Assembly: GCF_030028105.1 (NCBI RefSeq)
Contig: NC_092383.1
Location: 87,501,921 to 87,565,920, forward strand
Length of the DNA stretch: 64,000 nucleotides
DNA from: Mobula birostris
Taxonomy: Eukaryota
Reading direction: 5' to 3'
The position numbers were made by a program, and so were the translations under genes. The notes beneath the pieces were generated by a model. That model saw nothing but the letters and a program-made list of their open reading frames with translations, did not search any database and was not told the DNA's origin. Within the stretch, counting starts at the first letter, position 1; each line of letters begins with the position of its first letter. Of this stretch, positions 1-64,000 are shown in pieces.

Positions 1-421
1 AGCCATTTAAGACTGGGATAAGGGAAGTCCTCTTCTCCCAGAAAGTGGTGAACCTGTATTCAAGAAAGATTTAGTTATTTTTTTCAGTGGTAGAGAGATG
101 CAGAGATATGGGAAACAATTACTCTCCCAGAAATACTGGAGATCAGAGGGTTTATTGAAAGGTAGAAAGTCGGTATTCACCAATAATAACTGAATGAGGA
201 TCGGAAAACTGATGTGATTGAAAACCAATAAATCTGCAGATTGTGATACTCTACGTCCCAGAAAATATGAGGAATTGGCTTGTGAAATAATAGATGCACT
301 GCTGGCCATTTTTAATTCCAATGGATTGGAGAGAAGCTAACCATTCTATATTAAAAAGGAGATAGAGAGAAAAGAGAGAATTATAGAGCAATTGGCCTGA
401 CATTGGTACAAGGAAATGTGG
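1..421 (+). mobile_element. Highly decayed CR1 LINE ORF2 fragments
   Basis: Degenerate matches to CR1 ORF2 motifs (FSQKVVNL; E-I-IDALL-IF; ANxxPxxKKG; NYRxIxLT) with indels and stops. Confidence 0.5.
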
Positions 422-574
422 TGAAGAAGGACAAAAGAAAAAAGATCAATGTATTGAATTGGTTTTGTGTTTTTTTGCGGCCATTATAAATTCCTCCGTG
501 TCAGTCTGTTAGATATCCTATATTTGTTTTAATTAATCTGCTAACATACCTATTGAAGTTTTCACGGAGGTATA

Positions 575-1216
575 TATGAAACAACCTGGTTTACCTGGCT
601 GCGTAAATCTTGGAAAGACAACCTCTGGCCCCACCAAACTCATGAGATTGAGCTGTGCTCAATCCCATGTGGATGTTGTGTCATTTGCTACCCTGTTACA
701 AATTAATGCCATGAAGTAACAGGCAGTACACTGCATACGATTAAAGGAATTATATTTATGAATCTTAACTAAAGGGTTAGTAAAGAATAACGAAAAGAAA
801 AGGGCCCATTTTAATTAAACAATCAAATGTGCACAAGTTAGAGCTCATCTTGCATTTCACTGCCACTCACACGCTGGACCCTTGGTCAACGTGAAAGCAC
901 ACACCACCTTTCAAATGTCGCTCGCTATCCATCTCAAACAGTCTCCCACTGGATCGTATGCTACTACCGGTTCTCCCCAGTGTCTTGTCTCTTCATCTCC
1001 TCTCAAACAAAACAAGCCCCAAGCCCAACCTTAGTGTCCCGCACCAGAGAAACCTCCCTTTCAACTGGACCATCCTAATTGGATGGCTCACATTTCTCCT
1101 CATCTCTTATCTTCAACAATAACCTGAACATAAGCTGAAAACAAGCAGCTCCCACAGAACAGCAGAAAATTAAATACATACAGATAACAGTAAAAAATAT
1201 GAACCAGGGCATTAAG
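575..1216 (-). mobile_element. Gypsy-like solo LTR (same family as 58792-60287)
   Basis: Long collinear similarity to 58792-60287 (e.g. gattaaaggaattatatttatgaatcttaactaaagggttagtaaagaataac in both); shares GAGCTCYAAC and TTTAATCGTAT motifs with LTRs at 11544 and 15503 when reverse-complemented. Confidence 0.7.
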
Positions 1217-1705
1217 TACTGTATATATTCCCTGCAAAATTGCTCCTGTTCTATATTTTCAATGTTTTAATCGATTGTTTTGTTTTGAAATCTAAACTAC
1301 TTCTGATACTCAGCTTTGCTGCTTTTACAGAACATGACACATTTCCTTGGATTTAATAGATTCATAAATTTCTTTTGAAAGTCATGCTTGATGGTGGACC
1401 TTTCCCTTATGATTACACATGCTTAAATAGGATTACAGTTCCCTCAATCTAAGCCCTTTCACTTCCCCAGCAGTATCTTCACACCGCCAGTGCCTGAATA
1501 TGGGAAAGAATCCAAATGTGAACGTAGTTGGGTGCACAATTAGCGTAACATTATTACTCAGCCAGCAATCGGTGATCGGTCCAATTCCCACCACTGTTTG
1601 CAAGCATTGGTCCACCAGGGTCAAGTACCTATGGTCTCACAATTGTGCTCTCTTGTTTTTAAAAGTACAAAGCAGATAAAATTAGATTTTATTTTCTTTC
1701 AACAG

Positions 1706-1784
1706 GGCCAATTCATTTCTGTGAAAATACTGTGACAGAAACCATGACAACTGCAGAAGGGGAAGGATCTTCATCAGATAAAAT
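1706..1784 (+). CDS. Gene A stalk exon (G)PIHFCENTVTETMTTAEGEGSSSDK
   Basis: ttttctttcaacag|gg...aaaat|gtaaag; phase 1 in, phase 2 out, with aromatic-x-C motif as in gene B stalk exon (KYSC vs HFC). Confidence 0.75.
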
Positions 1785-4700
1785 GTAAAGTATAATGTTC
1801 TCTCTACAGGCGCTTTCACTGCTACTGCTCCCAAATAGAGCCAGTTGGGAGAGAAATTTGTTTCCCTTTAACTGGCGTTAAACACGTTTGACATGATTAA
1901 CTGCAATGAAATCATGTTTTGGAAACTGAGTATTCCAGGTTTTCTTGTACAGGCGTCAAGCCTGAGAAAAAAGATAGAACATAGAAAACCTGGAAAATCC
2001 TACAACACAATACAGGCCCTTCGGCCCACAAAGCTGTGCCGAACATGTACTTACTTTAGAAATAACCCAGGGTTAACCAGAGCCCTCTATTTTGCTAAGC
2101 TCCATGTATGTATTCAGGAGTTAAAGGACCCTATTGTATCTGCTTCCACCACCGTCGCCAGCAGCCAATTCTACGCACTCTCCACTCTCTACATAAAAAA
2201 CTTTCCCCTGACATCTCCTTTGTTCCTACTTCCAAGCACTTTAAGACTGTGTCCTCTTGTGTTAGTCATTTCAGCCCTGGTAAAAAGCCTCTGACTATCC
2301 ACATGAACAATGCCTCTCATCATCTTACACACGTCTATCGGGTCACCTCTTATCCTATGCCGCTCCAAGGAGAAAAGGCCGAGTTCACTCAACCTATTCT
2401 CAGAAGACATGCTCACCAATCCAGGCACAATCCTTGTAAATCTCCTGTGAACCTTTTCTATAGTTTCCACATCCTTCCTGTAGTGAGGTGATCAGAACTG
2501 AGCACAGTACTCCAAGTGGTTTCTGACCAGGGTCCTATATAGCTGTAACAATACCTCTCAGCTCTTGAACTCAATGCCACAGTTGATGAAGGCCAATATG
2601 CTGTATGCCTTCTTAACCACAGAGTCAAACTGCGCAACAGCTTTGAGTGTCCTATGGACTTGGGCCCTAAGGTCCCGTTGATCCTCCACACTGCCAAGAG
2701 TCTTACATTAATACTATATTCTGCTATCATATTTGACCTACCAAAATGAACCACCTCACACTCATCTGGGTTGAACTCCATCTGACACGTCTCAGTCCAG
2801 TTTTGCATCCTATCAATGTCCCACTGAAACCTCTGACAGCCCTCCACACTATGAAAAACACCTCCAACCTTTGTGTCATCAGCAAATTTACTAACCCCTC
2901 TCTCCACTTTCTCATCTAGGTCACTTAAAAAAATCATGAACATAAGGGGTCCCAGAACAGATCCCTGAGGCACACTAAACTCCATGCAGAATATGACCTG
3001 TCTACAACCAGTCTTTGCCTTCCGTGTGCAAGCCAGTTCTGGGTCCACAAAGTAATGTCCCCTTGGATCCCATGCCTCCTTACTTTCTCAATAAGCTTTG
3101 CATGGGGTACCTTATCAAATGCCTTGCTGAAATCCATATACACTACACCTAATGCTCTACCTTCATCAATGTGTTTAGTCATATACTCAAAAAATTCGAT
3201 CAGGCTCGTAAGGCACAACCTGCCTTTGACAAATCCATGCTGACTATTCCTAATCATATTATGCCTATCCAAATGATCATAAATCTTGACTCTAAGAATC
3301 TTCTCCATCAACTTACCAACCACTGAAGTAAGACTCACTGGTCTAAAATTTCCTGGGCTATCTCTACTTCCTTTCTTGAATAAGGGAACAACAGGGAGGA
3401 GAAGATGGCGGCGCAACGCAACTCGCATCAGCCGCCCCGGTGGTGTTGTCTGATATTTGTCAAGTAGGGTGCCGTGCACAATCCTGATTTGATGGAGACG
3501 GATGTGAGAGCACGGAGGAACATCTGGTGAGACTTCTGAAATGCCTGCTTTGCTGCTGCTGCTGCTGCTACTGTGTGGTCCAGCAGATCAGGAGGAGAAG
3601 GCCGCGAGTCCTTGGCATTGCTTGTTGCTCGGCGGCCGGGGCAGGGTCGAAGCGTTTGGCAGAGGATGGTGCTCGGAGAGGCTGTGTCGGAGGGCTGGTT
3701 GGAGGCTCGAAGTTTTCGGACGGACTCAGGCTCCACTGCGGTCGGGTGCTTCCAATGGTGCTGCATCGGCAAGTTCGCGGTGCTTGGAGGTTCATGGCAG
3801 GGATAGTTTCTCCCTTCTACCGTCTGCGTGAGATGATGAGACTTTCGGGACTTTGGGACTTTTTACCGTGCCCATGGTCTGCTCTTTATCAAATTACGGT
3901 ATTGCTTTGCACTGTTGTAACTATATGTTATAATTATGTGGTTTTGTCATTTTTAGTCTTGGTTTGTCCTGTGTCTCTTGTGATACCATTCTAGAGGAAC
4001 ATTGTATCAGTTTTTTAATACATGCATTTCTAAATGACAAGAAACGAGGACTGAGGAATGAGGACACATAATCTCAAAAAAAATGCTCTCCCACTGAGAG
4101 ATCTGACACCTGACCAGATTCATTTCCCAGTACCAGATCAAGTACAGCCTCTCCCATTGTGGACTTTTCTACACATTCTGTCAGGAAACCTTCCTGAACA
4201 CACCAAGCAAACTTCACCCCATCTAAAATGCTCACTCCAAGGAGATGCCATTCAACATTGGGAAAATTAAAATCCCTCATCACCACAACCCTGTTATTAC
4301 TGCACTGTTCAAGGATCTATCTCCCTATCCACTCCTCAATGTCCCTGTTACTATTGGGTGGTCTATAAAAAACACTCAATACAGTTATTGACCCCTTCCT
4401 GTTTCTAACTTCCACCCACAGCAACTCAGTCAACAATCAATCCATGACTTCCTCCTTTTCTGCAACCATGACACTATCTCTAATCAGCAGTGCCATGCTC
4501 CCACCTCTTTTGCCTCCCTCCTGTCCTTTCTGAAATATCTAAAGCCTGGCACTCTAAGTAGCCATTCCTGCCCCTGAGCCATCCAAGTCTCTATAATGGC
4601 CAGAACATCATAGCTCCAAGTTCTTTGTTGATAATACTCCTTGAACATAGAACATAGAACATAGAATAGTACAGCACAGTACAGGCCCTTCAGCCCACAA

Positions 4701-7700
4701 TGTTGTGCTGACCCTCAAACTCTGCCTCCCATATAAGCCCCCACCTTAGATTCCTCCATATACCTGTCTGGTAGTCTCTTAAACTTCACTAGTGTATCTG
4801 CCTCCACCACTGACTCAGGCAGTGCATTCCACGCACCAACCACTCTCTGAGTAAAAAACCTTCCTCTAATACCCCCCTTGAACTTCCCACCCCTTACCTT
4901 AAAGCCATGTCCTCTTGTATTGAGCAGTGGTGCCCTGCATTAAAATAGACACATCTCAAACCATCTGCTGAGCCCCCTTCTCTATCACCTGCATACCCTC
5001 CCTCTCAAACTGCCTACGAGCTTTCTCTATTTGTGTGCCAACCTCCTCTTCCTCTGTCTCTTCATTTCGGTTCCCACCCCCAGCAATTCTAGTTTAAACT
5101 CTCCCCAACAGTCTTAGCAAACCTCCCTGCCAGGATATTGGTCCCCCTCGGATTCAAGCGCAAACCGTCCTTTATGTACAGGTCACGCCTGTTGCAAATG
5201 AGGTCCCAGTGATCCAGAGATCTGAATCCCTGCCCCCACTCCAATCCCTCAGCCACGCATTTATATTCCACCTCACTCTATTGCTATACTCACTGTGCAT
5301 GGCACAGGCAGTAATCCCAAGACTACTACCTTTGAGGTCCTGCTTCTCAGTTTCCTCCCTAAGTCTCTGTAGTTTGTTTTCAGTACCTCCTCCCTTTTGC
5401 TACCTATGTCATTGGTACCAATATGACCACAACCTCTGGCTATTCACCTTCCCACTTCAGGATATCGTGGACACGATCAGAAACATCCTGGACCCTGGCA
5501 CCTGGGGGGCAAACTACCATCTATGTTCCTTTACTGTGTCCACAGAATCGTCTGTCTGTCCCCCTATCTATAGAGTCCCCTATCACTGATGCCATCCTCT
5601 TCCTTTCCCTACCCTTCTGAGCCACAGGGCCAGACTCTGTGCCAGAGGCGTGGCCACTATTGCTTCCCCAACAGTATTCAAACAGGATTACTTATTGTTA
5701 AGGGGGACCGCCACAGGGGTACTATCTTGCCCTTCCCTCTTCTGACTGTTACCCAATTATCTGTCTCCCAAGGCCCCAGTGTGTCTACTTGCCTTTAGCT
5801 CCCCTTTGTCACCTCCTCACTTTCCCTGACCAGACGAAGATCATTGAGCTGCATCTCCAGTTCCCTAATCCTGTCCCTAAGGAGCTGCAGCTTGATGCAC
5901 CTGGTGCAGATGTGGCCATCCGGGAGGCTGGGAGTCATCCCACATCTGACACCCAGTACAGAACACTGGCCTCACAGACATACTCCCTATTCCTATTCTT
6001 CACAAGTAATTTACCTCCTCTCAACCCACTATTGCCGATGCCCCGTTGAGCCAAAGCCCTCCTACTCTGACTCTCTCTACACACGCTCCTCTGGCGCCCG
6101 CTCTATAAAGCTGTCTACTTTTTAAATTCTTCCCTCCGGTCTAACTTGCTGGCACCTCCGCATCTGCAGTTGTGCCTTGATCAAACTGCTGAAGAAAAAA
6201 CTCTCTCCTTTTAAATTCTTCCCACCGATCTAACTCACTGATATCCACGCACCTGCGCAGTCGTGCCTCGATTAAAAAAAGATCATTTTCTTACACAAGA
6301 TATTTAATAATTTAAGTTATGCAGTTGAAGCTCATGTTCTGAGTTATAAAGTCATTGTTATGTATTAGAAAAACAAGCCTCTCAGCCTGACTCATCCAAG
6401 CCAAACAAGAGTCCAGACAGCCATGAAACAAAAAAAGCCATTGAAGCCTTTCAAAGAAGAGGTTCGGCTACATGGTCAGCAATGCTGTCTGTCAGAGAAG
6501 AAGCCATTGATCAATCTTCTAATGCAACAGTTCTGATGAAATGTTTGCAAAGGACATGGTAGGGTTCCCAGATGGCCTGGACAATAGTTACTCTTCAACC
6601 AACATCACTATCATTGGCCGTGATCACTTTTCTACTTGGAGACCTTGCTGTGAGCAGATTGGCTTTATCAATTTCCCACACTGTCAACAGTGTCTAATGT
6701 TCATTTTCTGAGCTGCAGACATCCTGAGCTCATGAAAAATGCTGTGTAAATGCCAAACTTTACAAATGGCAAAGAATAAGTAAGGAACCAGGGCTGAACC
6801 TTTCCTATTCTTCACCACAGGCCCATTTACATAATTGTGCTCAGCGTCATTGGGATTCCTCTCACATTTTTTGTCGTTTGTCTACTTTGCTACCTGAAGA
6901 GAAAAAACAGGGGTAGGTTTCATTTTTCCTTTAAATATTTCATGATGAATATGATAGCTAGCTGCTGAATCTTAAGGAACTTGATTTGGTTGCAGTCAAC
7001 AAAAAGACAGGTTTAGAGTGCCAATGTGTTGGTTACAACACATGAATGAATGGTGTTGCTTCCACTGTAACCTGGTGACTCCATTATTCCTGAAACATCA
7101 GGCGATGGAATCTTACATCAACTGTGCAATGGCAGAGAACCACAAGGTTGTGTAGAAGAAAAATTTAGATGGTCTCACCTGTACTACTCAGTTTTGGAGA
7201 ATTAGCTGTAGTATTTGAAAGTGTATCTAACAAGCTGTTCCTCAGTACTGAGGCACTATCAATTACTCCAAAAGACTGGAAGTAGAGTAAATACTGAAAG
7301 GCTTCTACTAACAGTAAATAGTCCAACATCCATGCTGAGTATCTGCCCCAGACTGAGGAAGGAGCAGTGGCACAATCACCTTTATTCAGGGGTCGGTGGG
7401 AGGAGCCACAGGAGCAGTCAGCAGAGGGGCGTGTCCAGGCATGTCCAGACAGGTAACCCAGTTGCAACATATATATATTGTTTACCACAAGTACAACCTC
7501 CAATTAAATGCAATCATTTGGACAATGTATGTCTAAAAGTGTACTCTTGTGTAATTCTTAAAAAAAGATCAGGTGTATCTCTTACCAATCTACCACTCAC
7601 TGCATGTCACTGGCAAAATTACCCTGTTTTGATTGGAAAAAGTTGCCGTAGATTAAGTCAGTGATCTGGTTTATTGAGATGAACCTGAGATGGGCACCAC

Positions 7701-10582
7701 CGTAGCGTGGAGGTTAGCGTGACGTGATTACTCCTCGGGGCATTTTGGAGATCAGAGGTCCATTCCGGTGAAATTCTGTAAAGAGTCTCTACGTCCTCGC
7801 CATTGAATGTATGGGTTTTTCTAGGGTGCTCCAGTTTCTTCCCACAGTCCAAAGACAAACCAAGTATGTTATTTGGTCATTGTAAGTTGTCCCATGATTA
7901 GCTTTAGGTTAATCAGACTTGTCGGGGTTGCTGTGTCAGCGTGGCTTGAAGGGCTGGAAGGGCTTACTCTGTGGTGTATCACTAAATAAATCCATAAAGA
8001 AATAATCTTCTCTTTTAAATAGACTTTGTAAACTAGTGAAGCGAACTGTGAGTATCATGATCATCTGTGTGTTATTATCAAGTGAGGTAAAAAACAACAT
8101 GATCCTTTCTGACCATTGTGCAGTAACCAGAGCAGAGGTTTGCTCTGTGTGGAGAATCATTACTGTGTTGCAGCTGGGGTTCCCATGGTTCTGAGATTCA
8201 GTATGGGGGCCATGGTAACCTAGTGGTTCATGTGAAGCTATTACAGCTGGGGGTGTTCTGGAGTTTGCAGTTCAATTCCAGTGCCGTTCTGAAAGGAGTC
8301 TCTGTATGTCCTCCTTGTGGGATGCATGGATACACTCCAGGTCCTCCAGTGTCCTCCCACAGTCCAAAGAGGTACCAGGTAGGTGAATTGGTCAATGGAA
8401 ATTGTTCCATGATTAGGTTAGGGTTAATCTGGTTTGTCGGGGGTTGCTGGGTGGCGAAGGTCAAAGGGCTGCAGGGGCCAACTCTGTGTTGTATCAATCA
8501 ATCAATCAATAAATAAATACATGTTTATACCTGTAACAGCCATGGAATTTTTAGCAGTAATGTTGTATTTTTCAGCATCCAAGCCCAACCCATCTCACAG
8601 AGAAGGCAACAATGATACCCAGGTATGGACATGATGTATAAATTATCTGAATGTTTCAGAATGTTTAAAAATTGGATTACATGGGAGTTTACAGTTCATT
8701 CATCCCCACTAGTCCAGTCCAGTATTAATATTTTAAACAAACCTCTGAACACTCCTCTCATTGAATCCTATTGGCATATCCTTCTGGTTATTTGTTCCTT
8801 TCTCTTCTGCTCATCCTGATTTTCCTTAATTCTATTCATAATATTTTATGTGACTATTCTTCAAAATGGCTCCAGCCTTGATTATCATTACTGAATGGTG
8901 AAAAGTGAGGTTGGTCCTTTCTCTGCTGTTAGAGATGGAGCGTCCAATTGTGTAAATCTGTCTTTGTGTTCAATGACTTTGCAGTTAAATTTTTGGATAG
9001 TCCCTCAGCGTCTCAAACTCTGCAGTGAAATCAGAAAAAATTAGGGCAGGTCTATTCAGAACAATAAATTGGGGGTGGCACGGTAGTGTAGCGGTTTGCG
9101 TAACAAACTGGATCTCTCCGGTTGCTCTCTGTAAAGAGTTTGCGTGTTCTCCTTGGGACCTTGTGGGTTTCCTCCCACAGTCCAATGTTAGTATATTAAT
9201 TTGGTCACATGGGTTTAATTGGATAGTGCAGTTTGTTGGGCCAGAATGGCGTGTTACCAAGCTGTATCTCTAAATAAGTAAATATCTGTTCTGTGCTGAC
9301 CTCACCCACCCACTTTCTCACTCTACCCCTCAGTCCTGACACCAGTATGAATAGTCTATTGAGTCTTAGGTCTGCTATCAGCAGTCTTTGTTTGTGATAC
9401 CATCCACAATTTTCATCGTGCATGGTAACTGGAGGGTGGAGATTGTTGAAGGATTCTGCTCTGCCGTACATTTTCCCTTGAGGGCATCACTTTCTCTCCA
9501 AGAGCTGTACCCTCAGAGAACTGTGTGTTCCTCTTGTGCATCCTCCAGTGTTCTGAATCCCACCACCAATGTCAGTAGCTTCAGCTGCCCAAATCCCACC
9601 CTCTGGACAACTCCATGAACTCCTGCAATTCTGTCCTCTTAACTTCTGTTTGTTAGAAATACAGCAGAGTAACCGGTCCTTCCAGTCCACTGACCAGCCA
9701 ATTACACCCATGTGATCAATTAACCTGCTACCGCAAACCATTCTGACTGTAAACCCTAAAAGTATTGTAATTTGCCCAAATAATTCCCAAGTTTATTTTC
9801 AACCTCTTCTCTCAGTGAACCCCTGTGAAACACCAACTACCGATTTCATGTCTGGTGTTGTAAAGCAACATGCTGTTGTGGCACAGTTAGTATTAGGTCC
9901 TCACTAAGGATCACAGCCATTGAGTCATGAACTGTTATCAAACACTCTGGAAAATGAAATTTTACAAGCTGATTGAAAGGATCAGAGTTTATTTAAAAAC
10001 AGAAAACTGAGAGTGATCTGGTAGTTGTCTGAAAGAGTATCAAATTGTTTTATTGAATAAAGGTGTTTCCACTTACAGATGAGAGTAGAACTCAGGATAT
10101 AAGCATAAAATAGATAATAAAAACAAACAATCCCGGAAATTAAGACCATAGACCATGTGGTATAGGATCAGAGTTAGTCCATTTGGCCCACCAAGACAGC
10201 TCCGTCCTTCAATCACAGTTGGTTTATTTTCCCTCTCACCTATTATGCTGCCTTCTCCCTGTAGCTTTTCACAGCCTCAACTTTCACATTCATCGGTCAT
10301 AAAATAGATCTCGGAATTTATTTTTTATTTCAGGAAATGGCCACATTGGAAGAAAATGTCATTTATACAGATCTACACCATGTTCAAAACAATGAGGCGG
10401 CTGCCCAGTCGGCCAAAAATGAAACTGGAATTGTGTATGCAGATGTGAAATTTAAAAGGAAATCAAGAGCAGTCCACTCCATTACTGATGTGGACAACGT
10501 CACCTATGCAGATATCAAATTTCAAACCCATTGCGCAAAGCCCAAACGGAAAGCTTTCTCTCCTCCTACTCCACAGGAATAG
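1706..10582 (+). CDS. Gene A (5'-partial): inhibitory CD300/pIgR-like, MDIR-like Ig receptor; exons 1706-1784, 6821-6912, 8576-8622, 10334-10582
   Basis: Four exons with AG/GT sites and intron phases 1-2-1-0 identical to gene B; the TM exon (92 nt) and next exon (47 nt) match gene B in size; spliced frame is open to TAG at 10580-10582. Confidence 0.88.
3394..4075 (+). repeat. Non-autonomous interspersed repeat nested in CR1
   Basis: GC-rich start with AAGATGGCG (YY1-like) motif, (CTG)n run, AT-rich 3' end with A tail; interrupts CR1 homology. Confidence 0.55.
4643..4937 (-). mobile_element. 5'-truncated CR1 3' end nested in older CR1
   Basis: (GAACATA)3 tail on +; antisense RNFFTQRVVGAW-type 3' ORF2 end. 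Confidence 0.8.
6821..6912 (+). CDS. Gene A transmembrane exon (M)PIYIIVLSVIGIPLTFFVVCLLCYLKRKNR
   Basis: tttcctattcttcaccacag|g ... aggg|gtaggt; hydrophobic stretch then KRKNR stop-transfer; 92 nt like gene B TM exon. Confidence 0.9.
7692..7995 (+). mobile_element. V-SINE (HE1-like tRNA SINE)
   Basis: tRNA-like head plus V-domain gggtgctccagtttcttcccacagtccaaagac, ending in TAAA repeats. Confidence 0.8.
8205..8520 (+). mobile_element. Degenerate V-SINE
   Basis: ccagtgtcctcccacagtccaaag core and (ATCA)n(ATAA)n tail. Confidence 0.7.
8576..8622 (+). CDS. Gene A short cytoplasmic exon (A)SKPNPSHREGNNDTQ
   Basis: tgttgtatttttcag|ca ... cag|gtatgg; 47 nt, phase 1 to 0, homologous to 42130-42176. 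Confidence 0.85.
9072..9275 (+). mobile_element. Truncated V-SINE
   Basis: gggtggcacggtagtgtagcggtt head and gtgggtttcctcccacagtcc core. Confidence 0.7.
10334..10582 (+). CDS. Gene A terminal exon with three ITIM/ITIM-like motifs (VIYTDL, IVYADV, VTYADI)
   Basis: ttttttatttcag|gaa atg; 82 codons then TAG; Tyr at exon residues 11, 35, 58 as in gene B. Confidence 0.9.
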   Translation, partial: EMATLEENVIYTDLHHVQNNEAAAQSAKNETGIVYADVKFKRKSRAVHSITDVDNVTYADIKFQTHCAKPKRKAFSPPTPQE

Positions 10583-10632
10583 GAATAAGCTTGACAGGGT
10601 AATTATGTGGCTAGATCGAGGCATAAGAGTTA

Positions 10633-10917
10633 GGCTTTTTATTCAGTTCACCTGTACACCTGCTTGTTAATGCAAATATCTGATCGGCCAGTCATGTAAC
10701 AACTCAATGCATAAAAGCATGCAGATATGAACAAGAGGTTCCGTTGACAGTAAGTTAAATTACTATTTGTTACAGCAGTGGTTGTAGAAAACACCCCTCA
10801 ATGCACAACATTCCGACACGCATGCTTTCATGCATCGAGTTGCTGCCACATGATTGATTAGGTATTTACTCTGACAAGCAGATGTACAAATGTACCTAAT
10901 AAAGTGGCCACTGAGTG
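10633..10917. mobile_element. Rearranged Tc1/mariner non-autonomous remnants (two left ends in inverted orientation)
   Basis: TIR gtacctaataaagtggccactgagtg at 10892-10917; internal sequence shared with 54525-54975. Confidence 0.7.
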
Positions 10918-11039
10918 TAACTCTTCTGCCTGAATCTATCCACATAATTACTTCATCAAGCTGATTCTGAGCTGCTTCTTCCACACACCCTGCTTTCCAG
11001 TTCCTCTTCATTGGCAATGAGGGTCTGAGTCCAGATCAT

Positions 11040-11380
11040 CTCTGTGTGACTGCCCGTTACGCCGCTGCGTTTGGGGCAGCAGCGCAGGTCCTCCATCTCT
11101 GGTGGTGTTCAGGGTTTCGTTCATCATGTCGATAGCTTCCTCTCAGTTTTCACTACTGGTCATCATGCAAGTCCTGGGCGGAGTTTCAAGAATACCATCA
11201 CACTCAGATACCGAAGGAATTTTCAATTGCTGTTTCTGTAACAGTTTTGTTTTACCAGTCAGGTTTGTCAGGCCTGATCTGAACGCACCGAAGCTGGAGG
11301 ACTGGTGGATCATTCTAAGTCTGGCCTGGCCCAATCGATTTGACGAGAGAGTGAGCTTTGTACAGGTCGGAGGAGAAAAA
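11040..11380 (-). mobile_element. RTE-clade LINE 3' fragment
   Basis: Antisense reads as an RTE 3' end (ETPPRT-W-R-V...; closing cagcggcgtaacggg). Confidence 0.5.
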
Positions 11381-11543
11381 CTTTAAAAAGAAGCATTGCC
11401 TGTTCCACACGACAGTGAGTATAGGAATAGAATGAGGTGGAGGATAAATGTATGGCTAAAGGTTTGGGCTTTGTGTTCTGCAGGAAGGGATGGCGAACTA
11501 TCAGAACGTTATGAGGGCATGACTTATTTCAGTGGGGGGAGAA

Positions 11544-12161
11544 TGTAGAGTTCTCAGTAATATTAGCTGGACCATTAACTGTCAATCGCTTATTACCAAA
11601 ATGGCTTCTCTAAAGTGTTTTACTAAAATGGCTTCTCACATGTTAACTGCTGAGAAAGTTCTCTCTCTAGCAGCTTGGGTTATATTACTGATAATGAGGA
11701 GTGTATTCATTTGCTATCCAATGGAAGTCATGTTATGTTATCTTGTATATGTGTGCTGAGTTGAGCACAGGCTTTTTCGGGAGGCGAGCAGAGAGGACAG
11801 ACAGTGGTTCCAGGGCAGCAGGTACCAAACCTCGGAGGTTCGGATGGTGGCCGAAGTCTCGGAAGGACGTTGTGGATGGAATCGGAGGCGTGAGCTCCAA
11901 CGTATTAAAATATTATGTGCACAAGACTGATAAATTACTTATCTGGTGCCTTTTCTTGTAGTTGTTGCTACTAACCCATCACCAAAACTTGCTATAAAGT
12001 ATAATTCGCAACTCGTACTTGGTATATTGTTTGATATTTGTGTCATGGCTGACCATTGGGCGCCTCACACCGTATCCGCACCAAAGCATTTGCGCTGTTT
12101 GACGGGGTCGACAGCTATTCACCCTAGGCAACGGGAGTCAGTTGGGGCAAAGGCCGTTACA
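11544..12161 (+). mobile_element. Gypsy-like solo LTR
   Basis: TGTA...TACA termini; flanks agaa/ggaa (4-bp TSD, 1 mismatch); GAGCTCCAACG motif shared with 15503-16200. Confidence 0.7.
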
Positions 12162-12329
12162 GGAAGGATACATGTACAAAGGACGGAGTACAGCAAAGTT
12201 TTCCCGGAAAGATTCTGTTGATTTTGAGTTTGTTATATAATGAGAGATTGCTGTATGAGGCTGACTGAAAATCTACCTTCTCACCTTTAGAGGCCATTTC
12301 AGTGAAACAAAAAATATTGAATATAGTTC

Positions 12330-13380
12330 ATATAGGGTTATAACACAGGGGCATACCCTCCCTGTGCTGACCATTATTCCAATCTAACTAATCCCATCTG
12401 CCTGCACATGATCGTACCTGTCCATGTGTCTGTTTAAATACCTTTTCAATGTTGCTATTGTATCTGCTTCCACCACGTCCCTTGGTAGACCATTCCAGGC
12501 ACCATTTATACTCCCTGTGTATTAAAAAAAATGTCTCTCACATCCTCTTCAAAGTTTCTACTGCTCACTTTAAATTTGGGTCCTTTGGTATTTTATATTT
12601 CTACCCTGGAAGCTATGACTATCTCCCCTGTCTATGCCTTTTGTAATTTCACACCTTTCCAATAGCTCACCCCTCAGGCTCTGACACTCCAAATTTGTCC
12701 ACGCTCTCCATACAGCTATTACATTCTAATCCAGGCCAAACCATGGTTAACTCTACTGCACCATCTCCGAAGCCTCCACATTCTTTCTATAGCATGAAGA
12801 CTGAAACTATTGTCAATTACTCTAAGTATTGCCAAAGTTTTACACAGTTGCAACGTCACTTGCCAACTTTCATACTCAATGTTGGCAAGCATGTCATACA
12901 CTGCCTTTACTTCCCTGTTCACTTGCATTGTTTCTTTCGGGAGCTGTGGACTTGCATGTCACGATCCCATTGCAAATCAGTGCTCCAAATGGTCCTGCCA
13001 GTTATGTCATGATTTTATCTTTCATTTGATCTCCCAAAATACAGCAGTTCATGCTTGTGTGATTTGAAGTCTATCTGTCTTTTCTCTGTCCAAAGTCTTA
13101 GCTGATTTATATCCTGCTGTATCCTTCGACCACACTCCTCACTATCCACAGCTCCTACAATTTTGTTTTCTCTGCAAAAGTACCTATATTTTCATGCAAA
13201 TAACTTGTATCTATTACAAGTGTCAGAGGTCCAGGCACTGAACTTTGCAGAGCTCCACTGGTCACTGGCCTCCAGTCAGATAATCACCCCTCCAGCTCTG
13301 GTCTCAGTTGTCTATCAACATGCCAACTTTGTTTCTAGCTTAGAAACTCACTATGGATCCCGTGTTACTTAAATTTCTGG
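12330..13380 (-). mobile_element. Decayed CR1 LINE 3' portion
   Basis: Antisense LAILRVIDNSFSLHA...ERMWRL-type ORF2 C-terminal remnants with many stops. Confidence 0.7.
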
Positions 13381-13595
13381 ACCATGTCATATCCTTTACA
13401 AAAGACCCTGCCTACAACATCCACTGCGCTCCCCTCATTAATCATTTTCTTCACTGCCGTGGAATATTCTGGAGTTATGAAATTATAGAGATAATTGGTA
13501 TTAATTAAAAGCTTCCTGAAATGAAATGTAATCCATTGATTGTTTAAGGGTTTTGAAACCAATCATTGAGTGTGGGACATTCTGATTCTAAAGCA

Positions 13596-13622
<27 letters not shown>
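13596..13622. repeat. (AC)n microsatellite
   Basis: Perfect AC run of about 13 units at the end of a Penelope-like fragment. Confidence 0.95.
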
Positions 13623-13627
<5 letters not shown>

Positions 13628-14040
13628 CTTGAGGAACTCAGTAGGTCAAGCAGCATCCATGGAAGTGAACAAACTGTTGACATTTTGGGCCGCGACCCTT
13701 CATCAGGACTGGAAAGGAAGGGGGAAGTGCCAGAACAGATAGGTGGGGGAAGGAGATGGAGCATAGCTGGCAGGTGGTAGGTGAAACCAGAGAGGTTGGA
13801 AAGGTAAAGGGCTGGAGAAGAAGGAATGTATTAGGAGAGGCGAGTGGACCATAGGAGAGAGGGAAGGAGGTGGGGACCAAGGGGGAAGGTGACAGGCAGG
13901 GAGTAGAGCTAAAAGACCAGAGTGGGGAATAGAAAAAGAGGGATTTTTTCTGAATGGGAATTAGAAACTGATATTCGTGCCATCAGGTTGGAGGCTATCC
14001 AAACAGAATATAAGGTGTTGCTGCTCCGTACTGAGGTTGC
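13600..14040 (-). mobile_element. Penelope-like element 3' fragment (GIY-YIG C-terminus plus pLTR)
   Basis: Antisense of 13975-14030 encodes EQQHLIFCLDSLQPDGTNI; pLTR end caaaatgcttgaggaactcagtaggtcaagcagcatc. Confidence 0.75.
13674..13711 (-). ncRNA. Minimal type I hammerhead ribozyme motif (PLE-type), probably inactivated
   Basis: Minus strand cagtc-CTGATGA-agggtcgcggccc-AAAAt-GTC-aacag; the GAAAC core reads AAAAT. Confidence 0.6.
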
Positions 14041-15274
14041 AACATCTGATTCTGTACACCCCAGGTGATACAATAGATGAGTGGTGATATTAAATGGCAC
14101 TTAATGATTCAGGATTACATCAGGGGAGCCTTTAGGTGGCCGTCTGCTGTATTAACACAGTGTTAAAGGCATATACCTGCCTTTGTTTTGTCAGCGGGTC
14201 ATCACTGAACTCTGTAATAAATATATACTGTATATATATTTTGGGTATCTACTGTTTATGCTCAGAATCTCTTGGACAAGCCTCCAGTACATCAACATTC
14301 ACATGTACCGTTCATTTGTGATGTGCTTCCATTGTAAATCTGCAATTCTTCAAAAATTGCCTTTCAATTTTCAAAATTAATGTTGTGTTAGGTAACAATA
14401 GCTATTAAAATGCAGTGAATCGCAAATTGTTGTCTTTTTATTTACAAAGTATAAAACATCACTGTACTGTTGTGCGTGGAGAGAGCAGAAATAGATTCTC
14501 TCGATCTGCTGTGTTGAATAAAGTTCTTTTGTATCTCACACATTCGGTTTCCATGTGGCTCAGTTCAGTACTCACAATGATCTCGTAGAGTTACGGAGCA
14601 ATACAGCGTGGATAAAGGCCTTTCAGCCCACTCTGTTCATGCTGACCACAGGGCCCCCAAGCAGGTCCAGGTGCATTCTGTGGGTACAGTCTCAAGACTT
14701 ATTGGAGGTCTGCAATGGTGACTATAGGTTCAGGAGCTTTGGAGACTGTCAGGGCAAGTGATGACATTCCAAACCCTTTCTGTTGAAAATGTGCTTAGAA
14801 TGCATAAGGTGCATTGGGAAGGAATGTGCAATGGTCAACCATGCTGCTTCATTTTGCAGAATAATTGTAGCATTTAAGCCCTGCCACATCGGACAGCCAT
14901 TCTGGGATTCAGTTTGGGACTGGTATTGTCTCTTGTCATTGCTGATTTTTTATAAAGGTCACAAAATTATTTCTTGTATAACTCAGGGTTACTGTGTGTG
15001 TTGTGTGTGATTGTCACAGTCCTGAACTTTGTTCAGAGCAGACTTGTTATTCGTCAACCAGGTCTTACTTTCATTATCTAAATAGTTGTCTGAAATGAAA
15101 TGTTTCCTTTGAATATAAATAAGGCATAATGCAGGAAGAAGACAGATGAGAAATCACAGTGAGCCACCTGATTATATCAAACATCCAAATGTTTGAAGTT
15201 TGTTAAGTATATATCAGAAAATCAGTACCTTCTGCATTGCACCTTGGCTGAACAGAGGAGCAAATAGACTAAGA

Positions 15275-15500
15275 CAAGTGCGCTGCTCCAAAGAGCGCTA
15301 TATGAGGTCATTCTTACCCTCGGCCATTCGGCTCTTTAATGAGTCAAGCTATAGCTGGGGATGTAATGTCCCCTTCTGTTAAACTGTTTGTGGTAACTTT
15401 TCTTTTCTTTCTGCTTCTCTTCTAATATTTATATTGGTGCACTGGTAATGCGACTGTGACACTGGGATTGAATCATTTGGAATCAATAATCTATCTATCT
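15275..15500 (+). mobile_element. Rex/Babar LINE 3' end
   Basis: RCSKERYMRSFLPSAIRLFN; (CTAT)n tail. Confidence 0.75.
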
Positions 15501-15502
15501 AA

Positions 15503-16200
15503 TGTAAGGGGGTTTCGACTTTTATATTACTGCGGAGGCTAATTAAAATGGTGTCTTTGTTATGTTAATCTGGGGAATGTGGCTTTGTTGTGTTAAACGC
15601 TGAGAAAGTTTGCGCTAACAGCTTGTTTTACTTTAGAGTGTGATAAGAGAGTGCTATTAACCAATTGGGATAGTTGTTATGTTTTTGGTGTATTTGAAGA
15701 TACTGTATGCACGGGGTTTTGGGGCAGAAGGTGGGAGAGCGAGACAGAGGATGGACGATGTGCTGTGATGTCCGCTAACGGGGTCGGACCCTGAGGAGGG
15801 CGTTCGGTGAGGAGACGGAGACGGACTGGTGTGGAGCGTCTGGTCGACCACCGTTGTTGGTCCCAGGCGGCTGGTCAAGGTGGTCCGAGGGGTTGCAGGG
15901 TGAAGAAGAAGGTCCTTGAGCTCCAACGGTTTTGTGCACGAAGAGATTGAACTTTGATAAGCGTGGCGCCTTTTATTTTCCTTTATATTTTATTCTCTAT
16001 TAATTATATAGTTCCAGTAATATCTATAAACTGTAAATCATTTAATCGTATCTGGTGTATTGTCTGTTATTTGGGTGGGGTGGGGTACATCACACAGCAT
16101 CCACACAAACTAATTACCCAGTTTGCCAGGGCCAAGGGCTGTTTCCCTAGACGACAGCGAGCCGAGCAACCCTGAGGGTGGCCGGGGGTGGGGGGCTACA
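15503..16200 (+). mobile_element. Gypsy-like solo LTR
   Basis: TGTAAGGGG...GGGGCTACA termini; flanks ctaa/ttaa (4-bp TSD, 1 mismatch). Confidence 0.78.
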
Positions 16201-16779
16201 TTAATTTTCAGCAAACGAGAGAAATTTGTGGAGAGTGTTGAAATGTTAGCAGGACTGAGTGATAATACTCGTGAGGGGATCCTGGTGATTTGTGGGCTGT
16301 GTCAGAAAAGATAACATGTTAAGAATCATAGGAAATTACTTCCAGAAGCACAGGAGATGTAAACGAGAGCCACAGATGAAGCAGTCGGAACAGAGCTTGT
16401 TGGCAGTGGACGAACACCAGAACTCACAGCTGGAATTCATGTAAAGTTCACAGTTGTTGTCAGAGCCGGTTCCTGTAGACAGGCTTTCAGCAGTTTTCTT
16501 CAAGGTCCTTCCCACTCTGCTGAATCTGCTCACCCAGTGGGACATCCCAGTTGCTGCAGGGACCTGCACACTCTGGGAAATTCCTCCTTTCCCGGACCCT
16601 GCCTACAACCAGAACCACACACAAACTGCTTCAGGAACTCAGCAGACCAGGCAGTGTCTACAGAGAGAAATGGCAAGTTGACATTTTGGATTGGGACCCT
16701 TCAATGGGAGGTGTTCAAATCCAACAGCAGGACTTCTGGTTTCTCAAGGGACATTGTCCACTGACACCTGTATAATTTT

Positions 16780-16995
16780 TATGTTTAATTTTATGTTACT
16801 TAGAGATATAGCACAGTAACAGGACCATCAAGAACCACTACCTAATTAACCTGCTGACCTTTGGAACGTGGAGGAAACTGGATCACCCAGAGGAAAACCC
16901 ACATGGCCACAGAGGGAACATAGAAACTCCTTACAGACAGCAGTGGGAATTGAACCCAGGTCATTGGCACACTAATAGTGTTACGCTAGATCCTA
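16780..16995 (-). mobile_element. V-SINE fragment
   Basis: gaggaaactggatcacccagaggaaaacccac is the antisense V-domain; gggaattgaaccc is the antisense B box. Confidence 0.7.
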
Positions 16996-17419
16996 CATGC
17001 AAAAAGTAACATCAGTAGGGATGGCAGGGCACAGACAGTTCAAATCCATCAGGTGCTTCCCGATGTTGACCATTCCTAACGCTAGCTCTGCCATTTGTAT
17101 GCTGCATGTTGGCTGCAGAGATCCCCGTGGCAGACTGCACAGACACACACCCACCTCTCTGATGGCTCGTGGACAGGGGACAGATCATAGGTGGGGCTGT
17201 GATGGAAGAAAAATGTAGGTGGGAGTGGGACCCAGGTCATGTCTGGGTCTACTCCTTGTGAGTGGAGCTTGTTCTCATTGTCCAGCTTTGTCCTCATGGG
17301 TGGGGTTTCTGAGCCTTGGATTTCAGATGGACCTTGTTCCCATGGACAGTTCTTGTTAAAATGGGAAGGATTTCAAAGTTCAAAATAAACTTAGAATTAA
17401 AGTACATATATGAAAAATA

Positions 17420-17560
17420 ATGTAGTGTTTTCCCAGTGTATATGATGAATAAACTCTTCTTGGGCTTCCAGCCAGGTACAGGAATCATTTATAACTGACA
17501 TTTTGATGATGAATTTCCATCTTCATCAGGGATGATGCCGGGGCATGTCTAGTCTGGTGC
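17420..17560 (-). mobile_element. Second Penelope-type terminal repeat with hammerhead-like core
   Basis: Minus strand tccCTGATGAagatggaaattcatcatcAAAATGTC at about 17495-17532. Confidence 0.45.
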
Positions 17561-17565
17561 TATTT

Positions 17566-19131
17566 AGTCTGCATCGCAGTGTGCTTAAGGAAATAGCACA
17601 AGAAATAGTGGATGCATTAGTGATAATTTTTCAAAACTCGTTAGATTCTGGACTAGTTCCTGAGGATTGGAGGGTGGCCAATGTAACTCCACTTTTTAAA
17701 AAAGGAGGGAGAGAGAAACCGGGGAATTATAGACCGGTTAGCCTAACGTCGGTGGTGGGGAAACTGCTGGAGTCAGTTATCAAGAATGTGATAACAGCAC
17801 ATTTGGAAAGCGGTGAAATCATCGGACAAAGTCAGCATGGATTTGTGAAAGGAAAATCATGTCTGACGAATCTCATAGAATTTTTTGAGGATGTAACTAG
17901 TAGAGTGGATAGGGGAGAACCAGTGGATGTGGTATATTTGGATTTTCAAAAGACTTTTGACAAGGTCCCACACAGGAGATTAGTGTGCAAACTTAAAGCA
18001 CATGGTATTGGGGGTAAGGTATTGGTGTGGGTGGAGAATTGGTTAGCAGACAGGAAGCAAAGAGTGGGAATAAACGGGACCTTTTCAGAATGGCAGGCGG
18101 TGACTAGTGGGGTACCGCAAGGCTCAGTGCTGGGACCCCAGTTGTTTACAATATATATTAATGACTTGGATGAGGGAATTAAATGCAGCATCTCCAAGTT
18201 TGCGGATGACACGAAGCTGGGTGGCAGTGTTAGCTGTGAGGAGGATGCTAAGAGGATGCAGGGTGACTTGGATAGGTTGGGTGAGTGGGCAAATTCATGG
18301 CAGATGCAATTTAATGTGGATAAATGTGAAGTTATCCACTTTGGTGGCAAAAATAGGAAAACAGATTATTATCTGAATGGTGGCCGATTAGGAAAAGGGG
18401 AGGTGCAACGAGACCTGGGTGTCATTATACACCAGTCATTGAAAGTGGGCATGCAGGTACAGCAGGCGGTGAAAAAGGCGAATGGTATGCTGGCATTTAT
18501 AGCGAGAGGATTCGAGTACAGGAGCAGGGAGGTACTATTGCAGTTGTACAAGGCCTTGGTGAGACCACACCTGGAGTATTGTGTGCAGTTTTGGTCCCCT
18601 AATCTGAGGAAAGACATCCTTGCCATAGAGGGAGTACAAAGAAGGTTCACCAGATTGATTCCTGGGATGGCAGGACTTTCATATGAAGAAAGACTGGATG
18701 AACTGGGCTTGTACTCGTTGGAATTTAGAAGATTGAGGGGGGATCTGATTGAAACGTATAAAATCCTAAAGGGATTGGACAGGCTAGATACAGGAAGTTT
18801 GTTCCCGATGTTGGGGAAGTCCAGAACGAGGGGCCACAGTTTGAGGATAGAGGGGAAGCCTTTTAGGACTGAGATTAGGAAAAACTTCTTCACACAGAGA
18901 GTGGTGAATCTGTGGAATTCTCTGCCACAGGAAACAGTTGAGGCCAGTTCATTGGCTATATTTAAGAGGGAGTTAGATATGGCCCTTGTGGCTATGGGGG
19001 TCAGGGGGTATGGAAGGAAGGCTGGGGCGGGGTTCTGAGTTGGATGATCAGCCATGATCATAATAAATGGCGGTGCAGGCTCGAAGGGCCGAATGGCCTA
19101 CTCCTGCACCTATTTTCTATGTTTCTATGTT
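17566..19131 (+). mobile_element. Young 5'-truncated CR1 LINE with uninterrupted RT/C-terminal ORF2 frame
   Basis: 497-aa ORF with NYRPVSLTSVVGK, QHGF, YLDFQKTFDKVPH, GVPQGSVLGP, KFADDTK, native stop; 3'UTR with (TTTCTATG)n tail. Confidence 0.95.
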
Positions 19132-19829
19132 TAACCAATCAAGAGAGTACATATACTGTATGTCACAATATACTGTACAATCCAAGGATTAATTTTCTTG
19201 CAGGAATTCTGTGACAGTCAATAGAAAACTCAAGTGCAGGAATCAGAGACTCCTCGGTAACTCAAACAAAAGACTTATTACAGAAATTAACCAGCAAAAC
19301 TAACAAGAACTCAGGCAAGCTCTACAAAATCGTAAAGAACTGAAATCACTCACAATACACGGAAGAACTCAGTTTGAGTTTCATCAGACAAAGATCCACA
19401 ATGACAAGGTAAAGATGGGTTGGCAAACCACCTCAAAAATACACCCTGGAGCGCACAGGAATTCAACATCAAGCAAACAGTCCCGGTGTCCAGAGGAAGC
19501 AATAATCCCCAAAGGCAACAACTACAAAGCAAGACGCAAGACATTGAAAATGCTGTGCTAATTAAATTATCCCAAATTGAATAACCTACATACTAACTGA
19601 AAATATCTCTTCTTTAAAGAAATTTCCTGTGACAGATTCATAGTAATTACAAATAAGCACCAGAGATTCAATGAAAACCAATGTGCAGAAGACACCAAAC
19701 ATTGCAAATACAAAAAAAACAAATAATAAATATCGACAGCATGAGATGAAGAGACCTTGAAATTGAGTTGTGCGAACAGTCCAGTGCTGGGGTGAGAAAA
19801 TTGAGTGAAATTTTCCCCCCACTCAACTT

Positions 19830-20560
19830 TACTCACTCAGTTCGTAACTGAACATGCTCCCAGTTAAGTTCCGGACTATACTTCCACTCCACACAGATCC
19901 CTGGCGCATGTGTGAACTTGGAAACACCAAAGCACAACTGCCTGTTACTTCCCTGGAGGGGAGACCCAGAAAGCCTTGTGAAGCAGAACATGAGCTGAAT
20001 TTAGTGCAATCAGCAGGTAAAGTCTCTGGAGTATCGTCGACTGAGGCAAGCCCCACCCAATATACATAGTACCCTTCCTCATCGCGATGGAGTGGCTCGT
20101 GAGTCCTTGAGATCCTGACAGTGATGCCATCTTGAGCTCAGCTCCTGGTATGTCTCCCATTGCAGTATGGTCAAATGGGAATTTCCAGACAAAGAGCGAT
20201 CCAACGAAGTACTCTACGGTGGAGCTGGCGGAAGATGATGATGCATCACAACGGTACTGAAGGTGGAGGAAGGCTACAGCAGAGAAGGTCCAGAGTTGTC
20301 CTGCATTCCATGCCACTGGGCCCTGACTGCAATCTGTCAAGGACCATGTGGTACTGCCTGTGTATCAGCCTCCCCACGTTAAACAAAGTTACGCCCAGGC
20401 GTTTCTCCATAAAGGGAATAAGGAGAACATCATACTCGACTGGGGTGATAGCAGTATTTTTGTCACAGTCACCATTAACTCCCCAGTCAGGCTGTTGTTA
20501 GTAGTTTTGCTGACGGTAACTATCCTTCACCATTTCGATGAGATAATGAAAATTCGATTC
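19830..20560. mobile_element. Decayed RTE-like fragments; 19830-20330 is an inverted relative of 48690-49480
   Basis: ggtggagctggcggaagatgatgatgcatcacaac...gaaggtggaggaaggctacagcag matches the reverse complement of 48950-49030; RT-like remnant at 20380-20560. Confidence 0.5.
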
Positions 20561-20629
20561 AATTCATCTGTTTAGTTCAACCGAGGGGGCCTCAGATTCT
20601 AAGGCGCCCGATTTCAGCTTCTGGCTTAC

Positions 20630-20703
20630 TGTGGTTTCACAACTCAGCTTCTTGTTGCCTCCTCCTTCCTCATTCAACTTCCACATCCAATTTGTCTGAG
20701 TCA
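20630..20703 (+). promoter_or_regulatory. Candidate haematopoietic proximal promoter of gene B (RUNX, ETS/PU.1, AP-1)
   Basis: TGTGGTT 20630-20636, TTCCTC 20666-20671, ACTTCC 20677-20682, TGAGTCA 20697-20703, all within 150 bp of the ATG. Confidence 0.5.
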
Positions 20704-20775
20704 TTTATTTAGTTCTTAGAGCGAAGAGCTGAGCGACAGACAAGTGCTGCCCGGTTGGTCACTGCCAACAGAACA

Positions 20776-20812
20776 ATGTGGATTCCAGTTCTTCTCATCT
20801 GTTCACTGCCTG
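20776..20812 (+). CDS. Gene B exon 1, signal peptide [12 protein letters not shown]
   Basis: acaATGtgg...cct g|gtgagt; phase 1; joins V exon to give ...SLP-VSG-AVWA. Confidence 0.85.
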
Positions 20813-23800
20813 GTGAGTGACTGCCGGCGCGGGACGTTACAGAGACTGGTAAATGCAGGAAATACTCAGCCGGTCAGGCTGTACCTGTGGAAATGAAACA
20901 GTGGATGTTTCAGACCCAAGACCTTTTGACCCTGTTTCACTTCCCAGTGATTCAGCCTGACATATGCAGTATTTCCCAGCACGTTCTGTTTTTGTCTCAA
21001 ATTTCAACTTCTGCCATTTGTTTGTTCATTCAAATGATCAGTGTTAATTCGAGTCTAGTGCACCATTTCAGAAGCAAAGATGGTAAAGTATGTGCAGATA
21101 TGTAAGGATAGAAAATACTCCATAAATAGGTTCATCTATATTGGGGTGTGGAACCACAGACAATGCTGGAAGAACTGTATGTGCCCAGCAGCATCCATGG
21201 AGGCAAAAGGTGTTCGAGTTGGAGGCCCTGCATAGGGCTGGTGTGTGTGTTACAGAGGGGATGGACATGGAGCAGAACCCACCCTGCAGTTGTAAGTGTG
21301 CAGGGAGGAGAGCAGGGAGCTGAGGACACATAGTGGTCTGGCACCAATGGTGAGGGTAATCTTGGGAGACAGGTTTGCAGCCTAGGGAACATTAATTTGT
21401 AAAAGTTTTCACCTTAAAGTGCAAAGGGACACTTTCCACTTACAAAACATAATTTTAATGCTGCCTTTTCCTCACTAAAAGCAGCATAGGAATAAAACAC
21501 GAAAAGTAAGTTGTCTCCATTTGACTGCTGTTCCTGTTATTGAAATGTCTTGCTCTTCAATTCTATGTAGGCTGAGGGCTGATCTTGGCACTCAGAATCC
21601 ATTTATTTCTTATTCACTTCCTCAAACTGTGAACAATTGTTTTACTCAGCAGCATCCAGTAATTATTTTTTTCTTTCACCCATTTTTGAAAAAGCTTGTT
21701 ACAGACGCCCTCCCTGCAGGGGCCCAGTGTTGGCAGTTATTGTGTTCAATCATTGTTTTACTGAGTAATTCCAGGAAGGAAGTTTGTAGAGTTCAATTAG
21801 GGAACTTGACAAATATTGCCCTTAAAGATTCATTGCCCCCTCACCTTTGGAAAAACAGCCATCAACATAATAGCATTTGAGGGATATGATTGCCCATGAG
21901 GGTTCGATGATGTTCAGTACTCATTGACAATGCGGTCTCAAATGCAGTAAGTGTGGTGCAGTCACCTGCAGATGGGGTGAAATTGAACAGGTGATTGACA
22001 GGAAGGAGGAAAGCTTTTCACCCAGGGGCATTTGGACGGACAGTGGGGCAGAAAAATTGCAAGGAGAATCAAATAGAACATAAAACAGTATTTTGGCCCG
22101 CAATGTTGTGTTGAATCATTTAAAATCGTAATCAAATGGCCAACTAAACTTATCCTTTCTGCCTACACAATGCCGATATCCTTTCATTTCCTTCACATTC
22201 ATGTGCCTAACTAAATGTCCCTTAAAAGTCCCTGCTACTGCCTCCAGCCCAGACAGCACATTCCAGGCACCCAATACTCTCTGTGTAAAACAACTCTGTC
22301 CTTCACAGCTCCATTGAAATTACACCCTCTCTTTATTAAGTGCATGCCCACGGGAAAAATGATGCTATCTACTCTGCCTATGCCTCTCATAATCTTGTAA
22401 ACCTCCGTCGGATCTCCGCTCAATCTCTGCAACTCAAAGAAAACAACCCAAGTTTGTCCAACCTCTCAGTGTAGCACATACAGTAAATCTAAAGAATGAG
22501 AGAGGATTATGAGGAAAGAAGTGATGTAGTAATTTTTTCTGTTTTCTTTGTTATGTGAATTGCCATATGATGAAGATGATCATGGTCTTTCTATGAACAT
22601 AATTGTTCTATGGAAGTGGTTTGTCATTGCCTTCTTCTGGGCTGTGACTTTACAAAGTAGGTGAATCCAGTCATTATCAATACTCTTCAGAGATTGTCTG
22701 ACTGGTGTCAGTGGTCGCATACCCAGGACTTACGACATAGAGTTATACAGTCATAGAGAAGTAGAGCACAGGAACAGGCCCTTCTGCCCATCTAGTCCAT
22801 GCCAAAACTATTTAAACTGTCCATTCCCATCGATCTGCCCTGGGACCATAGCCCTTCATATCCCTGCTATTGACGTACCTATCCAAACTTCTCTTAGACA
22901 TTAAAATCGAGCTTGCATGGGCCAATTGTGCTGGCAGCTCGTTCCACACTCTCATGACCCTCTGAGTGAAGAAGTTTCCCCTCATGTTCCCCTTAAACTT
23001 CTCACCTTTCACCCTTAACCCACGACCTCTGGTTGTCGTCCCACCCGACCTCAGTGGAAAAAGCCTGCTTGCATTTATCCTGTCTATACCCCTCATAATT
23101 TGTATACCATCAATCAAATCTCCTCTCAATTCATTTAATTATCATTCAACCATATATGAATTCTCATGAAAACAGCCAAATGAGACAGTGTTATTATGGG
23201 GTCAAGGCGCAAAGACACTTTACCAACAGTCACACACAGTAAACACACACAAGATTGCAATCATGCGATAAGCCCCGAGCCCACCTCCCCTCCTTTCCCT
23301 GCGATGCTGCGGCTTGATGCATACAAATCAACAAACCCACATAGAATATCAGTAAAACGACAGCACGCAGAATAATCCCCCCCCCGGTAGAGAATGACAG
23401 CTTAAACGCCTCACCTGCAGTGGCTGAAAAGCAAATGACCGCACAGCTTGAGGCCTGAATCCACTGGGCTCCGCTGAAAGATCTGCATTTGGCCACTTCA
23501 GAGCCTGTCTTCTGCCAAGCGAAACCCTGGGAGGGCAGCTCTGACTCCTTTCTGGACACCGTGCCACACCACCCCCAGTGCAGCGCATGGGCTTTGTTCC
23601 CTCATTCCGGGTGGCTGCAAACAGGCGACACCATGGTTTCAGGCCTAGTCCTCATTACAGCCAAAGAATCGGCTCCTTCCATCCACCGCTGCTCCCAGCC
23701 AATAAATCAGCGAATCGAACTTGTGGCGTACCAGATTAACAATGTCCAAAGGGGTCTTGCTATCACAAGAAAAGTGACCGTGACGGCTACTCACTATTTG

Positions 23801-26800
23801 ACTGTAAGCCTCCATTGACTCAGGCAGCGGCACCTTGCGTGGCTCCTTCATTATCTCTGCCAGTGAGCAACTCGCTGATGCTGTAGACCTGCAGTCCTTC
23901 GAGTTCTTAACATATAGCAGAATCTTGCAATCATAGATGTACATTTAAGTACAACAGTAGCACCTTTTGTTGACCCCATAGAGGCCGCTGCGATCAGCCA
24001 CGCCACTGTCTTGCCAGAAGTTGGTAATCTTCTACGTTCTGAAGAATACAGTGCTAACCTATTCAAGCTTTCTCTATAACTCAGGTCCTCCAGACCCAGC
24101 AACATCCTTGTAAATTTTCTCCGCAATATTTCAACCTTGTTTATATCTTTCCTATAGGTAGGTGACCAAACCAGCACACAATATTCCAAATTAGGCCTTC
24201 CCAACAACTTATACAACTTCAATGTAACATCCCATCTTCTGTACCCATTAATTTATGAAGACCAATATGCCAAAAGTTTTCTTTATAATCTTATCTACCT
24301 GTGATACCACTTTCAGCAAATTATGTACCAGTTTTCCCAGATCCCTCTCATTGCTCTACCACACTCTCACTGCCCTACCATTCACTGTGTAAGACGTAGC
24401 CTGGTTGGCCCTACCAAAATGCAAAACATCGCACTTGCCTGCATTAAATTTCATTTGCCATTTTAGCCCATTTTTGCAGCTGATGCAGATCCTTCTGCAA
24501 GCCATTATAGATTTTTTCACCGTCCACTGCACCCCCAATCTTTGTGTCATCCGCAAATTTGCTGATTCAGTTAAAAACATTATCATCCAGATGATTGATA
24601 TAGATAACAAACAAGAAAGGGCCCTACACTGATCCCTGTGGCACTCCACTAGTCATAGTCTCCATTCAGAGAGGCAACCATCCACTACCGCTCTCTGGCT
24701 TCTCCCACAAAGACAATGTCCAATCCAATTTACCACCTCATCTTGAATGCCGAACAATTGAACCTTCTGGACCAGCCTCCCATGCAGGACTTTGTCCAAT
24801 GTCTTACTACATACACGCAGACAACTTATCTTTATCTACTTTCCTGGTAACTTCCTTGAAAAACTCTGAAAGATTGGTTCAACATGTCCTACCATGCACA
24901 AAGTCATACTGCCTATCCTTAATCAGCCCAAGTCTATCCAAATACTTATATATCCAGTCCCTTAGAATACCTCCCAATAACTTTCCCACAATTTATGTCA
25001 GATTCACCAGCATTTCATGTTTTTTTTTTCAGAGCCTTTTTTAAGCAGCGGAATAACATTGGCTTTCCTCCAATTCTCTGGTACCTCTCCTGTCACTAAG
25101 GATGATTTAAATATCTCTGCTAGGCCCCCAGCAATTTCTGCATACCTCTTGTAGGGTCCGAGGGAATACCCATCCTGGAACTTTATCCACCCTGATTTGC
25201 CCCAGGGAAGCAAACACCTCCTCCTCTATAATCTGCACAGGGTCCATGAAGTTGATGCCACCTTGCCTCACTTCTATAGACACTGTACCCATTTCCCATT
25301 ACAAAGAATGCATTTAAGATCTACCCCATCTGTTTCTGCTCCACATATAGATTACTGTTCTGGTCTTCCAGAAGACCAATTTTTTTCCCTTGCAATCCTT
25401 TTGCTCCTAACATACCTGTAAAATCCCTTATGATTCTCCTTCACCTTGTCTGCTAGACCAACTTTGCGCCTTCTTGATTTATTTCTTAAGTGTTTCTTTG
25501 CATTTCTTATACTCTGTAAGCACCTCATTTGTTCCTACCTGCTTTGCACCTCCTTTATTCTGTTAACCAGGGCCTCAATATCTCTCGAAAACCAAGGATC
25601 TCTACACTTGCTATCTTTACCTTTTATTCTGACAGGCACATATAAGCTTTGTACTCTCAAAATTTCATTTTTGAGGGCCTCCCTCTTTCCAAGTACACCT
25701 TTGCCAGAAACCAGCCTGTCCCAATCCTGATCAGGGATTGCTAAGCAGGTGCTACACCTTGCCCAAGGGTAAAGGAGTGCCTTTTGATAGAGATATATCT
25801 CCACCCCACACCAGTGTATTAATGGTTAAGTAAATGCAAGGGTATTGAGGAATGTGGAGGATGACTGTGACCTTGGTGAATGTGATCACTGATCATTGAG
25901 TGTGCCAGAAGACGTAGATAAGGTGATTAGAAAGGCACAAGAAATGTCTTCCTTTATTTGCAGAGACCTAGGATGTAGGAGTAGAATTAGGCCCATCGAG
26001 TCTGCTCCATCATTTCATCATGTCTGATCCATTTTCCTCAGCCCCAATCTACTGCCTTCTCCCCGTATACCTTCGTGTCCTGATTAATCAAAACTCTTTC
26101 AACCTCTGCCTTAAATATACCCAATGACTTGGCCTCCACAGCTGCCTGTAGCAATGAATTCCACAGATTCTCTACTCTCTGGCTAAAGAAATACCTCCGC
26201 ATTGAGGATGTCCCTCTATTCTGAGGCTGGGTTCACTGGTTTTAGACTTCCCCATCATTGGAAACATACCCTCCATATCCAATTGACTGAGGCCTTTCAA
26301 CATTCGATAAGTTGCAAAGAGGTCACCCTTCATTGTTCTGATTCCAGTGAGCAAAGGCCCAGAGCTTTTTAACACTCTTCATATGACAAGCCTCTCAATC
26401 CCAGAATCATCTTTGTGGACCTCCAATGTCAGCCTATCCTTTCTTAGATAAGGACCTCAAAACTGCTCACAATATTTCAAGTGAGGCCTCACCAGTGCTT
26501 TATAAAGCCTCAACTTTACATCTTTGCTTCTATATTCTATTCCTCTCAGAATAAATGCAAACATCGCATTTGCCTTCCTCTCCACCAAATGAACCTGCAA
26601 ATTAACTTTTAGGGAGTCATGAACAACGACTCCCAAGTCCCTTTGTGTCTCAGATTTTTAAATTTTTTTCTCCATTTAGAAATTAGCCTATCCTTTAATT
26701 TTTTCTATCAAAGTGCATGAACATACATTTCCCGACACTGTATCCCATCTGCCACTTCTTTTCCCGTTCTCCTCAAATGTTTTAGTCCATTTGTAGCCTC

Positions 26801-29800
26801 TCTACTTCCTCTAAACTACCTGCCCCTTCACCTATCTTCGTGTCATCTGCAAAGTTTGCAACAAAGCCATCAATTCAGTCAGCCAGCTTATTGACATATA
26901 AGTTAAAAAGAAGCTATCCCAACACAGACCCTTGAATCATCTTCTACTGGCTCCACTGTTGAGGTCTTGTTTAGATCGCTTTTGTCATGGTCCGGTCCAT
27001 GAAGTCTGCATTCCGGTTCACGGTCCGGTCCATCGTTCCCTATTCCAGGTTTTCCAGTTTTCCCTTGTCCTGTTGTATGCCTTAATAGAGGCACATGATT
27101 CTCATTTTGGGCTGGACTGTTCCCTTCCCTCTCTTTCCCTTTCTTTCTGAAGCCTCACCTGCTACCTTCGCCTGTGTCCTCGTCTGTAACGCCATCAGAT
27201 TCAACTGCCAGGGCAAGACCAGGGCCTTTTTGTGCCTAGATAAGGAACTGTCTTCCATTGTTTGGAACTACCTCTCTGTGTCCACGCCTTCGCTAGGTAG
27301 GCCCAGTCGCTTGCCGCTATGTTGAGTTGGGAACTGTCTCTGTGTCCATGCTTTCGCTAGGTAGGTCCGGCCGTTTGCCGCTACCTTGTATTGAGAACAG
27401 TCTCTTTGTGCCCTCATCTCCGCTGGGAAGGTCCGGCCGTTTGCCGCTACCTTGAGTGGAGATCTGTCTCTCAGTGTTCTGTGTATGAGTCCCAGACCTA
27501 CGTCCTGCTCCCTAGGAGGGGTCCTAACTCTGTGGAGTCCCAACCCCAAATCCTGTTCTCAAGGAGGGGTCCCAGCTCTGTGTTCCATGTTCCTGTTCTC
27601 GTTCAACCAAGGCTCTGCGTTCCTGTTCTTCCTCAACCAAGTCAAGGCTTCATGTTCTCATCCTGTCCACGTGTCTCGCCCAGCCCGGTGCTGGGGTTCT
27701 CTCGTCCTGTCCAGGAATCTCATGTCCAGTCTCCTTGTCCTGTAGCCACGTCCTGTCCTCGCCTAGATCCAGTGACCAAGCCCGAGTCAAGACCTAGGTT
27801 CCAGGTCCCTGTCCAGTCTCTGGCGCGGAGTCCTTGTCCAGGTTCCAAGTTACTAGTTCCTTGTCCAGGTCCTGCTTTCCTAGCCTAGACCTAGCCCAGG
27901 CCCTGTATCCTAGCCTCGTCCAGGGCCTGTGTCTTGTCCAACATTGGTCTTCCCCACTTCCCTTGCTTTCTTGACGCACCTAGTCCTGTTCCTAGTACTT
28001 CAGTATCTGTGTCTTGCATTTGGGTCCGCTCCCAGCGCCCCCTCGTATGACAGCCTTATGTCTGGAACCTCGCCCTTGACCTTTCCACCAGGGCATATCC
28101 TACCAGGAGGGAAGCTCCAAAGATGTCAGAAACTCACAAACCACTCCAACACCACAAAGAGGTGAGGAGGTGATAGCATTCTGAAATTGACTTCCTGAGA
28201 GGTTGGTAGAGGCAGAAACCTTCCGCACTATAAACAGAGCCTGGAAGGTGTATTTGAAGAGCCGTCATCTGCCAGGCAAAAGACCCAATGTTGGAGGAAG
28301 GATTAGAACAGACAGAGCTTTTCCAATCAGTACTGAATGAATGGATGAACAGCCCCTTATGTTGTAAATTCTATGATCTTGCTCCCGGAAATCAGAAGTA
28401 GAACTGAACATTTTATCTTCTATTGGCAGGAAATCTAGTGATATATATCAGTGCCCTTTTTTGCTAAGTATAAAACCAGAATGTATGAAGACCCTAGTGT
28501 TATTTTTGGGGTTCAACATTTTCTGCATATATAGTACTCTCATTTGCCCCCAATGTACCCCTGCCCCCAAGAAAGAGATTGTCTCCTTGTCTCCTTCAAT
28601 CTGCAGTCTCTCACCATTCAGGGAAATGTGAACTAAATACCTTTGGAAAAGTTGGGATCTGAGGAAGAAGCTGAGTAGAAAGCTGGGAGATACTGTTAGA
28701 AACCATATGCTGAAGATGAAGCTGTTCCACAGGTAAGGGTATAGGCTAAATATTAGCTGCTGGGAGATGGCCAAAGTAGTCAGCTGGAGGAACTCAGTGG
28801 TCAGGAATTCAGCATCTGTCAGGGGATGGGATGGCCGAGGTTATTGTCCAGATACAGTTTTCCAACAAGAAACTTCAACAGTTTTGTTCTCTCACATATT
28901 TTGACTGGCCTACTGAGTTCCTCCAGTGCTTTGTGATTAGCTCCAGAAGGGTTTTTGTTCATTCAAGAAATTTCAAGAGATTGAGAACATTCAAAGACAT
29001 TTTCTATCTCTTATTGCTACAGTTGGAACTTGCCACTTGTTTCAAAAGGGCAACAATTATATAAGTGCCCAAGAAGAACAGTGTGAGCTGCCTTAATAAT
29101 TATTGTCCAGTTGTATTCACATCTATGGTGACGAAGTACATGGAGAGATTGGTCGCGGCTAGAATATGCTCCTGCCTCAGCAAGGACCCCGACCCACTGC
29201 AATTTACCTGTCGCCATGATAGGTCTATAGGAGACAAGTTCTCATTGGCTCTCCATGTGGCTTGAATCACTTGGACAATACAAACACCTGTGTCAGGATG
29301 CTGTTTATTGACTATAGCTCAGTGATTAACACCATCATTCCCAGAGTCCTGATTGAGGAGCTATAGAACCAAGGCCTCTGTACCTTCTTCTGCAACCATA
29401 GAACATGGAACATAGAAATCTACAGCACGTTACAGGCCCTTCGGCCCACAATGTTGTGCCAACCAACTGTCCAGAATTTCCCTAGCACCTAGCCCTCTAT
29501 TTTTCTAAGTTCTATGTACCAATTTAAGAGGCTCCTAAAATACCCTATTGTATCTGCTTCCACCACCGCTGCCAGCAGTGCATTCCACGCACCCATCACT
29601 CTGTGTGAAAAACTTACCCCTGACATCCCTTTGGTACATATTTCCAAGCACCTTAGAACTATACCCCCTTGTGTTAGCCATTTCAGCCCTGGGAAAAGCT
29701 CTGGCTATCTACACGAATCAACATCACTCATCATCTTATACACCACTATCAGGTCACCTCTCATCCTCCATCGCTCCAAGGAGAAGAGGCCAAGTTCACT

Positions 29801-32800
29801 CAAACTATTCTCCTAAGGTCCACCCTCCAATCCAGGCAACATCATTGAAAATCTCCTCTGCAATCTCTCAATAGTATCCACATCCTTCCTGTAGTGAGGT
29901 GACCAAAATTGAACACAGTACTCCAAGTGGGATCTGACCAAGGTCTTGTATAGCTGTAACATTACCATATGGCTCTTAAACTCAATCCCATGATTGAAGA
30001 ATGCCAACACACCATACACCTTTTTAACAACACCGTCAACCTGCACAGCAGCTTTGAGTGTCCTATCGACACAAACCCCAAGATCTCTCAGATCCTCCAC
30101 ATTGGTAAGAGTCTTACCATTAATATTATATTCTGTCTTCAAATTTGACCTACCAAACGGAACCACTTCACATTTACATGAGTTGAAGTCCATCTGCCAC
30201 TTCTCAGCCCAGTTCTGCATCCTATTGATCTCCCACTGTAACCTCTGACAACCCTCCAAACTATCCACAACACCCCCAACCTTTGTGTCATCAGCAAACT
30301 TACTAACCCACCCTTCTACTTCTTCATCCATGTCATTTATAAAAATCACAAAGAGGAGGGGTCCCAGAACAGATCCCAGCAGAACACCACTGCTCACCAA
30401 CCTCCATGCAGAATACGAACCATCTACAACTGCCCTTTGCCTTTTGTGGGCAAGCCTATTCTGGATCCACAAAGCAAGGTCTCCCTGGATCCCATGCCTC
30501 CTTACCTTCTGAAGACACCTTACATGGGGAACCTCATCAAATGCCCTACTGAAATCCATATACACTACATCCACTGCTCTACCTTCATTAATGTGTTTTG
30601 CTACATCCTCAAAGAATTCAGTCAGGCTCATAAGGCATGACCTGCCTTTGACAAAGCCATGCTGACTATTCCTAATCAGATTATTTCTCTCCAATGCTCA
30701 TAAATCCTGCCTCTCAGGATCTTCTCCCACAACTTGCCCATCACTGAAGTCAGACATACTGATCTATAATTTCCTGGGTTATCTCTACTCCCTTTTTTGA
30801 ACAAGTGAACAACATTTACAATGCTCCAATCCTACGGTACTTCTCTTGTCCCTATTGATGACACATAGGTCATCACAAAAGGCTCAGTAATCTCTTCCTT
30901 TGCTTCTCACAGCAGCCTGGGGTATATTTCATCCAGTCCCGGTGACTTATCTAACTTAATGCTTTTCAAAAGCTCCAGCACATCCTCTTTCTTAATGTCT
31001 ATATGCTGAAGCATTTCAGTTCACACTAAGTTATCACCACATTTACCAAGATCTTTTTCCCTGGTGAATACTGAAGCAATGTATTCATTAAGTACCTCTG
31101 CTACCGCTTCCGACTCCATGCACACGAGTCCACTATCGCACCTGATTGGTCCTATTCTCACATGGCCCATCCTCTTGTTCTTCACATACTTGTAGAATGC
31201 CTTGAGGTTTTCCTTAATCCTGCCCACTAAGGCCTTCTCCTGGCCCCTTCTGGCTCTCCTAATTCCATTCTTAAACTCCTTCCTAGCAATCTTGTAATTT
31301 TCCAGAGCTCTAACAGTACCTAGTTTATTCAACCTTTCGTAAGCTTTTCTTTTCTTCTTAACTAGATTTTCTACATCCTTTGTACACCATTGTTCTTTCA
31401 CCCTACCCCAATTACATATTTTCCCAAAATACTCTCCCACTGAGAGATCTGACACCTGACCAGATTCACTTCCCAATACCAGATCAAGTACAGCCTCTCC
31501 TCTAATTAGCTAATCTACATATTGCGTCAGGAAACCTTCCTGAGCAAACCCAACAAACTCCACCCAACCTAAGCCACTTGTGCTAAGGAGATGCCAATCA
31601 ATATTAGGAAGGTTAAAATCTCCCATGACAATAACCCTATTATTATTGCACCATTGCAGAATCTGCCTCCCTATCTGCTCCTTGATATCCCTGTTACTAT
31701 TGGGGGGGTCTATAAACAACACCCAGTAGTGTTATTGCCCCTTTCCTGTTTCTGATTTCCACCACACTCACTCAGTAGACCATCCCTTCATGACTTCCTC
31801 CTTTCTGCAGCTGTGACATTATCCTTAATTAGCAATGCCACTCCCCCACCTCTTTTGCCTACCTCTCTGTTCTTTTTGAAACATCTAAAGCCTGGCACAC
31901 TCAGCAGCCATTCCTGTTGCTGAGATATCCAAGTCTCTGTAATAGCCACAATGTCATATTTCCATGTATTGATCCACACTCTAAGTTCATCTGCCTTGCT
32001 TATGATACTACTTGCATTACAATAGACACATCTCAAACCATCAGGCTGAGTGAATCTTTGCTCTATCATCTGCCTATCCTTCCTCACAAACTCCCTACAA
32101 GCTGTCCCTTCTTGTACTCCAACCTCCCCATCCGCTGACTCCTCACTTATGTTCCCAACCACCTGCAAATCTAGTTTAAACCCTCCCCAATAGCATTAGC
32201 AAACCTCTCCACCAGGATATTGGTCCCCCTCAGATTCATGTGCAAACCATCATTTTTGTACAGATCACAGCTGCCTCTGAAGAGATCCCAATGATCCAAA
32301 AATCTGAATCCCTACCTCCTGCTCCAATCCTTCAACCATACATTTATCCTCCACCTTATTCTATTCCTATACTCACTGTCACGTGGCACAGGCAGCAATC
32401 CTGAAATTATTACCTTTGAGGTCCTGCTTCTCAGCTTCCTTCCTAACTCCCTGTATTCTGCTTTCAGGACCTCCATCCTGTTTCTAACTATATCGTTGGT
32501 ACCAGTAAGTACCACGACCTCTGGCTGCTCACCCTCCCATTTCAGGATGTTGTGGACATGCTCAGAAACATCTGAGAGGCAAACTACCATTCTTGTTTCT
32601 TTTTTGCGCCCACAATCACCCAGAAGACCACGATCTGTGTAGATCAGAAATAACATCTCCATCTCGCTGACAATCACACAGGTGCGTTTCAGGGATGTGT
32701 GCTTAGTTCTCTGCTCTACTCTCTTTACACCCATGACTGTGTGGCTAAGCATTGCTCCAATGTCATCTATAAGTTTGCTGATGATACAACCATTGTTGAC

Positions 32801-35800
32801 AGAGTCTCAGATGGCGACGAGAGGGTGTACAGGAGTGAGATATACCGACATGTTGAGTGGTGTCGTAGCAGCAGCCTTACACTCAACGTCAATAAGGCCA
32901 AAGAGCTGATAGTGACTTCAGAAAAAGTAAGATCAGGGTACACACATCATTCCTCGTGGAGGGATTAGAAGTGGAGAGAGTGAGCAACTTCAAGTTCCTG
33001 GGTGTTAATATCTATGAGGACCTAACCTGGTCGCAACATATCAATGCAGCTATAAAGAAGGCAAGACAGCGGCTATATTTCATTAGACGTTGGAGCAGGT
33101 TTGGTATATCACTTAAAAGACTGGAAAATTTCTGCAGATGTACCGTGGACAGCATTCTGTCAGACAGCAACACTATTTGGTATGGGGTGGTGGGGAGGGG
33201 GGCTGCTACTTCATAGGGTCGAAGAAAGCCACACAGAGTTGGAAAATTAGTCAGATCCATCACAGGTGCTAGCCTTGATAGTATCCAAGACATCTTCAAG
33301 GAGCAGTGCCTCAAAAAGGTGGCGTCCATAGTTAAGCAGCCCCACTGCCTTCTTCTCATTATTACCATCAGGAAGTAGATACAGGAGCCTGAGGCACCCA
33401 GTCAACAGTTCAGGAACAGCTTCTTCCCTTCTCCCATCCAATTTCTGAATGGACATTGAACCCATGAACACTACCTCACTATTTTTTCTTTTTGCACTAC
33501 GTATTTAATTTAAATATTTAATATACATACACATACACACACATATAGATTACTTAGTAAAGGCATCCGTTAGTCTTGCGAGACCATGGATCTGCGCCTG
33601 GAAAGTCTTCACTCCCCAGGGCGCAGGCCTGGGCAAGGTTGTATGGAAGACCAGCAGTTGCCCATGCTGCAAGTCTCCCCTCTCCACAACACCGATGTTG
33701 TCCAAGGGAAGTGCAAGAGCTGATACAGCTTGGCACCAGTGTCGTCACAGAGCAGTATGTGATTAAGTGCCTTGCTCAAGGACACAGCACGCTGCCTTGG
33801 CTGGGGCTCAAACCCACGACCTTCAGATCATTAGTCGAACGCCTTAACCACTTGGCCACGTGCCCACACATAGATATTACTATTACCGTAATTCACAGGT
33901 TTTTTTGTTCTATATTATCATGTATTGCATTGTTCTGCTGCCGCTCAGTTAACAAATTTCACAACATATGCTGGTGATATTAAACCTGATTCTGATTTAC
34001 GGAAGTATGTTCTCTTCAGTTTCAGGTGCGGTGTGGGCAGAGAAATATCGAAGAGGAGTTGTGGGAAGAGCGATCGCAATCAATTGTTACTATGAAGCAA
34101 AGTACCGCTCACACACAAAGTATTGGTGCCATGGATGGACTCTCCAATGTTCAGTTTTAGTGGAAACAAAGGGGCAACACGGACGGAGTGGACGAGTGTC
34201 AATCACAGAGAACCTGAAACAGAGAATATTTACTGTTACTATGGTGGATCTTCGCTCTGGAGATACAGGATGGTACAGCTGTGGAATTACAACACCAGGT
34301 CTCGATCCGATGTTTCATGTACATCTACAAGTATCTGATGGTAGGTTACTCAGTGATTGATTTTATGTCTTCACTGATGTCAGATCCATGTTTTCTCTGA
34401 GTGGTCATGGTAGCATTGATATCCCAAAGCTCAGCAGCATTGCAGAGTCCTACGAGGAAAATGCAGGAGTTGGGAAACCATATGCATGTTGATCTCACCC
34501 AATCTAATGTTCCACATATACCTAAAAGTATCTGATGGTACGTTTATCAGGGATTGACTTTCTGTCCCCCACTTAAATATCTGATCTGCGTCTTCACTGC
34601 GAAGGGTCAGGACAATTCTCATATTCTGAGGGTCCACTGCAGTGTTGAGTCCTGAGGGGAGTGGGCAGGTGTCGGGGAAACCCCACTCATTGTTCTCACC
34701 CATTGCAGTATCAGACCCACTGAATGGACACCGATTTCCAGTGAGAGGCTTATTACAATTTTCCTACCTCTGAACCGTATGAAATGCCAGTCTGTCAGAG
34801 GTTTGCATTCAGACTAAAAATAATAATCCAGCCATAACAGATCAGAGAGAAACTTATTGCTCATGGGCTAATTACCTGAAAACCATAAAAAGGGAATCAT
34901 TTCCCAGAGCTCAAAAGACTGCATTCAATTCTTACAAAGCAGACCAGTCCAATCCCTGGTCTATCTCAGGGATCAATCACTCATTCCCAACTCCCACCCA
35001 CCTGTATCCCATATATGTGCTCTGAGCCCCCAACCCCAGCACCCACTGACCATCCACTCTGAAGCATCCAGCCTCTTCATCCATGGGAATCAGATTAAAT
35101 GAAATCTGATGAGATCTTGTCCCATCAGAATCCTTTTGTTTTTCTTTCTCCATCTTGCCTTTTTACCCCTTCTTATTCCCCTCCACTGCCCTCATGCCCA
35201 GATTTTTGCCCTCTGGTGCCTAACCTCCTTATTTTATGGTATGGTCTACTGTCTCCTCCAATCAGACTCTTCCTTCTTCAAACCAATGCCTCTTCTGCCT
35301 AAGACCTCCCAGTTTATCACACCATTCTCTTGCCCCATCCCGCCTTCTTACCTTCCACCTCTCACCTGGATTAACCTGTCAGCTTATGCTCTTTCCTCTC
35401 TCCCCACCCTATTATTCAGTCCTCCACTCAATCGTTTCATTCCTAATGATGGGCCTCAGCCTGAAACATCATACATGTATTTTCCTCCAGAGGTGTTGAC
35501 TGATCTGCTGACTTCCTCCAGCTCCTTTGTCTGGACATCCACCTTCCTGAGATTTCTGGGGTTCGCCCACTGCCTCCAAGCATACAGCAGCACCAAGGGT
35601 TTCCCTTGCTGTTGCAGGTCACAGAAACCAAACACTTTCTCCCAAAACCCTCCAAGCATGTGACAGATATCTGACCATTTCTTCCCCTCACATTCAGTTC
35701 TTCCAGGACTCTCTCCAGTTTGTTCCAATTCCCTGTCTCCACTGGAGACTTGCTCCCTGCTGCCGAGAGAGATTGAAACCCTGATTTTCACACTGACTCA

Positions 35801-38800
35801 TCCTCGTTGTCATCACTGCATTCCTGATCTGGAGTCCTTCTGTGTTCTGGGATAATGTCAGACATGACAGTTCGGGCAGCTGGGAGGATGCAGAGACATA
35901 GCGAGGCAGTTGAGCTGCTGAGATTCCAACCTGGTGAGGTATAGAAATGCTGAAAATTGGAGAGTGATTTTCAGATATTCACTTGACTGTTTGGTCCTTT
36001 CCCACAGAACCCGTGTCTGTTCCTGTGCTTCAAGTTCTGTCACCAGCAAATGAATCGTGTGTCGGGGGCTCAGTGTCAGTTGACTGTGAGTCTGTTCAAG
36101 GATCCCTTCCAATTCAGTACTCATGGTATGAAAAGACCTCATCTGTGGATTCAAAGATCTCTGACACCAGTAAAATGGATCTACATTGTCAATCCTTCAA
36201 ACACCAGCACCATCAATATTACTGCAGTGCCTCAAATACTCGTGGAGTGAAATCCAGCGAAATAGTCAATGTGGCAGTGTTCAACAGCACTTGGGACTGC
36301 AGTTATCAGCTGCAATTCAGTCACACTGGTGAGTGGTGGATTGAATAATGGACACTTTTGGGTGTTTCATGGAGTGACTACTTTCGAGATGTTGTGGTGT
36401 TGGAGCTGTGTTAACACAGGTCCTGACAGGATTTATACTTGTGGAGTATGAACCATCTTTTGTTTTAGAAAATGAGTCCATTACCAAAAGCAACCCCACC
36501 CCCCCATATCTACCACCCCAGCACCCACTTCTCTCTGGCCTGCTATTGTTAACATGGTGTTTATGTATCTCACCCTATTAAAATGAAACAGGAAGTACAT
36601 TACTCATTACAAAACAAGATTGACAATATTTGCTCCATTTGGATTCTACTTACTTAATTTTATTATTTATATATGTATATTTCTGAATGGATATTGAACC
36701 TACGAACACTAACTAACTATTGAATTTTATTTCTTTATTTCAACAGAAACTAAATATTCCTGTGTAAATAATTCTGGCCACTCCAAAATTACAGAAAATT
36801 CCAAAGACAATTACGACAAAGACAATCAATCCCCTTACCCTGAAAGGTATAATTTTCTCTGTGCTTCTGTATGTAATGTAATTGGGGGAAAGAATTCATT
36901 CTTTATTTCGCTGGTGATTACTGCCTGTGGGACTACTGACTTCAACCTAAGCCTCAACATTTGAGCTCAATATAACCAATGCCCCCATAAACAGTTAAAG
37001 TGAAACGACCAAAATCATACTTACTTCTTGAAAAGTTTGTAATAGTGTTGGCATGAAAAATGAAAATCGTGCAATAATTTGCAAAGTAGCTCATCAGAAT
37101 GAAAATGGTGCTGGGTTTTACAACACACTGCTGTGGTATGTTTGTTGTTGAGAAATAAAAGCAAGTTCCTCAATTTGCTGTCAGTCAGACGGTGTTCTTG
37201 CAGCCTTCACTATGACTTTGAAGCCATGGCATAGCCCTTGAAATCACTTATGAACAACACATTGCAGTGTTGTCCCAATTCTCAAAGCCAAACATTGTCA
37301 GAATCATCGGCATATGTCATGAAATTTATTGTTTTTGTTGCAGCAGTACAATGGAATACGTAATAATAGAGAAACAAAACTGTGAATTACAGTATATATA
37401 TTAAATAGTTAAATAAGTAGTGTAAAAGCAGAAATAAAAGAGGAGTGAGGTAGTGTTCATGGGTTCAGTGTCTATTCAGAAATTGGATGGCAGAGGGGAA
37501 GAAGTTTTTCCTAAACCATTAAGTGTGCGCCTTCAGGCTTCTGTACCTCCTCCCTGATGGTAGCAATGAGAACAAGGCAAGACCTAAGTGATGGAGGTCC
37601 TTAACGATGGACACCGCCTTCCTGAGACATGGCTGTTGAAGGTGTCGTGGATACTACAGAGGCTAGTGCTCATGACGAGCTGACCAGTTTACAGCTCTCT
37701 GCAGATTACAGTGATCCTGTGCGGTAGACCCCCCCCCACCCCCGTACTAGACCATGATGCAGGCAGGTAGAATGCTCTCCATGGTACACCTGTAGAAATT
37801 TTTTGAGTGTTTATGGAGACATACCGAACCTTCTCAAAGTCAGTGGAGTCCATTCAAGATGAGTCTGTTGTCATGTGCAGAAGCACAGTGAGTTAGACAG
37901 AGTTAACCCCATCACCCCCACTGGGGCATAGGCCATTGACAGTGTGTGCTAGAGTCCTCTGTCCTGGGCAAGTCTTTCAAGTTGTACCCAGGTATAGCCC
38001 ATCTTCTTGGTTTCAGTTTCAAGATTGCATCACCAGGCGTTCTTTGGCCATCTTCTCTTCTGCTTTCCCTAGGGATTTCATGTTAACACTTTCCTGGTGA
38101 TGTCGGTACTTGGCTTATGTAGAAGGTTGATTGACAATATGACTTCCATTGACTTGCAGCTCTCACCACACAACTTCACATCTCTTCGAATCGAAGATCC
38201 TTCCTCAGCCAGGGATGAGGACTTTAGAGCTTCTATTAGTGTTTCTGTAGCTCTGGGTTTTTACAGGATGAGTTTGCTAGCTTCATGCCCAACCCTCCTC
38301 CTTTTGCAGCTGGGCTTGGTACCAGCCATGGCAGAGTTACAGTGAGGTACAAATACAATGAAAAGCCTGCTTACAGATACTTAGGCACACATAAAAATGT
38401 CATCTCCTAAGAAGTACCCCTGGGTGGTGAGAACACAAGGGCACTGTAAGGTATCCTCAGTAGGTCATGGTAATCCGCCTTCTGGATCTGTTATCGATGT
38501 TCACCATAGGGAACAGAGTTTGACCAAGCACCACAAAGGTAATGTCCAAACCAGCATTAAACTTTGTAGAGGTGGACATGGTGATCACTTTGAAGTGAGA
38601 GCAGGTTTTAAGCAAATACAGTTTTTCCCTTTAAGTACTCAAGATGCAAGTGTTTGCAGTAAGGTTTGTAGATCTTGCCCTGGTGTCTCATCACCGCAGT
38701 TCCACTGTCCTATTTCTCACACACAATATCTCAAATTTTTTAAATTATTTTAATTTTTTTCTGGGAAATTTGAATTCATTTTGACTTCTTTAAACTTGCA

Positions 38801-41800
38801 AGCAACGCACACAGAAATTGGCAGTTTAGGCAGCATCTATGGAAGAGAGTACACAATTGATGTTTCGGGCTGAGACCCATTTCTACAACTAAGAAGGAAG
38901 GGGGAAAATGCCTGAATAAAAAGGTGTGAGGAGGAAATAGGGGTTGGAAGGTGATAGGTGAAGCCAGGTAGATGGGAAAGGTCAAAGACTACCCATGAAT
39001 TATAATATGGTGCATCCCACAATATAGTTACATTCATATTACAAAATGAACAGAAGTATTGACCTTAAATGCAATATGCAAACAGCATGTACATATTTAC
39101 ACATCCCCAATACTAATGAAATTGAATATTCCACCATGTACGGTGGGAAAGGCACCAAAAAGGCAACTGAGAGCATGAACATGGCTTAGGACCATTATGA
39201 GAATATACCAGGGAAGACAGAGAGGTGCGTTAACTCAGCTCAAAGACAGCGGAGTGACAAGGCAATGTTTGTGTGTATGTAAATGCACATCTGGAAGGAG
39301 TGCGCCTCGCTTACCGAGTGCTCTCTGTCACACACGCCATAGGGGACTTCTGTCACACGCACCATAGTGGGCTTCTCTGCTGAGATTAGAGCTGGCTTTT
39401 GCAATCATGATCAACGTGGCTTGTCCAAGTCCAGCTGCAAATGCTTGGGTAACACTCACAAAATCTGGGAGGAACACAGCAAGTCAGGTGGCATCTCTAG
39501 TTGTACCGTGGAGAGCATTCTGACAGGCTGCAACACCGTCTGGTATGGGGGGTGGGGGGCTACTGCACAGGACCGAAAGAAGCTGCAGAAGGTTGTAAAT
39601 CCAGTCAGCTCCATCTTGGGTACGAGCCTACAAAGTACCCAGGACATCTTCAGGGAGCGGTGTCTCAGAAAGGCAGCGTCCATTATTAAGGACCCCCAGC
39701 ACCCAGGGATGCCCTTTTCTCACTGTTACCATCAGGTAGGAGGTACAGAAGCCCGAAGGCACACACTCAGCGATTCAGGAACAGCCTCTTCCCCTCTGCC
39801 ATCCGATTCCAAAATGGACATTGAATCTTTGGACACTACCTCACTTTTTTTAAATATACACTATTTCTGTTTTTGCACAATTTAAAACATCTATTCAATA
39901 TACATGTACTGGAATTGATTTATTTGTTTATTTATTATTATTATTTTATTTGTTATTATAATTTTTTTCTCTGCTAGATTACGTATTGCATTGAACTGCT
40001 GCTGCTAAGTTAACAAATTTCACGCCACATGCCGGTGATAAAAAACCTGATTCTGATCTAAAGGGGGCAGTAAACTGTCAACATTTCAGGCCGAGACCCT
40101 TCAGCAGGGAGGTCACCATGCTCAGCAGTGCTTTTCAGATAAAAGAAACTTCCAATCAGATAAACAAAAGACACCTCACAAACTCTTTACAAAGGACTGG
40201 AGTTAAAGTTTTTATTCCATTTTCTTGAAAGTTCAAAGTAAGTTTATTGTCAAGGTGTGTCCATGTCACTACGTACAACCTTGAGATTCATTTTTTTTAT
40301 TGCACATTCACAGTGGGTACATAGAAACACAACAGAATCATTGAGAAACTATACACAAAGATGAACAAACAACCAATGTGCAAGAGAAGACAAAGTACAC
40401 AAAATGCAAAAAATAAATAATAATAAAACAAAAAATAAACAAATAAATAATACTGAGAACATCAGAATCACATTTAATATCATCGGCATACGTCGTGAAA
40501 TCTGTTAACTTCATTGGAGCACTACGTTGCAATGCATAATAATAGAGCAAAAAACTGAATTACAGATATATATATATAATAATTAAATAAATAGTTCAAA
40601 AACAAAACTGAAGAAGTAGTGAGGTAACGTTCATGGGTTCAATGACCATTCAGAAATTGGATGGCAAAGGGGAAGAAGCTGTTCACTGAGTATGTGTCTT
40701 CAGGCTCCTGTACTTCCTTCCTGATGGTAGCATTGAGAAGAGGACATGTCCAGGGTGATGGGGGCTCTGAAAGATGCATGCCTGATAGAGTCCTTGAAAG
40801 TGATTCTATAGATTGTGACTTATTGGATTATAATTCAAGATTTACAAAGGAGAAAAAATTGCAGATGATCTACACAACATTTACACTTTAACCAACATTA
40901 TTATTGCTGATCATTACCTGGTTTGTGGAGCCTTTCTGCAAACAGTTTGGCTGCTGCATTTCTGCACTCCAACAATGTCTACACTTCATTTGCTTGGACT
41001 GCACACATCCTGAGTTCATGGAGGGAGTCGTGTATGCGCCAGATTTTCATTCTTCAGCAATGGTCAAGGGTTAATGGCTGACTGTTTCTTGTCCTCTGCA
41101 CCACAGGTTACCTAAAGTAATTATGCTCAGCATCACTGGCATTGTTCTCATGATGATCTTCACCGGCCTACTTTTGTATCTAAAGTGTAAAAACAGGGGT
41201 GAGTTTCTACTTCTCTTTTCATCATTTTATGATAAACTGTATCTGATCCGACGCTAGCTCCCTAGGCCTGAGTCCACTTAGTAGTAGTAGTATCTGATAG
41301 CTGTCTTCAAAATTACTTGATAGAAAGGTACAAGATAAAAAGAGGCATGCATTGAGTGGATAGCCAGAGACGGTTTCTCTAGTGCAAAAATGGCTAATAC
41401 CATAGGGCATAATTTTAAGGTGATTGGAGGAACTCATAGTGGGATGTTAGAGGTAGATTTTTTATACAGAGAGTGGTGGGCGCATGGAACATACAGCCAG
41501 GGTTGGTGGTAGAGACAGATACATTAGGGATGTTTAAGTGACTTTAGATAGGCACGTGGATGATAGAAAAATGGAGGGGAAGGTTGGATTGATCACAACT
41601 TGTCGGCTGAAGAGCCTGTTCTGTGCTGTGATGTTCCATTTTCTTAGCTTCATGTTCTAAAATGTAATATGATTGCAATTGGATCTTGTCAAATACAACT
41701 CAGAGTTGAGGTGTTCTTCTCTGGGTAAATGAAGCATTAAAGAATAATGGAAGTGCTACTACAAATGGGCGAGAGCTCTTCAAAACATCACATGACACAA

Positions 41801-44800
41801 AATCACCTTGCGTGTGGAATGGCAGAACTACGTGACAACCAGGAAGCTGGGAATCTTGAATCGCTGCTCATATGATATCACTTTTATTCCAGAATCATTC
41901 TGATGAACAGATGGGTGTTAATGTGATTAATGGGCAAATGATTGACCAGATGTGGAATCAGTACGATGTTAAAGATTTGATTTGCAGAAATTTGTGATCA
42001 GGACAGTTTTCCTGGAACGAAATTCCCCTGCAATTTGGAGGTGCACTATTTAAGATACTGCATGCAACACGGGGATATTTCAGCATTTATCTAACATTCC
42101 CATTACAAAGATAACCTTGTATTTTCTAGACTTCAAGTACAACACGTCTCAGAGAAGAGGCAGCAATGAAACTCGGGTAAGATGTGAAGTATGAATTTTC
42201 TGAATGCTTGAAAATTTATAAAATCAGATGACAAAGACCATTCAGCCCCAAAGGTTCCCAGTGTTAATACTATATACAAATCTCCAAACATCATTCTTTT
42301 TTGAACTGTATCATTACATACCACCAGTTCTTTCTCCTTCTTGTGCTTATCCAACTTTTCCTTAATGCATCCATGATATTTTATTTGACAGATTTTCAGA
42401 GTGGCTCCGTTCTCTAATTTGTTGCCGTTAACAGATGCAAGGTGTGACTGGCCCTGGCTCTAATTTTAGAGATGACAATTTACTATCGCTGTAACCTTGT
42501 CTTCTTATTTTCAATTAATATTTCAGTTGATATTTAATATATTCCATCCATATCCCAAACATTTATGAAAGATCAGAGAAAGTAAATGGGACGTCACAAG
42601 AAACAGCACGGTAACAGATCCTCTCTGCCCAACAAGTTCATCGTTCACTGTTTCAAAATCTCAATTCAATAAAATACCCTCTGATTGTCCAAGGGAGAAC
42701 AGCACAAATTTGTGTTCTGTGGGTGAGAGCAGAAACAAGGCTATAAAAAATCATAAGTGCAAGAGATCCTGCAGATTCTGGAAATCCAGACTAACACACA
42801 TAAAATATTGGAGGAATGCAACAGGTCAGGAAGCATCTATGGAAGTGGAACACAGTTGACGTTTCAGGTCAAGACCTTTCCCCAAGAGTAGAAGAAAAGG
42901 AGAAGCTAGAATAATAAATCAGATTAGAAAGCCGAGATGAACTTCCATTCATGAACTGTGATTAATGTTCTGGAGCAGATGGGCAGTGATTTGGCCACCA
43001 CTGCTGGCCCACCAACTGGAGAGTGTCGTGGTTAAGGGTCGAAACACTCGGTGAAGGTTGGGAACCACCTGGCTGAAGGCTACAGTTATCTTATAAGGTA
43101 ACTGGAGAATGCACCCTAACAGGTGTATGTAACAAGTGATGGAAGTAGTTGAAGTAAATATTACGGAGTTTTTGAGGGAAAGCTAAATAAGCACATCAGG
43201 GAGAGAAAAATACATACTAATTCAGCTGAATAGCTGGAGTTCAAATTAAGTACAATTACTATAGAAGACCATAAGATGTTGGAGCAGAATTAGGCCATTT
43301 GGCCCATTGAGCCTGTTCCGTATATACTAACAAGTTCTTGCTAAGTTGAGTTCACTTTGAGAACTTTTTCTCAATGTTATGAACAACAAGTTTCCCCAGT
43401 TCAAGTAACCCACTCTGCCTGTATTCCCTACTCACTTGCACTGATCCACCCAGGTGTCTCTCCTATTGTTCACATTTTCCACCCAGCCACCAACACAAGG
43501 GATTTTGCAGATGCTAGGAATCCATAGTAACACAAACAAAATGCTGGAGGAACTTAACAGTTCAGGCAGCATCTGTGAAGAAGAATAAACAGTGGATGTA
43601 AAGAGCTAAGCCCCTTCAGCAGGACCACTCAAGCATCTCCCCTTCCACTATCTTTGCTACTGAGACTCTTCTTCCTGTCTATTCACCCATAGGTCTCTCC
43701 ACCTGGGTTCAACTTCCTTAACTCCTCACCCACCTGGCTCTATCTACTAAATACCGATCTCCTAGTCTGGTTCTAGATAACACTTACCAATATCTGTCTC
43801 GACCCTTCCCACTCCCCTTCCCCATCTGGATATTTCCCACCAAACATTTGAAGTCTCTGGGCCTGTACTCACTGGAGTTTTAGAAGAATGAAGTGGGAAT
43901 TTCATTGAAATCTATGGAATATTGAAAGGCCTAGGTAGAGTGGACATGTAGACGATGTTTCTAGCAGTGTGGGAGTCAAGGAACAGAGGGCACAGCCTCA
44001 GAAAACAAGGGCATCCCTTTAGAACAGAGTTGAAGAGGAATTTCTTCAGCCAGAGAATGGTGGACCTGTGGGATTCATTGCTACAGATGGCTATGGAGGC
44101 CAAGTTATTAGGTACATTTAAAGCAAAAGTTGATAGGTTCTTGATTATTTATTTATCGAGATACAGTGTAGAATAGGCTCTTCTGGCTTTTTATACCACG
44201 CCGCCCAGCAACCCCAGATTTAACCATAACCAAATCATGGGACAATTTACAGTGACTAATTAACCTACCTACCAGTACATTTTTAGATTGTGGGAGGAAA
44301 CTGGAACACCCAGAGGAAACCCACATAGTCACAGGGAGAACATACAAACACCTTATAGACAGTAGTGGGAAGGAATAAGGACGTCAAAGGTAATGGGTAG
44401 AAGGCAAGAGAATGCAGTTAAGGGGGATAATAATTCAGCCTTGACAGAATGGCAGAGCAGGCTTGATGGGCTGAATGGCCTAATTCTACTCCAATTCTGC
44501 TACAATCTTATTACTTTCTTCTCCTTACTGTGTGTTTCCTATTATCCAGCAGCCTCAGTTTCAGTAATCCCCACTCCTCTTTTCCACCTGACCCCATCTG
44601 TTCATCATTACCCCCTGAATTGTTTGCTCCATCACGTACCTGCCTCTGTCTCACTCATCCCTCTTACATCTTTGTACTAGCTATTTTCCCTCTACGTTCC
44701 CACTCCTGATACAGATTCTTAATCCAAATATTGAACATCCATTTACTCCCATCAGCACAGGTTTTTAATCCAAATCATTGAACATCCTTTTACCCCCGTT

Positions 44801-45261
44801 GATGTTGCTCAATCTGCTGAATTCTTCCAGCAACATTTTTGTTGTTCCAGATTCCAACGTCTGCAATCACTCTTGTCTCTGTTGGAGAGCAGCTCTGTGA
44901 TCAGTTTTTGCTCAGAACAGCGGATTACACTTCTCGCATTCATCAGGCGTAAAAGTTATATTGCTTTTCTTGTATTTAGGAACTGGCATCTTTGGAAGGG
45001 AGCACCATTTACACAAATCTGCATCAACGTCAGAGCAAAAGGGCAGCTGCCTTGCTGGCGAACGATGATGGCGGGATCATGTATTCAGCAGTGGAATTTC
45101 AAAGGAAGTCGACAGTAAGGCACCCGGTAACCAATGAGAAGAATGCTATCTACACTAATGTTGATTTTCAAAACAACTCCCCATTGGATGGTGGGAAAGC
45201 TCCCTCTACAGGCACTCTGCAGGACCCTAAGCAGACAATTTATGCCTCTGTTGCTCCTTAG
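20776..45261 (+). CDS. Gene B: complete CD300/pIgR-like V + FcR-like C2 receptor with ITIM/ITSM tail (MDIR-like), 399 aa; exons 20776-20812, 34020-34340, 36008-36328, 36747-36846, 41107-41198, 42130-42176, 44980-45261
   Basis: All introns GT-AG with compatible phases (1,1,1,2,1,0); 37+321+321+100+92+47+282=1200 nt with no internal stop. Confidence 0.9.
22073..23130 (-). mobile_element. Two CR1 3' fragments (about 22073-22480 and 22745-23130)
   Basis: Antisense MRGDLI...MRGIDR...RGNFFTQRV; ATAGAAC-type tails. Confidence 0.8.
23225..24030 (-). repeat. Non-autonomous interspersed repeat
   Basis: Minus strand starts acttctggcaagacagtggcg (LINE-5'-like); GC-rich body with no RT motifs. Confidence 0.4.
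24030..26935 (-). mobile_element. Cluster of decayed CR1 fragments
   Basis: Antisense [40 protein letters not shown] with frameshifts. Confidence 0.82.
26983..28052 (+). mobile_element. Solo LTR with internal tandem repeats
   Basis: TGTCAT...ATGACA inverted termini; flanks gcttt/gcctt (5-bp TSD, 1 mismatch); about 60-bp unit x3 at 27270-27460 and short CCTAG/CCAGG repeats. Confidence 0.75.
29397..32614 (-). mobile_element. CR1 LINE nested in Rex/Babar (ORF1 end, APE, RT, 3' tail)
   Basis: 293-aa RT ORF 29813-30694; APE motifs [16 protein letters not shown]; ORF1 esterase [11 protein letters not shown]. Confidence 0.92.
33551..33868 (-). mobile_element. tRNA-derived SINE with CORE-like middle and RTE-like 3' tail
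   Basis: Minus: tggccaagtggttaagg (A box), gggtttgagccc (B box), gtgtccttgagcaaggcacttaa (CORE-like), ggtctcgcaagactaacggatgcc 3' stem-loop. Confidence 0.65.
34020..34340 (+). CDS. Gene B exon 2, V-type Ig domain of CD300/pIgR/TREM type
   Basis: INCYY...KYWC-x6-C...RVSI...[17 protein letters not shown]; ttctcttcag| and g|gtaggt, phase 1-1. Confidence 0.93.
35085..35540 (+). mobile_element. Penelope-like pLTR remnant with decayed hammerhead
   Basis: cCTAATGAtgggcctcagcctGAAACatc at about 35442-35470, followed by the typical ctgctgacttcctccagc end. Confidence 0.6.
36008..36328 (+). CDS. Gene B exon 3, C2-type Ig domain resembling FcR/FCRL domains
   Basis: EPVSVPVL...[22 protein letters not shown]...YYCSASN; tttcccacag| and g|gtgagt, phase 1-1. 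Confidence 0.92.
36747..36846 (+). CDS. Gene B exon 4, stalk (E)[32 protein letters not shown]
   Basis: ttctttatttcaacag|aa ... gaaag|gtataa; open frame, phase 1 to 2. Confidence 0.8.
37290..40810. mobile_element. Intron 4 TE patchwork: Rex/Babar 3' ends (37290-37830 minus, 39470-40057 plus, 40330-40810 minus), RTE-like 37850-38350, PLE remnants 38790-38990 and 40060-40112
   Basis: [28 protein letters not shown] tails; PLE motif aggccgagacccttcagcagg. Confidence 0.65.
41107..41198 (+). CDS. Gene B exon 5, transmembrane (R)[30 protein letters not shown]
   Basis: ctctgcaccacag|g ... aggg|gtgagt; 92 nt; no charged residue in the hydrophobic span. Confidence 0.9.
42130..42176 (+). CDS. Gene B exon 6 (D)[15 protein letters not shown]
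   Basis: ccttgtattttctag|ac ... cgg|gtaaga; 47 nt, phase 1 to 0, homologous to 8576-8622. Confidence 0.85.
43845..44500 (+). mobile_element. CR1 3' fragment interrupted by an antisense V-SINE (about 44145-44370)
   Basis: [24 protein letters not shown]; gggaggaaactggaacacccagaggaaaccc. Confidence 0.75.
44980..45261 (+). CDS. Gene B exon 7, tail with TIYTNL, IMYSAV, AIYTNV, TIYASV
   Basis: ttttcttgtatttag|gaa; 93 codons then TAG; aligns without gaps to the gene A tail for 82 aa. Confidence 0.92.
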   Translation, partial: ELASLEGSTIYTNLHQRQSKRAAALLANDDGGIMYSAVEFQRKSTVRHPVTNEKNAIYTNVDFQNNSPLDGGKAPSTGTLQDPKQTIYASVAP

Positions 45262-45469
45262 GAAAACTCATTTCCTGGACGTGTGCTGTTTATTACTGTA
45301 CTTTTGCTCTATTGTTGTGATGCAGGACCATGATATATAGGAACTGAATGAGGCTATCTGGCCCATTGATTCTGCTCTGACATTCCATCTTGGCTGATTT
45401 ATTTTTCCACTTACTCCCATTCACCTGCCTTTTTTTTTTCTCATAACCATCAAGCTGTGTACATACATC

Positions 45470-46140
45470 TATTGATGCTTCTGGACACATCTTCAGTGAT
45501 GTTCCTGGAATCATCGGGTGTTTCGGGTCTTTCAACATCATACAACCTCCTCCAGGTGACCCAGCCGGGGCTGATCAGACCCCAGCTTGTGTCCAGATGG
45601 CTAGCTGCTTATGACTCCATGGCTCCCCTCTTTTGAGCCACAGCCATCTTGAGGCCCTCTCTGCCGCATCGGTGGTACTGCAGAAGGCTCTCCTCTTCCT
45701 CTCTCCCTCGATGCCCAAAATGCTGAAGGCTCTAACTAAAGAACGGGCTACGAATCCCCTACAACCAACCTCCACTGGGAGACACCTCGCTTCATGGCTT
45801 GTAGCTTCATATCAAACCCTCCCTTCGCCGTTGCCTCCAGAATTTGGTTAACATCTTCATCAAACTGCTTCCACAGTGAAGTCATGTTAGCTGCAGGCCA
45901 TTTGATCCGCCCCCTGTTAGACTTCGTGTTAGAGGGATTAGTTTGCAACACTTGGAGGTTCCGGGCACTATGGGGTGACTCCAGGCCTGGCCCCTCCTTC
46001 GTCTCACCAGCTGGGACACCTGCGCATTGTGCTGCTCCTGCTCCTGCCAAACATTTCATCCTCGCTTCGTGGATCTTCAAGCCACGATCGTTCTTGCAGA
46101 TTTTACCACATGCACACTGCTTCCTCATCGTCGTTTGTTC
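45470..46140 (-). mobile_element. Internally deleted HERO-like non-LTR retrotransposon (zinc finger fused to RLE end, RT missing)
   Basis: CACGKICKNDRGLKIHEARMKC and RIKWP N-terminal motifs; ARCLPVEVGCRGF...AERASRWLWLKR C-terminal RLE motif and stop. Confidence 0.75.
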
Positions 46141-47059
46141 ACTAGTAAATTCCACTTTAAATAAACCCAATGACATGGCTTCCACAGCCTTCTGTGCCAA
46201 TGAATTCCACAGATTTAACACCCTCTGTTCGAAAGGGACATCATTCTATTCTGAGGCTGTGTGTTCCAGTCTCAGCCTGCCCTACTATTGGAAACATCCT
46301 CTCCCCAGTTATTCCATCTAGGCTTTTCACTATTCAATAGGTCACAATGAGATACCCCCTCATTCTTCTAAACTCCAGCAATTACAGTCCCAGAGCTATC
46401 ATACGCTTCTCATATATTAATGCTTTCATTTCCAGTATCATTCTCATAAACCTCTCTGGAACCTCTGTAGTGTCAGCACATCCTTTCTTAGATAAGAGGC
46501 CCTAAACTGCTCGCACTACTGTCTCAACCTTCAAGTTAATCTTCAGGTTAATTATGTTCCTCTGGCAGAATCCATGCACATAGCTGCTTTGTCAAACTTT
46601 TGAACTAATTCCATCCAATTCCATTCACTTCCTTTCTTCCCAGTATTGGGAAATGTAATCAATTGCCATTAAATTTCTGACTCTAGGTCCTCTATGCAAA
46701 TGGCAGTAGTTTTGATTACTGTATTGAATGCTGCAGTCGTCAGCCTTGCACCTTATCCCAACATACGTAACTCCTCTCCTGGGACAAACTGACCTCAGCG
46801 CAACTTTCTTATCTCCACACCCATAACCTGCCGGTTCAAACCCCACCACAGCATCTGAGCATGTAATCCATATGGATAGTTCAACGTCAGAGATTGTGCC
46901 CCTCTCAAATCATCCAGGACAGAAAGTAAGGCTCCACATGCACCTCTGGTGATACAGAAAGAGGAGAAAGAAACTGGTCAGCTACCAAATTTGTAGAGGA
47001 TAAGACTGATAATAACTACTGTTCCTGACTGTGATGCTACATCTCACAAATAAATTAAA

Positions 47060-47240
47060 AATAAAACAGGCAACACACACCAAAGTTGCTGGTGAACGCA
47101 GCAGGCCAGGCAGCATCTCTAGGAAGAGGTACGGTCGACGTTTCAGGCCGAGACCCTTTGTCAGGACTGCTGCGTTCACCAGCAACTTTGATGTGTGTTG
47201 CTTGAATTTCCAGCATCTGCAGAATTCCTGTTGTTACGTT
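47060..47240. mobile_element. Penelope-like palindromic terminal fragment
   Basis: caaagttgctggtgaacgcagcag (47081-47104) is inverted at about 47167-47190, enclosing a hammerhead motif. Confidence 0.7.
47132..47169 (-). ncRNA. Minimal hammerhead ribozyme motif (PLE-type)
   Basis: Minus strand cagtc-CTGACAA-agggtctcggcct-GAAAC-GTC-gaccg; helix I 4/5 bp, palindromic ACGT helix III, G8 changed to A. Confidence 0.65.
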
Positions 47241-47919
47241 TTTTAAAAATAAAACAGTTTGGGATGTTGCTCACCCACCATAGAGAAGGAAACAAAGAGG
47301 GAGATTTCAAAAGTATTGAATGTTTTACTTAATCTTACTTAGAGATACAGTTCTGTAATAGCCCTTCCAGCCCAGCAAACCTGTACTGCCCGATTACACC
47401 TATATAACCATATAACAATTACAACATGGAAACAGGCCATCTCGGCACTTCTAGTCTGTGCCGAACTCTTACTCTCACCTAGTCCCACCGACCTGCACTC
47501 AGCCCATAAAAAGGTTGCCGACCTCTGATCTAAATAATAAATAGGTAGTGCAAAAAAGATGACCAATTAATTTACTGATCTCCACATGTTTGGAATGTGG
47601 AAGGAAGCCAGAGCACCCGGAGGAAAACCACACATTTACAGGGAGACCGTACAAACTCCTTACAGACAGTCGCGGGATTTAAACCTCAGTCTTACACGTG
47701 GTGCTGCAAAGCAAAATCAATCTCATTACTGCAATTATAATTGTACTGAATCATTTGTTCTTCAGAGCGCCAATATTTGAAAAACTTTGAGTTTGGCAGG
47801 GGGTCTCCAGGGGGATGCCTGGCTGTTGTGATGAAAAAAGAGCATTTATATCAACCAACCTCGGTGTCCATTGTCTCATTTCACAGTCACAACATCTGCA
47901 ATGTATCTCAGGTCCATGA

Positions 47920-48580
47920 GACTATAAAATATGGAAGCAGAATTAGGCCATTTGGCCCGTCAAACTGCTCCGCCATTTCATCATGGCTGATCCATTTCCC
48001 TCTCAGTCCTAATCATCTGCCTTCTCCCCGTATCCCTTCATGCCTCGACTAATCAAGAATCTATCAACCTCTACCTTAAATATACCCAATAATCTATCCT
48101 CCACAGCTGTCTGTGGCAACAAATTCCACCAATTCACCACTCACTGGCTAAAGAATTTCCTCCTCATCTCCATTCTAAATGGATATTCCTCTATTCTGAG
48201 GCTGTGTCCACTGGTCTTAGATTCCCCCACCAATGGAAACATCCTCTCACATCCACTCTGTCAAGGCCTTTCACCATTCAATAGGGTTCAATGAAATCAC
48301 TCCTCATTCTTCTGAATTCCAGTGAGTACAGGCCCAGAGCCATCAAACTCTACACATATGACAAAGCCTTTCAATCCTGGAATTATTTTTGTCAACCTCA
48401 TTTAAACCCTCTGCAAGGTAAGCATGTCCTTTCTTAGATAAAGGACCCAAAATTGCTCACAATACTCCGATTGAGGCCCCGCCACTGCCTTATACAGCCT
48501 TAATATTACATTCTTGGCTTTATATTCTAATCCTCTCAAAATGAATGTTAACATTATATTTGCCTTCCTCACCATCTGCT
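47920..48580 (-). mobile_element. CR1 3' fragment
   Basis: Antisense C-terminal ORF2 and 3'UTR similar to other window copies. Confidence 0.75.
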
Positions 48581-48689
48581 TTCAGTTCCTTAACTGAACT
48601 AAGTTCATATGAAATTCTATTGGAAATGGGAAACTCAAGAAATTTGGTATTTTGAAAAGTTTCTCAAGATAAAATTCTGACATTAAGTT

Positions 48690-49480
48690 TTGATGTTACA
48701 TGAGTAGTAGGAGTGCAATCACTCAAGTCAAGAATGATGTTCTCCTCAGGGGCTGTCTGTTGGTGGGTTTTACAGGCAGTTGTACATCTTATATCCAGGG
48801 TGTTGGGTAGATTCTCTTCATTGAGAACACTCAAGCATGACTTTGTTTACTGCGAGGAGGCTGATACGTGGGCAGCCCACTCAGAGTCTTTGACAGATCG
48901 GGATCAGGATCCAGTGGCATGGAGTGAACAATGACTGGGAACCCTTCACTGCTGCAGCCTTCCTCCGCCTTCACTGCTGTTGTGATGTGTCATCATCTTC
49001 TGTCAGTTCCACCGCTGAGGTCTTTGTTAGACCGCTGTTTCTCTGCAACCTCCCCCCGACCTTACCACCATGGGTGACCCCACCTGGAGTTCACCCCGAG
49101 ACGGCATCATTTTTGGGATCTCAAGAACTCGCATGCCTCTCCACCACAACAGGGTGTAGATCCTTGGGGAAGATTGAGTATCGTGAATATTATGAACAAC
49201 AGTATTGTGAATACTGCGGCTTAGTAGGCAATGGAAAACTGCAGGAGGTCAGACACACAGCTCTCTGACTCGCACTCTGTTCATGTCACACCTGTTTATC
49301 CCTTGCATAGTGCCTAACTTCTCTCGGACTTCACCACTGGAAACAGCGTTATGCTAACTGCCATGCTATGATGGCATCCACTTCTGACTCAGAAGATCTG
49401 GGATCAGTACGTCCACCTAGACTCGTTGTCAGCGTTGTTGATCACTGAATGTAATGCAAACTTCCTGAACAGATGTTGCA
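48690..49480 (-). mobile_element. RTE/Expander-like 5' region, decayed
   Basis: Inverted relative of 19830-20330; minus strand gtggtggagaggcatgcgagtt...ggtggggtcacccatgg resembles RTE 5'UTRs. Confidence 0.45.
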
Positions 49481-50112
49481 GTCCCATCAGCCTGTCCATG
49501 GAGAAGAAAAGATCCCACATTGCTCAAAGAAAATCAGAGTTTTCTTAGTGTCTTTACTCTGTGCTTATCTTAGTGTGATCTTGCAATACAATAGCAACAA
49601 GTCATGCTTTTATATGAAAAAAGCCTCCAGTTGTTCTTCTCTTCCCTTTACCCAGTCTATGAAAAAAGTTATGTAACACTGCTTTACATCCTAATAAGAA
49701 CCAAGTGCCCTAATATTTCCAACTTCATCATTGAAAAGTGTAGGAGACTGAGGGGAGACTCGATAGGAGTATACAAAATTATAAAGGATATACACAGGGT
49801 AAATACAAGCAGGCTTTTTTTTCACTAAGATTGGGTGAGAATTGAACTAGAGGTGATGGGTTAAGAGTAAAAGGTGAAATGTTTAATGAGGAACACGAGT
49901 GGGATCTTCTTCACTCAGAGGGTGCCGAGTGTGGAATAAGCTGCGGGTTCGAGTTCAACATTTAAGAGAAATTTGGATAGGTACATGTACGTGAGGGGTA
50001 TGAAGGGCTATGGTCCAAAGGAGATTAATAGCTTGGCATATACTAGATGGGCCGTAGGGCCTGTGTCTGTGGACCCCAAGTTGGGAACCCCTGCTCTAAT
50101 GTAATCTAATTA

Positions 50113-50420
50113 GCTGGCACGGAGGCGTAGAGGTTAGCGCATCACTTTACAGCATCAGCAATCAACCAACAGGGTTCAATTCTGACTGCTGGCTGTAAGG
50201 GGTTTGACTGAGTGGGATTCCTCCGAGTACTCTGGTTTCCTCCCACCTTCCAAATACGTACCGAGTAGTAAGGGTTATGAAGTTGTGGGCCTGCTACATC
50301 GGTGCCAGAAGGAACGCAGCGCTTGCGGGCTGCCCCCAGCACATCATTTGACTGTGTGGTCGTTGACGCAAACGACTTGTTTCACTGTACGTTTCAATGC
50401 ACACGTGACAAGTAAACTCA
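50113..50420 (+). mobile_element. V-SINE
   Basis: ggcacggaggcgtagaggttagcgc head, gggttcaattc B box, ctccgagtactctggtttcctcccac core. Confidence 0.78.
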
Positions 50421-51056
50421 GCTTTGGCGGACAGAGCACAGTTTGACATCTCACCTACCAAGTGTCGCCAATAGTGCCACACGCAGTTACAGTGCCAACT
50501 TAGATCTCCAGGGTGAGACCTGAGCCCACGGAATAAAACGAGTTCCTGCTCTCCGAGTTGTAAGTCACCTTATAAAATCTCACAAGTGTTTCGTGTGTAG
50601 AGAGCCGGGTGGTTAGGATAAATGTCTGTCTGAGCATGGTTCAAGCTGTTCGGACTTCCAGTTACAGTGGTGGGCAACTTGATAGGAAACGTTTGTCAAC
50701 AAGACAGGGTATAAAATAAATACGGTAAACTTGTCTCTGTGTCTGGGGAGTCTGCTCACAAGAAGTACTTCAGCAGTTTACAGTTCCTGATTCTACAAAT
50801 CTTCAGCGACAAGTCAAGTTCAGAAAAGTTTAGTGTTATTTAATTATATACATATATACCATCAAATGAGACAACATTTCTCTGGACCAGTGTGTAAAGC
50901 ACAGTAGAACACATAAAACACAGTAACTTAAGAAAGTAAGAATGAAGTTTTTAAATGAATTACGCATAAATAAAGTGCATAAATGAAATATGTAGGGTAC
51001 AGGACAAATTGCCAGCAAAGTAATGAGGTTGCAACATGATAGAAATCCAGTTAGTC

Positions 51057-51136
51057 CAGGGGTTCCCAACTGGGGGTCCAGGAACCCTTTGGTTAATGAG
51101 GAGGGTCTATGACATAGAAAAGGTTGAGAACCCCTG
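51057..51136. mobile_element. 80-bp hAT-type MITE
   Basis: TIRs caggggttcccaac / gttgagaacccctg; 8-bp TSD agttagtc/atttagtc (7/8). Confidence 0.8.
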
Positions 51137-51179
51137 ATTTAGTCTCAGTAGTCTATGGTGATGTTAAAAATCCCATTTA

Positions 51180-54120
51180 TTATCACATGCTACCTTTGTA
51201 CCAGAGGCCTGGCTACATTCGTGGGAGAGCAGGAAAGTTCTAGACTCTAGACCCAGAGGGCACAGCCTCAGAATAGAGGCACATTCATTGATAGTAATGA
51301 TGAGGAGGAACTCCTTCAGCCAGTGGGTGTTGAACCTATAGAATTCATTGCCACAGGTGACTGTGGAGGCCAAGTCATTGGATATATTTAAAGCAGAGTT
51401 TGGTAGGTTCTTGATTAATCAGAGAGTCAAAAGTTTACCATGAGAGAGCAGGATAATGTGCTTGAGAGGGATAATAAATCAGCCATGATGGAATGGTGGA
51501 GCAATCTTGATGGGCCAAATGGCCTAATTCTGCTCCTAATGTCTTATGTTCTTATTATTCTATGCCTTTTTGTGCAGTTTAGATTCTCACATTGGCAAAC
51601 AGCCCTCTTTATTTAATAGCTTCAATGATTTTTGGGTTTCTAATGCAGGTCAGCCCCAGGTAAAGCAACATCCCCTTCAAGATTCATACCTTGTTGATCA
51701 CTGCAAACTGCAGCAAACTAATTTTATTCATTGCAAAATATTTCGCCAACGACAGCCCAACATACAATGTAATGTATCCCAATGTATGCCTACAATGACA
51801 GTATATGTCTACTGGGACTGAACCCAAATCATTAAACCTTACACGCAAGCCAATCTCACCTCCTTCCTATTCCAAACCCTATCCATTCTGCCCCAACCAT
51901 TCATCCTTCTCTGATGGAAGACTCCAGAGCAACAATATAAAATGGCAGGAATTTCTGTCAGTCAATGATCCAAATGTGAGGGAAAAGAAATCTGTTATTC
52001 CTGATTTTAGTAAAGCAATATCTGTGAGTTAAATGGTTTCTGGGTGGGGAAAAGAGACCTAACCCTTATTACCATATTGTTGTATATTTAATATTTCAAT
52101 AATATTTGAGTAATCTTGTATATATATTGTTTGATTGAGCATTCATTTTCGTTTAAATAATTAATTATGGGTTATATGTAAAATACGTTAATTGCATACG
52201 TTATCACACTACAACGTGATACGAGCATGTCTCGCTTAAAGTAAACTTGAACTACATCTGTATTCCTACATTCTCGTGTCACCTTTGAATTAATTTATGT
52301 TCTGAAGTTACAAAACATAACACATATCACCTCCATTCCCTCCAATCGTGGCTACTGTCTAGAATGGACTCTCCCACAACAGACAAGTGGGACACTAGGA
52401 AATGAAGTGGAAGCAGAGGGCAAGGCTAACTTACCCACTGCTCTCTTCCTTCCTGTGGTGTTTTATGGTCAATGTCAGACACAAGAAACAAAACTATAAT
52501 AATAAAGTGAATGATAACAGCCTTTTGTCCAAGGTAGTGGAGTCCAGAATCCGAGGGGACATAGACTTTAGGTAAGGGGGGGCAATTTGAAAGGAACTTG
52601 ATGACCAACTTTTACATGCAGAGTGTGGTAAGTATATGGAATAAGCTGCCAGAAGATATGGTTTGACAAAGGATCAAAGATATCATTTCAGAAGCACTTA
52701 GATAGATACATTCAAGGGTGTATTTTAAAGGGATATGTGCTGAACGCCAAATTTAGAACTCTCTTCCCAGTTCAAATGCCACCAGACTAGCGCTTTGTTG
52801 GAATTAACACTACAAGGATTAACATTAACATGACGAGTGACCTGAGTTATATGGAAAGATTCAATAGGTTAGGACTTTATTCCTTGGAGTATCGAAGATT
52901 AGGAGTAGAGTTGATAGAGGTACTCAAAATTATGAGGGATATAGAAGGGTAAATGCAAGCAGGCTTTTTCCACTGAGGATGGGTTAAAGGTGAAAGGTGA
53001 ACATGAAGCAAAACATCACTTAAATGGTCATGAGAGTGTGGAATGAGCTGCCAGCACAAGTGGTGCATATGAGCTTGATTTCAACGTTTAAGAGAAATTT
53101 GGATAGGTACATGGATAATAGGTGTATGGAGGGTTATGGTCCTGGTGCAGGTCGATGGGAGTAGGCAGTTTAAATGGTTCAGCATGGACTAGATGGGTTG
53201 AAGGGCCTGCTTCTGTACTGTACTTCTCTATGACTCAAATAGACTAATACACTGAACCACACAAAATCCCTCCATTTGAACAGCAAAAAAACTAGAATAC
53301 TTCAAACATATTAGATGAGAATGTTACAGTATAAAAATAGCAAATGTCTTAAACACTTGAAGATCAGTTAACATACGTGGAAGGAGAAGCAGAGATAACA
53401 TTTGAGTCAAAGACCTTTCATCAGAACTCCTGTTTCTGATATATCTTGACAACTGACCATGTTTGATAAGATAACTGCACTATGTATTTGGTCAGCACAC
53501 AACTATAAATTTATGAACTCGGTATTAACATAGTGTAAGACAACAAAGCGAAGCAAAATGGTCAATTGTCAAAAATGATACCACCTACAGAGATGGGCTG
53601 AAGCAAGAATATGATTAGATTTATAGACTTGACATTCAAAACATGTACCAAGAACATGAGATTAATTAAACCAGTACAAAATGACTAACAAGAATTGGTT
53701 CAAACGTCAACTGAATCAGGATTTAGAGAACAATGGGACAGTTAAAGGTCTTAGCAATGTAAGAAGGATATGTGTGGTAAAGAATGACGTGGTTAGACTT
53801 TTTCCATTGAGAGTGGGGAAGATTCAAACAAGAGGACATGGGTTGAGAATTAGATGACAAAAGTTTAGGGGTAACATGAGGGGGAACTTCTTTACTCAGA
53901 GAGTGGTAGCTTCGTGGAATGAGCTTCCAGCAGAAGTGGTTGAGGCAGGTTCTATGTTGTCATTTAAAGTTAAATTGGATAGATACATGGACAGGAAGGG
54001 AATGAAGGGTTATGGGCTGAGTGCAGGTCGGTGGGACTAGGATAGGGTAAGAGTTCGGCATGGACTAGAAGGGCCGAGATGGCCTGTTTCTGTGCTATAA
54101 TTGTTATATGGTTATATGGT
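51180..54120 (+). mobile_element. Series of CR1 3' fragments (about 51180-51545, 52480-52740, 52820-53230, 53780-54120)
   Basis: RGHSL-I-G, FFTQRVV, GQMA 3'UTR ends and ATATGGTT or TTCTATG tails. Confidence 0.72.
52078..52322 (+). mobile_element. Short solo LTR (245 bp)
   Basis: TGTTG...CATAACA termini; perfect 5-bp TSD CATAT (52073-52077 and 52323-52327); AGTAAA polyA-like motif. Confidence 0.8.
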
Positions 54121-54524
54121 AATGTCAGAATGGTGAAATTCTGTTTGCTGGGCTGGATGTAATCTGCCCAGGAGCTGAATGGACAAACTGAAGGAGAGAC
54201 CAGGTGGTGCATGTTAGTGAAGTTAACAGTAGACCTTAAAATAAGCCCTGTAGGTATGAGTTAAGTAGAATACTTGCGGAATGATGATTTAACAACCAAC
54301 AATGGCCTGGGCATCCTGTGCAAACATTTTATACATCACAATACAGAGGAAGCAAATAAGGGGAACTGAAAACTTAAGAAAACTTAAGATTGACTGATTA
54401 CAGAAACTGACAGGCCCAATGCTGGGGTTCAAGGTACAGGGAAACACATAGTGGGTTGTTCATCTCATTTAATAATATTAGGAACTGCTGTAAAATGTTA
54501 GAGACATCAAAAGACTAAGAGCTA

Positions 54525-54975
54525 CAGTCAGTGACCACTTTATTAGGTACCTTCTGCTGCTGTAGTCGATGCAATTCAAGGTTTGAGGAATTGTGCATTC
54601 AGAGGTGCTCTTCTACACAACACTGTTGTAACATGGTTATTGCCTCCTAGCAGTTTGAACCAGCCTGGCCCTTCTGCTCTGACCTCTCTCATTCACACCA
54701 TTCTCTGGAAAGGCTAGAGACTGTTGTGTGTGAGAATCCCAGGAGATCAACCGTTTCTGAGATACTCAAACCACCCAGTCTGGCACCAACAATCATTCCA
54801 TGGTCAAAGGCACTTAGATCACATTTATTCCCCCATCCTGATGTTTGATCCAAACAACTGTATCTCCTGACCATGTCTGCTTTAAAACACTGAGTTGCAC
54901 TGAGTTGCACTGAGTTGCTGCCACATGACTGGCTGATTAGAAAACTGATGTACCTAATAAGTTAACCACTGAATG
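54525..54975 (-). mobile_element. Tc1/mariner internally deleted element
   Basis: TA-flanked TIRs cagtcagtgaccactttattaggtac / gtacctaataagttaaccactgaatg; antisense DLSAFDHGMIVGAR..GLSISET.DLLGFSHTTVS HTH remnant; (ACTGAGTTGC)3. Confidence 0.82.
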
Positions 54976-55303
54976 TATAAATACATGCTGCACGTTTTAT
55001 GTATATCCATGAGAAGTTCCTCATGGTGACTGATATCTTTTGCATACTTTGATGGAAAGCACTTTGTAAATCCACTCTGTCCACATGTGCATCTACATAC
55101 ACACAAACATTGCCATGCATTGTGTTGAGGAGGCACACGTCAGCGTCTTCTCTCTGGTATATTATCATATTGGGTTGGCTTTTCCTGCCATACACTTCAG
55201 ATTATTCCATTTCTTGAGAAATGGGAATATGTAAACATGTACATGTTTGTTGTATGCTGTATTTATGGTAGATATTTATGTTTATTTTGAAAAAATGATC
55301 GTA

Positions 55304-58300
55304 CTTCGCCTATAAGAAGTATTCTCCCCCCCAGCCCATGTAAGTTTTCATGTTTTATTGTTTTACAACATTGAGGGAAATACATGTTAGTAGGGAAGTG
55401 GTGTTAGGTAAATTGAAGGGATTAAAGGCAGATAAATCCCCAGGGCCAGACGGTCTGCATCCCAGAGTGCTTAAGGAAGTAGCCCAAGAAATAGTGGATG
55501 CATTACCAATAATTTTTCAAAACTCTTTAGATTCTGGACTAGTTCCTGAGGATTGGATGGTGGCTAATGTAACCCCGCTTTTTAAAAAAGCAGGAAAAGA
55601 GAATCTGGGGAATTATAGACCAGTTAGCCAAACATCGGTGGTGGGGAAAATGCTAGAGTCAGTTATCAAAGATGTGATAACAGCATATTTGGAAAGCAGT
55701 GAAATCATCAGACAAAGTCAACATGGATTTGTGAAAGGAAAATCATGTCTGACAAATCTCATAGAATTTTTTGAGGATGTAACTAGTAGAGTGGATAAGG
55801 GAGAACTAGTGGATGTGGTATATTTGGATTTTCAAAAGGCTTTTGACAAGGCCCCACACAGGAGATTAGTGTGCAAACTTAAAGCACATGGTATTGGGGG
55901 TATGGTATTGATGTGGATAGAGAATTGGTTGGCAGACAGGAAGCAAAGAGTGGGAATAAATGGGACCTTTTCAGAATGGCAGGCAGTGACTAGTGGGGCA
56001 CTGCAAGGCTCAGTGCTGGGACCCCAGTTGTTTACAATATATATATTAATGACTTGGATGAGGGAATTAAATGCAGCATCTCCAAGTTTGCGGATGACAC
56101 GAAGCTGGGTGGCAGTGTTAGCTGTGAGGAGGATGCTAAGAGGATGCAGGGTGACTTGGATAGGTTGGGTGAGTGGGCAAATTCATGGCAGATGCAACTT
56201 AATGTGGATAAATGTGAAGTTATCCACTTTGGTGGCAAAAACAGGAAAACAGATTATTATCTGAATGGTGGCCGATTAGGAAAAGGGGAGGTGCAACGAG
56301 ACCTGGGTGTCATTATACACCAGTCATTGAAAGTGGGCATGCAGGTACAGCAGGCGGTGAAAAAGGCGAATGGTATGCTGGCATTCATAGCAAGAGGATT
56401 CGAGTACAGGAGCAGGGAGGTACTACTGCAGTTGTACAAGGCCTTGGTGAGACCACACCTGGAGTATTGTGTGCAGTTTTGGTCCCCTAATCTGAGGAAA
56501 GACATCCTTGCCATAGAGGGAGTACAAAGAAGGACCACCAGATTGATTCCTGGGATGGCAGGACTTTCATATGATGAAAGATTGGATCGACTAGGCTTAT
56601 ACTCGTTGGAATTTAGAAGATTGAGGGGGGATATTATTGAAACATATAAAATCCTAAAGGGATTGGACAGGCTAGATGCAGGAAGATTGTTCCCGATGTT
56701 GGGGAAGTCCAGAACGAGGGGTCACAGTTTAAGGATGAAGGGGAAGCCTTTTAGGACCGAGATGAGAAAAAACTTCTTCACACAGAGAGTGGTGAATCTG
56801 TGGAATTCTCTGCCACAGGAAACAGTTGAGGCCAGTTCATTGGCTATATTTTCGATGGAGTTAGATATGGCCCTTGTGGCTACGGGGGTCAGGGGGTATG
56901 AAGAGAAGGCAGGTACAGGGTTCTGAGTTGGATGATCAGCCATGATCATACTGAATGGCGGTGCAGGCTCGAAGGGCTGAATGGCCTACTCCTGCACCTA
57001 TTTTCTATGTTTCTATGTTTCTATGAATCACTGTAGATTTAATTTGGCTTTTTTTGACACTAATCATGAGAAAAATACTGTTTTGTGTCAAAGTGGAAAC
57101 AGATCCCTACAAAGTGTCCAAATGCAATTGCAAATATAAAACATAAAATAATTGATTGCATAAGTATTCACCTATTCATTACTGGTGCAGCCAGTTGGTT
57201 TCGGAAGCCACATCATTAGTTCAATAGAGATCACCTGTGTGCAGTCAAGGTGTTACAATTGATTCTCATAAACATACACCTGTATCTGGAAGGTCAAACT
57301 GCTGGTGAATGAGTATCCTGGCAAAAATTACATCATGAAAACAAAGAACACTCCAAGCAACTCCACAAAAAAGTTATGGAAAAGCACATCAGGAGATGGA
57401 TACAAGAAAATTTCCAAGTCACTGAATATTCCTTGAAATACAGTCAATTCAATGGAAAGAATATGGCACAGCTGTAAATCTGACTAGAACAGGCTGTCCT
57501 CAAAAACTGAGTGACTGTGCAAGAAGGGGACTAGTGAGGGAGGCCACCAAGAGACCTATGGCAACTCTGGAGGAGTTATAAGCTTAGTGGTGGAGATAGG
57601 AGAGACTGCACATACAACAACTGCTTCCCGGGTGCTTCACCAGTAGTAGCTTTATAGGACAGTGGCAAAGAGAAAGCCACTGTTGAAAAAAAACTCACAT
57701 GAAATCTCCTCTGGCATTTGCCAGAATGTATGTGGGAGACTCTGAAGTCAGCTGGAAGAAGGTACTGTGGTCTGATGAAACCAAAATCGAGCTTCTTGGC
57801 CATCAGACTACAAGTTATGTTTGGCGTAAACCAAAAACTGCACACTATCAAAAACACACCATCTGTACCATGAAGCATGGTGGTGGCTGTGGGGTGATTC
57901 ACTGCAGCAGGCCCTGAAGGCTTCTGAAGTTAGAAGGTAAAATGACTGCAACAAAGTACCAGGAAATTCTGATACAGTCTCAAGAGAATTGCGACTGGGG
58001 AGATTTGTTTTCCAGCAAGACAATGACCCCAAGCATAAAGCCAAAGCTACACAGGAATGGCTTAACAACAGCAAAGTTAATATCCTCGAGTGGCCGATTC
58101 AGAGTCCAAACTTCAATCCAATTGAGAATTTGTGCCTGGACTTGAAAAAGGGCAGTTCACTCATGATCCCCATGCAACCTGACAGAGCTTGAGCAGTTTT
58201 GTAAAGAAGAATGAGGAAAAGTTGTAGTGTCCAGCTGTGCAAAGCTGATAGAAACCTACCCACACAGACTCAAGGCTGTAATGTTGCCAAAACAGCTTCT

Positions 58301-58483
58301 ACTAAATGCTGACTTGAAGGGGGTGAGTAATTATGATTGTAATAAATTATAAATTTAGACCAATTTGTAGAAATTTCATTTGATCAGTGTCAAAAACGCC
58401 AAGTTAAATCCACTATGATTCAATGTTGCAAAACAATAAAATGTGAAAACTTCCAAGGGGGTGAATACTTTTTATACGTACTG
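55304..58483 (+). mobile_element. Tc1 (DD34E, long IR) transposon pseudogene with a CR1 in its left TIR
   Basis: [25 protein letters not shown]; left end cttcgcctataagaagtattc matches the inverted right end gaatactttttatacgtactg; TA on both sides; inner IR continues at 57026. Confidence 0.88.
55375..57025 (+). mobile_element. Young 5'-truncated CR1, near-identical to 17566-19131
   Basis: ORFs 55350-56264 and 56054-56926 are split by a 2-nt slip in a TA run near 56040; (TTTCTATG)3 tail. Confidence 0.95.
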
Positions 58484-59175
58484 TAACTATATTCTGGAGT
58501 GCATCATATTCTGATTCATGTGTAGTTGTGCTAACTTGCTGTGTAATTAAAGATAGTGTGTCCTAGTGTCTAAACAGGGCAGATCACACTCTGGGAGAGA
58601 GGGAGATCGAGCTACCAGGAGTTCACAATAGACATAGTATATAGCTATAATTCTGTTTTCTGGTTGATATCCTTTTGTAAATATCGGCAATCTTATTTTT
58701 GCAAGCATGATTTTTATGTGCCTAATAAACACCCTTGAACTGTTATGCTGAGCAACTCTAGCCATTCTTTTCTTCAGCCAAAACCTATATATGTGAAACA
58801 CCCTGGTTTCCTTGGCTGCGTAAGTCTAGGGAAGACAACTTCTGGCCCCACCAAGCTCATGAGATTGAGACGCACTCAATCCCACCCCAAACCCTGGTTT
58901 GTGTGGATGTTGTGTCATTTGCTACCCTGTTAAAAATTAATGCCGTGAAATAACAGGCAGTGCACTGCATGTGATTAAAGGAATTATATTTATGAATCTT
59001 AACTAAAGGGTTAGTAAAGAATAACAAAAAGAAAAGGGCCCATTCTAATTAAAGAGTCAAAGGTGCACAAGTTGGAGTTCATCTTGAACTTCTCTGTCAC
59101 TCGCGTGCTGGGCCTGCGGTCAACATGACAGCACACACCACCTTCCCAACGTCTCTCACAGTCCATCTCAAACAA

Positions 59176-60002
59176 CACTTATGCCTACCCTGAAGAAGTT
59201 TAAATCTTCCCTTCGACGGGAGTTCAGTGAGACCCTCTCTCACTGCTCCTCCTCTGTGATCTAGCCCAGCATCTGCAGAGTGTTTTGTGTTTACGATTCA
59301 CTACTCCACTACGAAGTCTCTTCAGGGTATATGGGGTGTCAGCGAGGGGTAGCACCTCTGGTGGGGGAACATGTCGCGTCCTTTTCAAGGCGGTTAGTCC
59401 ACCTTTGGTCCCCACCTGGCACTCAGCTCTCACCTGTGGCTCCCTGTAGCTGTTTGCATGCGATAGCGGCCACACCCCGGGCAACGGCTTCGACAAGCCG
59501 GCTAAGCCAGGTGAGGGTAGCCGACGGGTCTCAAACCCTCGGTGAAACAGGGAGTTGTCTATCCCAGCATGTGAAGACAGACTCCGGCGGATTGAGCGGA
59601 CGAGACCAATGGAAGGTCCAACGGTCAAGGCGGCGGTCTCTGCAAGCGTCGTGGAACGTGTAGAGCAGGACAAGACACAGAAAACGTCCCGGTCATCCAC
59701 TGCGCCTAGTCCCATCTCCAGCCGTCTTGACTCTGTCTTGCCACTGGATCCAGATGGGAAATGGGAAGAGAGAGTGAGGCTGACGCTGCGCAACTCTCCC
59801 TCACTTAAATCCAAATCACGCGCTAGTCTCGACACCATCATTATGGTGTCGAGGTCCTCGTTGACGTTAACGATGGACGAACAACAACAACAACAATCCT
59901 GAAGAAGGTTAAATCCTCTCTTTGACGGGAGTTCAGTGAGACCCTCTCTCACTGCTCCCCCTCTGCGATCTACCCCAGCATCTGCAGACTATTTTGTGTT
60001 TA
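59176..60002 (+). mobile_element. Composite non-coding retroelement: 105-bp direct repeats flanking an RTE-like core with (CAA)n tail
   Basis: 13-bp TSD ccatctcaaacaa (59163-59175 and 60003-60015); repeats 59189-59293 and 59898-60002 with 9 mismatches; (ACA)n at 59879-59896. Confidence 0.8.
59333..59515 (+). ncRNA. HDV-like self-cleaving ribozyme
   Basis: P1 GGGGTGT/ACACCCC, P2 CTCACCTG/CAGGTGAG, P3 GGC/GCC, L3 TCCCTGTA, P1.1 CC/GG, GCAAC, P4 CGGCTT/AAGCCG, J4/2 GCTAA with the C75 equivalent at 59502. Confidence 0.75.
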
Positions 60003-60829
60003 CCATCTCAAACAAACGGGTCTCCCACCGGAATGTCTCCCACCGGAATGTATACTATGACCAGTTCTCCCCAGCGTCTTCTCTCTTCATCTCCTCTTGA
60101 GCAAAAAAATCCCCAAGCCCGACCTTATTGTCCTTCACCAAGAAAAACCTCCCACTATTTGGATGGCACACATTCCACATCTTCAACAATAAACGAAACA
60201 GGCTGAAAAGCAGAACAGCAGCTCTTACAGAGCTGCTAAATGAAATAACTACAGCATAACAGTAAAGAAGTGAACCAGGGCATAACATATGTAACAATAT
60301 TCTTGAGTAAAATTTTTCTCAGTCTAATCCACCCCTTTTAGTCCATTACTGCTGCTACTCCCCTCTGAGAAGACATCGCATTTCGGTTAAGTAAAACAAA
60401 GTCAGCACTAGATGACATTCCTGCTGAATATTTAAACTCATGAGCTTTAATCACCACTCTAAATTACAATTACATTTTTCACATCTGGGCAAAAGGAAGA
60501 TATAACAGTAGATTTCAGATGCCATATTTGTTATCATCTGCATGAAGGGAGGCAAGTCCAGCTGTGGTAAGAACAAATGAGTCTCCAAGCTCTCCCACAA
60601 TGAATGTCGAGGGAATATATCACCAGTCCTAATCAAGATTCACAGCCTGAAATGTTGTGGGTTTCTTTTCCTCCTTAAATGCTGCCTAATCTGCTAAGTT
60701 CCTCCAGCAATTTGTTTATGTTCCTCATGATTTCCAGCATTTGCAGAATCTTGCATTTGATTTTCTGGATGTCTTAAAATATCTGTCTTAAAATATGCTT
60801 AGCGCACTGCTTTACTCTCTCTAAACCTA

Positions 60830-61560
60830 AGACTGTGTGGCTGGGCATAGCTCAAATACCACCTATAAATTTTCTGGTGTTACAGTCATTGTTGGTGGAG
60901 CTTCAGATGGAGGCGAGAGAGTGTACAGGAGCGAGAAAAACCGGCTAGTGGAGTGGTGTTGCAGCTACGACCTGGCACTCAACATCAGCAAGACAAAAGA
61001 GCTGAATGTGGACTGCAGGAAGGGTAAGATGAAGGAACACATACCAATCCTCATAGAGGGATCAGAATTGGAGCGAGTGAGGAGCTTCAGGTTCCTAGAT
61101 GTCAGGATCTTTGAGAACCTGGCCCGGTCCTGGCACATCGGTGCAACTCTGGAAAAGGCAAGACAGCGTCTGTACTTCATTTGGAGTTTGAAGAGACTTG
61201 GTATGTCAACAAAAACACTCAAAGACTTCTGTGGATATGCCATGGAGAGCATTCTAGTGGGCTACGTCGCTATCTGGTACATGGGGCTACTGCACAGGAC
61301 CGAAGGAAGCTGCAGAGGGTCATAAATTTGGTCGGCTCCATCTTGGGTACTGGCCTACAGGGTGCCCAGGGTGTCTTTGGGGAGTGGTGTCTCAGTGAGG
61401 CAGCATCCATCACTGGGGACTCCCAGGACCTAGGGCATGCCCTTTTCTCGCTGTTGCCATCAGGTAGGAGGTACAGAAGCCTGAAGGCACACACTCAGTG
61501 ATTCAGGAACAGCTGCTTCCCCTTTGCAATCTGATTCCTAAATGGTCATTGAACACTACC
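60830..61560 (+). mobile_element. Rex/Babar LINE 3' portion
   Basis: [40 protein letters not shown]. Confidence 0.82.
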
Positions 61561-61569
61561 TCAGTTTAC

Positions 61570-62350
61570 TGCCCATACCTTGCACATTCTTGTCCAAGTT
61601 GTTGATTTAGATGACAAACAACAATGGTCTCAGCCCTGACTACTTGTCTGAAGACGCTGGTGTGACTGTTAACCCTCTGCTCTTAATTAGCAATCTAATT
61701 GTTTATTCAGTTAGTCAGCAGTCCCTGGAGTCCATGTGATCTAACCTTCTAGAACACCCTTTGCAGAACTTTATCAAATGTCTTACATACATTTAAGTAC
61801 ATCTACCATCTTGTCCTCATCAACTTCTTTAGTCACATCATCAAAAAACCTCATTAAAGTTCATAGGACACAAGATTCCATGTTCAAAACAATGCTGTCT
61901 GCTTCAAACCACTCTCAGTCTTTATACATGCAAGTATATATTCTTCCTCAGAATCCTCTCCAGCAATTCACCTACCACAGATTTTGGGCTTACTGGTCAA
62001 TGGTGCCCAGGTTTTCCTTTGCAACTCTTCTTCAATAAAGACCCAGCAGCTTTCCAGCATCTCAGCTACGTTAATGATAATGAAAATAACTTATCCATGG
62101 CTTCCACAAATTCTTCTCTAGTGTTCTGGGATGTACTTCATCAGGCCCTGTACTTCAGTATCAGATTTATTATCATCAGCATGAGTCGTGAAATTTGTTA
62201 ATTTAGCAGCAGCAGTTTAATGCAATACACGAGAAAAAAAATAAAAATTATAATATTAAATAAGTAAATCAATTACAGTAGACGTATAATGAGTAGAATA
62301 AAAAATCATTGAAAAACAGAAATAATATATATAAATAAAACTGAGGTAAA
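61570..62350 (-). mobile_element. Decayed CR1 RT fragment followed by a Rex/Babar tail
   Basis: Antisense NEVFDDVT-EVD remnants; atcagatttattatca is an antisense Rex tail at about 62160. Confidence 0.55.
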
Positions 62351-62351
62351 A

Positions 62352-63545
62352 GACAGCAATTGGTTGAAAGTTTGAAGGGACCAGCTGTTGACATAGTGAG
62401 ATCCGTACAGACACAAAACCCCTTTGCTATCTCTGCGGCTGACATGCAAGTACTAGAAAAGGTGCTTGGTGCAACAGAAAGCCTATTGGAGCTTATGACG
62501 GGGTTTCAGAACATGTTTCAGGAGGAAGGGGAGAAGCTTTCTGCCTACGTTTTCTGGCTAGAGAGGCAGCTAAATTGATTGCAGTGTAGAGGGACCATTC
62601 AAACAGTTGAGACAAATCAGTTACGAATGGACCAAGTCGCGAAAGGCGCCCATTCACCAGACCTGTTCACTTGGAGTCTCATAAGACATGCCCCCCTCCC
62701 TTGTTTGTCAAGCTGATCAGAGAAGTGAAAGAGGAGGAGGGTGCGATGGAGGCACTGGAAGCCTCCTCGGTAGTGGTCTCCTCGGCTGAGGTGATCACTG
62801 AGTGAGAACGATGGGAAACCCCTCGGAGATTGAGCCCTCAGGTGCCTAAGTGGAGAGACCCAGTGAGAGAATGGCCTGGCATCTTGGGGGGAACACACTC
62901 CAAGTAATATATGAAGGAACACCCTTAAGGAATAAAACCCTATACCTGAAGGCTTAATGGAGCCAAGCTCCAGTGTATCATTACAGATTGAGGATATTTA
63001 TGCTAGAGCCATACTTGACACTGGCTCTCAGGTTACTCTGCTGTACCGTTTATTTTACAGCCGGTATTTGATGCATTTACCATTGACACCACTCAGTGTG
63101 CTGGAGATCTGGGATCTTAGTACGAATGCCTATCCGTGAAATAGTTACTTGTCAATGAAGCTGGAGTTTTTGGAGGCAGATGTGGGAGTAGCTGAGGCCC
63201 TTGATAATTTAGTGCTGGTTTGTCCGGACACAGTCGAGAGGGATGAAGCTTGAATTCTCGTGGGGACGAATACTGCTATTGTGAGGAGGCTTGTGGGAGC
63301 CTGCAAGGAGCAAGTTGGAGAGAGCTTTCTGAAAACATTGTCCATTCACTCTGGGTTCCAAGCTGCTTTTGAGGAAGTGCGAGGCCGCACTGGGCTGAAC
63401 AATGCGCATAAAAGAGGGACGGTGTGGTTCACCCAGTCAAAACCAGTCAGGTTACGGCCTGAGGAAGTAGCGAGAGTGATGGGAAACCCCAAATTTCCAG
63501 GAAAGCCTGAGGCCAAGGCCCTCTTGATGAATGCTTCGGAACATT
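62352..63545 (+). pseudogene. Gypsy LTR-retrotransposon internal fragment: PNMA-like Gag capsid plus aspartic protease, disrupted
   Basis: ESLKGPAVDIVR...FQ...QEEGEKLSAY..LE..L; PPLFVKLIREVKEEE; AILDTGSQVTL; LVGTN; several stops and frameshifts. Confidence 0.85.
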
Positions 63546-63679
63546 ATCAAGATATCTGGACTTTAACAGCATCAAGTTATTAGATGCATATAACACCACC
63601 AAGGTTGCACCTGTCACTAAAAGACAATCGTACTTGGAAAACAAAATCCCAAGAGACAAAGTACAAAATGCCTGTGGTC

Positions 63680-64000
63680 ATTCAGCTCATTACATTTTAT
63701 CATAGCTGATTTATTATCCCTCTCAACCCCATTCCCCTGCCTTCTTCCTGTAACCTTTGATACCCTTAATAACCAAGAGCCTATCAACCTCTGTTTTAAA
63801 TATACCCAATGACTTGGCCTCCAGAGCCACCTACGGCAATGAATTTCACAGATTCGCCACACTCTTGCTTCTGTCCTGAGGCTGTGCTCTCTGGTCCTAG
63901 CCACCCCACTATAGGAAACATCCTCCCCTTGACCACTCTATCTAGGCCGTTCAATATTTGATAAGTTTCAATGAGATCCTCCCTCCCCCCACCATTCTTC
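63680..64000 (-). mobile_element. CR1 3' fragment
   Basis: Antisense RVANLWNS-P and 3'UTR gagctgaatgaccac. Confidence 0.72.

Follow-up and report, generated by a model that had tools for sequence, protein, structure and literature searches.

Two head-to-tail immunoglobulin-type receptor genes of Mobula birostris, probably part of a ray MDIR gene cluster

Immunoglobulin receptor families with related domains

Modular domain immune-type receptors, or MDIRs, were described from the clearnose skate (Rostroraja/Raja eglanteria) in 2006 by Cannon et al. (Immunogenetics 58:362), according to the account in PMC3031540. Three other groups of receptors share parts of their architecture. In mammalian CD300 proteins the whole ectodomain consists of one V domain, with no C2 domain, and the inhibitory members CD300a and CD300f combine an ITIM tail with an uncharged transmembrane (TM) span. 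FCRL proteins have ectodomains built of C2-type Ig domains only, none being tipped by a V domain of the CD300 type, and also carry ITIM-type signalling tails. The polymeric immunoglobulin receptor (pIgR) has consecutive V-type domains without an intervening C2 domain, and its tail holds transcytosis signals rather than ITIMs.

Here we analysed a stretch of 64 kb from Mobula birostris, referred to below as the window. We put at roughly 80% the probability that it lies inside a ray MDIR gene cluster and contains the 3′ end of one gene (gene A) and the whole of a second (gene B), the latter being the counterpart of skate MDIR2. MDIR is already a known family, and the locus does not represent a novel type of system. 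A preliminary description of the locus had called it functionally uncharacterised, and this stands; the family itself was named and described in 2006, so the locus is of a familiar kind. We found no binding, phosphorylation or expression data for any MDIR in the literature surveyed.

Structure of genes A and B

The two receptor genes lie head-to-tail on the + strand, and the region they define runs from the first base of the gene A stalk exon (1706) to the last base of the gene B stop codon (45261) (Table 1). Both have a TM exon of 92 nt and a cytoplasmic exon of 47 nt, and they share all intron phases over the common exons (stalk 1 to 2, TM 2 to 1, 47-nt exon 1 to 0, last exon 0), while the stalk exons differ in length (79 nt in gene A versus 100 nt in gene B). 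Counting from the residue at the start of the last exon, tyrosines occupy tail positions 11, 35 and 58 in both genes, and gene B has a fourth at position 88. Neither membrane span contains a single charged residue; a lysine of gene B is placed at the outer membrane boundary, not within the span. Orientation, phases, exon sizes, tyrosine positions and uncharged spans thus all agree with the preliminary description, as does the strong divergence that it reported: identity is 40% between the tails (tblastn E 1e-15) and, at the protein level, 50% between the TM exons. At the DNA level, exons together with flanking intron are 65–67% identical, and a blastn block that includes both 47-nt exons joins 8563–8873 of gene A to 42117–42408 of gene B. 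By these tail, TM-exon and DNA identities, genes A and B are homologous and old, and their likeness is no chance match.

A six-frame profile scan of the whole 64 kb found a single V exon and a single C2 exon, both in gene B; gene A is therefore present by its 3′ part only. The activating receptor type, which like MDIR5 has GRWLLF in its membrane span, was absent from the window.

Table 1. Exons of genes A and B in the window
Gene	Exon	Start	End	Strand	Length (nt)	Features
A	Stalk	1706	1784	+	79	Phase 1 in, 2 out; AG at 1704-1705, GT at 1785-1786
A	TM	6821	6912	+	92	Uncharged span followed by KRKNR; AG/GT flanks; profile match E 4e-9
A	Cytoplasmic	8576	8622	+	47	Polypyrimidine tract; AG/GT flanks; resembles the 47-nt exon of gene B
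A	Last	10334	10582	+		Three ITIMs; stop TAG; no terminal ITSM
B	Leader	20776	20812	+		Donor phase 1; matches family leader and upstream 5′UTR in many relatives
B	V	34020	34340	+	321	CD300-type V domain with extra Cys pair
B	C2	36008	36328	+	321	FCRL-like Ig domain
B	Stalk	36747	36846	+	100	Phase 1 in, 2 out; AG/GT flanks; matches stalks of Hypanus and Hemitrygon counterparts
B	TM	41107	41198	+	92	Uncharged span followed by KCKNR; AG/GT flanks; 90% identical to Hypanus and Hemitrygon counterparts
B	Cytoplasmic	42130	42176	+	47	AG/GT flanks; 12 of 16 residues agree with counterpart protein
B	Last	44980	45261	+		Four Tyr motifs; stop TAG; 79% identical to tail of Hypanus XP_059806118

Gene A is represented by its last four exons, its Ig exons lying upstream of the window. 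No Ig exon of gene A was found between 1706 and 6800 by motif heuristics, by tblastn with the gene B domains, by Pfam searches of open frames or by six-frame profile HMMs, and this interval consists mostly of LINE fragment. The 47-nt exon was chosen among five stop-free 47-nt AG..GT candidates in its intron as the only one with a good polypyrimidine tract. Using the consensus [SIVL]xYxx[IVL] for ITIMs and TxYxx[VI] for ITSMs, the three gene A motifs (VIYTDL, IVYADV and VTYADI) are all canonical ITIMs. The stalk is 72–85% identical to Hemitrygon XP_072886821 (P0012, residues 439–467) and to Hypanus models, and the tail shows 75–79% identity to ITIM receptors with several domains from Hemitrygon and Mobula (76% to the tail of P0012), the best match to gene A being a Mobula hypostoma model (79%, with approximately 88% in the tail exon, by eye). 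P0012 is a 597-aa protein with the order V-C2-V-C2 and the closest relative is a 948-aa Mobula model (P0248); judged by these relatives, gene A is a predicted multi-domain form, V-C2-V-C2 or longer.

Gene B is complete, with 399 aa encoded by seven exons in an intact frame with canonical splice sites, in the order signal peptide, CD300-type V domain, FCRL-type C2 domain, stalk, uncharged TM span and ITIM/ITSM tail. By the same consensus, its four tail motifs comprise one ITIM (IMYSAV), one ITSM (TIYASV) and two near-motifs (TIYTNL and AIYTNV), so that two of the four are off-consensus. With uncharged spans in both genes, three ITIMs in gene A, and an ITIM, an ITSM and two near-motifs in gene B, the inhibitory or switch-type character suggested earlier fits the sequence.

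Domain identity and family membership of gene B

Gene B is an MDIR: it joins a V domain of the CD300/pIgR/TREM type to an FcR-related C2 domain, and residues 1–398 align collinearly, end to end, with residues 1–411 of skate MDIR2 (54% identity over 398 aa, E 7e-157). MDIR3 and MDIR5 were also matched, in agreement with the MDIR-like identity first proposed. Both genes show the ITIM-type tail and uncharged TM of inhibitory MDIRs; for gene A, the V plus C2 ectodomain is a prediction taken only from its relatives P0012 and P0248. Gene B shares with MDIR2 the leader, CD300-type V domain, C2 domain, stalk, uncharged TM and a tail ending in an IYASV motif. Whereas gene B has four tail tyrosines, skate MDIR2 has lost the first of them and has 14 additional residues inserted ahead of the third, and the TM and tail regions of the two proteins are only 46–47% identical.

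A phylogeny, as had been proposed in the preliminary description, placed gene B inside the MDIR2 clade (ultrafast bootstrap/SH-aLRT 96/91). The tail of gene A grouped with stingray and manta sequences in a clade of its own, from which the terminal ITSM has been lost. This is a batoid clade sister to the MDIR2 clade; a third clade is formed by MDIR3. The gene B branch follows species-tree order: it falls within the sawfish split and immediately outside Dasyatidae, with node supports of 100/100, 100/97 and 96/91. Single stingray and sawfish proteins correspond to gene B, namely Hypanus sabinus LOC132381029 (XP_059806118/119; 78% identity), the 359-aa Hemitrygon akajei protein P0173 (79%) and Pristis pectinata LOC127580796 (P0202; 69%), and these are probably its one-to-one counterparts. 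The tail of the Hypanus counterpart has serine at the position of the first tyrosine, and its models have, where gene B has the signal peptide, an extension of 100 residues encoded by an exon far upstream. The gene A clade is thus without the ITSM, and both skate MDIR2 and the Hypanus counterpart are without the first tyrosine. RefSeq calls these counterparts 'cell surface A33 antigen-like' or 'uncharacterized' and does not use the name MDIR; automatic annotation calls most relatives pIgR. In the genome of each relative the paralogues are confined to one chromosome-sized contig, which, together with the upstream position of the gene A Ig exons, bears out the earlier suggestion that the locus extends beyond the window.

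The V domain of gene B matched Pfam V-set (E 7e-9) and the PDB entry for CLM-1/CD300f (E 3e-20), and all four cysteines are conserved. Its predicted structure (pLDDT 96.7) found CD300lf as the best fold match (TM-score 0.93, rmsd 1.3 Å, 41% identity), including the extra disulfide. The domain also resembles pIgR D1–D5 (E 1e-38 summed; fold TM-score approximately 0.81–0.84), although in single-domain scores CD300f ranks above pIgR D1. The C2 domain is like those of FCRL5, a PDB match with E 5e-42 as the sum of six stretches, and of FCRL4 (E 2e-4), with Pfam Ig_3 and Ig_2 falling slightly under their cut-offs. None of these three families accounts for the whole protein. Unlike CD300 proteins, gene B adds a C2 domain and stalk to the V domain, and the tails are not alignable; an ITIM tail and an uncharged TM are common to gene B and to CD300a and CD300f, and the likeness of the V domains is one of fold and sequence, which does not by itself establish orthology. 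Unlike FCRL proteins, it has a CD300-type V domain at its N-terminus, and unlike pIgR it has a V-C2 order and an ITIM/ITSM tail.

Gene B transcripts, proposed function and evolution

Gene B starts in the leader exon, 13 kb upstream of the V exon, and not in the V exon itself. Joined to the acceptor at 34020, the leader exon yields the family consensus ...LPVSGAVW, which suggests that the leader would be spliced to the V exon across these 13 kb. RNA contigs from three runs (presumed to be RNA) cover the V and C2 exons of gene B and not its introns, and their joints at 34019/20 (V) and 36007/8 (C2) coincide with the predicted exon borders. As the contigs are only 90–97% alike to gene B, they derive from paralogues, and being paralogue-derived they support the exon borders and not expression of gene B; no gene B-specific contig of at least 99% identity was present in the three runs.

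An alternative start for gene B would be the in-frame ATG at 33968, in an exon beginning a little upstream of the V domain, giving a fused leader without an intron and leaving the exon at 20776 as an orphan of a lost gene. An open, hydrophobic, leader-like stretch of 20 residues is indeed continuous with the V domain, the leaders of relatives align weakly to the stretch upstream of V, and the interval from 20.8 to 34.0 kb holds no V exon. However, the N-terminus of the Hemitrygon counterpart, MWIPILLICSLPVSG, is the product of the 20776 exon joined to the 34020 acceptor, 34019/20 serves as the acceptor in paralogue transcripts, and the region directly upstream is a SINE-like repeat and not promoter-like, which together make the fused leader highly improbable.

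We consider it highly improbable that gene B, rather than encoding a working receptor, is an unexpressed or decaying copy. The missing gene-specific transcript would fit such a copy, as would the LINE fragments that fill its introns and the lack of any protein at least 90% identical to gene A or B in the protein collection searched. Yet the 399-codon frame is intact, the seven exons have AG/GT borders, all four V cysteines and the tail motifs are conserved, the branch length is ordinary, and one-to-one counterparts occur in three other batoid lineages. It is very unlikely that a single long transcription unit contains both tails, with that of gene A providing a larger receptor with an alternative 3′ end: RefSeq models of relatives do include forms of 870–1254 aa with many V domains, the Hypanus gene B counterpart is modelled over 63 kb and one far-upstream exon is conserved at 16366–16689, but gene A has a stop codon followed 316 nt downstream by AATAAA (10898), the leader exon at 20776 is canonical with its own ATG, and the start codon of the Hypanus extension is ACG in the window.

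Motif rules and the mammalian receptors CD300a and CD300f suggest how gene B might act. Gene B encodes a type I membrane protein. Binding of a ligand by its V domain at the cell surface would be followed by phosphorylation of the ITIM tyrosines by Src-family kinases, and the phosphorylated ITIMs may recruit the phosphatases SHP-1, SHP-2 or SHIP, so that activating signals would be damped in leukocytes. The C-terminal ITSM, kept in gene B and lost in the gene A clade, could add adaptor-dependent switching.

The preliminary description regarded the locus as fast-evolving, which finds partial support. TM and tail diverge to approximately 46% identity, while the V domain changes least over long distances, its identity remaining at 73–80% between stingrays and skates and also with activating paralogues; fast evolution is not supported for the V domain, and gene B has one-to-one counterparts across batoids. 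Sharks and rays alike retain the tail cassette with its four tyrosines. A near-constant V domain is the opposite of the usual pathogen-driven pattern of paired receptors.

It is conceivable, and we suggest it only tentatively, that the near-constant V domain recognises one conserved, non-polymorphic ligand (e.g. a membrane lipid, as for CD300), read out through an ancient ITIM-ITIM-ITIM-ITSM cassette that was later trimmed by lineage.

To our knowledge, few families of germline innate Ig receptors have been recognised in cartilaginous fish, the oldest jawed vertebrates, and the MDIRs are one of them. The present analysis provides a gene model, accurate to the base, of a ray counterpart of MDIR2, whose relatives are annotated as 'A33 antigen-like', 'pIgR-like' or 'uncharacterized'; the model is of use for annotation and for the choice of constructs in ligand screens. 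For the family as a whole, it provides evidence for an old, conserved tail cassette of tyrosine motifs and for a V domain that is conserved and not fast-evolving.

Two receptor genes with a shared exon plan

The window contains no runs of N and is rich in LINE reverse-transcriptase fragments. A first pass over open frames gave one clear V-type Ig exon at about 34.0 kb, one C2-type exon at about 36.0 kb and two tyrosine-rich C-terminal exons at 10.3–10.6 kb and 45.0–45.3 kb, all on the + strand. When the window was searched with the pieces of the complete downstream gene (gene B), a second transmembrane (TM) exon and a second tail were recovered, and no second V or C2 exon was found. Family profile HMMs built from segments of relatives (427 V, 191 C2 and 32 TM-tail) and run on all six frames agreed with this, locating a single V exon, a single C2 exon and a pair each of TM exons and tails across the 64 kb.

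Exons of gene B and of the upstream gene A were set by reading the DNA at their borders, with AG/GT found at every internal border. The joined exons of gene B (1200 nt) give a stop-free translation of 399 residues. The preliminary description had proposed two genes sharing exon phases, TM and cytoplasmic exon sizes and tail tyrosine positions, all of which we reproduced from the DNA: intron phases are equal (stalk 1 to 2, TM 2 to 1, 47-nt exon 1 to 0, last exon 0), the TM exon is 92 nt and the next exon 47 nt in both genes, and tyrosines stand at tail positions 11, 35 and 58, numbered from the first residue of the last exon, with an extra fourth at 88 in gene B. Its outer limits fall exactly on the start of the gene A stalk exon (1706) and the end of the gene B stop codon (45261). 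The two tail proteins share 40% identity (E 1e-15) and the DNA around the TM and 47-nt exons is 65–67% identical across 300–390 nt, a comparison that identifies the 3′ halves as true homologues and excludes look-alikes.

Features of the two receptor genes and of the surrounding sequence, in window positions
Feature	Position	Strand	Basis or remark
Gene A leader, V and C2 exons	upstream of window		
Gene A stalk exon	1706-1784	+	DNA borders
Gene A TM exon	6821-6912	+	DNA borders
Gene A 47-nt cytoplasmic exon	8576-8622	+	DNA borders
Gene A last exon	10334-10582	+	DNA borders
Gene B leader exon	20776-20812	+	DNA borders
Gene B V exon	34020-34340	+	DNA borders
Gene B C2 exon	36008-36328	+	DNA borders
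Gene B stalk exon	36747-36846	+	DNA borders
Gene B TM exon	41107-41198	+	DNA borders
Gene B 47-nt cytoplasmic exon	42130-42176	+	DNA borders
Gene B last exon	44980-45261	+	DNA borders
Single-copy block	16366-16689	+	similar to Hypanus extension
Leader-like stretch	33968-34019	+	in-frame ATG
Reverse-transcriptase fragment	2461-3587	-	Pfam RVT_1
Reverse-transcriptase fragment	17536-19035	+	Pfam RVT_1; open frame, 500 codons
Reverse-transcriptase fragment	29816-30697	-	Pfam RVT_1
Reverse-transcriptase fragment	55344-56923	+	Pfam RVT_1
LINE-adjoining piece	2276-2425	+	
LINE-adjoining piece	29717-29836	+	
tRNA-derived SINE-like repeat	33540-33900		immediately 5′ of V exon
Open frame, 254 codons	59227-59988	-	no Pfam match

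The reverse-transcriptase fragments are of non-LTR retrotransposon type. One LINE family is present as copies about 80% identical, in blocks inside 2600-5500 and 30000-32600, and the piece adjoining these copies corresponds to a 50-residue internal segment of the Hypanus model P0193 (70% identity) and is also translated in the Hemitrygon model P0230; in these models it represents an exonised repeat or else an error of annotation.

Upstream exons, the distant leader and transcript contigs

Comparison with relatives identifies the gene A exon at 1706 as a stalk exon rather than a first exon. The 597-residue Hemitrygon akajei protein XP_072886821 (P0012) is arranged as V-C2-V-C2-stalk-TM-tail, and only its residues 439-597 match the window, at 1699-1785, 6822-6923 and 10331-10585 (70–76% identity); a 948-residue Mobula hypostoma model (P0248) is 79% identical across the same part. 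As relatives match only from the stalk onward, the Ig exons of gene A are placed upstream of the window.

The gene B leader exon encodes 12 residues and ends at a phase-1 GT donor, and 5′UTR-like sequence upstream of it is also common to relatives. Joined to 34020, the leader gives a 12-residue reading identical to the consensus of the family and to the N-terminal start of the Hemitrygon protein that corresponds to gene B. Since the leader is distant and the family profile HMMs found no other V exon between 20.8 and 34.0 kb, we infer a first intron of 13.2 kb. Two other segments were noted near the 5′ end. The single-copy block matches, at 67% protein identity (E 5e-36), a 100-residue N-terminal extension that stands where a signal peptide would be in the Hypanus sabinus counterparts XP_059806118/119; in the window its frame runs open for 133 codons, the codon at the Hypanus ATG reads ACG and the splice donor would have to be GC. 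The block may serve gene B as a conserved alternative first exon, perhaps non-coding, or as a regulatory element. The leader-like stretch, a hydrophobic run of 20 residues that continues without an intron into the V exon, weakly resembles the family leader. It might serve as an alternative start, or it might have arisen by chance from the polypyrimidine tract.

Contigs from three runs carrying the same species label, guessed to be RNA, were placed on 33500-37500. Contig depth was in the hundreds over the V exon, in the tens over the C2 exon and near zero in the introns, save for short patches at 35.4–35.8 kb and 36.6 kb and the end repeats, an exon-limited coverage resembling that of transcripts. 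Mismatches to the window at 3–10% of positions assign the listed pieces to paralogues. One joint runs from a diverged V end to 36007/8 with intervening letters ...TRFNLELTVND, near those of the P0012 V1-C2 junction (...TRFNLELNVND); another leads from a V end back to 34019/20, the pattern of a paralogue with V domains in tandem. The two joints lend support to the exon borders predicted at these positions. The SINE-like repeat reached a summed contig depth of about 10,000–70,000 in the three runs, and loose contig ends were numerous at 33995-33997.

Domain types and placement in the MDIR family

The gene B V exon passed Pfam V-set (E 7e-9). Its best single-domain PDB matches were CLM-1/CD300f (E 3e-20) and CD300a/c, and pIgR outscored CD300f only through the summing of several pIgR domains. 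In a structure model built from a 28-sequence alignment (mean pLDDT 96.7), the predicted fold lay closest to mouse CD300lf (TM 0.93, rmsd 1.3 Å, 41% identity), followed by human CD300a and CD300f and then by pIgR D1, NKp44 and TREM. The domain carries the group-typical extra cysteine pair, near-invariant in relatives. The C2 exon matched FCRL5 (E 5e-42 over six stretches) and FCRL4, with Pfam Ig_3 and Ig_2 slightly below their cut-offs.

An exhaustive profile-free search with the V domain returned 2226 relatives, 98 of them at E below 1e-30. The closest come from stingrays, mantas, sawfish, skates, sharks and one chimaera, include clearnose-skate modular domain immune-type receptors (MDIR) 2, 3 and 5, and bear RefSeq names such as 'polymeric immunoglobulin receptor-like', 'Fc receptor-like protein 5', 'CMRF35-like molecule', 'cell surface A33 antigen-like' or 'uncharacterized'. 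The MDIR-like identity first proposed for the locus held: gene B aligns end to end with MDIR2 (residues 1-398 against 1-411, 54% identity), and further alignments were obtained with one protein each from Hypanus sabinus (78%), Hemitrygon akajei (79%) and Pristis pectinata (69%). In a maximum-likelihood tree of the C2-to-C-terminus module (41 rows, 300 columns) the branching was (skate MDIR2 group, (Pristis, (window, (Hypanus, Hemitrygon)))), with supports of 96/91, 100/97, 100/100 and 100/99, which follows the species order and makes gene B the ray member of the MDIR2 orthologue group. CD300, pIgR and FCRL are names given to relatives of the locus by automatic annotation, yet the architectures differ, and none of the arrangements defining those families occurs at the locus, which agrees with MDIRs in its collinear similarity, its place in the tree, the types of its V and C2 domains and its signalling type. 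The family has been on record since Cannon et al. 2006, as cited in PMC3031540.

The TM-tail module of gene A falls in a separate, well-supported stingray and manta clade with Pristis as sister, and skate MDIR3 forms a third clade. On these branchings the split between genes A and B is old, at least as old as that of sawfish and stingrays, and probably of skate-ray age, which accounts for the strong divergence already noted between the two genes. The suggestion that the locus extends beyond the window agrees with the position of the gene A Ig exons and with the paralogues listed, which all lie on one chromosome-sized contig in each relative's genome (about 26 clusters at 90% identity in Hemitrygon), a distribution that fits a large single locus reaching well past the window.

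Tail cassette, domain conservation and predicted signalling

When the C-terminal parts of genes A and B were aligned with those of skate MDIR2 and MDIR3, of relatives from rays and sawfish and of three sharks, tyrosine motifs proved conserved at four places in fixed register. Three of them resemble ITIMs, and the terminal one, Q-x-I-Y-A-[ST]-V, resembles an ITSM. The tyrosines at 11, 35 and 58 are thus a family trait and nothing peculiar to the pair, and the alignment marks the four-tyrosine tail as an old cassette. Gene A and its Hemitrygon and Mobula relatives (P0012, P0175 and P0248) end before the fourth motif, which its Pristis relative and most other family members keep, a pattern that identifies a lineage-specific loss of one signalling motif. 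The first tail tyrosine is missing from skate MDIR2 and MDIR3 and is Ser in the Hypanus counterpart of gene B.

Identity of gene B to its counterparts, by domain
Domain	Stingrays	Sawfish	Skate MDIR2
V	73-79%	80%	74%
C2	85-87%	79%	63%
TM	90%	53%	47%
Tail	77% (Hypanus value)	65%	46%

The 359-residue Hemitrygon model (P0173) differs at the tail end, with 38% tail identity to gene B. The V domain is also 77–78% identical to activating-type Mobula paralogues with Arg in the membrane span. From these per-domain identities, the V tip is the region best preserved between distant lineages and from one signalling type to the other; domain number, stalk and signalling end are the parts that vary. The earlier characterisation of the locus as fast-evolving thus finds partial support: TM and tail fall to 46–47% identity to skate MDIR2, while the V domain stays at 73–80%.

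Genes A and B both code for type I membrane proteins in which the span is uncharged, as first described, and the tail bears ITIM or ITSM motifs. A CD300-type V tip and an FCRL-type spacer are present in gene B; V and C2 domains are expected in gene A from its closest relatives. The gene A tail has three canonical ITIMs (VIYTDL, IVYADV and VTYADI); that of gene B has TIYTNL, IMYSAV (ITIM), AIYTNV and TIYASV (ITSM). By established motif rules and by analogy with CD300a and CD300f, ligand bound at the V domain would lead Src-family kinases to phosphorylate the tail tyrosines, and SHP-1, SHP-2 or SHIP would then be recruited to damp leukocyte activating signals. The terminal ITSM, absent from gene A, may confer adaptor-dependent switching on gene B. 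Family members with a charged membrane span would be the activating counterpart; none lies in the window. Because the V domain varies so little, a conserved ligand, for instance a membrane lipid as for CD300, would be a better candidate than a variable one of pathogen or MHC-like type.

The locus adds one member to the already known MDIR family and is in that respect no surprise. Its value is a sound annotation, with a distant leader exon, an old four-tyrosine cassette subject to lineage-specific trimming, and a conserved V tip.

What the first reader, a model, noticed from the sequence alone, without database searches (positions are those of the whole stretch)
59333..59515. HDV-like ribozyme with an unusual hairpin inserted in L3
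Seen: nested double pseudoknot with P1 59333-39/59472-78, an 89-nt structured J1/2, P2 59429-36/59508-15, P3 59438-40/59469-71, L3 UCCCUGUA (U20, C21, C22, G25 equivalents) and P1.1 GG 59479-80. It continues with GCAAC as in genomic HDV, P4 59485-90/59495-500, and GGCUAA as in antigenomic HDV, with the catalytic C at 59502. A 19-nt hairpin (59449-59467) sits at the 3' side of L3, where standard descriptors allow only a few nucleotides, so routine scans would likely miss it. Established: RTE-clade elements use 5' HDV-like ribozymes to process their transcripts. Uncertain: the P2/P3 junction has one unpaired or competing position (T59437 against GC 59506-07).
Basis: partly seen in the sequence, partly recalled or inferred. 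Interest (0 to 1): 0.75.

Follow-up and report, generated by a model that had tools for sequence, protein, structure and literature searches.

The report
Delta-type ribozyme with extra hairpin
The front end of a 565-base stripped-down jumping gene (a LINE that lost its protein-coding part) in a ray genome folds like the self-cutting hepatitis-delta RNA. It carries an extra, conserved hairpin inside the catalytic loop, which makes it a new structural variant of a known arrangement; cutting has not been tested.

Summary
A relaxed HDV descriptor finds only this site in the window, against about 0.01 chance hits per 64 kb. Rfam finds nothing at gathering score.

The fold heads a non-coding element of about 565 nt (59325/59333-59897). 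This is the 5' UTR of an APE+RT LINE fused to that LINE's 3' stem-loop and (AAC)n tail. The LINE is RTE-like in organisation; its clade was not tested by phylogeny.

The element is nested in an unrelated repeat (59176-60002, 13-bp TSD). That repeat supplies the flanking "direct repeats".

In DNA contigs of two ray-like organisms, family depth rises about 14-fold at the predicted cut site.

Seven further copies from other assemblies, three upstream of intact ~1070-aa ORFs, keep UCCNNG, the P1.1 GG, the catalytic C, P3 and the 17-19-nt L3 hairpin. Compensatory changes occur in P1, P2, P4 and the hairpin. The core is the best-conserved segment (81% against 66-76%).

- The P1 5' strand is duplicated.
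- J1/2 is not demonstrably structured.

The scan has already filed this family elsewhere in this genome. HDV-like ribozymes heading LINEs are known; the L3 hairpin is the new part. Cleavage is untested.

The parts
59324..59330 (+). Upstream duplicate of the P1 5' strand ('P1a', AGGGTAT here). Only 5/7 can pair with 59472-78 in this copy. The stretch overlaps the host repeat's own letters (CAGGGTAT), so it may be junction microhomology.
   Evidence: In L004, L005, L001 and L018 the homologous 7-mer is the better or an equal P1 partner.
59333..59339 (+). P1 5' strand (GGGGTGT, 'P1b'). The predicted cut lies 5' of G59333.
   Evidence: 7/7 with 59472-78; depth step.
59340..59425 (+). Long J1/2 insert. 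It is the least conserved part (66% mean pairwise identity), and its folding energy is no better than shuffles.
59426..59436 (+). P2 5' strand (core 59429-36).
   Evidence: L018 shows a compensatory A-U to G-C change, and a C-G to U-A change read by eye.
59438..59440 (+). P3 5' strand (GGC).
   Evidence: invariant in 8 copies.
59441..59448 (+). L3 catalytic loop UCCCUGUA, with the U20, C21, C22 and G25 equivalents.
   Evidence: UCCNNG is invariant. Only the two N positions vary at 10% or more among thousands of contigs.
59449..59467 (+). Extra hairpin inserted between L3 and the P3 3' strand. Its loop holds the 6-nt palindrome GCAUGC (59456-61).
   Evidence: It is kept in all 8 copies (17-19 nt). 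The pairs vary U-A / U.G / C-G and G.U / G-C, and one whole base pair is deleted in 4 copies.
59469..59471 (+). P3 3' strand (GCC).
59472..59478 (+). P1 3' strand (ACACCCC).
59479..59480 (+). P1.1 guanines pairing with C59443 and C59442.
   Evidence: invariant.
59485..59500 (+). P4 hairpin (6 bp, loop CGAC).
   Evidence: Pair 2 is G-C in 6 rows and C-G in 3. The same C-G variant appears in loose-end consensus sequences of three runs.
59502..59502 (+). Candidate catalytic cytosine in J4/2 (C75/C76 equivalent).
   Evidence: invariant in 8 copies.
59508..59518 (+). P2 3' strand (core 59508-15).
59519..59842 (+). Rest of the LINE 5' UTR kept by the deletion copy. It is non-coding.
59843..59897 (+). 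LINE 3' end: stem-loop, GGACGAAC, then the (AAC)5AAT microsatellite tail. This is the 3' end of the ribozyme-headed element.
   Evidence: aligned with the 3' ends of six full-length LINE contigs.
59176..59330 (+). Left part of the unrelated host repeat 'Y': direct repeat 1 (59189-59297) plus a 30-nt spacer.
   Evidence: (joint 59327 to 59180; loose ends at 59181; about 14-fold lower depth).
59898..60002 (+). Right part of host repeat 'Y' (direct repeat 2 and the repeat's 3' end).
59163..59175 (.). Target-site duplication of host repeat Y (CCATCTCAAACAA). The second copy is at 60003-60015.
   Evidence: An uninterrupted paralogue of the target lies at window 668-1120.

Best explanation
This is the 5' head of an ORF-less deletion derivative of an APE+RT LINE. 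The derivative is about 565 nt and spans 59325/59333-59897. The LINE has RTE-like organisation.

The head is an HDV-like self-cleaving ribozyme, a nested double pseudoknot of P1, P1.1, P2, P3 and P4. Its catalytic loop L3 is followed by an extra 17-19-nt hairpin before the P3 3' strand.

Inferred mechanism, by analogy with R2, RTE, Baggins and L1Tc elements:
1. The element has no promoter of its own and is transcribed as part of a longer host transcript.
2. The ribozyme cuts immediately 5' of its own P1. This gives a 5'-OH RNA that starts at the first base of the element.
3. The LINE's reverse transcriptase recognises the 3' stem-loop and microsatellite tail and copies the RNA into a new site.

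The family carries two tandem copies of the P1 5' strand. This copy can pair perfectly only with the downstream one (cut at 59332/59333). Several other copies use the upstream one, 9 nt further out.

Shown here: the fold, its conservation and covariation, the coincidence of element 5' ends with the cut site, and the LINE parentage.
Inferred: catalysis itself, and what the hairpin does.
For: - The helices are present and the site is unique under a relaxed descriptor: 0.01 hits expected per window.
- Homology of independent copies to this one starts at 59325-59331.
- Summed contig depth rises from 14.7k to 207k (run X1) and from 15.1k to 221k (run X9) between bins 59305-35 and 59336-66. Flanks before about 59325 have no consensus.
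- L001 continues from the ribozyme into an APE ORF.
- L004 has the ribozyme, a 5' UTR and an intact 1070-aa ORF with Exo_endo_phos and RVT_1 domains. L018 and L019 are the same.
- Window 59843-59897 aligns with the LINE 3' ends and their trinucleotide tails.
- In 8 copies, UCCNNG, the P1.1 GG, the catalytic C and P3 are invariant, and the hairpin is always present.
- Pair counts are 88-89% paired against 20-53% for slid partners. With the upstream P1, 5 pairs change on both sides and the covariation score is 0.131 against 0.086 +/- 0.011 in shuffles (0 of 500 reach it). With the downstream P1 the score is 0.106 (18 of 500).
- The core is 81% conserved, against 66% for J1/2 and 72-76% for the downstream UTR.
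- A sister LINE (L007, ORF 79% identical) has at the same place a plain-L3 HDV-like motif that matches Rfam drz-agam-1 below threshold (26.7 bits, E 0.18).
- The literature records HDV-like ribozymes in RTE and Baggins elements and in deletion derivatives (PMC6765202, PMC3414825, PMC3383444).
Against: - No cleavage assay was done and no 5'-end mapping was possible. All runs available were contigs, so no RNA start could be seen.
- There are only 8 distinct sequences, and they are related, so the shuffle statistics overstate significance. P3 and P1.1 never vary and so say nothing either way.
- No known HDV-like ribozyme that I could find has a helix inserted in L3, so activity cannot be assumed.
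- Rfam gives no hit.
- L001, L005 and L006 have mismatches in P1 or P4, and L002 in P2. Four copies have a 1-nt bulge in P2.
- The exact 5' end of this copy is ambiguous over 59325-59333, because 6 nt fit both the host repeat and the upstream P1 duplicate.
Confidence: 0.8

Rival explanations
1. The motif descends from an HDV-like ribozyme but the hairpin-bearing version no longer cuts. On this reading the conserved region serves as a 5' UTR structure (translation start, protein binding or RNA stability), and element 5' ends are set by transcription start or by another nuclease.
For: A helix in the active-site loop has no precedent that I could find. Rfam models do not recognise it. HDV-like heads are also reported to promote translation initiation (PMC6765202).
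Against: The exact catalytic signature is invariant across copies whose J1/2 is only 55-84% identical: U, C, C and G of L3, the P1.1 GG, and the C in GGCUAA. P1 covaries with its partner, which matters only if P1 forms at the 5' end. Copy 5' ends coincide with the base of P1.
Confidence: 0.12
2. A composite mobile unit: the 108-nt direct repeats (59189-59297 and 59898-60006) are pseudo-LTRs in the style of Penelope-like elements. Alternatively, they are the terminal redundancy of a cDNA made from a longer-than-unit circular RNA of 709 nt with a delta-like ribozyme.
For: Direct repeats lie 709 nt apart and one TSD surrounds the whole 59176-60002. A 242-aa minus-strand ORF spans the unit.
Against: - The LINE-type 3' end and microsatellite tail stop at 59897, before repeat 2.
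- The repeats have roughly 5- to 14-fold lower depth than the ribozyme element. In other copies they follow the spacer directly as a 148-nt tandem unit with no ribozyme between them.
- No independent copy shares the repeats.
- The 709-nt unit is branched, not rod-like (z -2.2).
- There is no ribozyme on the other strand.
- The ORF matches no family.
Confidence: 0.04
3. Chance resemblance to the HDV fold in G+C-rich repeat DNA.
For: Flexible spacers enlarge the search space. The relaxed descriptor does hit shuffles occasionally (2 in 200).
Against: The real site far exceeds the descriptor: P2 is 8-11 bp, P4 is 6 bp, and the GGGCAAC and GGCUAA strings are present. The fold is conserved with compensatory changes in 7 other copies.
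Confidence: 0.01

Closest known systems
HDV-like ribozymes at the 5' ends of non-LTR retrotransposons (R2, RTE, Baggins, L1Tc; Ruminski et al. 2011 as cited in PMC3774820; review PMC6765202)
   Same: Same position (first bases of the element) and same double-pseudoknot topology. L3 has UCCNNG, P1.1 is GG/CC, and there is a C in J4/2. J1/2 is long and variable. The presumed role is the same: releasing the element RNA from a co-transcript.
   Different: A conserved 17-19-nt hairpin sits between L3 and the P3 3' strand. The P1 5' strand is tandemly duplicated, giving two cut-site registers. The host is a cartilaginous fish. No Rfam model detects it.
drz-agam-1 (Rfam RF01787) and the head of sister LINE L007
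   Same: L007's LINE ORF is 79% identical to L004's. Its head has P3/L3/P3' ACC-UCCACGU-GGU, P1.1 GG and CUAA, and a 91-nt J1/2, at the same place in the element.
   Different: L007 has a plain 7-nt L3 and almost no P4. The window's type has the L3 hairpin and a 6-bp P4. The two heads are not alignable in sequence.
Ribozyme-headed non-autonomous deletion derivatives (R2 SIDEs, PMC3414825; NARTc of L1Tc, PMC3383444)
   Same: An internal deletion keeps the 5' ribozyme and the 3' end needed by the reverse transcriptase. The result is non-coding, and the family is very abundant (13-15 thousand contigs per DNA run).
   Different: The parent LINE is of a different clade and is not site-specific. The ribozyme is the hairpin variant.
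Genomic and antigenomic HDV ribozymes
   Same: GGGCAAC after P1 as in the genomic form and GGCUAAG in J4/2 as in the antigenomic form (resemblance from my own knowledge of those sequences). P1 is 7 bp and P3 is 3 bp.
   Different: There is an 89-nt J1/2, the L3 hairpin, and no viral context. No circular RNA, antigenomic ribozyme or delta antigen is present.

Membership tests
HDV-like self-cleaving ribozymes | Nested double pseudoknot: P1, P2, P3, P4 and the 2-bp P1.1, in the canonical order | tested here: met
   All helices are present. 88-89% of cells pair in 9 rows, against 20-53% for slid partners. Double changes occur in P1 (upstream register), P2 and P4.
HDV-like self-cleaving ribozymes | Catalytic cytosine in J4/2 directly after P4 | tested here: met
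   C59502 is present and invariant in 8 copies. Its catalytic role is not tested.
HDV-like self-cleaving ribozymes | L3 with the conserved U, CC (P1.1) and G in the usual spacing | tested here: met
   UCCNNG is invariant. Only the two N positions vary in the family.
HDV-like self-cleaving ribozymes | L3 is a short closed loop (about 6-8 nt) capping P3 | tested here: not met
   A 17-19-nt hairpin plus 1 nt lies between L3 and the P3 3' strand in all 8 copies. This is the variant feature.
HDV-like self-cleaving ribozymes | Self-cleavage 5' of P1, giving 5'-OH and 2',3'-cyclic phosphate ends | not testable with these tools
   Only indirect evidence: element 5' ends and the family depth step coincide with the base of P1.
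HDV-like self-cleaving ribozymes | Match to a curated Rfam HDV-type model at gathering score | tested here: not met
   No hit at gathering score. RF02682 gives 14.1 bits against a gathering score of 44, on the 3' half only. There is no hit for L004, L018, L019 or L005 even at E up to 5.
RTE-clade LINE (parent of the element) | Single long ORF with an APE endonuclease and a reverse transcriptase, and total length about 3-4 kb | tested here: met
   L004: 4.2-kb contig, 1070-aa ORF, Exo_endo_phos and RVT_1. Relatives are on contigs of about 4 kb.
RTE-clade LINE (parent of the element) | Very short 3' UTR ending in a simple-repeat tail rather than poly(A) | tested here: met
   About 45 nt follow the stop codon, then (CAT)n, (TATG)n or (ATT)n. 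The window has (AAC)5.
RTE-clade LINE (parent of the element) | Placement of the RT inside the RTE clade in a phylogeny with reference elements | not tested
   No reference RTE, L2 or CR1 sequences were available from the tools. The database gives no clade names.
Non-autonomous deletion derivative of a LINE | Keeps the parent's 5' and 3' ends and lacks the ORF | tested here: met
   59333-59842 aligns with the LINE 5' UTRs. 59843-59897 aligns with the LINE 3' ends. There is no conserved ORF.

The most novel reading that the evidence does not exclude
The two family-specific additions may be functional adaptations rather than tolerated decoration.

(a) The L3 hairpin presents a 6-nt palindrome in its loop: GCAUGC in 7 copies and ACAUGU, still a palindrome, in L004. 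It could act as a kissing-loop site for dimerisation, or as a switch that couples RNA-RNA or protein binding to active-site folding.

(b) The tandem spare copy of the P1 strand could insure the ribozyme against the loss of a few 5' bases at integration. That loss would otherwise destroy P1 in every nibbled daughter copy.
Probability: 0.15. Interest if true: 0.7.

Novelty: new variant of a known kind. Interest (0 to 1): 0.45.

Why it matters
- HDV-like ribozymes are usually searched for with descriptors and covariance models that allow only a few nucleotides in L3. A conserved helix at that position, in a LINE lineage that reaches thousands of copies in ray genomes and also appears in marine and freshwater metagenome assemblies, means such searches undercount the family.
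- If the variant is active, it shows that the active-site loop tolerates a peripheral helix. This may be useful for ribozyme engineering, and it would help annotate 5' ends of LINEs in cartilaginous fishes.
- It does not change the known principle that LINEs use 5' ribozymes.

Tried and rejected
1. Circular-RNA or deltavirus-like cDNA reading (709-nt unit, flanking repeats, 242-aa minus-strand ORF). Rejected:
   - the fold is branched (z -2.2);
   - there is no second ribozyme;
   - the ORF matches no family;
   - the repeats belong to another repeat.
2. 'This copy came from an uncleaved read-through RNA.' I held this until the LINE 3' end was mapped to 59897. After that the upstream repeat turned out to be host DNA.
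3. PLE-like pseudo-LTR composite. Rejected for the same reasons.
4. 'Structured J1/2'. Not supported.
5. A small ORF1 in the retained UTR. There is no conservation with the short upstream ORFs of L004, L016 and L017.
6. A second protein-word search with an 81-aa piece found nothing.
7. DNA of the Mobula hits could not be fetched because the files are too large.
8. The covariance model R1 found no further copy in the window or in the other loci.
9. Ruminski 2011 and Webb 2009 are not held in the library. Full-text searches for an L3 insertion in HDV-like ribozymes found nothing relevant. 'No precedent' therefore rests on a limited search plus my own knowledge.
10. All sequencing runs offered were contigs, so RNA 5' ends could not be mapped.

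Full report
OBSERVATION

- P1: 59333-39 with 59472-78, 7/7.
- P2: 59429-36 with 59508-15, 8/8, extendable to 11 bp.
- P3: GGC with GCC.
- L3: UCCCUGUA.
- A hairpin at 59449-67.
- P1.1: GG at 59479-80 with CC at 59442-43.
- P4: 6/6.
- A C at 59502 inside GGCUAAG.

I wrote a deliberately loose descriptor (J1/2 up to 100 nt, L3 insert up to 25 nt). It hits only this site on both strands of the window and hit 2 times in 200 dinucleotide shuffles.

Rfam finds nothing at gathering score. With permissive thresholds only the 3' half resembles an HDV-type model (RF02682, 14.1 bits, E 4.5).

The 89-nt J1/2 folds no better than shuffled sequence in three copies, so calling it 'structured' is not justified.

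WHAT THE ELEMENT IS

Other copies were reached in three ways:
- a protein-word search with an accidental minus-strand ORF, which led to L001-L003;
- an exact-pattern scan of metagenome contigs, which gave L004-L006;
- a search with the LINE ORF, which led to L018-L020.

In L001 the ribozyme is followed by an AP-endonuclease ORF. L004 is a 4.2-kb contig holding the ribozyme, a UTR of about 650 nt and an intact 1070-aa ORF with Exo_endo_phos and RVT_1 domains. L018 and L019 are built the same way.

These LINEs end about 45 nt after the stop codon. The end consists of a stem-loop, GGACGAAC and a trinucleotide or tetranucleotide tail. Window 59843-59897 aligns with exactly that 3' end and finishes in (AAC)5AAT. 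Window 59333-59842 aligns with the LINE 5' UTRs. No ORF is conserved.

The element is therefore an ORF-less deletion copy of about 565 nt, made of the LINE head plus the LINE tail. Two earlier notes of this scan describe copies of 555 and 564 nt elsewhere in the same genome, called a manta or other ray there. My nearest named protein hits are from Mobula.

The single ORF, the short 3' UTR and the simple-repeat tail fit the RTE clade. I did not test this by phylogeny.

CONTEXT, AND A CORRECTION OF MY OWN FIRST READING

The ribozyme is flanked by 108-nt direct repeats (59189-59297 and 59898-60006). The whole of 59176-60002 is bracketed by a 13-bp target-site duplication (59163-75 and 60003-15). 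An uninterrupted paralogue of the target lies at window 668-1120.

I first took this for a partial tandem or an uncleaved read-through template. Three results show otherwise:
- The LINE 3' end stops at 59897.
- The repeats have several-fold lower depth than the ribozyme element.
- Contigs of three runs join 59327 directly to 59180. About 150 contigs per DNA run carry the spacer sequence immediately before 59181.

The repeats are therefore two units of a 148-nt internal tandem of a different repeat, which I call 'Y'. The ribozyme element inserted at a unit boundary of Y, replacing about 6 nt and leaving no duplication of its own.

This also answers the sister note that read the locus as a PLE-like composite.

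FIVE-PRIME END

Homology of all independent copies to the window begins at 59325-59331.

In contigs of two DNA runs from two organisms, summed depth jumps about 14-fold between bins 59305-35 and 59336-66. In two runs guessed to be RNA the jump is 6- to 7-fold. Sequences running on to the left of about 59325 have no consensus.

The family is very abundant, with 13-15 thousand contigs laid per DNA run. Contigs cannot show RNA ends, so this is evidence about DNA copy boundaries only.

CONSERVATION AND COVARIATION

Eight distinct copies were compared: the window, L001/L003, L002, L004, L005, L006, L018 and L019. L020 is a partial duplicate of L019. The alignments are A4 and A5.

All eight keep the following:
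- UCCNNG in L3;
- the single U between P2 and P3;
- P3 GGC/GCC;
- the P1.1 GG;
- the C of GGC(U/C)(A/G)A;
- the L3 hairpin.

Compensatory changes:
- P4 pair 2 is G-C in 6 rows and C-G in 3. The C-G form recurs in the loose-end consensus of three runs.
- P2 in L018 has A-U changed to G-C. By eye it also has C-G changed to U-A one position outside the 8-bp core.
- Hairpin pair 5 is U-A, U.G or C-G, and pair 4 is G.U (this copy) or G-C (the majority). In L002, L004, L018 and L019 one whole base pair is missing.

Slid controls pair 24-53%.

The core from P2 to P2' is the best-conserved segment, at 81% mean pairwise identity. J1/2 is 66% and the downstream UTR is 72-76%.

With only eight related sequences these numbers are supportive, not conclusive.

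TWO P1 REGISTERS

The 7-nt P1 5' strand occurs twice, separated by AU (AG in L018).
- In L004 the upstream copy GUGGUGU pairs 7/7 with its partner ACACCAC, a G-C to U-A double change. The downstream copy pairs poorly.
- In L005 the upstream copy again fits better, with a U-A to G-C double change.
- In L001 the score is 6/7 upstream against 4/7 downstream.
- In L018 both copies fit.
- In the window, L002 and L019 only the downstream copy fits, 7/7.

Counting the upstream register gives 5 pairs with double changes and a covariation score of 0.131 (0 of 500 shuffles).

For the family an upstream site, equivalent to 59324, is at least as old.

The six bases 59325-30 fit both repeat Y and the upstream P1 copy, so the exact junction of this insertion cannot be fixed more closely than 59325-59333.

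THE HAIRPIN

In canonical HDV-like ribozymes L3 closes P3 directly. Here L3 becomes the 5' side of an internal loop and a 5-6-bp helix with a 7-9-nt loop is inserted. A single purine returns the chain to P3.

An alternative pairing would use GCU 59449-51 as the P3 3' strand and place a 20-nt insert before P1. It is less likely for two reasons. The hairpin strands covary, and the invariant GCC abuts P1 as it does in all known members.

A sister LINE (L007, ORF 79% identical to L004's) has at the same position a plain 7-nt L3. Its motif matches Rfam drz-agam-1 below threshold (26.7 bits, E 0.18). The hairpin-type heads get no Rfam hit at all.

Its loop always contains a 6-nt palindrome: GCAUGC, or ACAUGU in L004. 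This invites a kissing-loop idea. However, the common family variant C59461U has no listed partner change, so I treat the idea as speculation.

WHAT IS KNOWN

HDV-like ribozymes at the 5' ends of R2, RTE, Baggins and L1Tc elements, their role in releasing the element from co-transcripts, and ribozyme-keeping deletion derivatives are all established (PMC6765202; PMC3774820; PMC3414825; PMC3383444).

I found no report of a helix inserted in L3. Two key papers were not available.

VERDICT

This is an ordinary kind of element carrying a new structural variant of its ribozyme, and the scan has already met the family elsewhere in this genome. Catalysis is inferred, not shown.

Noticed in passing
window 59176-59330 and 59898-60002 (TSD 59163-75 and 60003-15): Host repeat 'Y' is a separate abundant family with a 148-nt internal tandem unit (a repeat of about 117 nt plus a 30-nt spacer). 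Its last 50 nt or so reach about half the depth of the ribozyme element. Y is itself inserted in a third repeat, whose intact paralogue is at window 668-1120.
   Followed up: partly
window 59324-59339; L004 78-93; L018 159-174: The P1 5' strand is tandemly duplicated (7 nt, then AU, then 7 nt). Different copies pair with different duplicates. It may act as a spare that keeps the ribozyme working after loss of 5' bases at integration.
   Followed up: partly
window 59456-59461: The L3 hairpin loop carries a 6-nt palindrome in all 8 copies (GCAUGC, or ACAUGU in L004). This is reminiscent of retroviral dimerisation loops.
   Followed up: no
window 59224-59952, minus strand: A 242-aa stop-free frame runs antisense across the whole element and matches no Pfam family. 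Its best database matches are 'uncharacterized proteins' of Mobula birostris and M. hypostoma (76% identity over half the length). These are probably gene models built on copies of this repeat.
   Followed up: partly
L007 69-214: A related LINE from a metagenome assembly has a different HDV-like head: P1 GGGGGGU, a 91-nt J1/2, plain L3 UCCACGU and almost no P4. It matches Rfam drz-agam-1 at 26.7 bits, below the gathering score of 37.
   Followed up: partly
L004, L007-L020: 1734 relatives of this LINE's ORF (E <= 1e-20) are in the protein collection. Many lie on contigs of about 4 kb from Tara Oceans marine and from freshwater 'metagenome' assemblies. One named hit is from a frog (Leptobrachium). 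So this animal LINE is widely assembled as if it were microbial.
   Followed up: no
window 59843-59879; L004 4135-4175: The LINE 3' stem-loop before GGACGAAC keeps its pairing despite sequence differences between the window and the metagenome LINEs. It is a likely recognition site for the reverse transcriptase.
   Followed up: no
window 60837-61501: Fragments of the C-terminal part of another LINE-type reverse transcriptase (two overlapping frames) lie 0.9 kb downstream. They are unrelated to the ribozyme element, and related pieces occur at 32914-33460 and 39556-39825.
   Followed up: no
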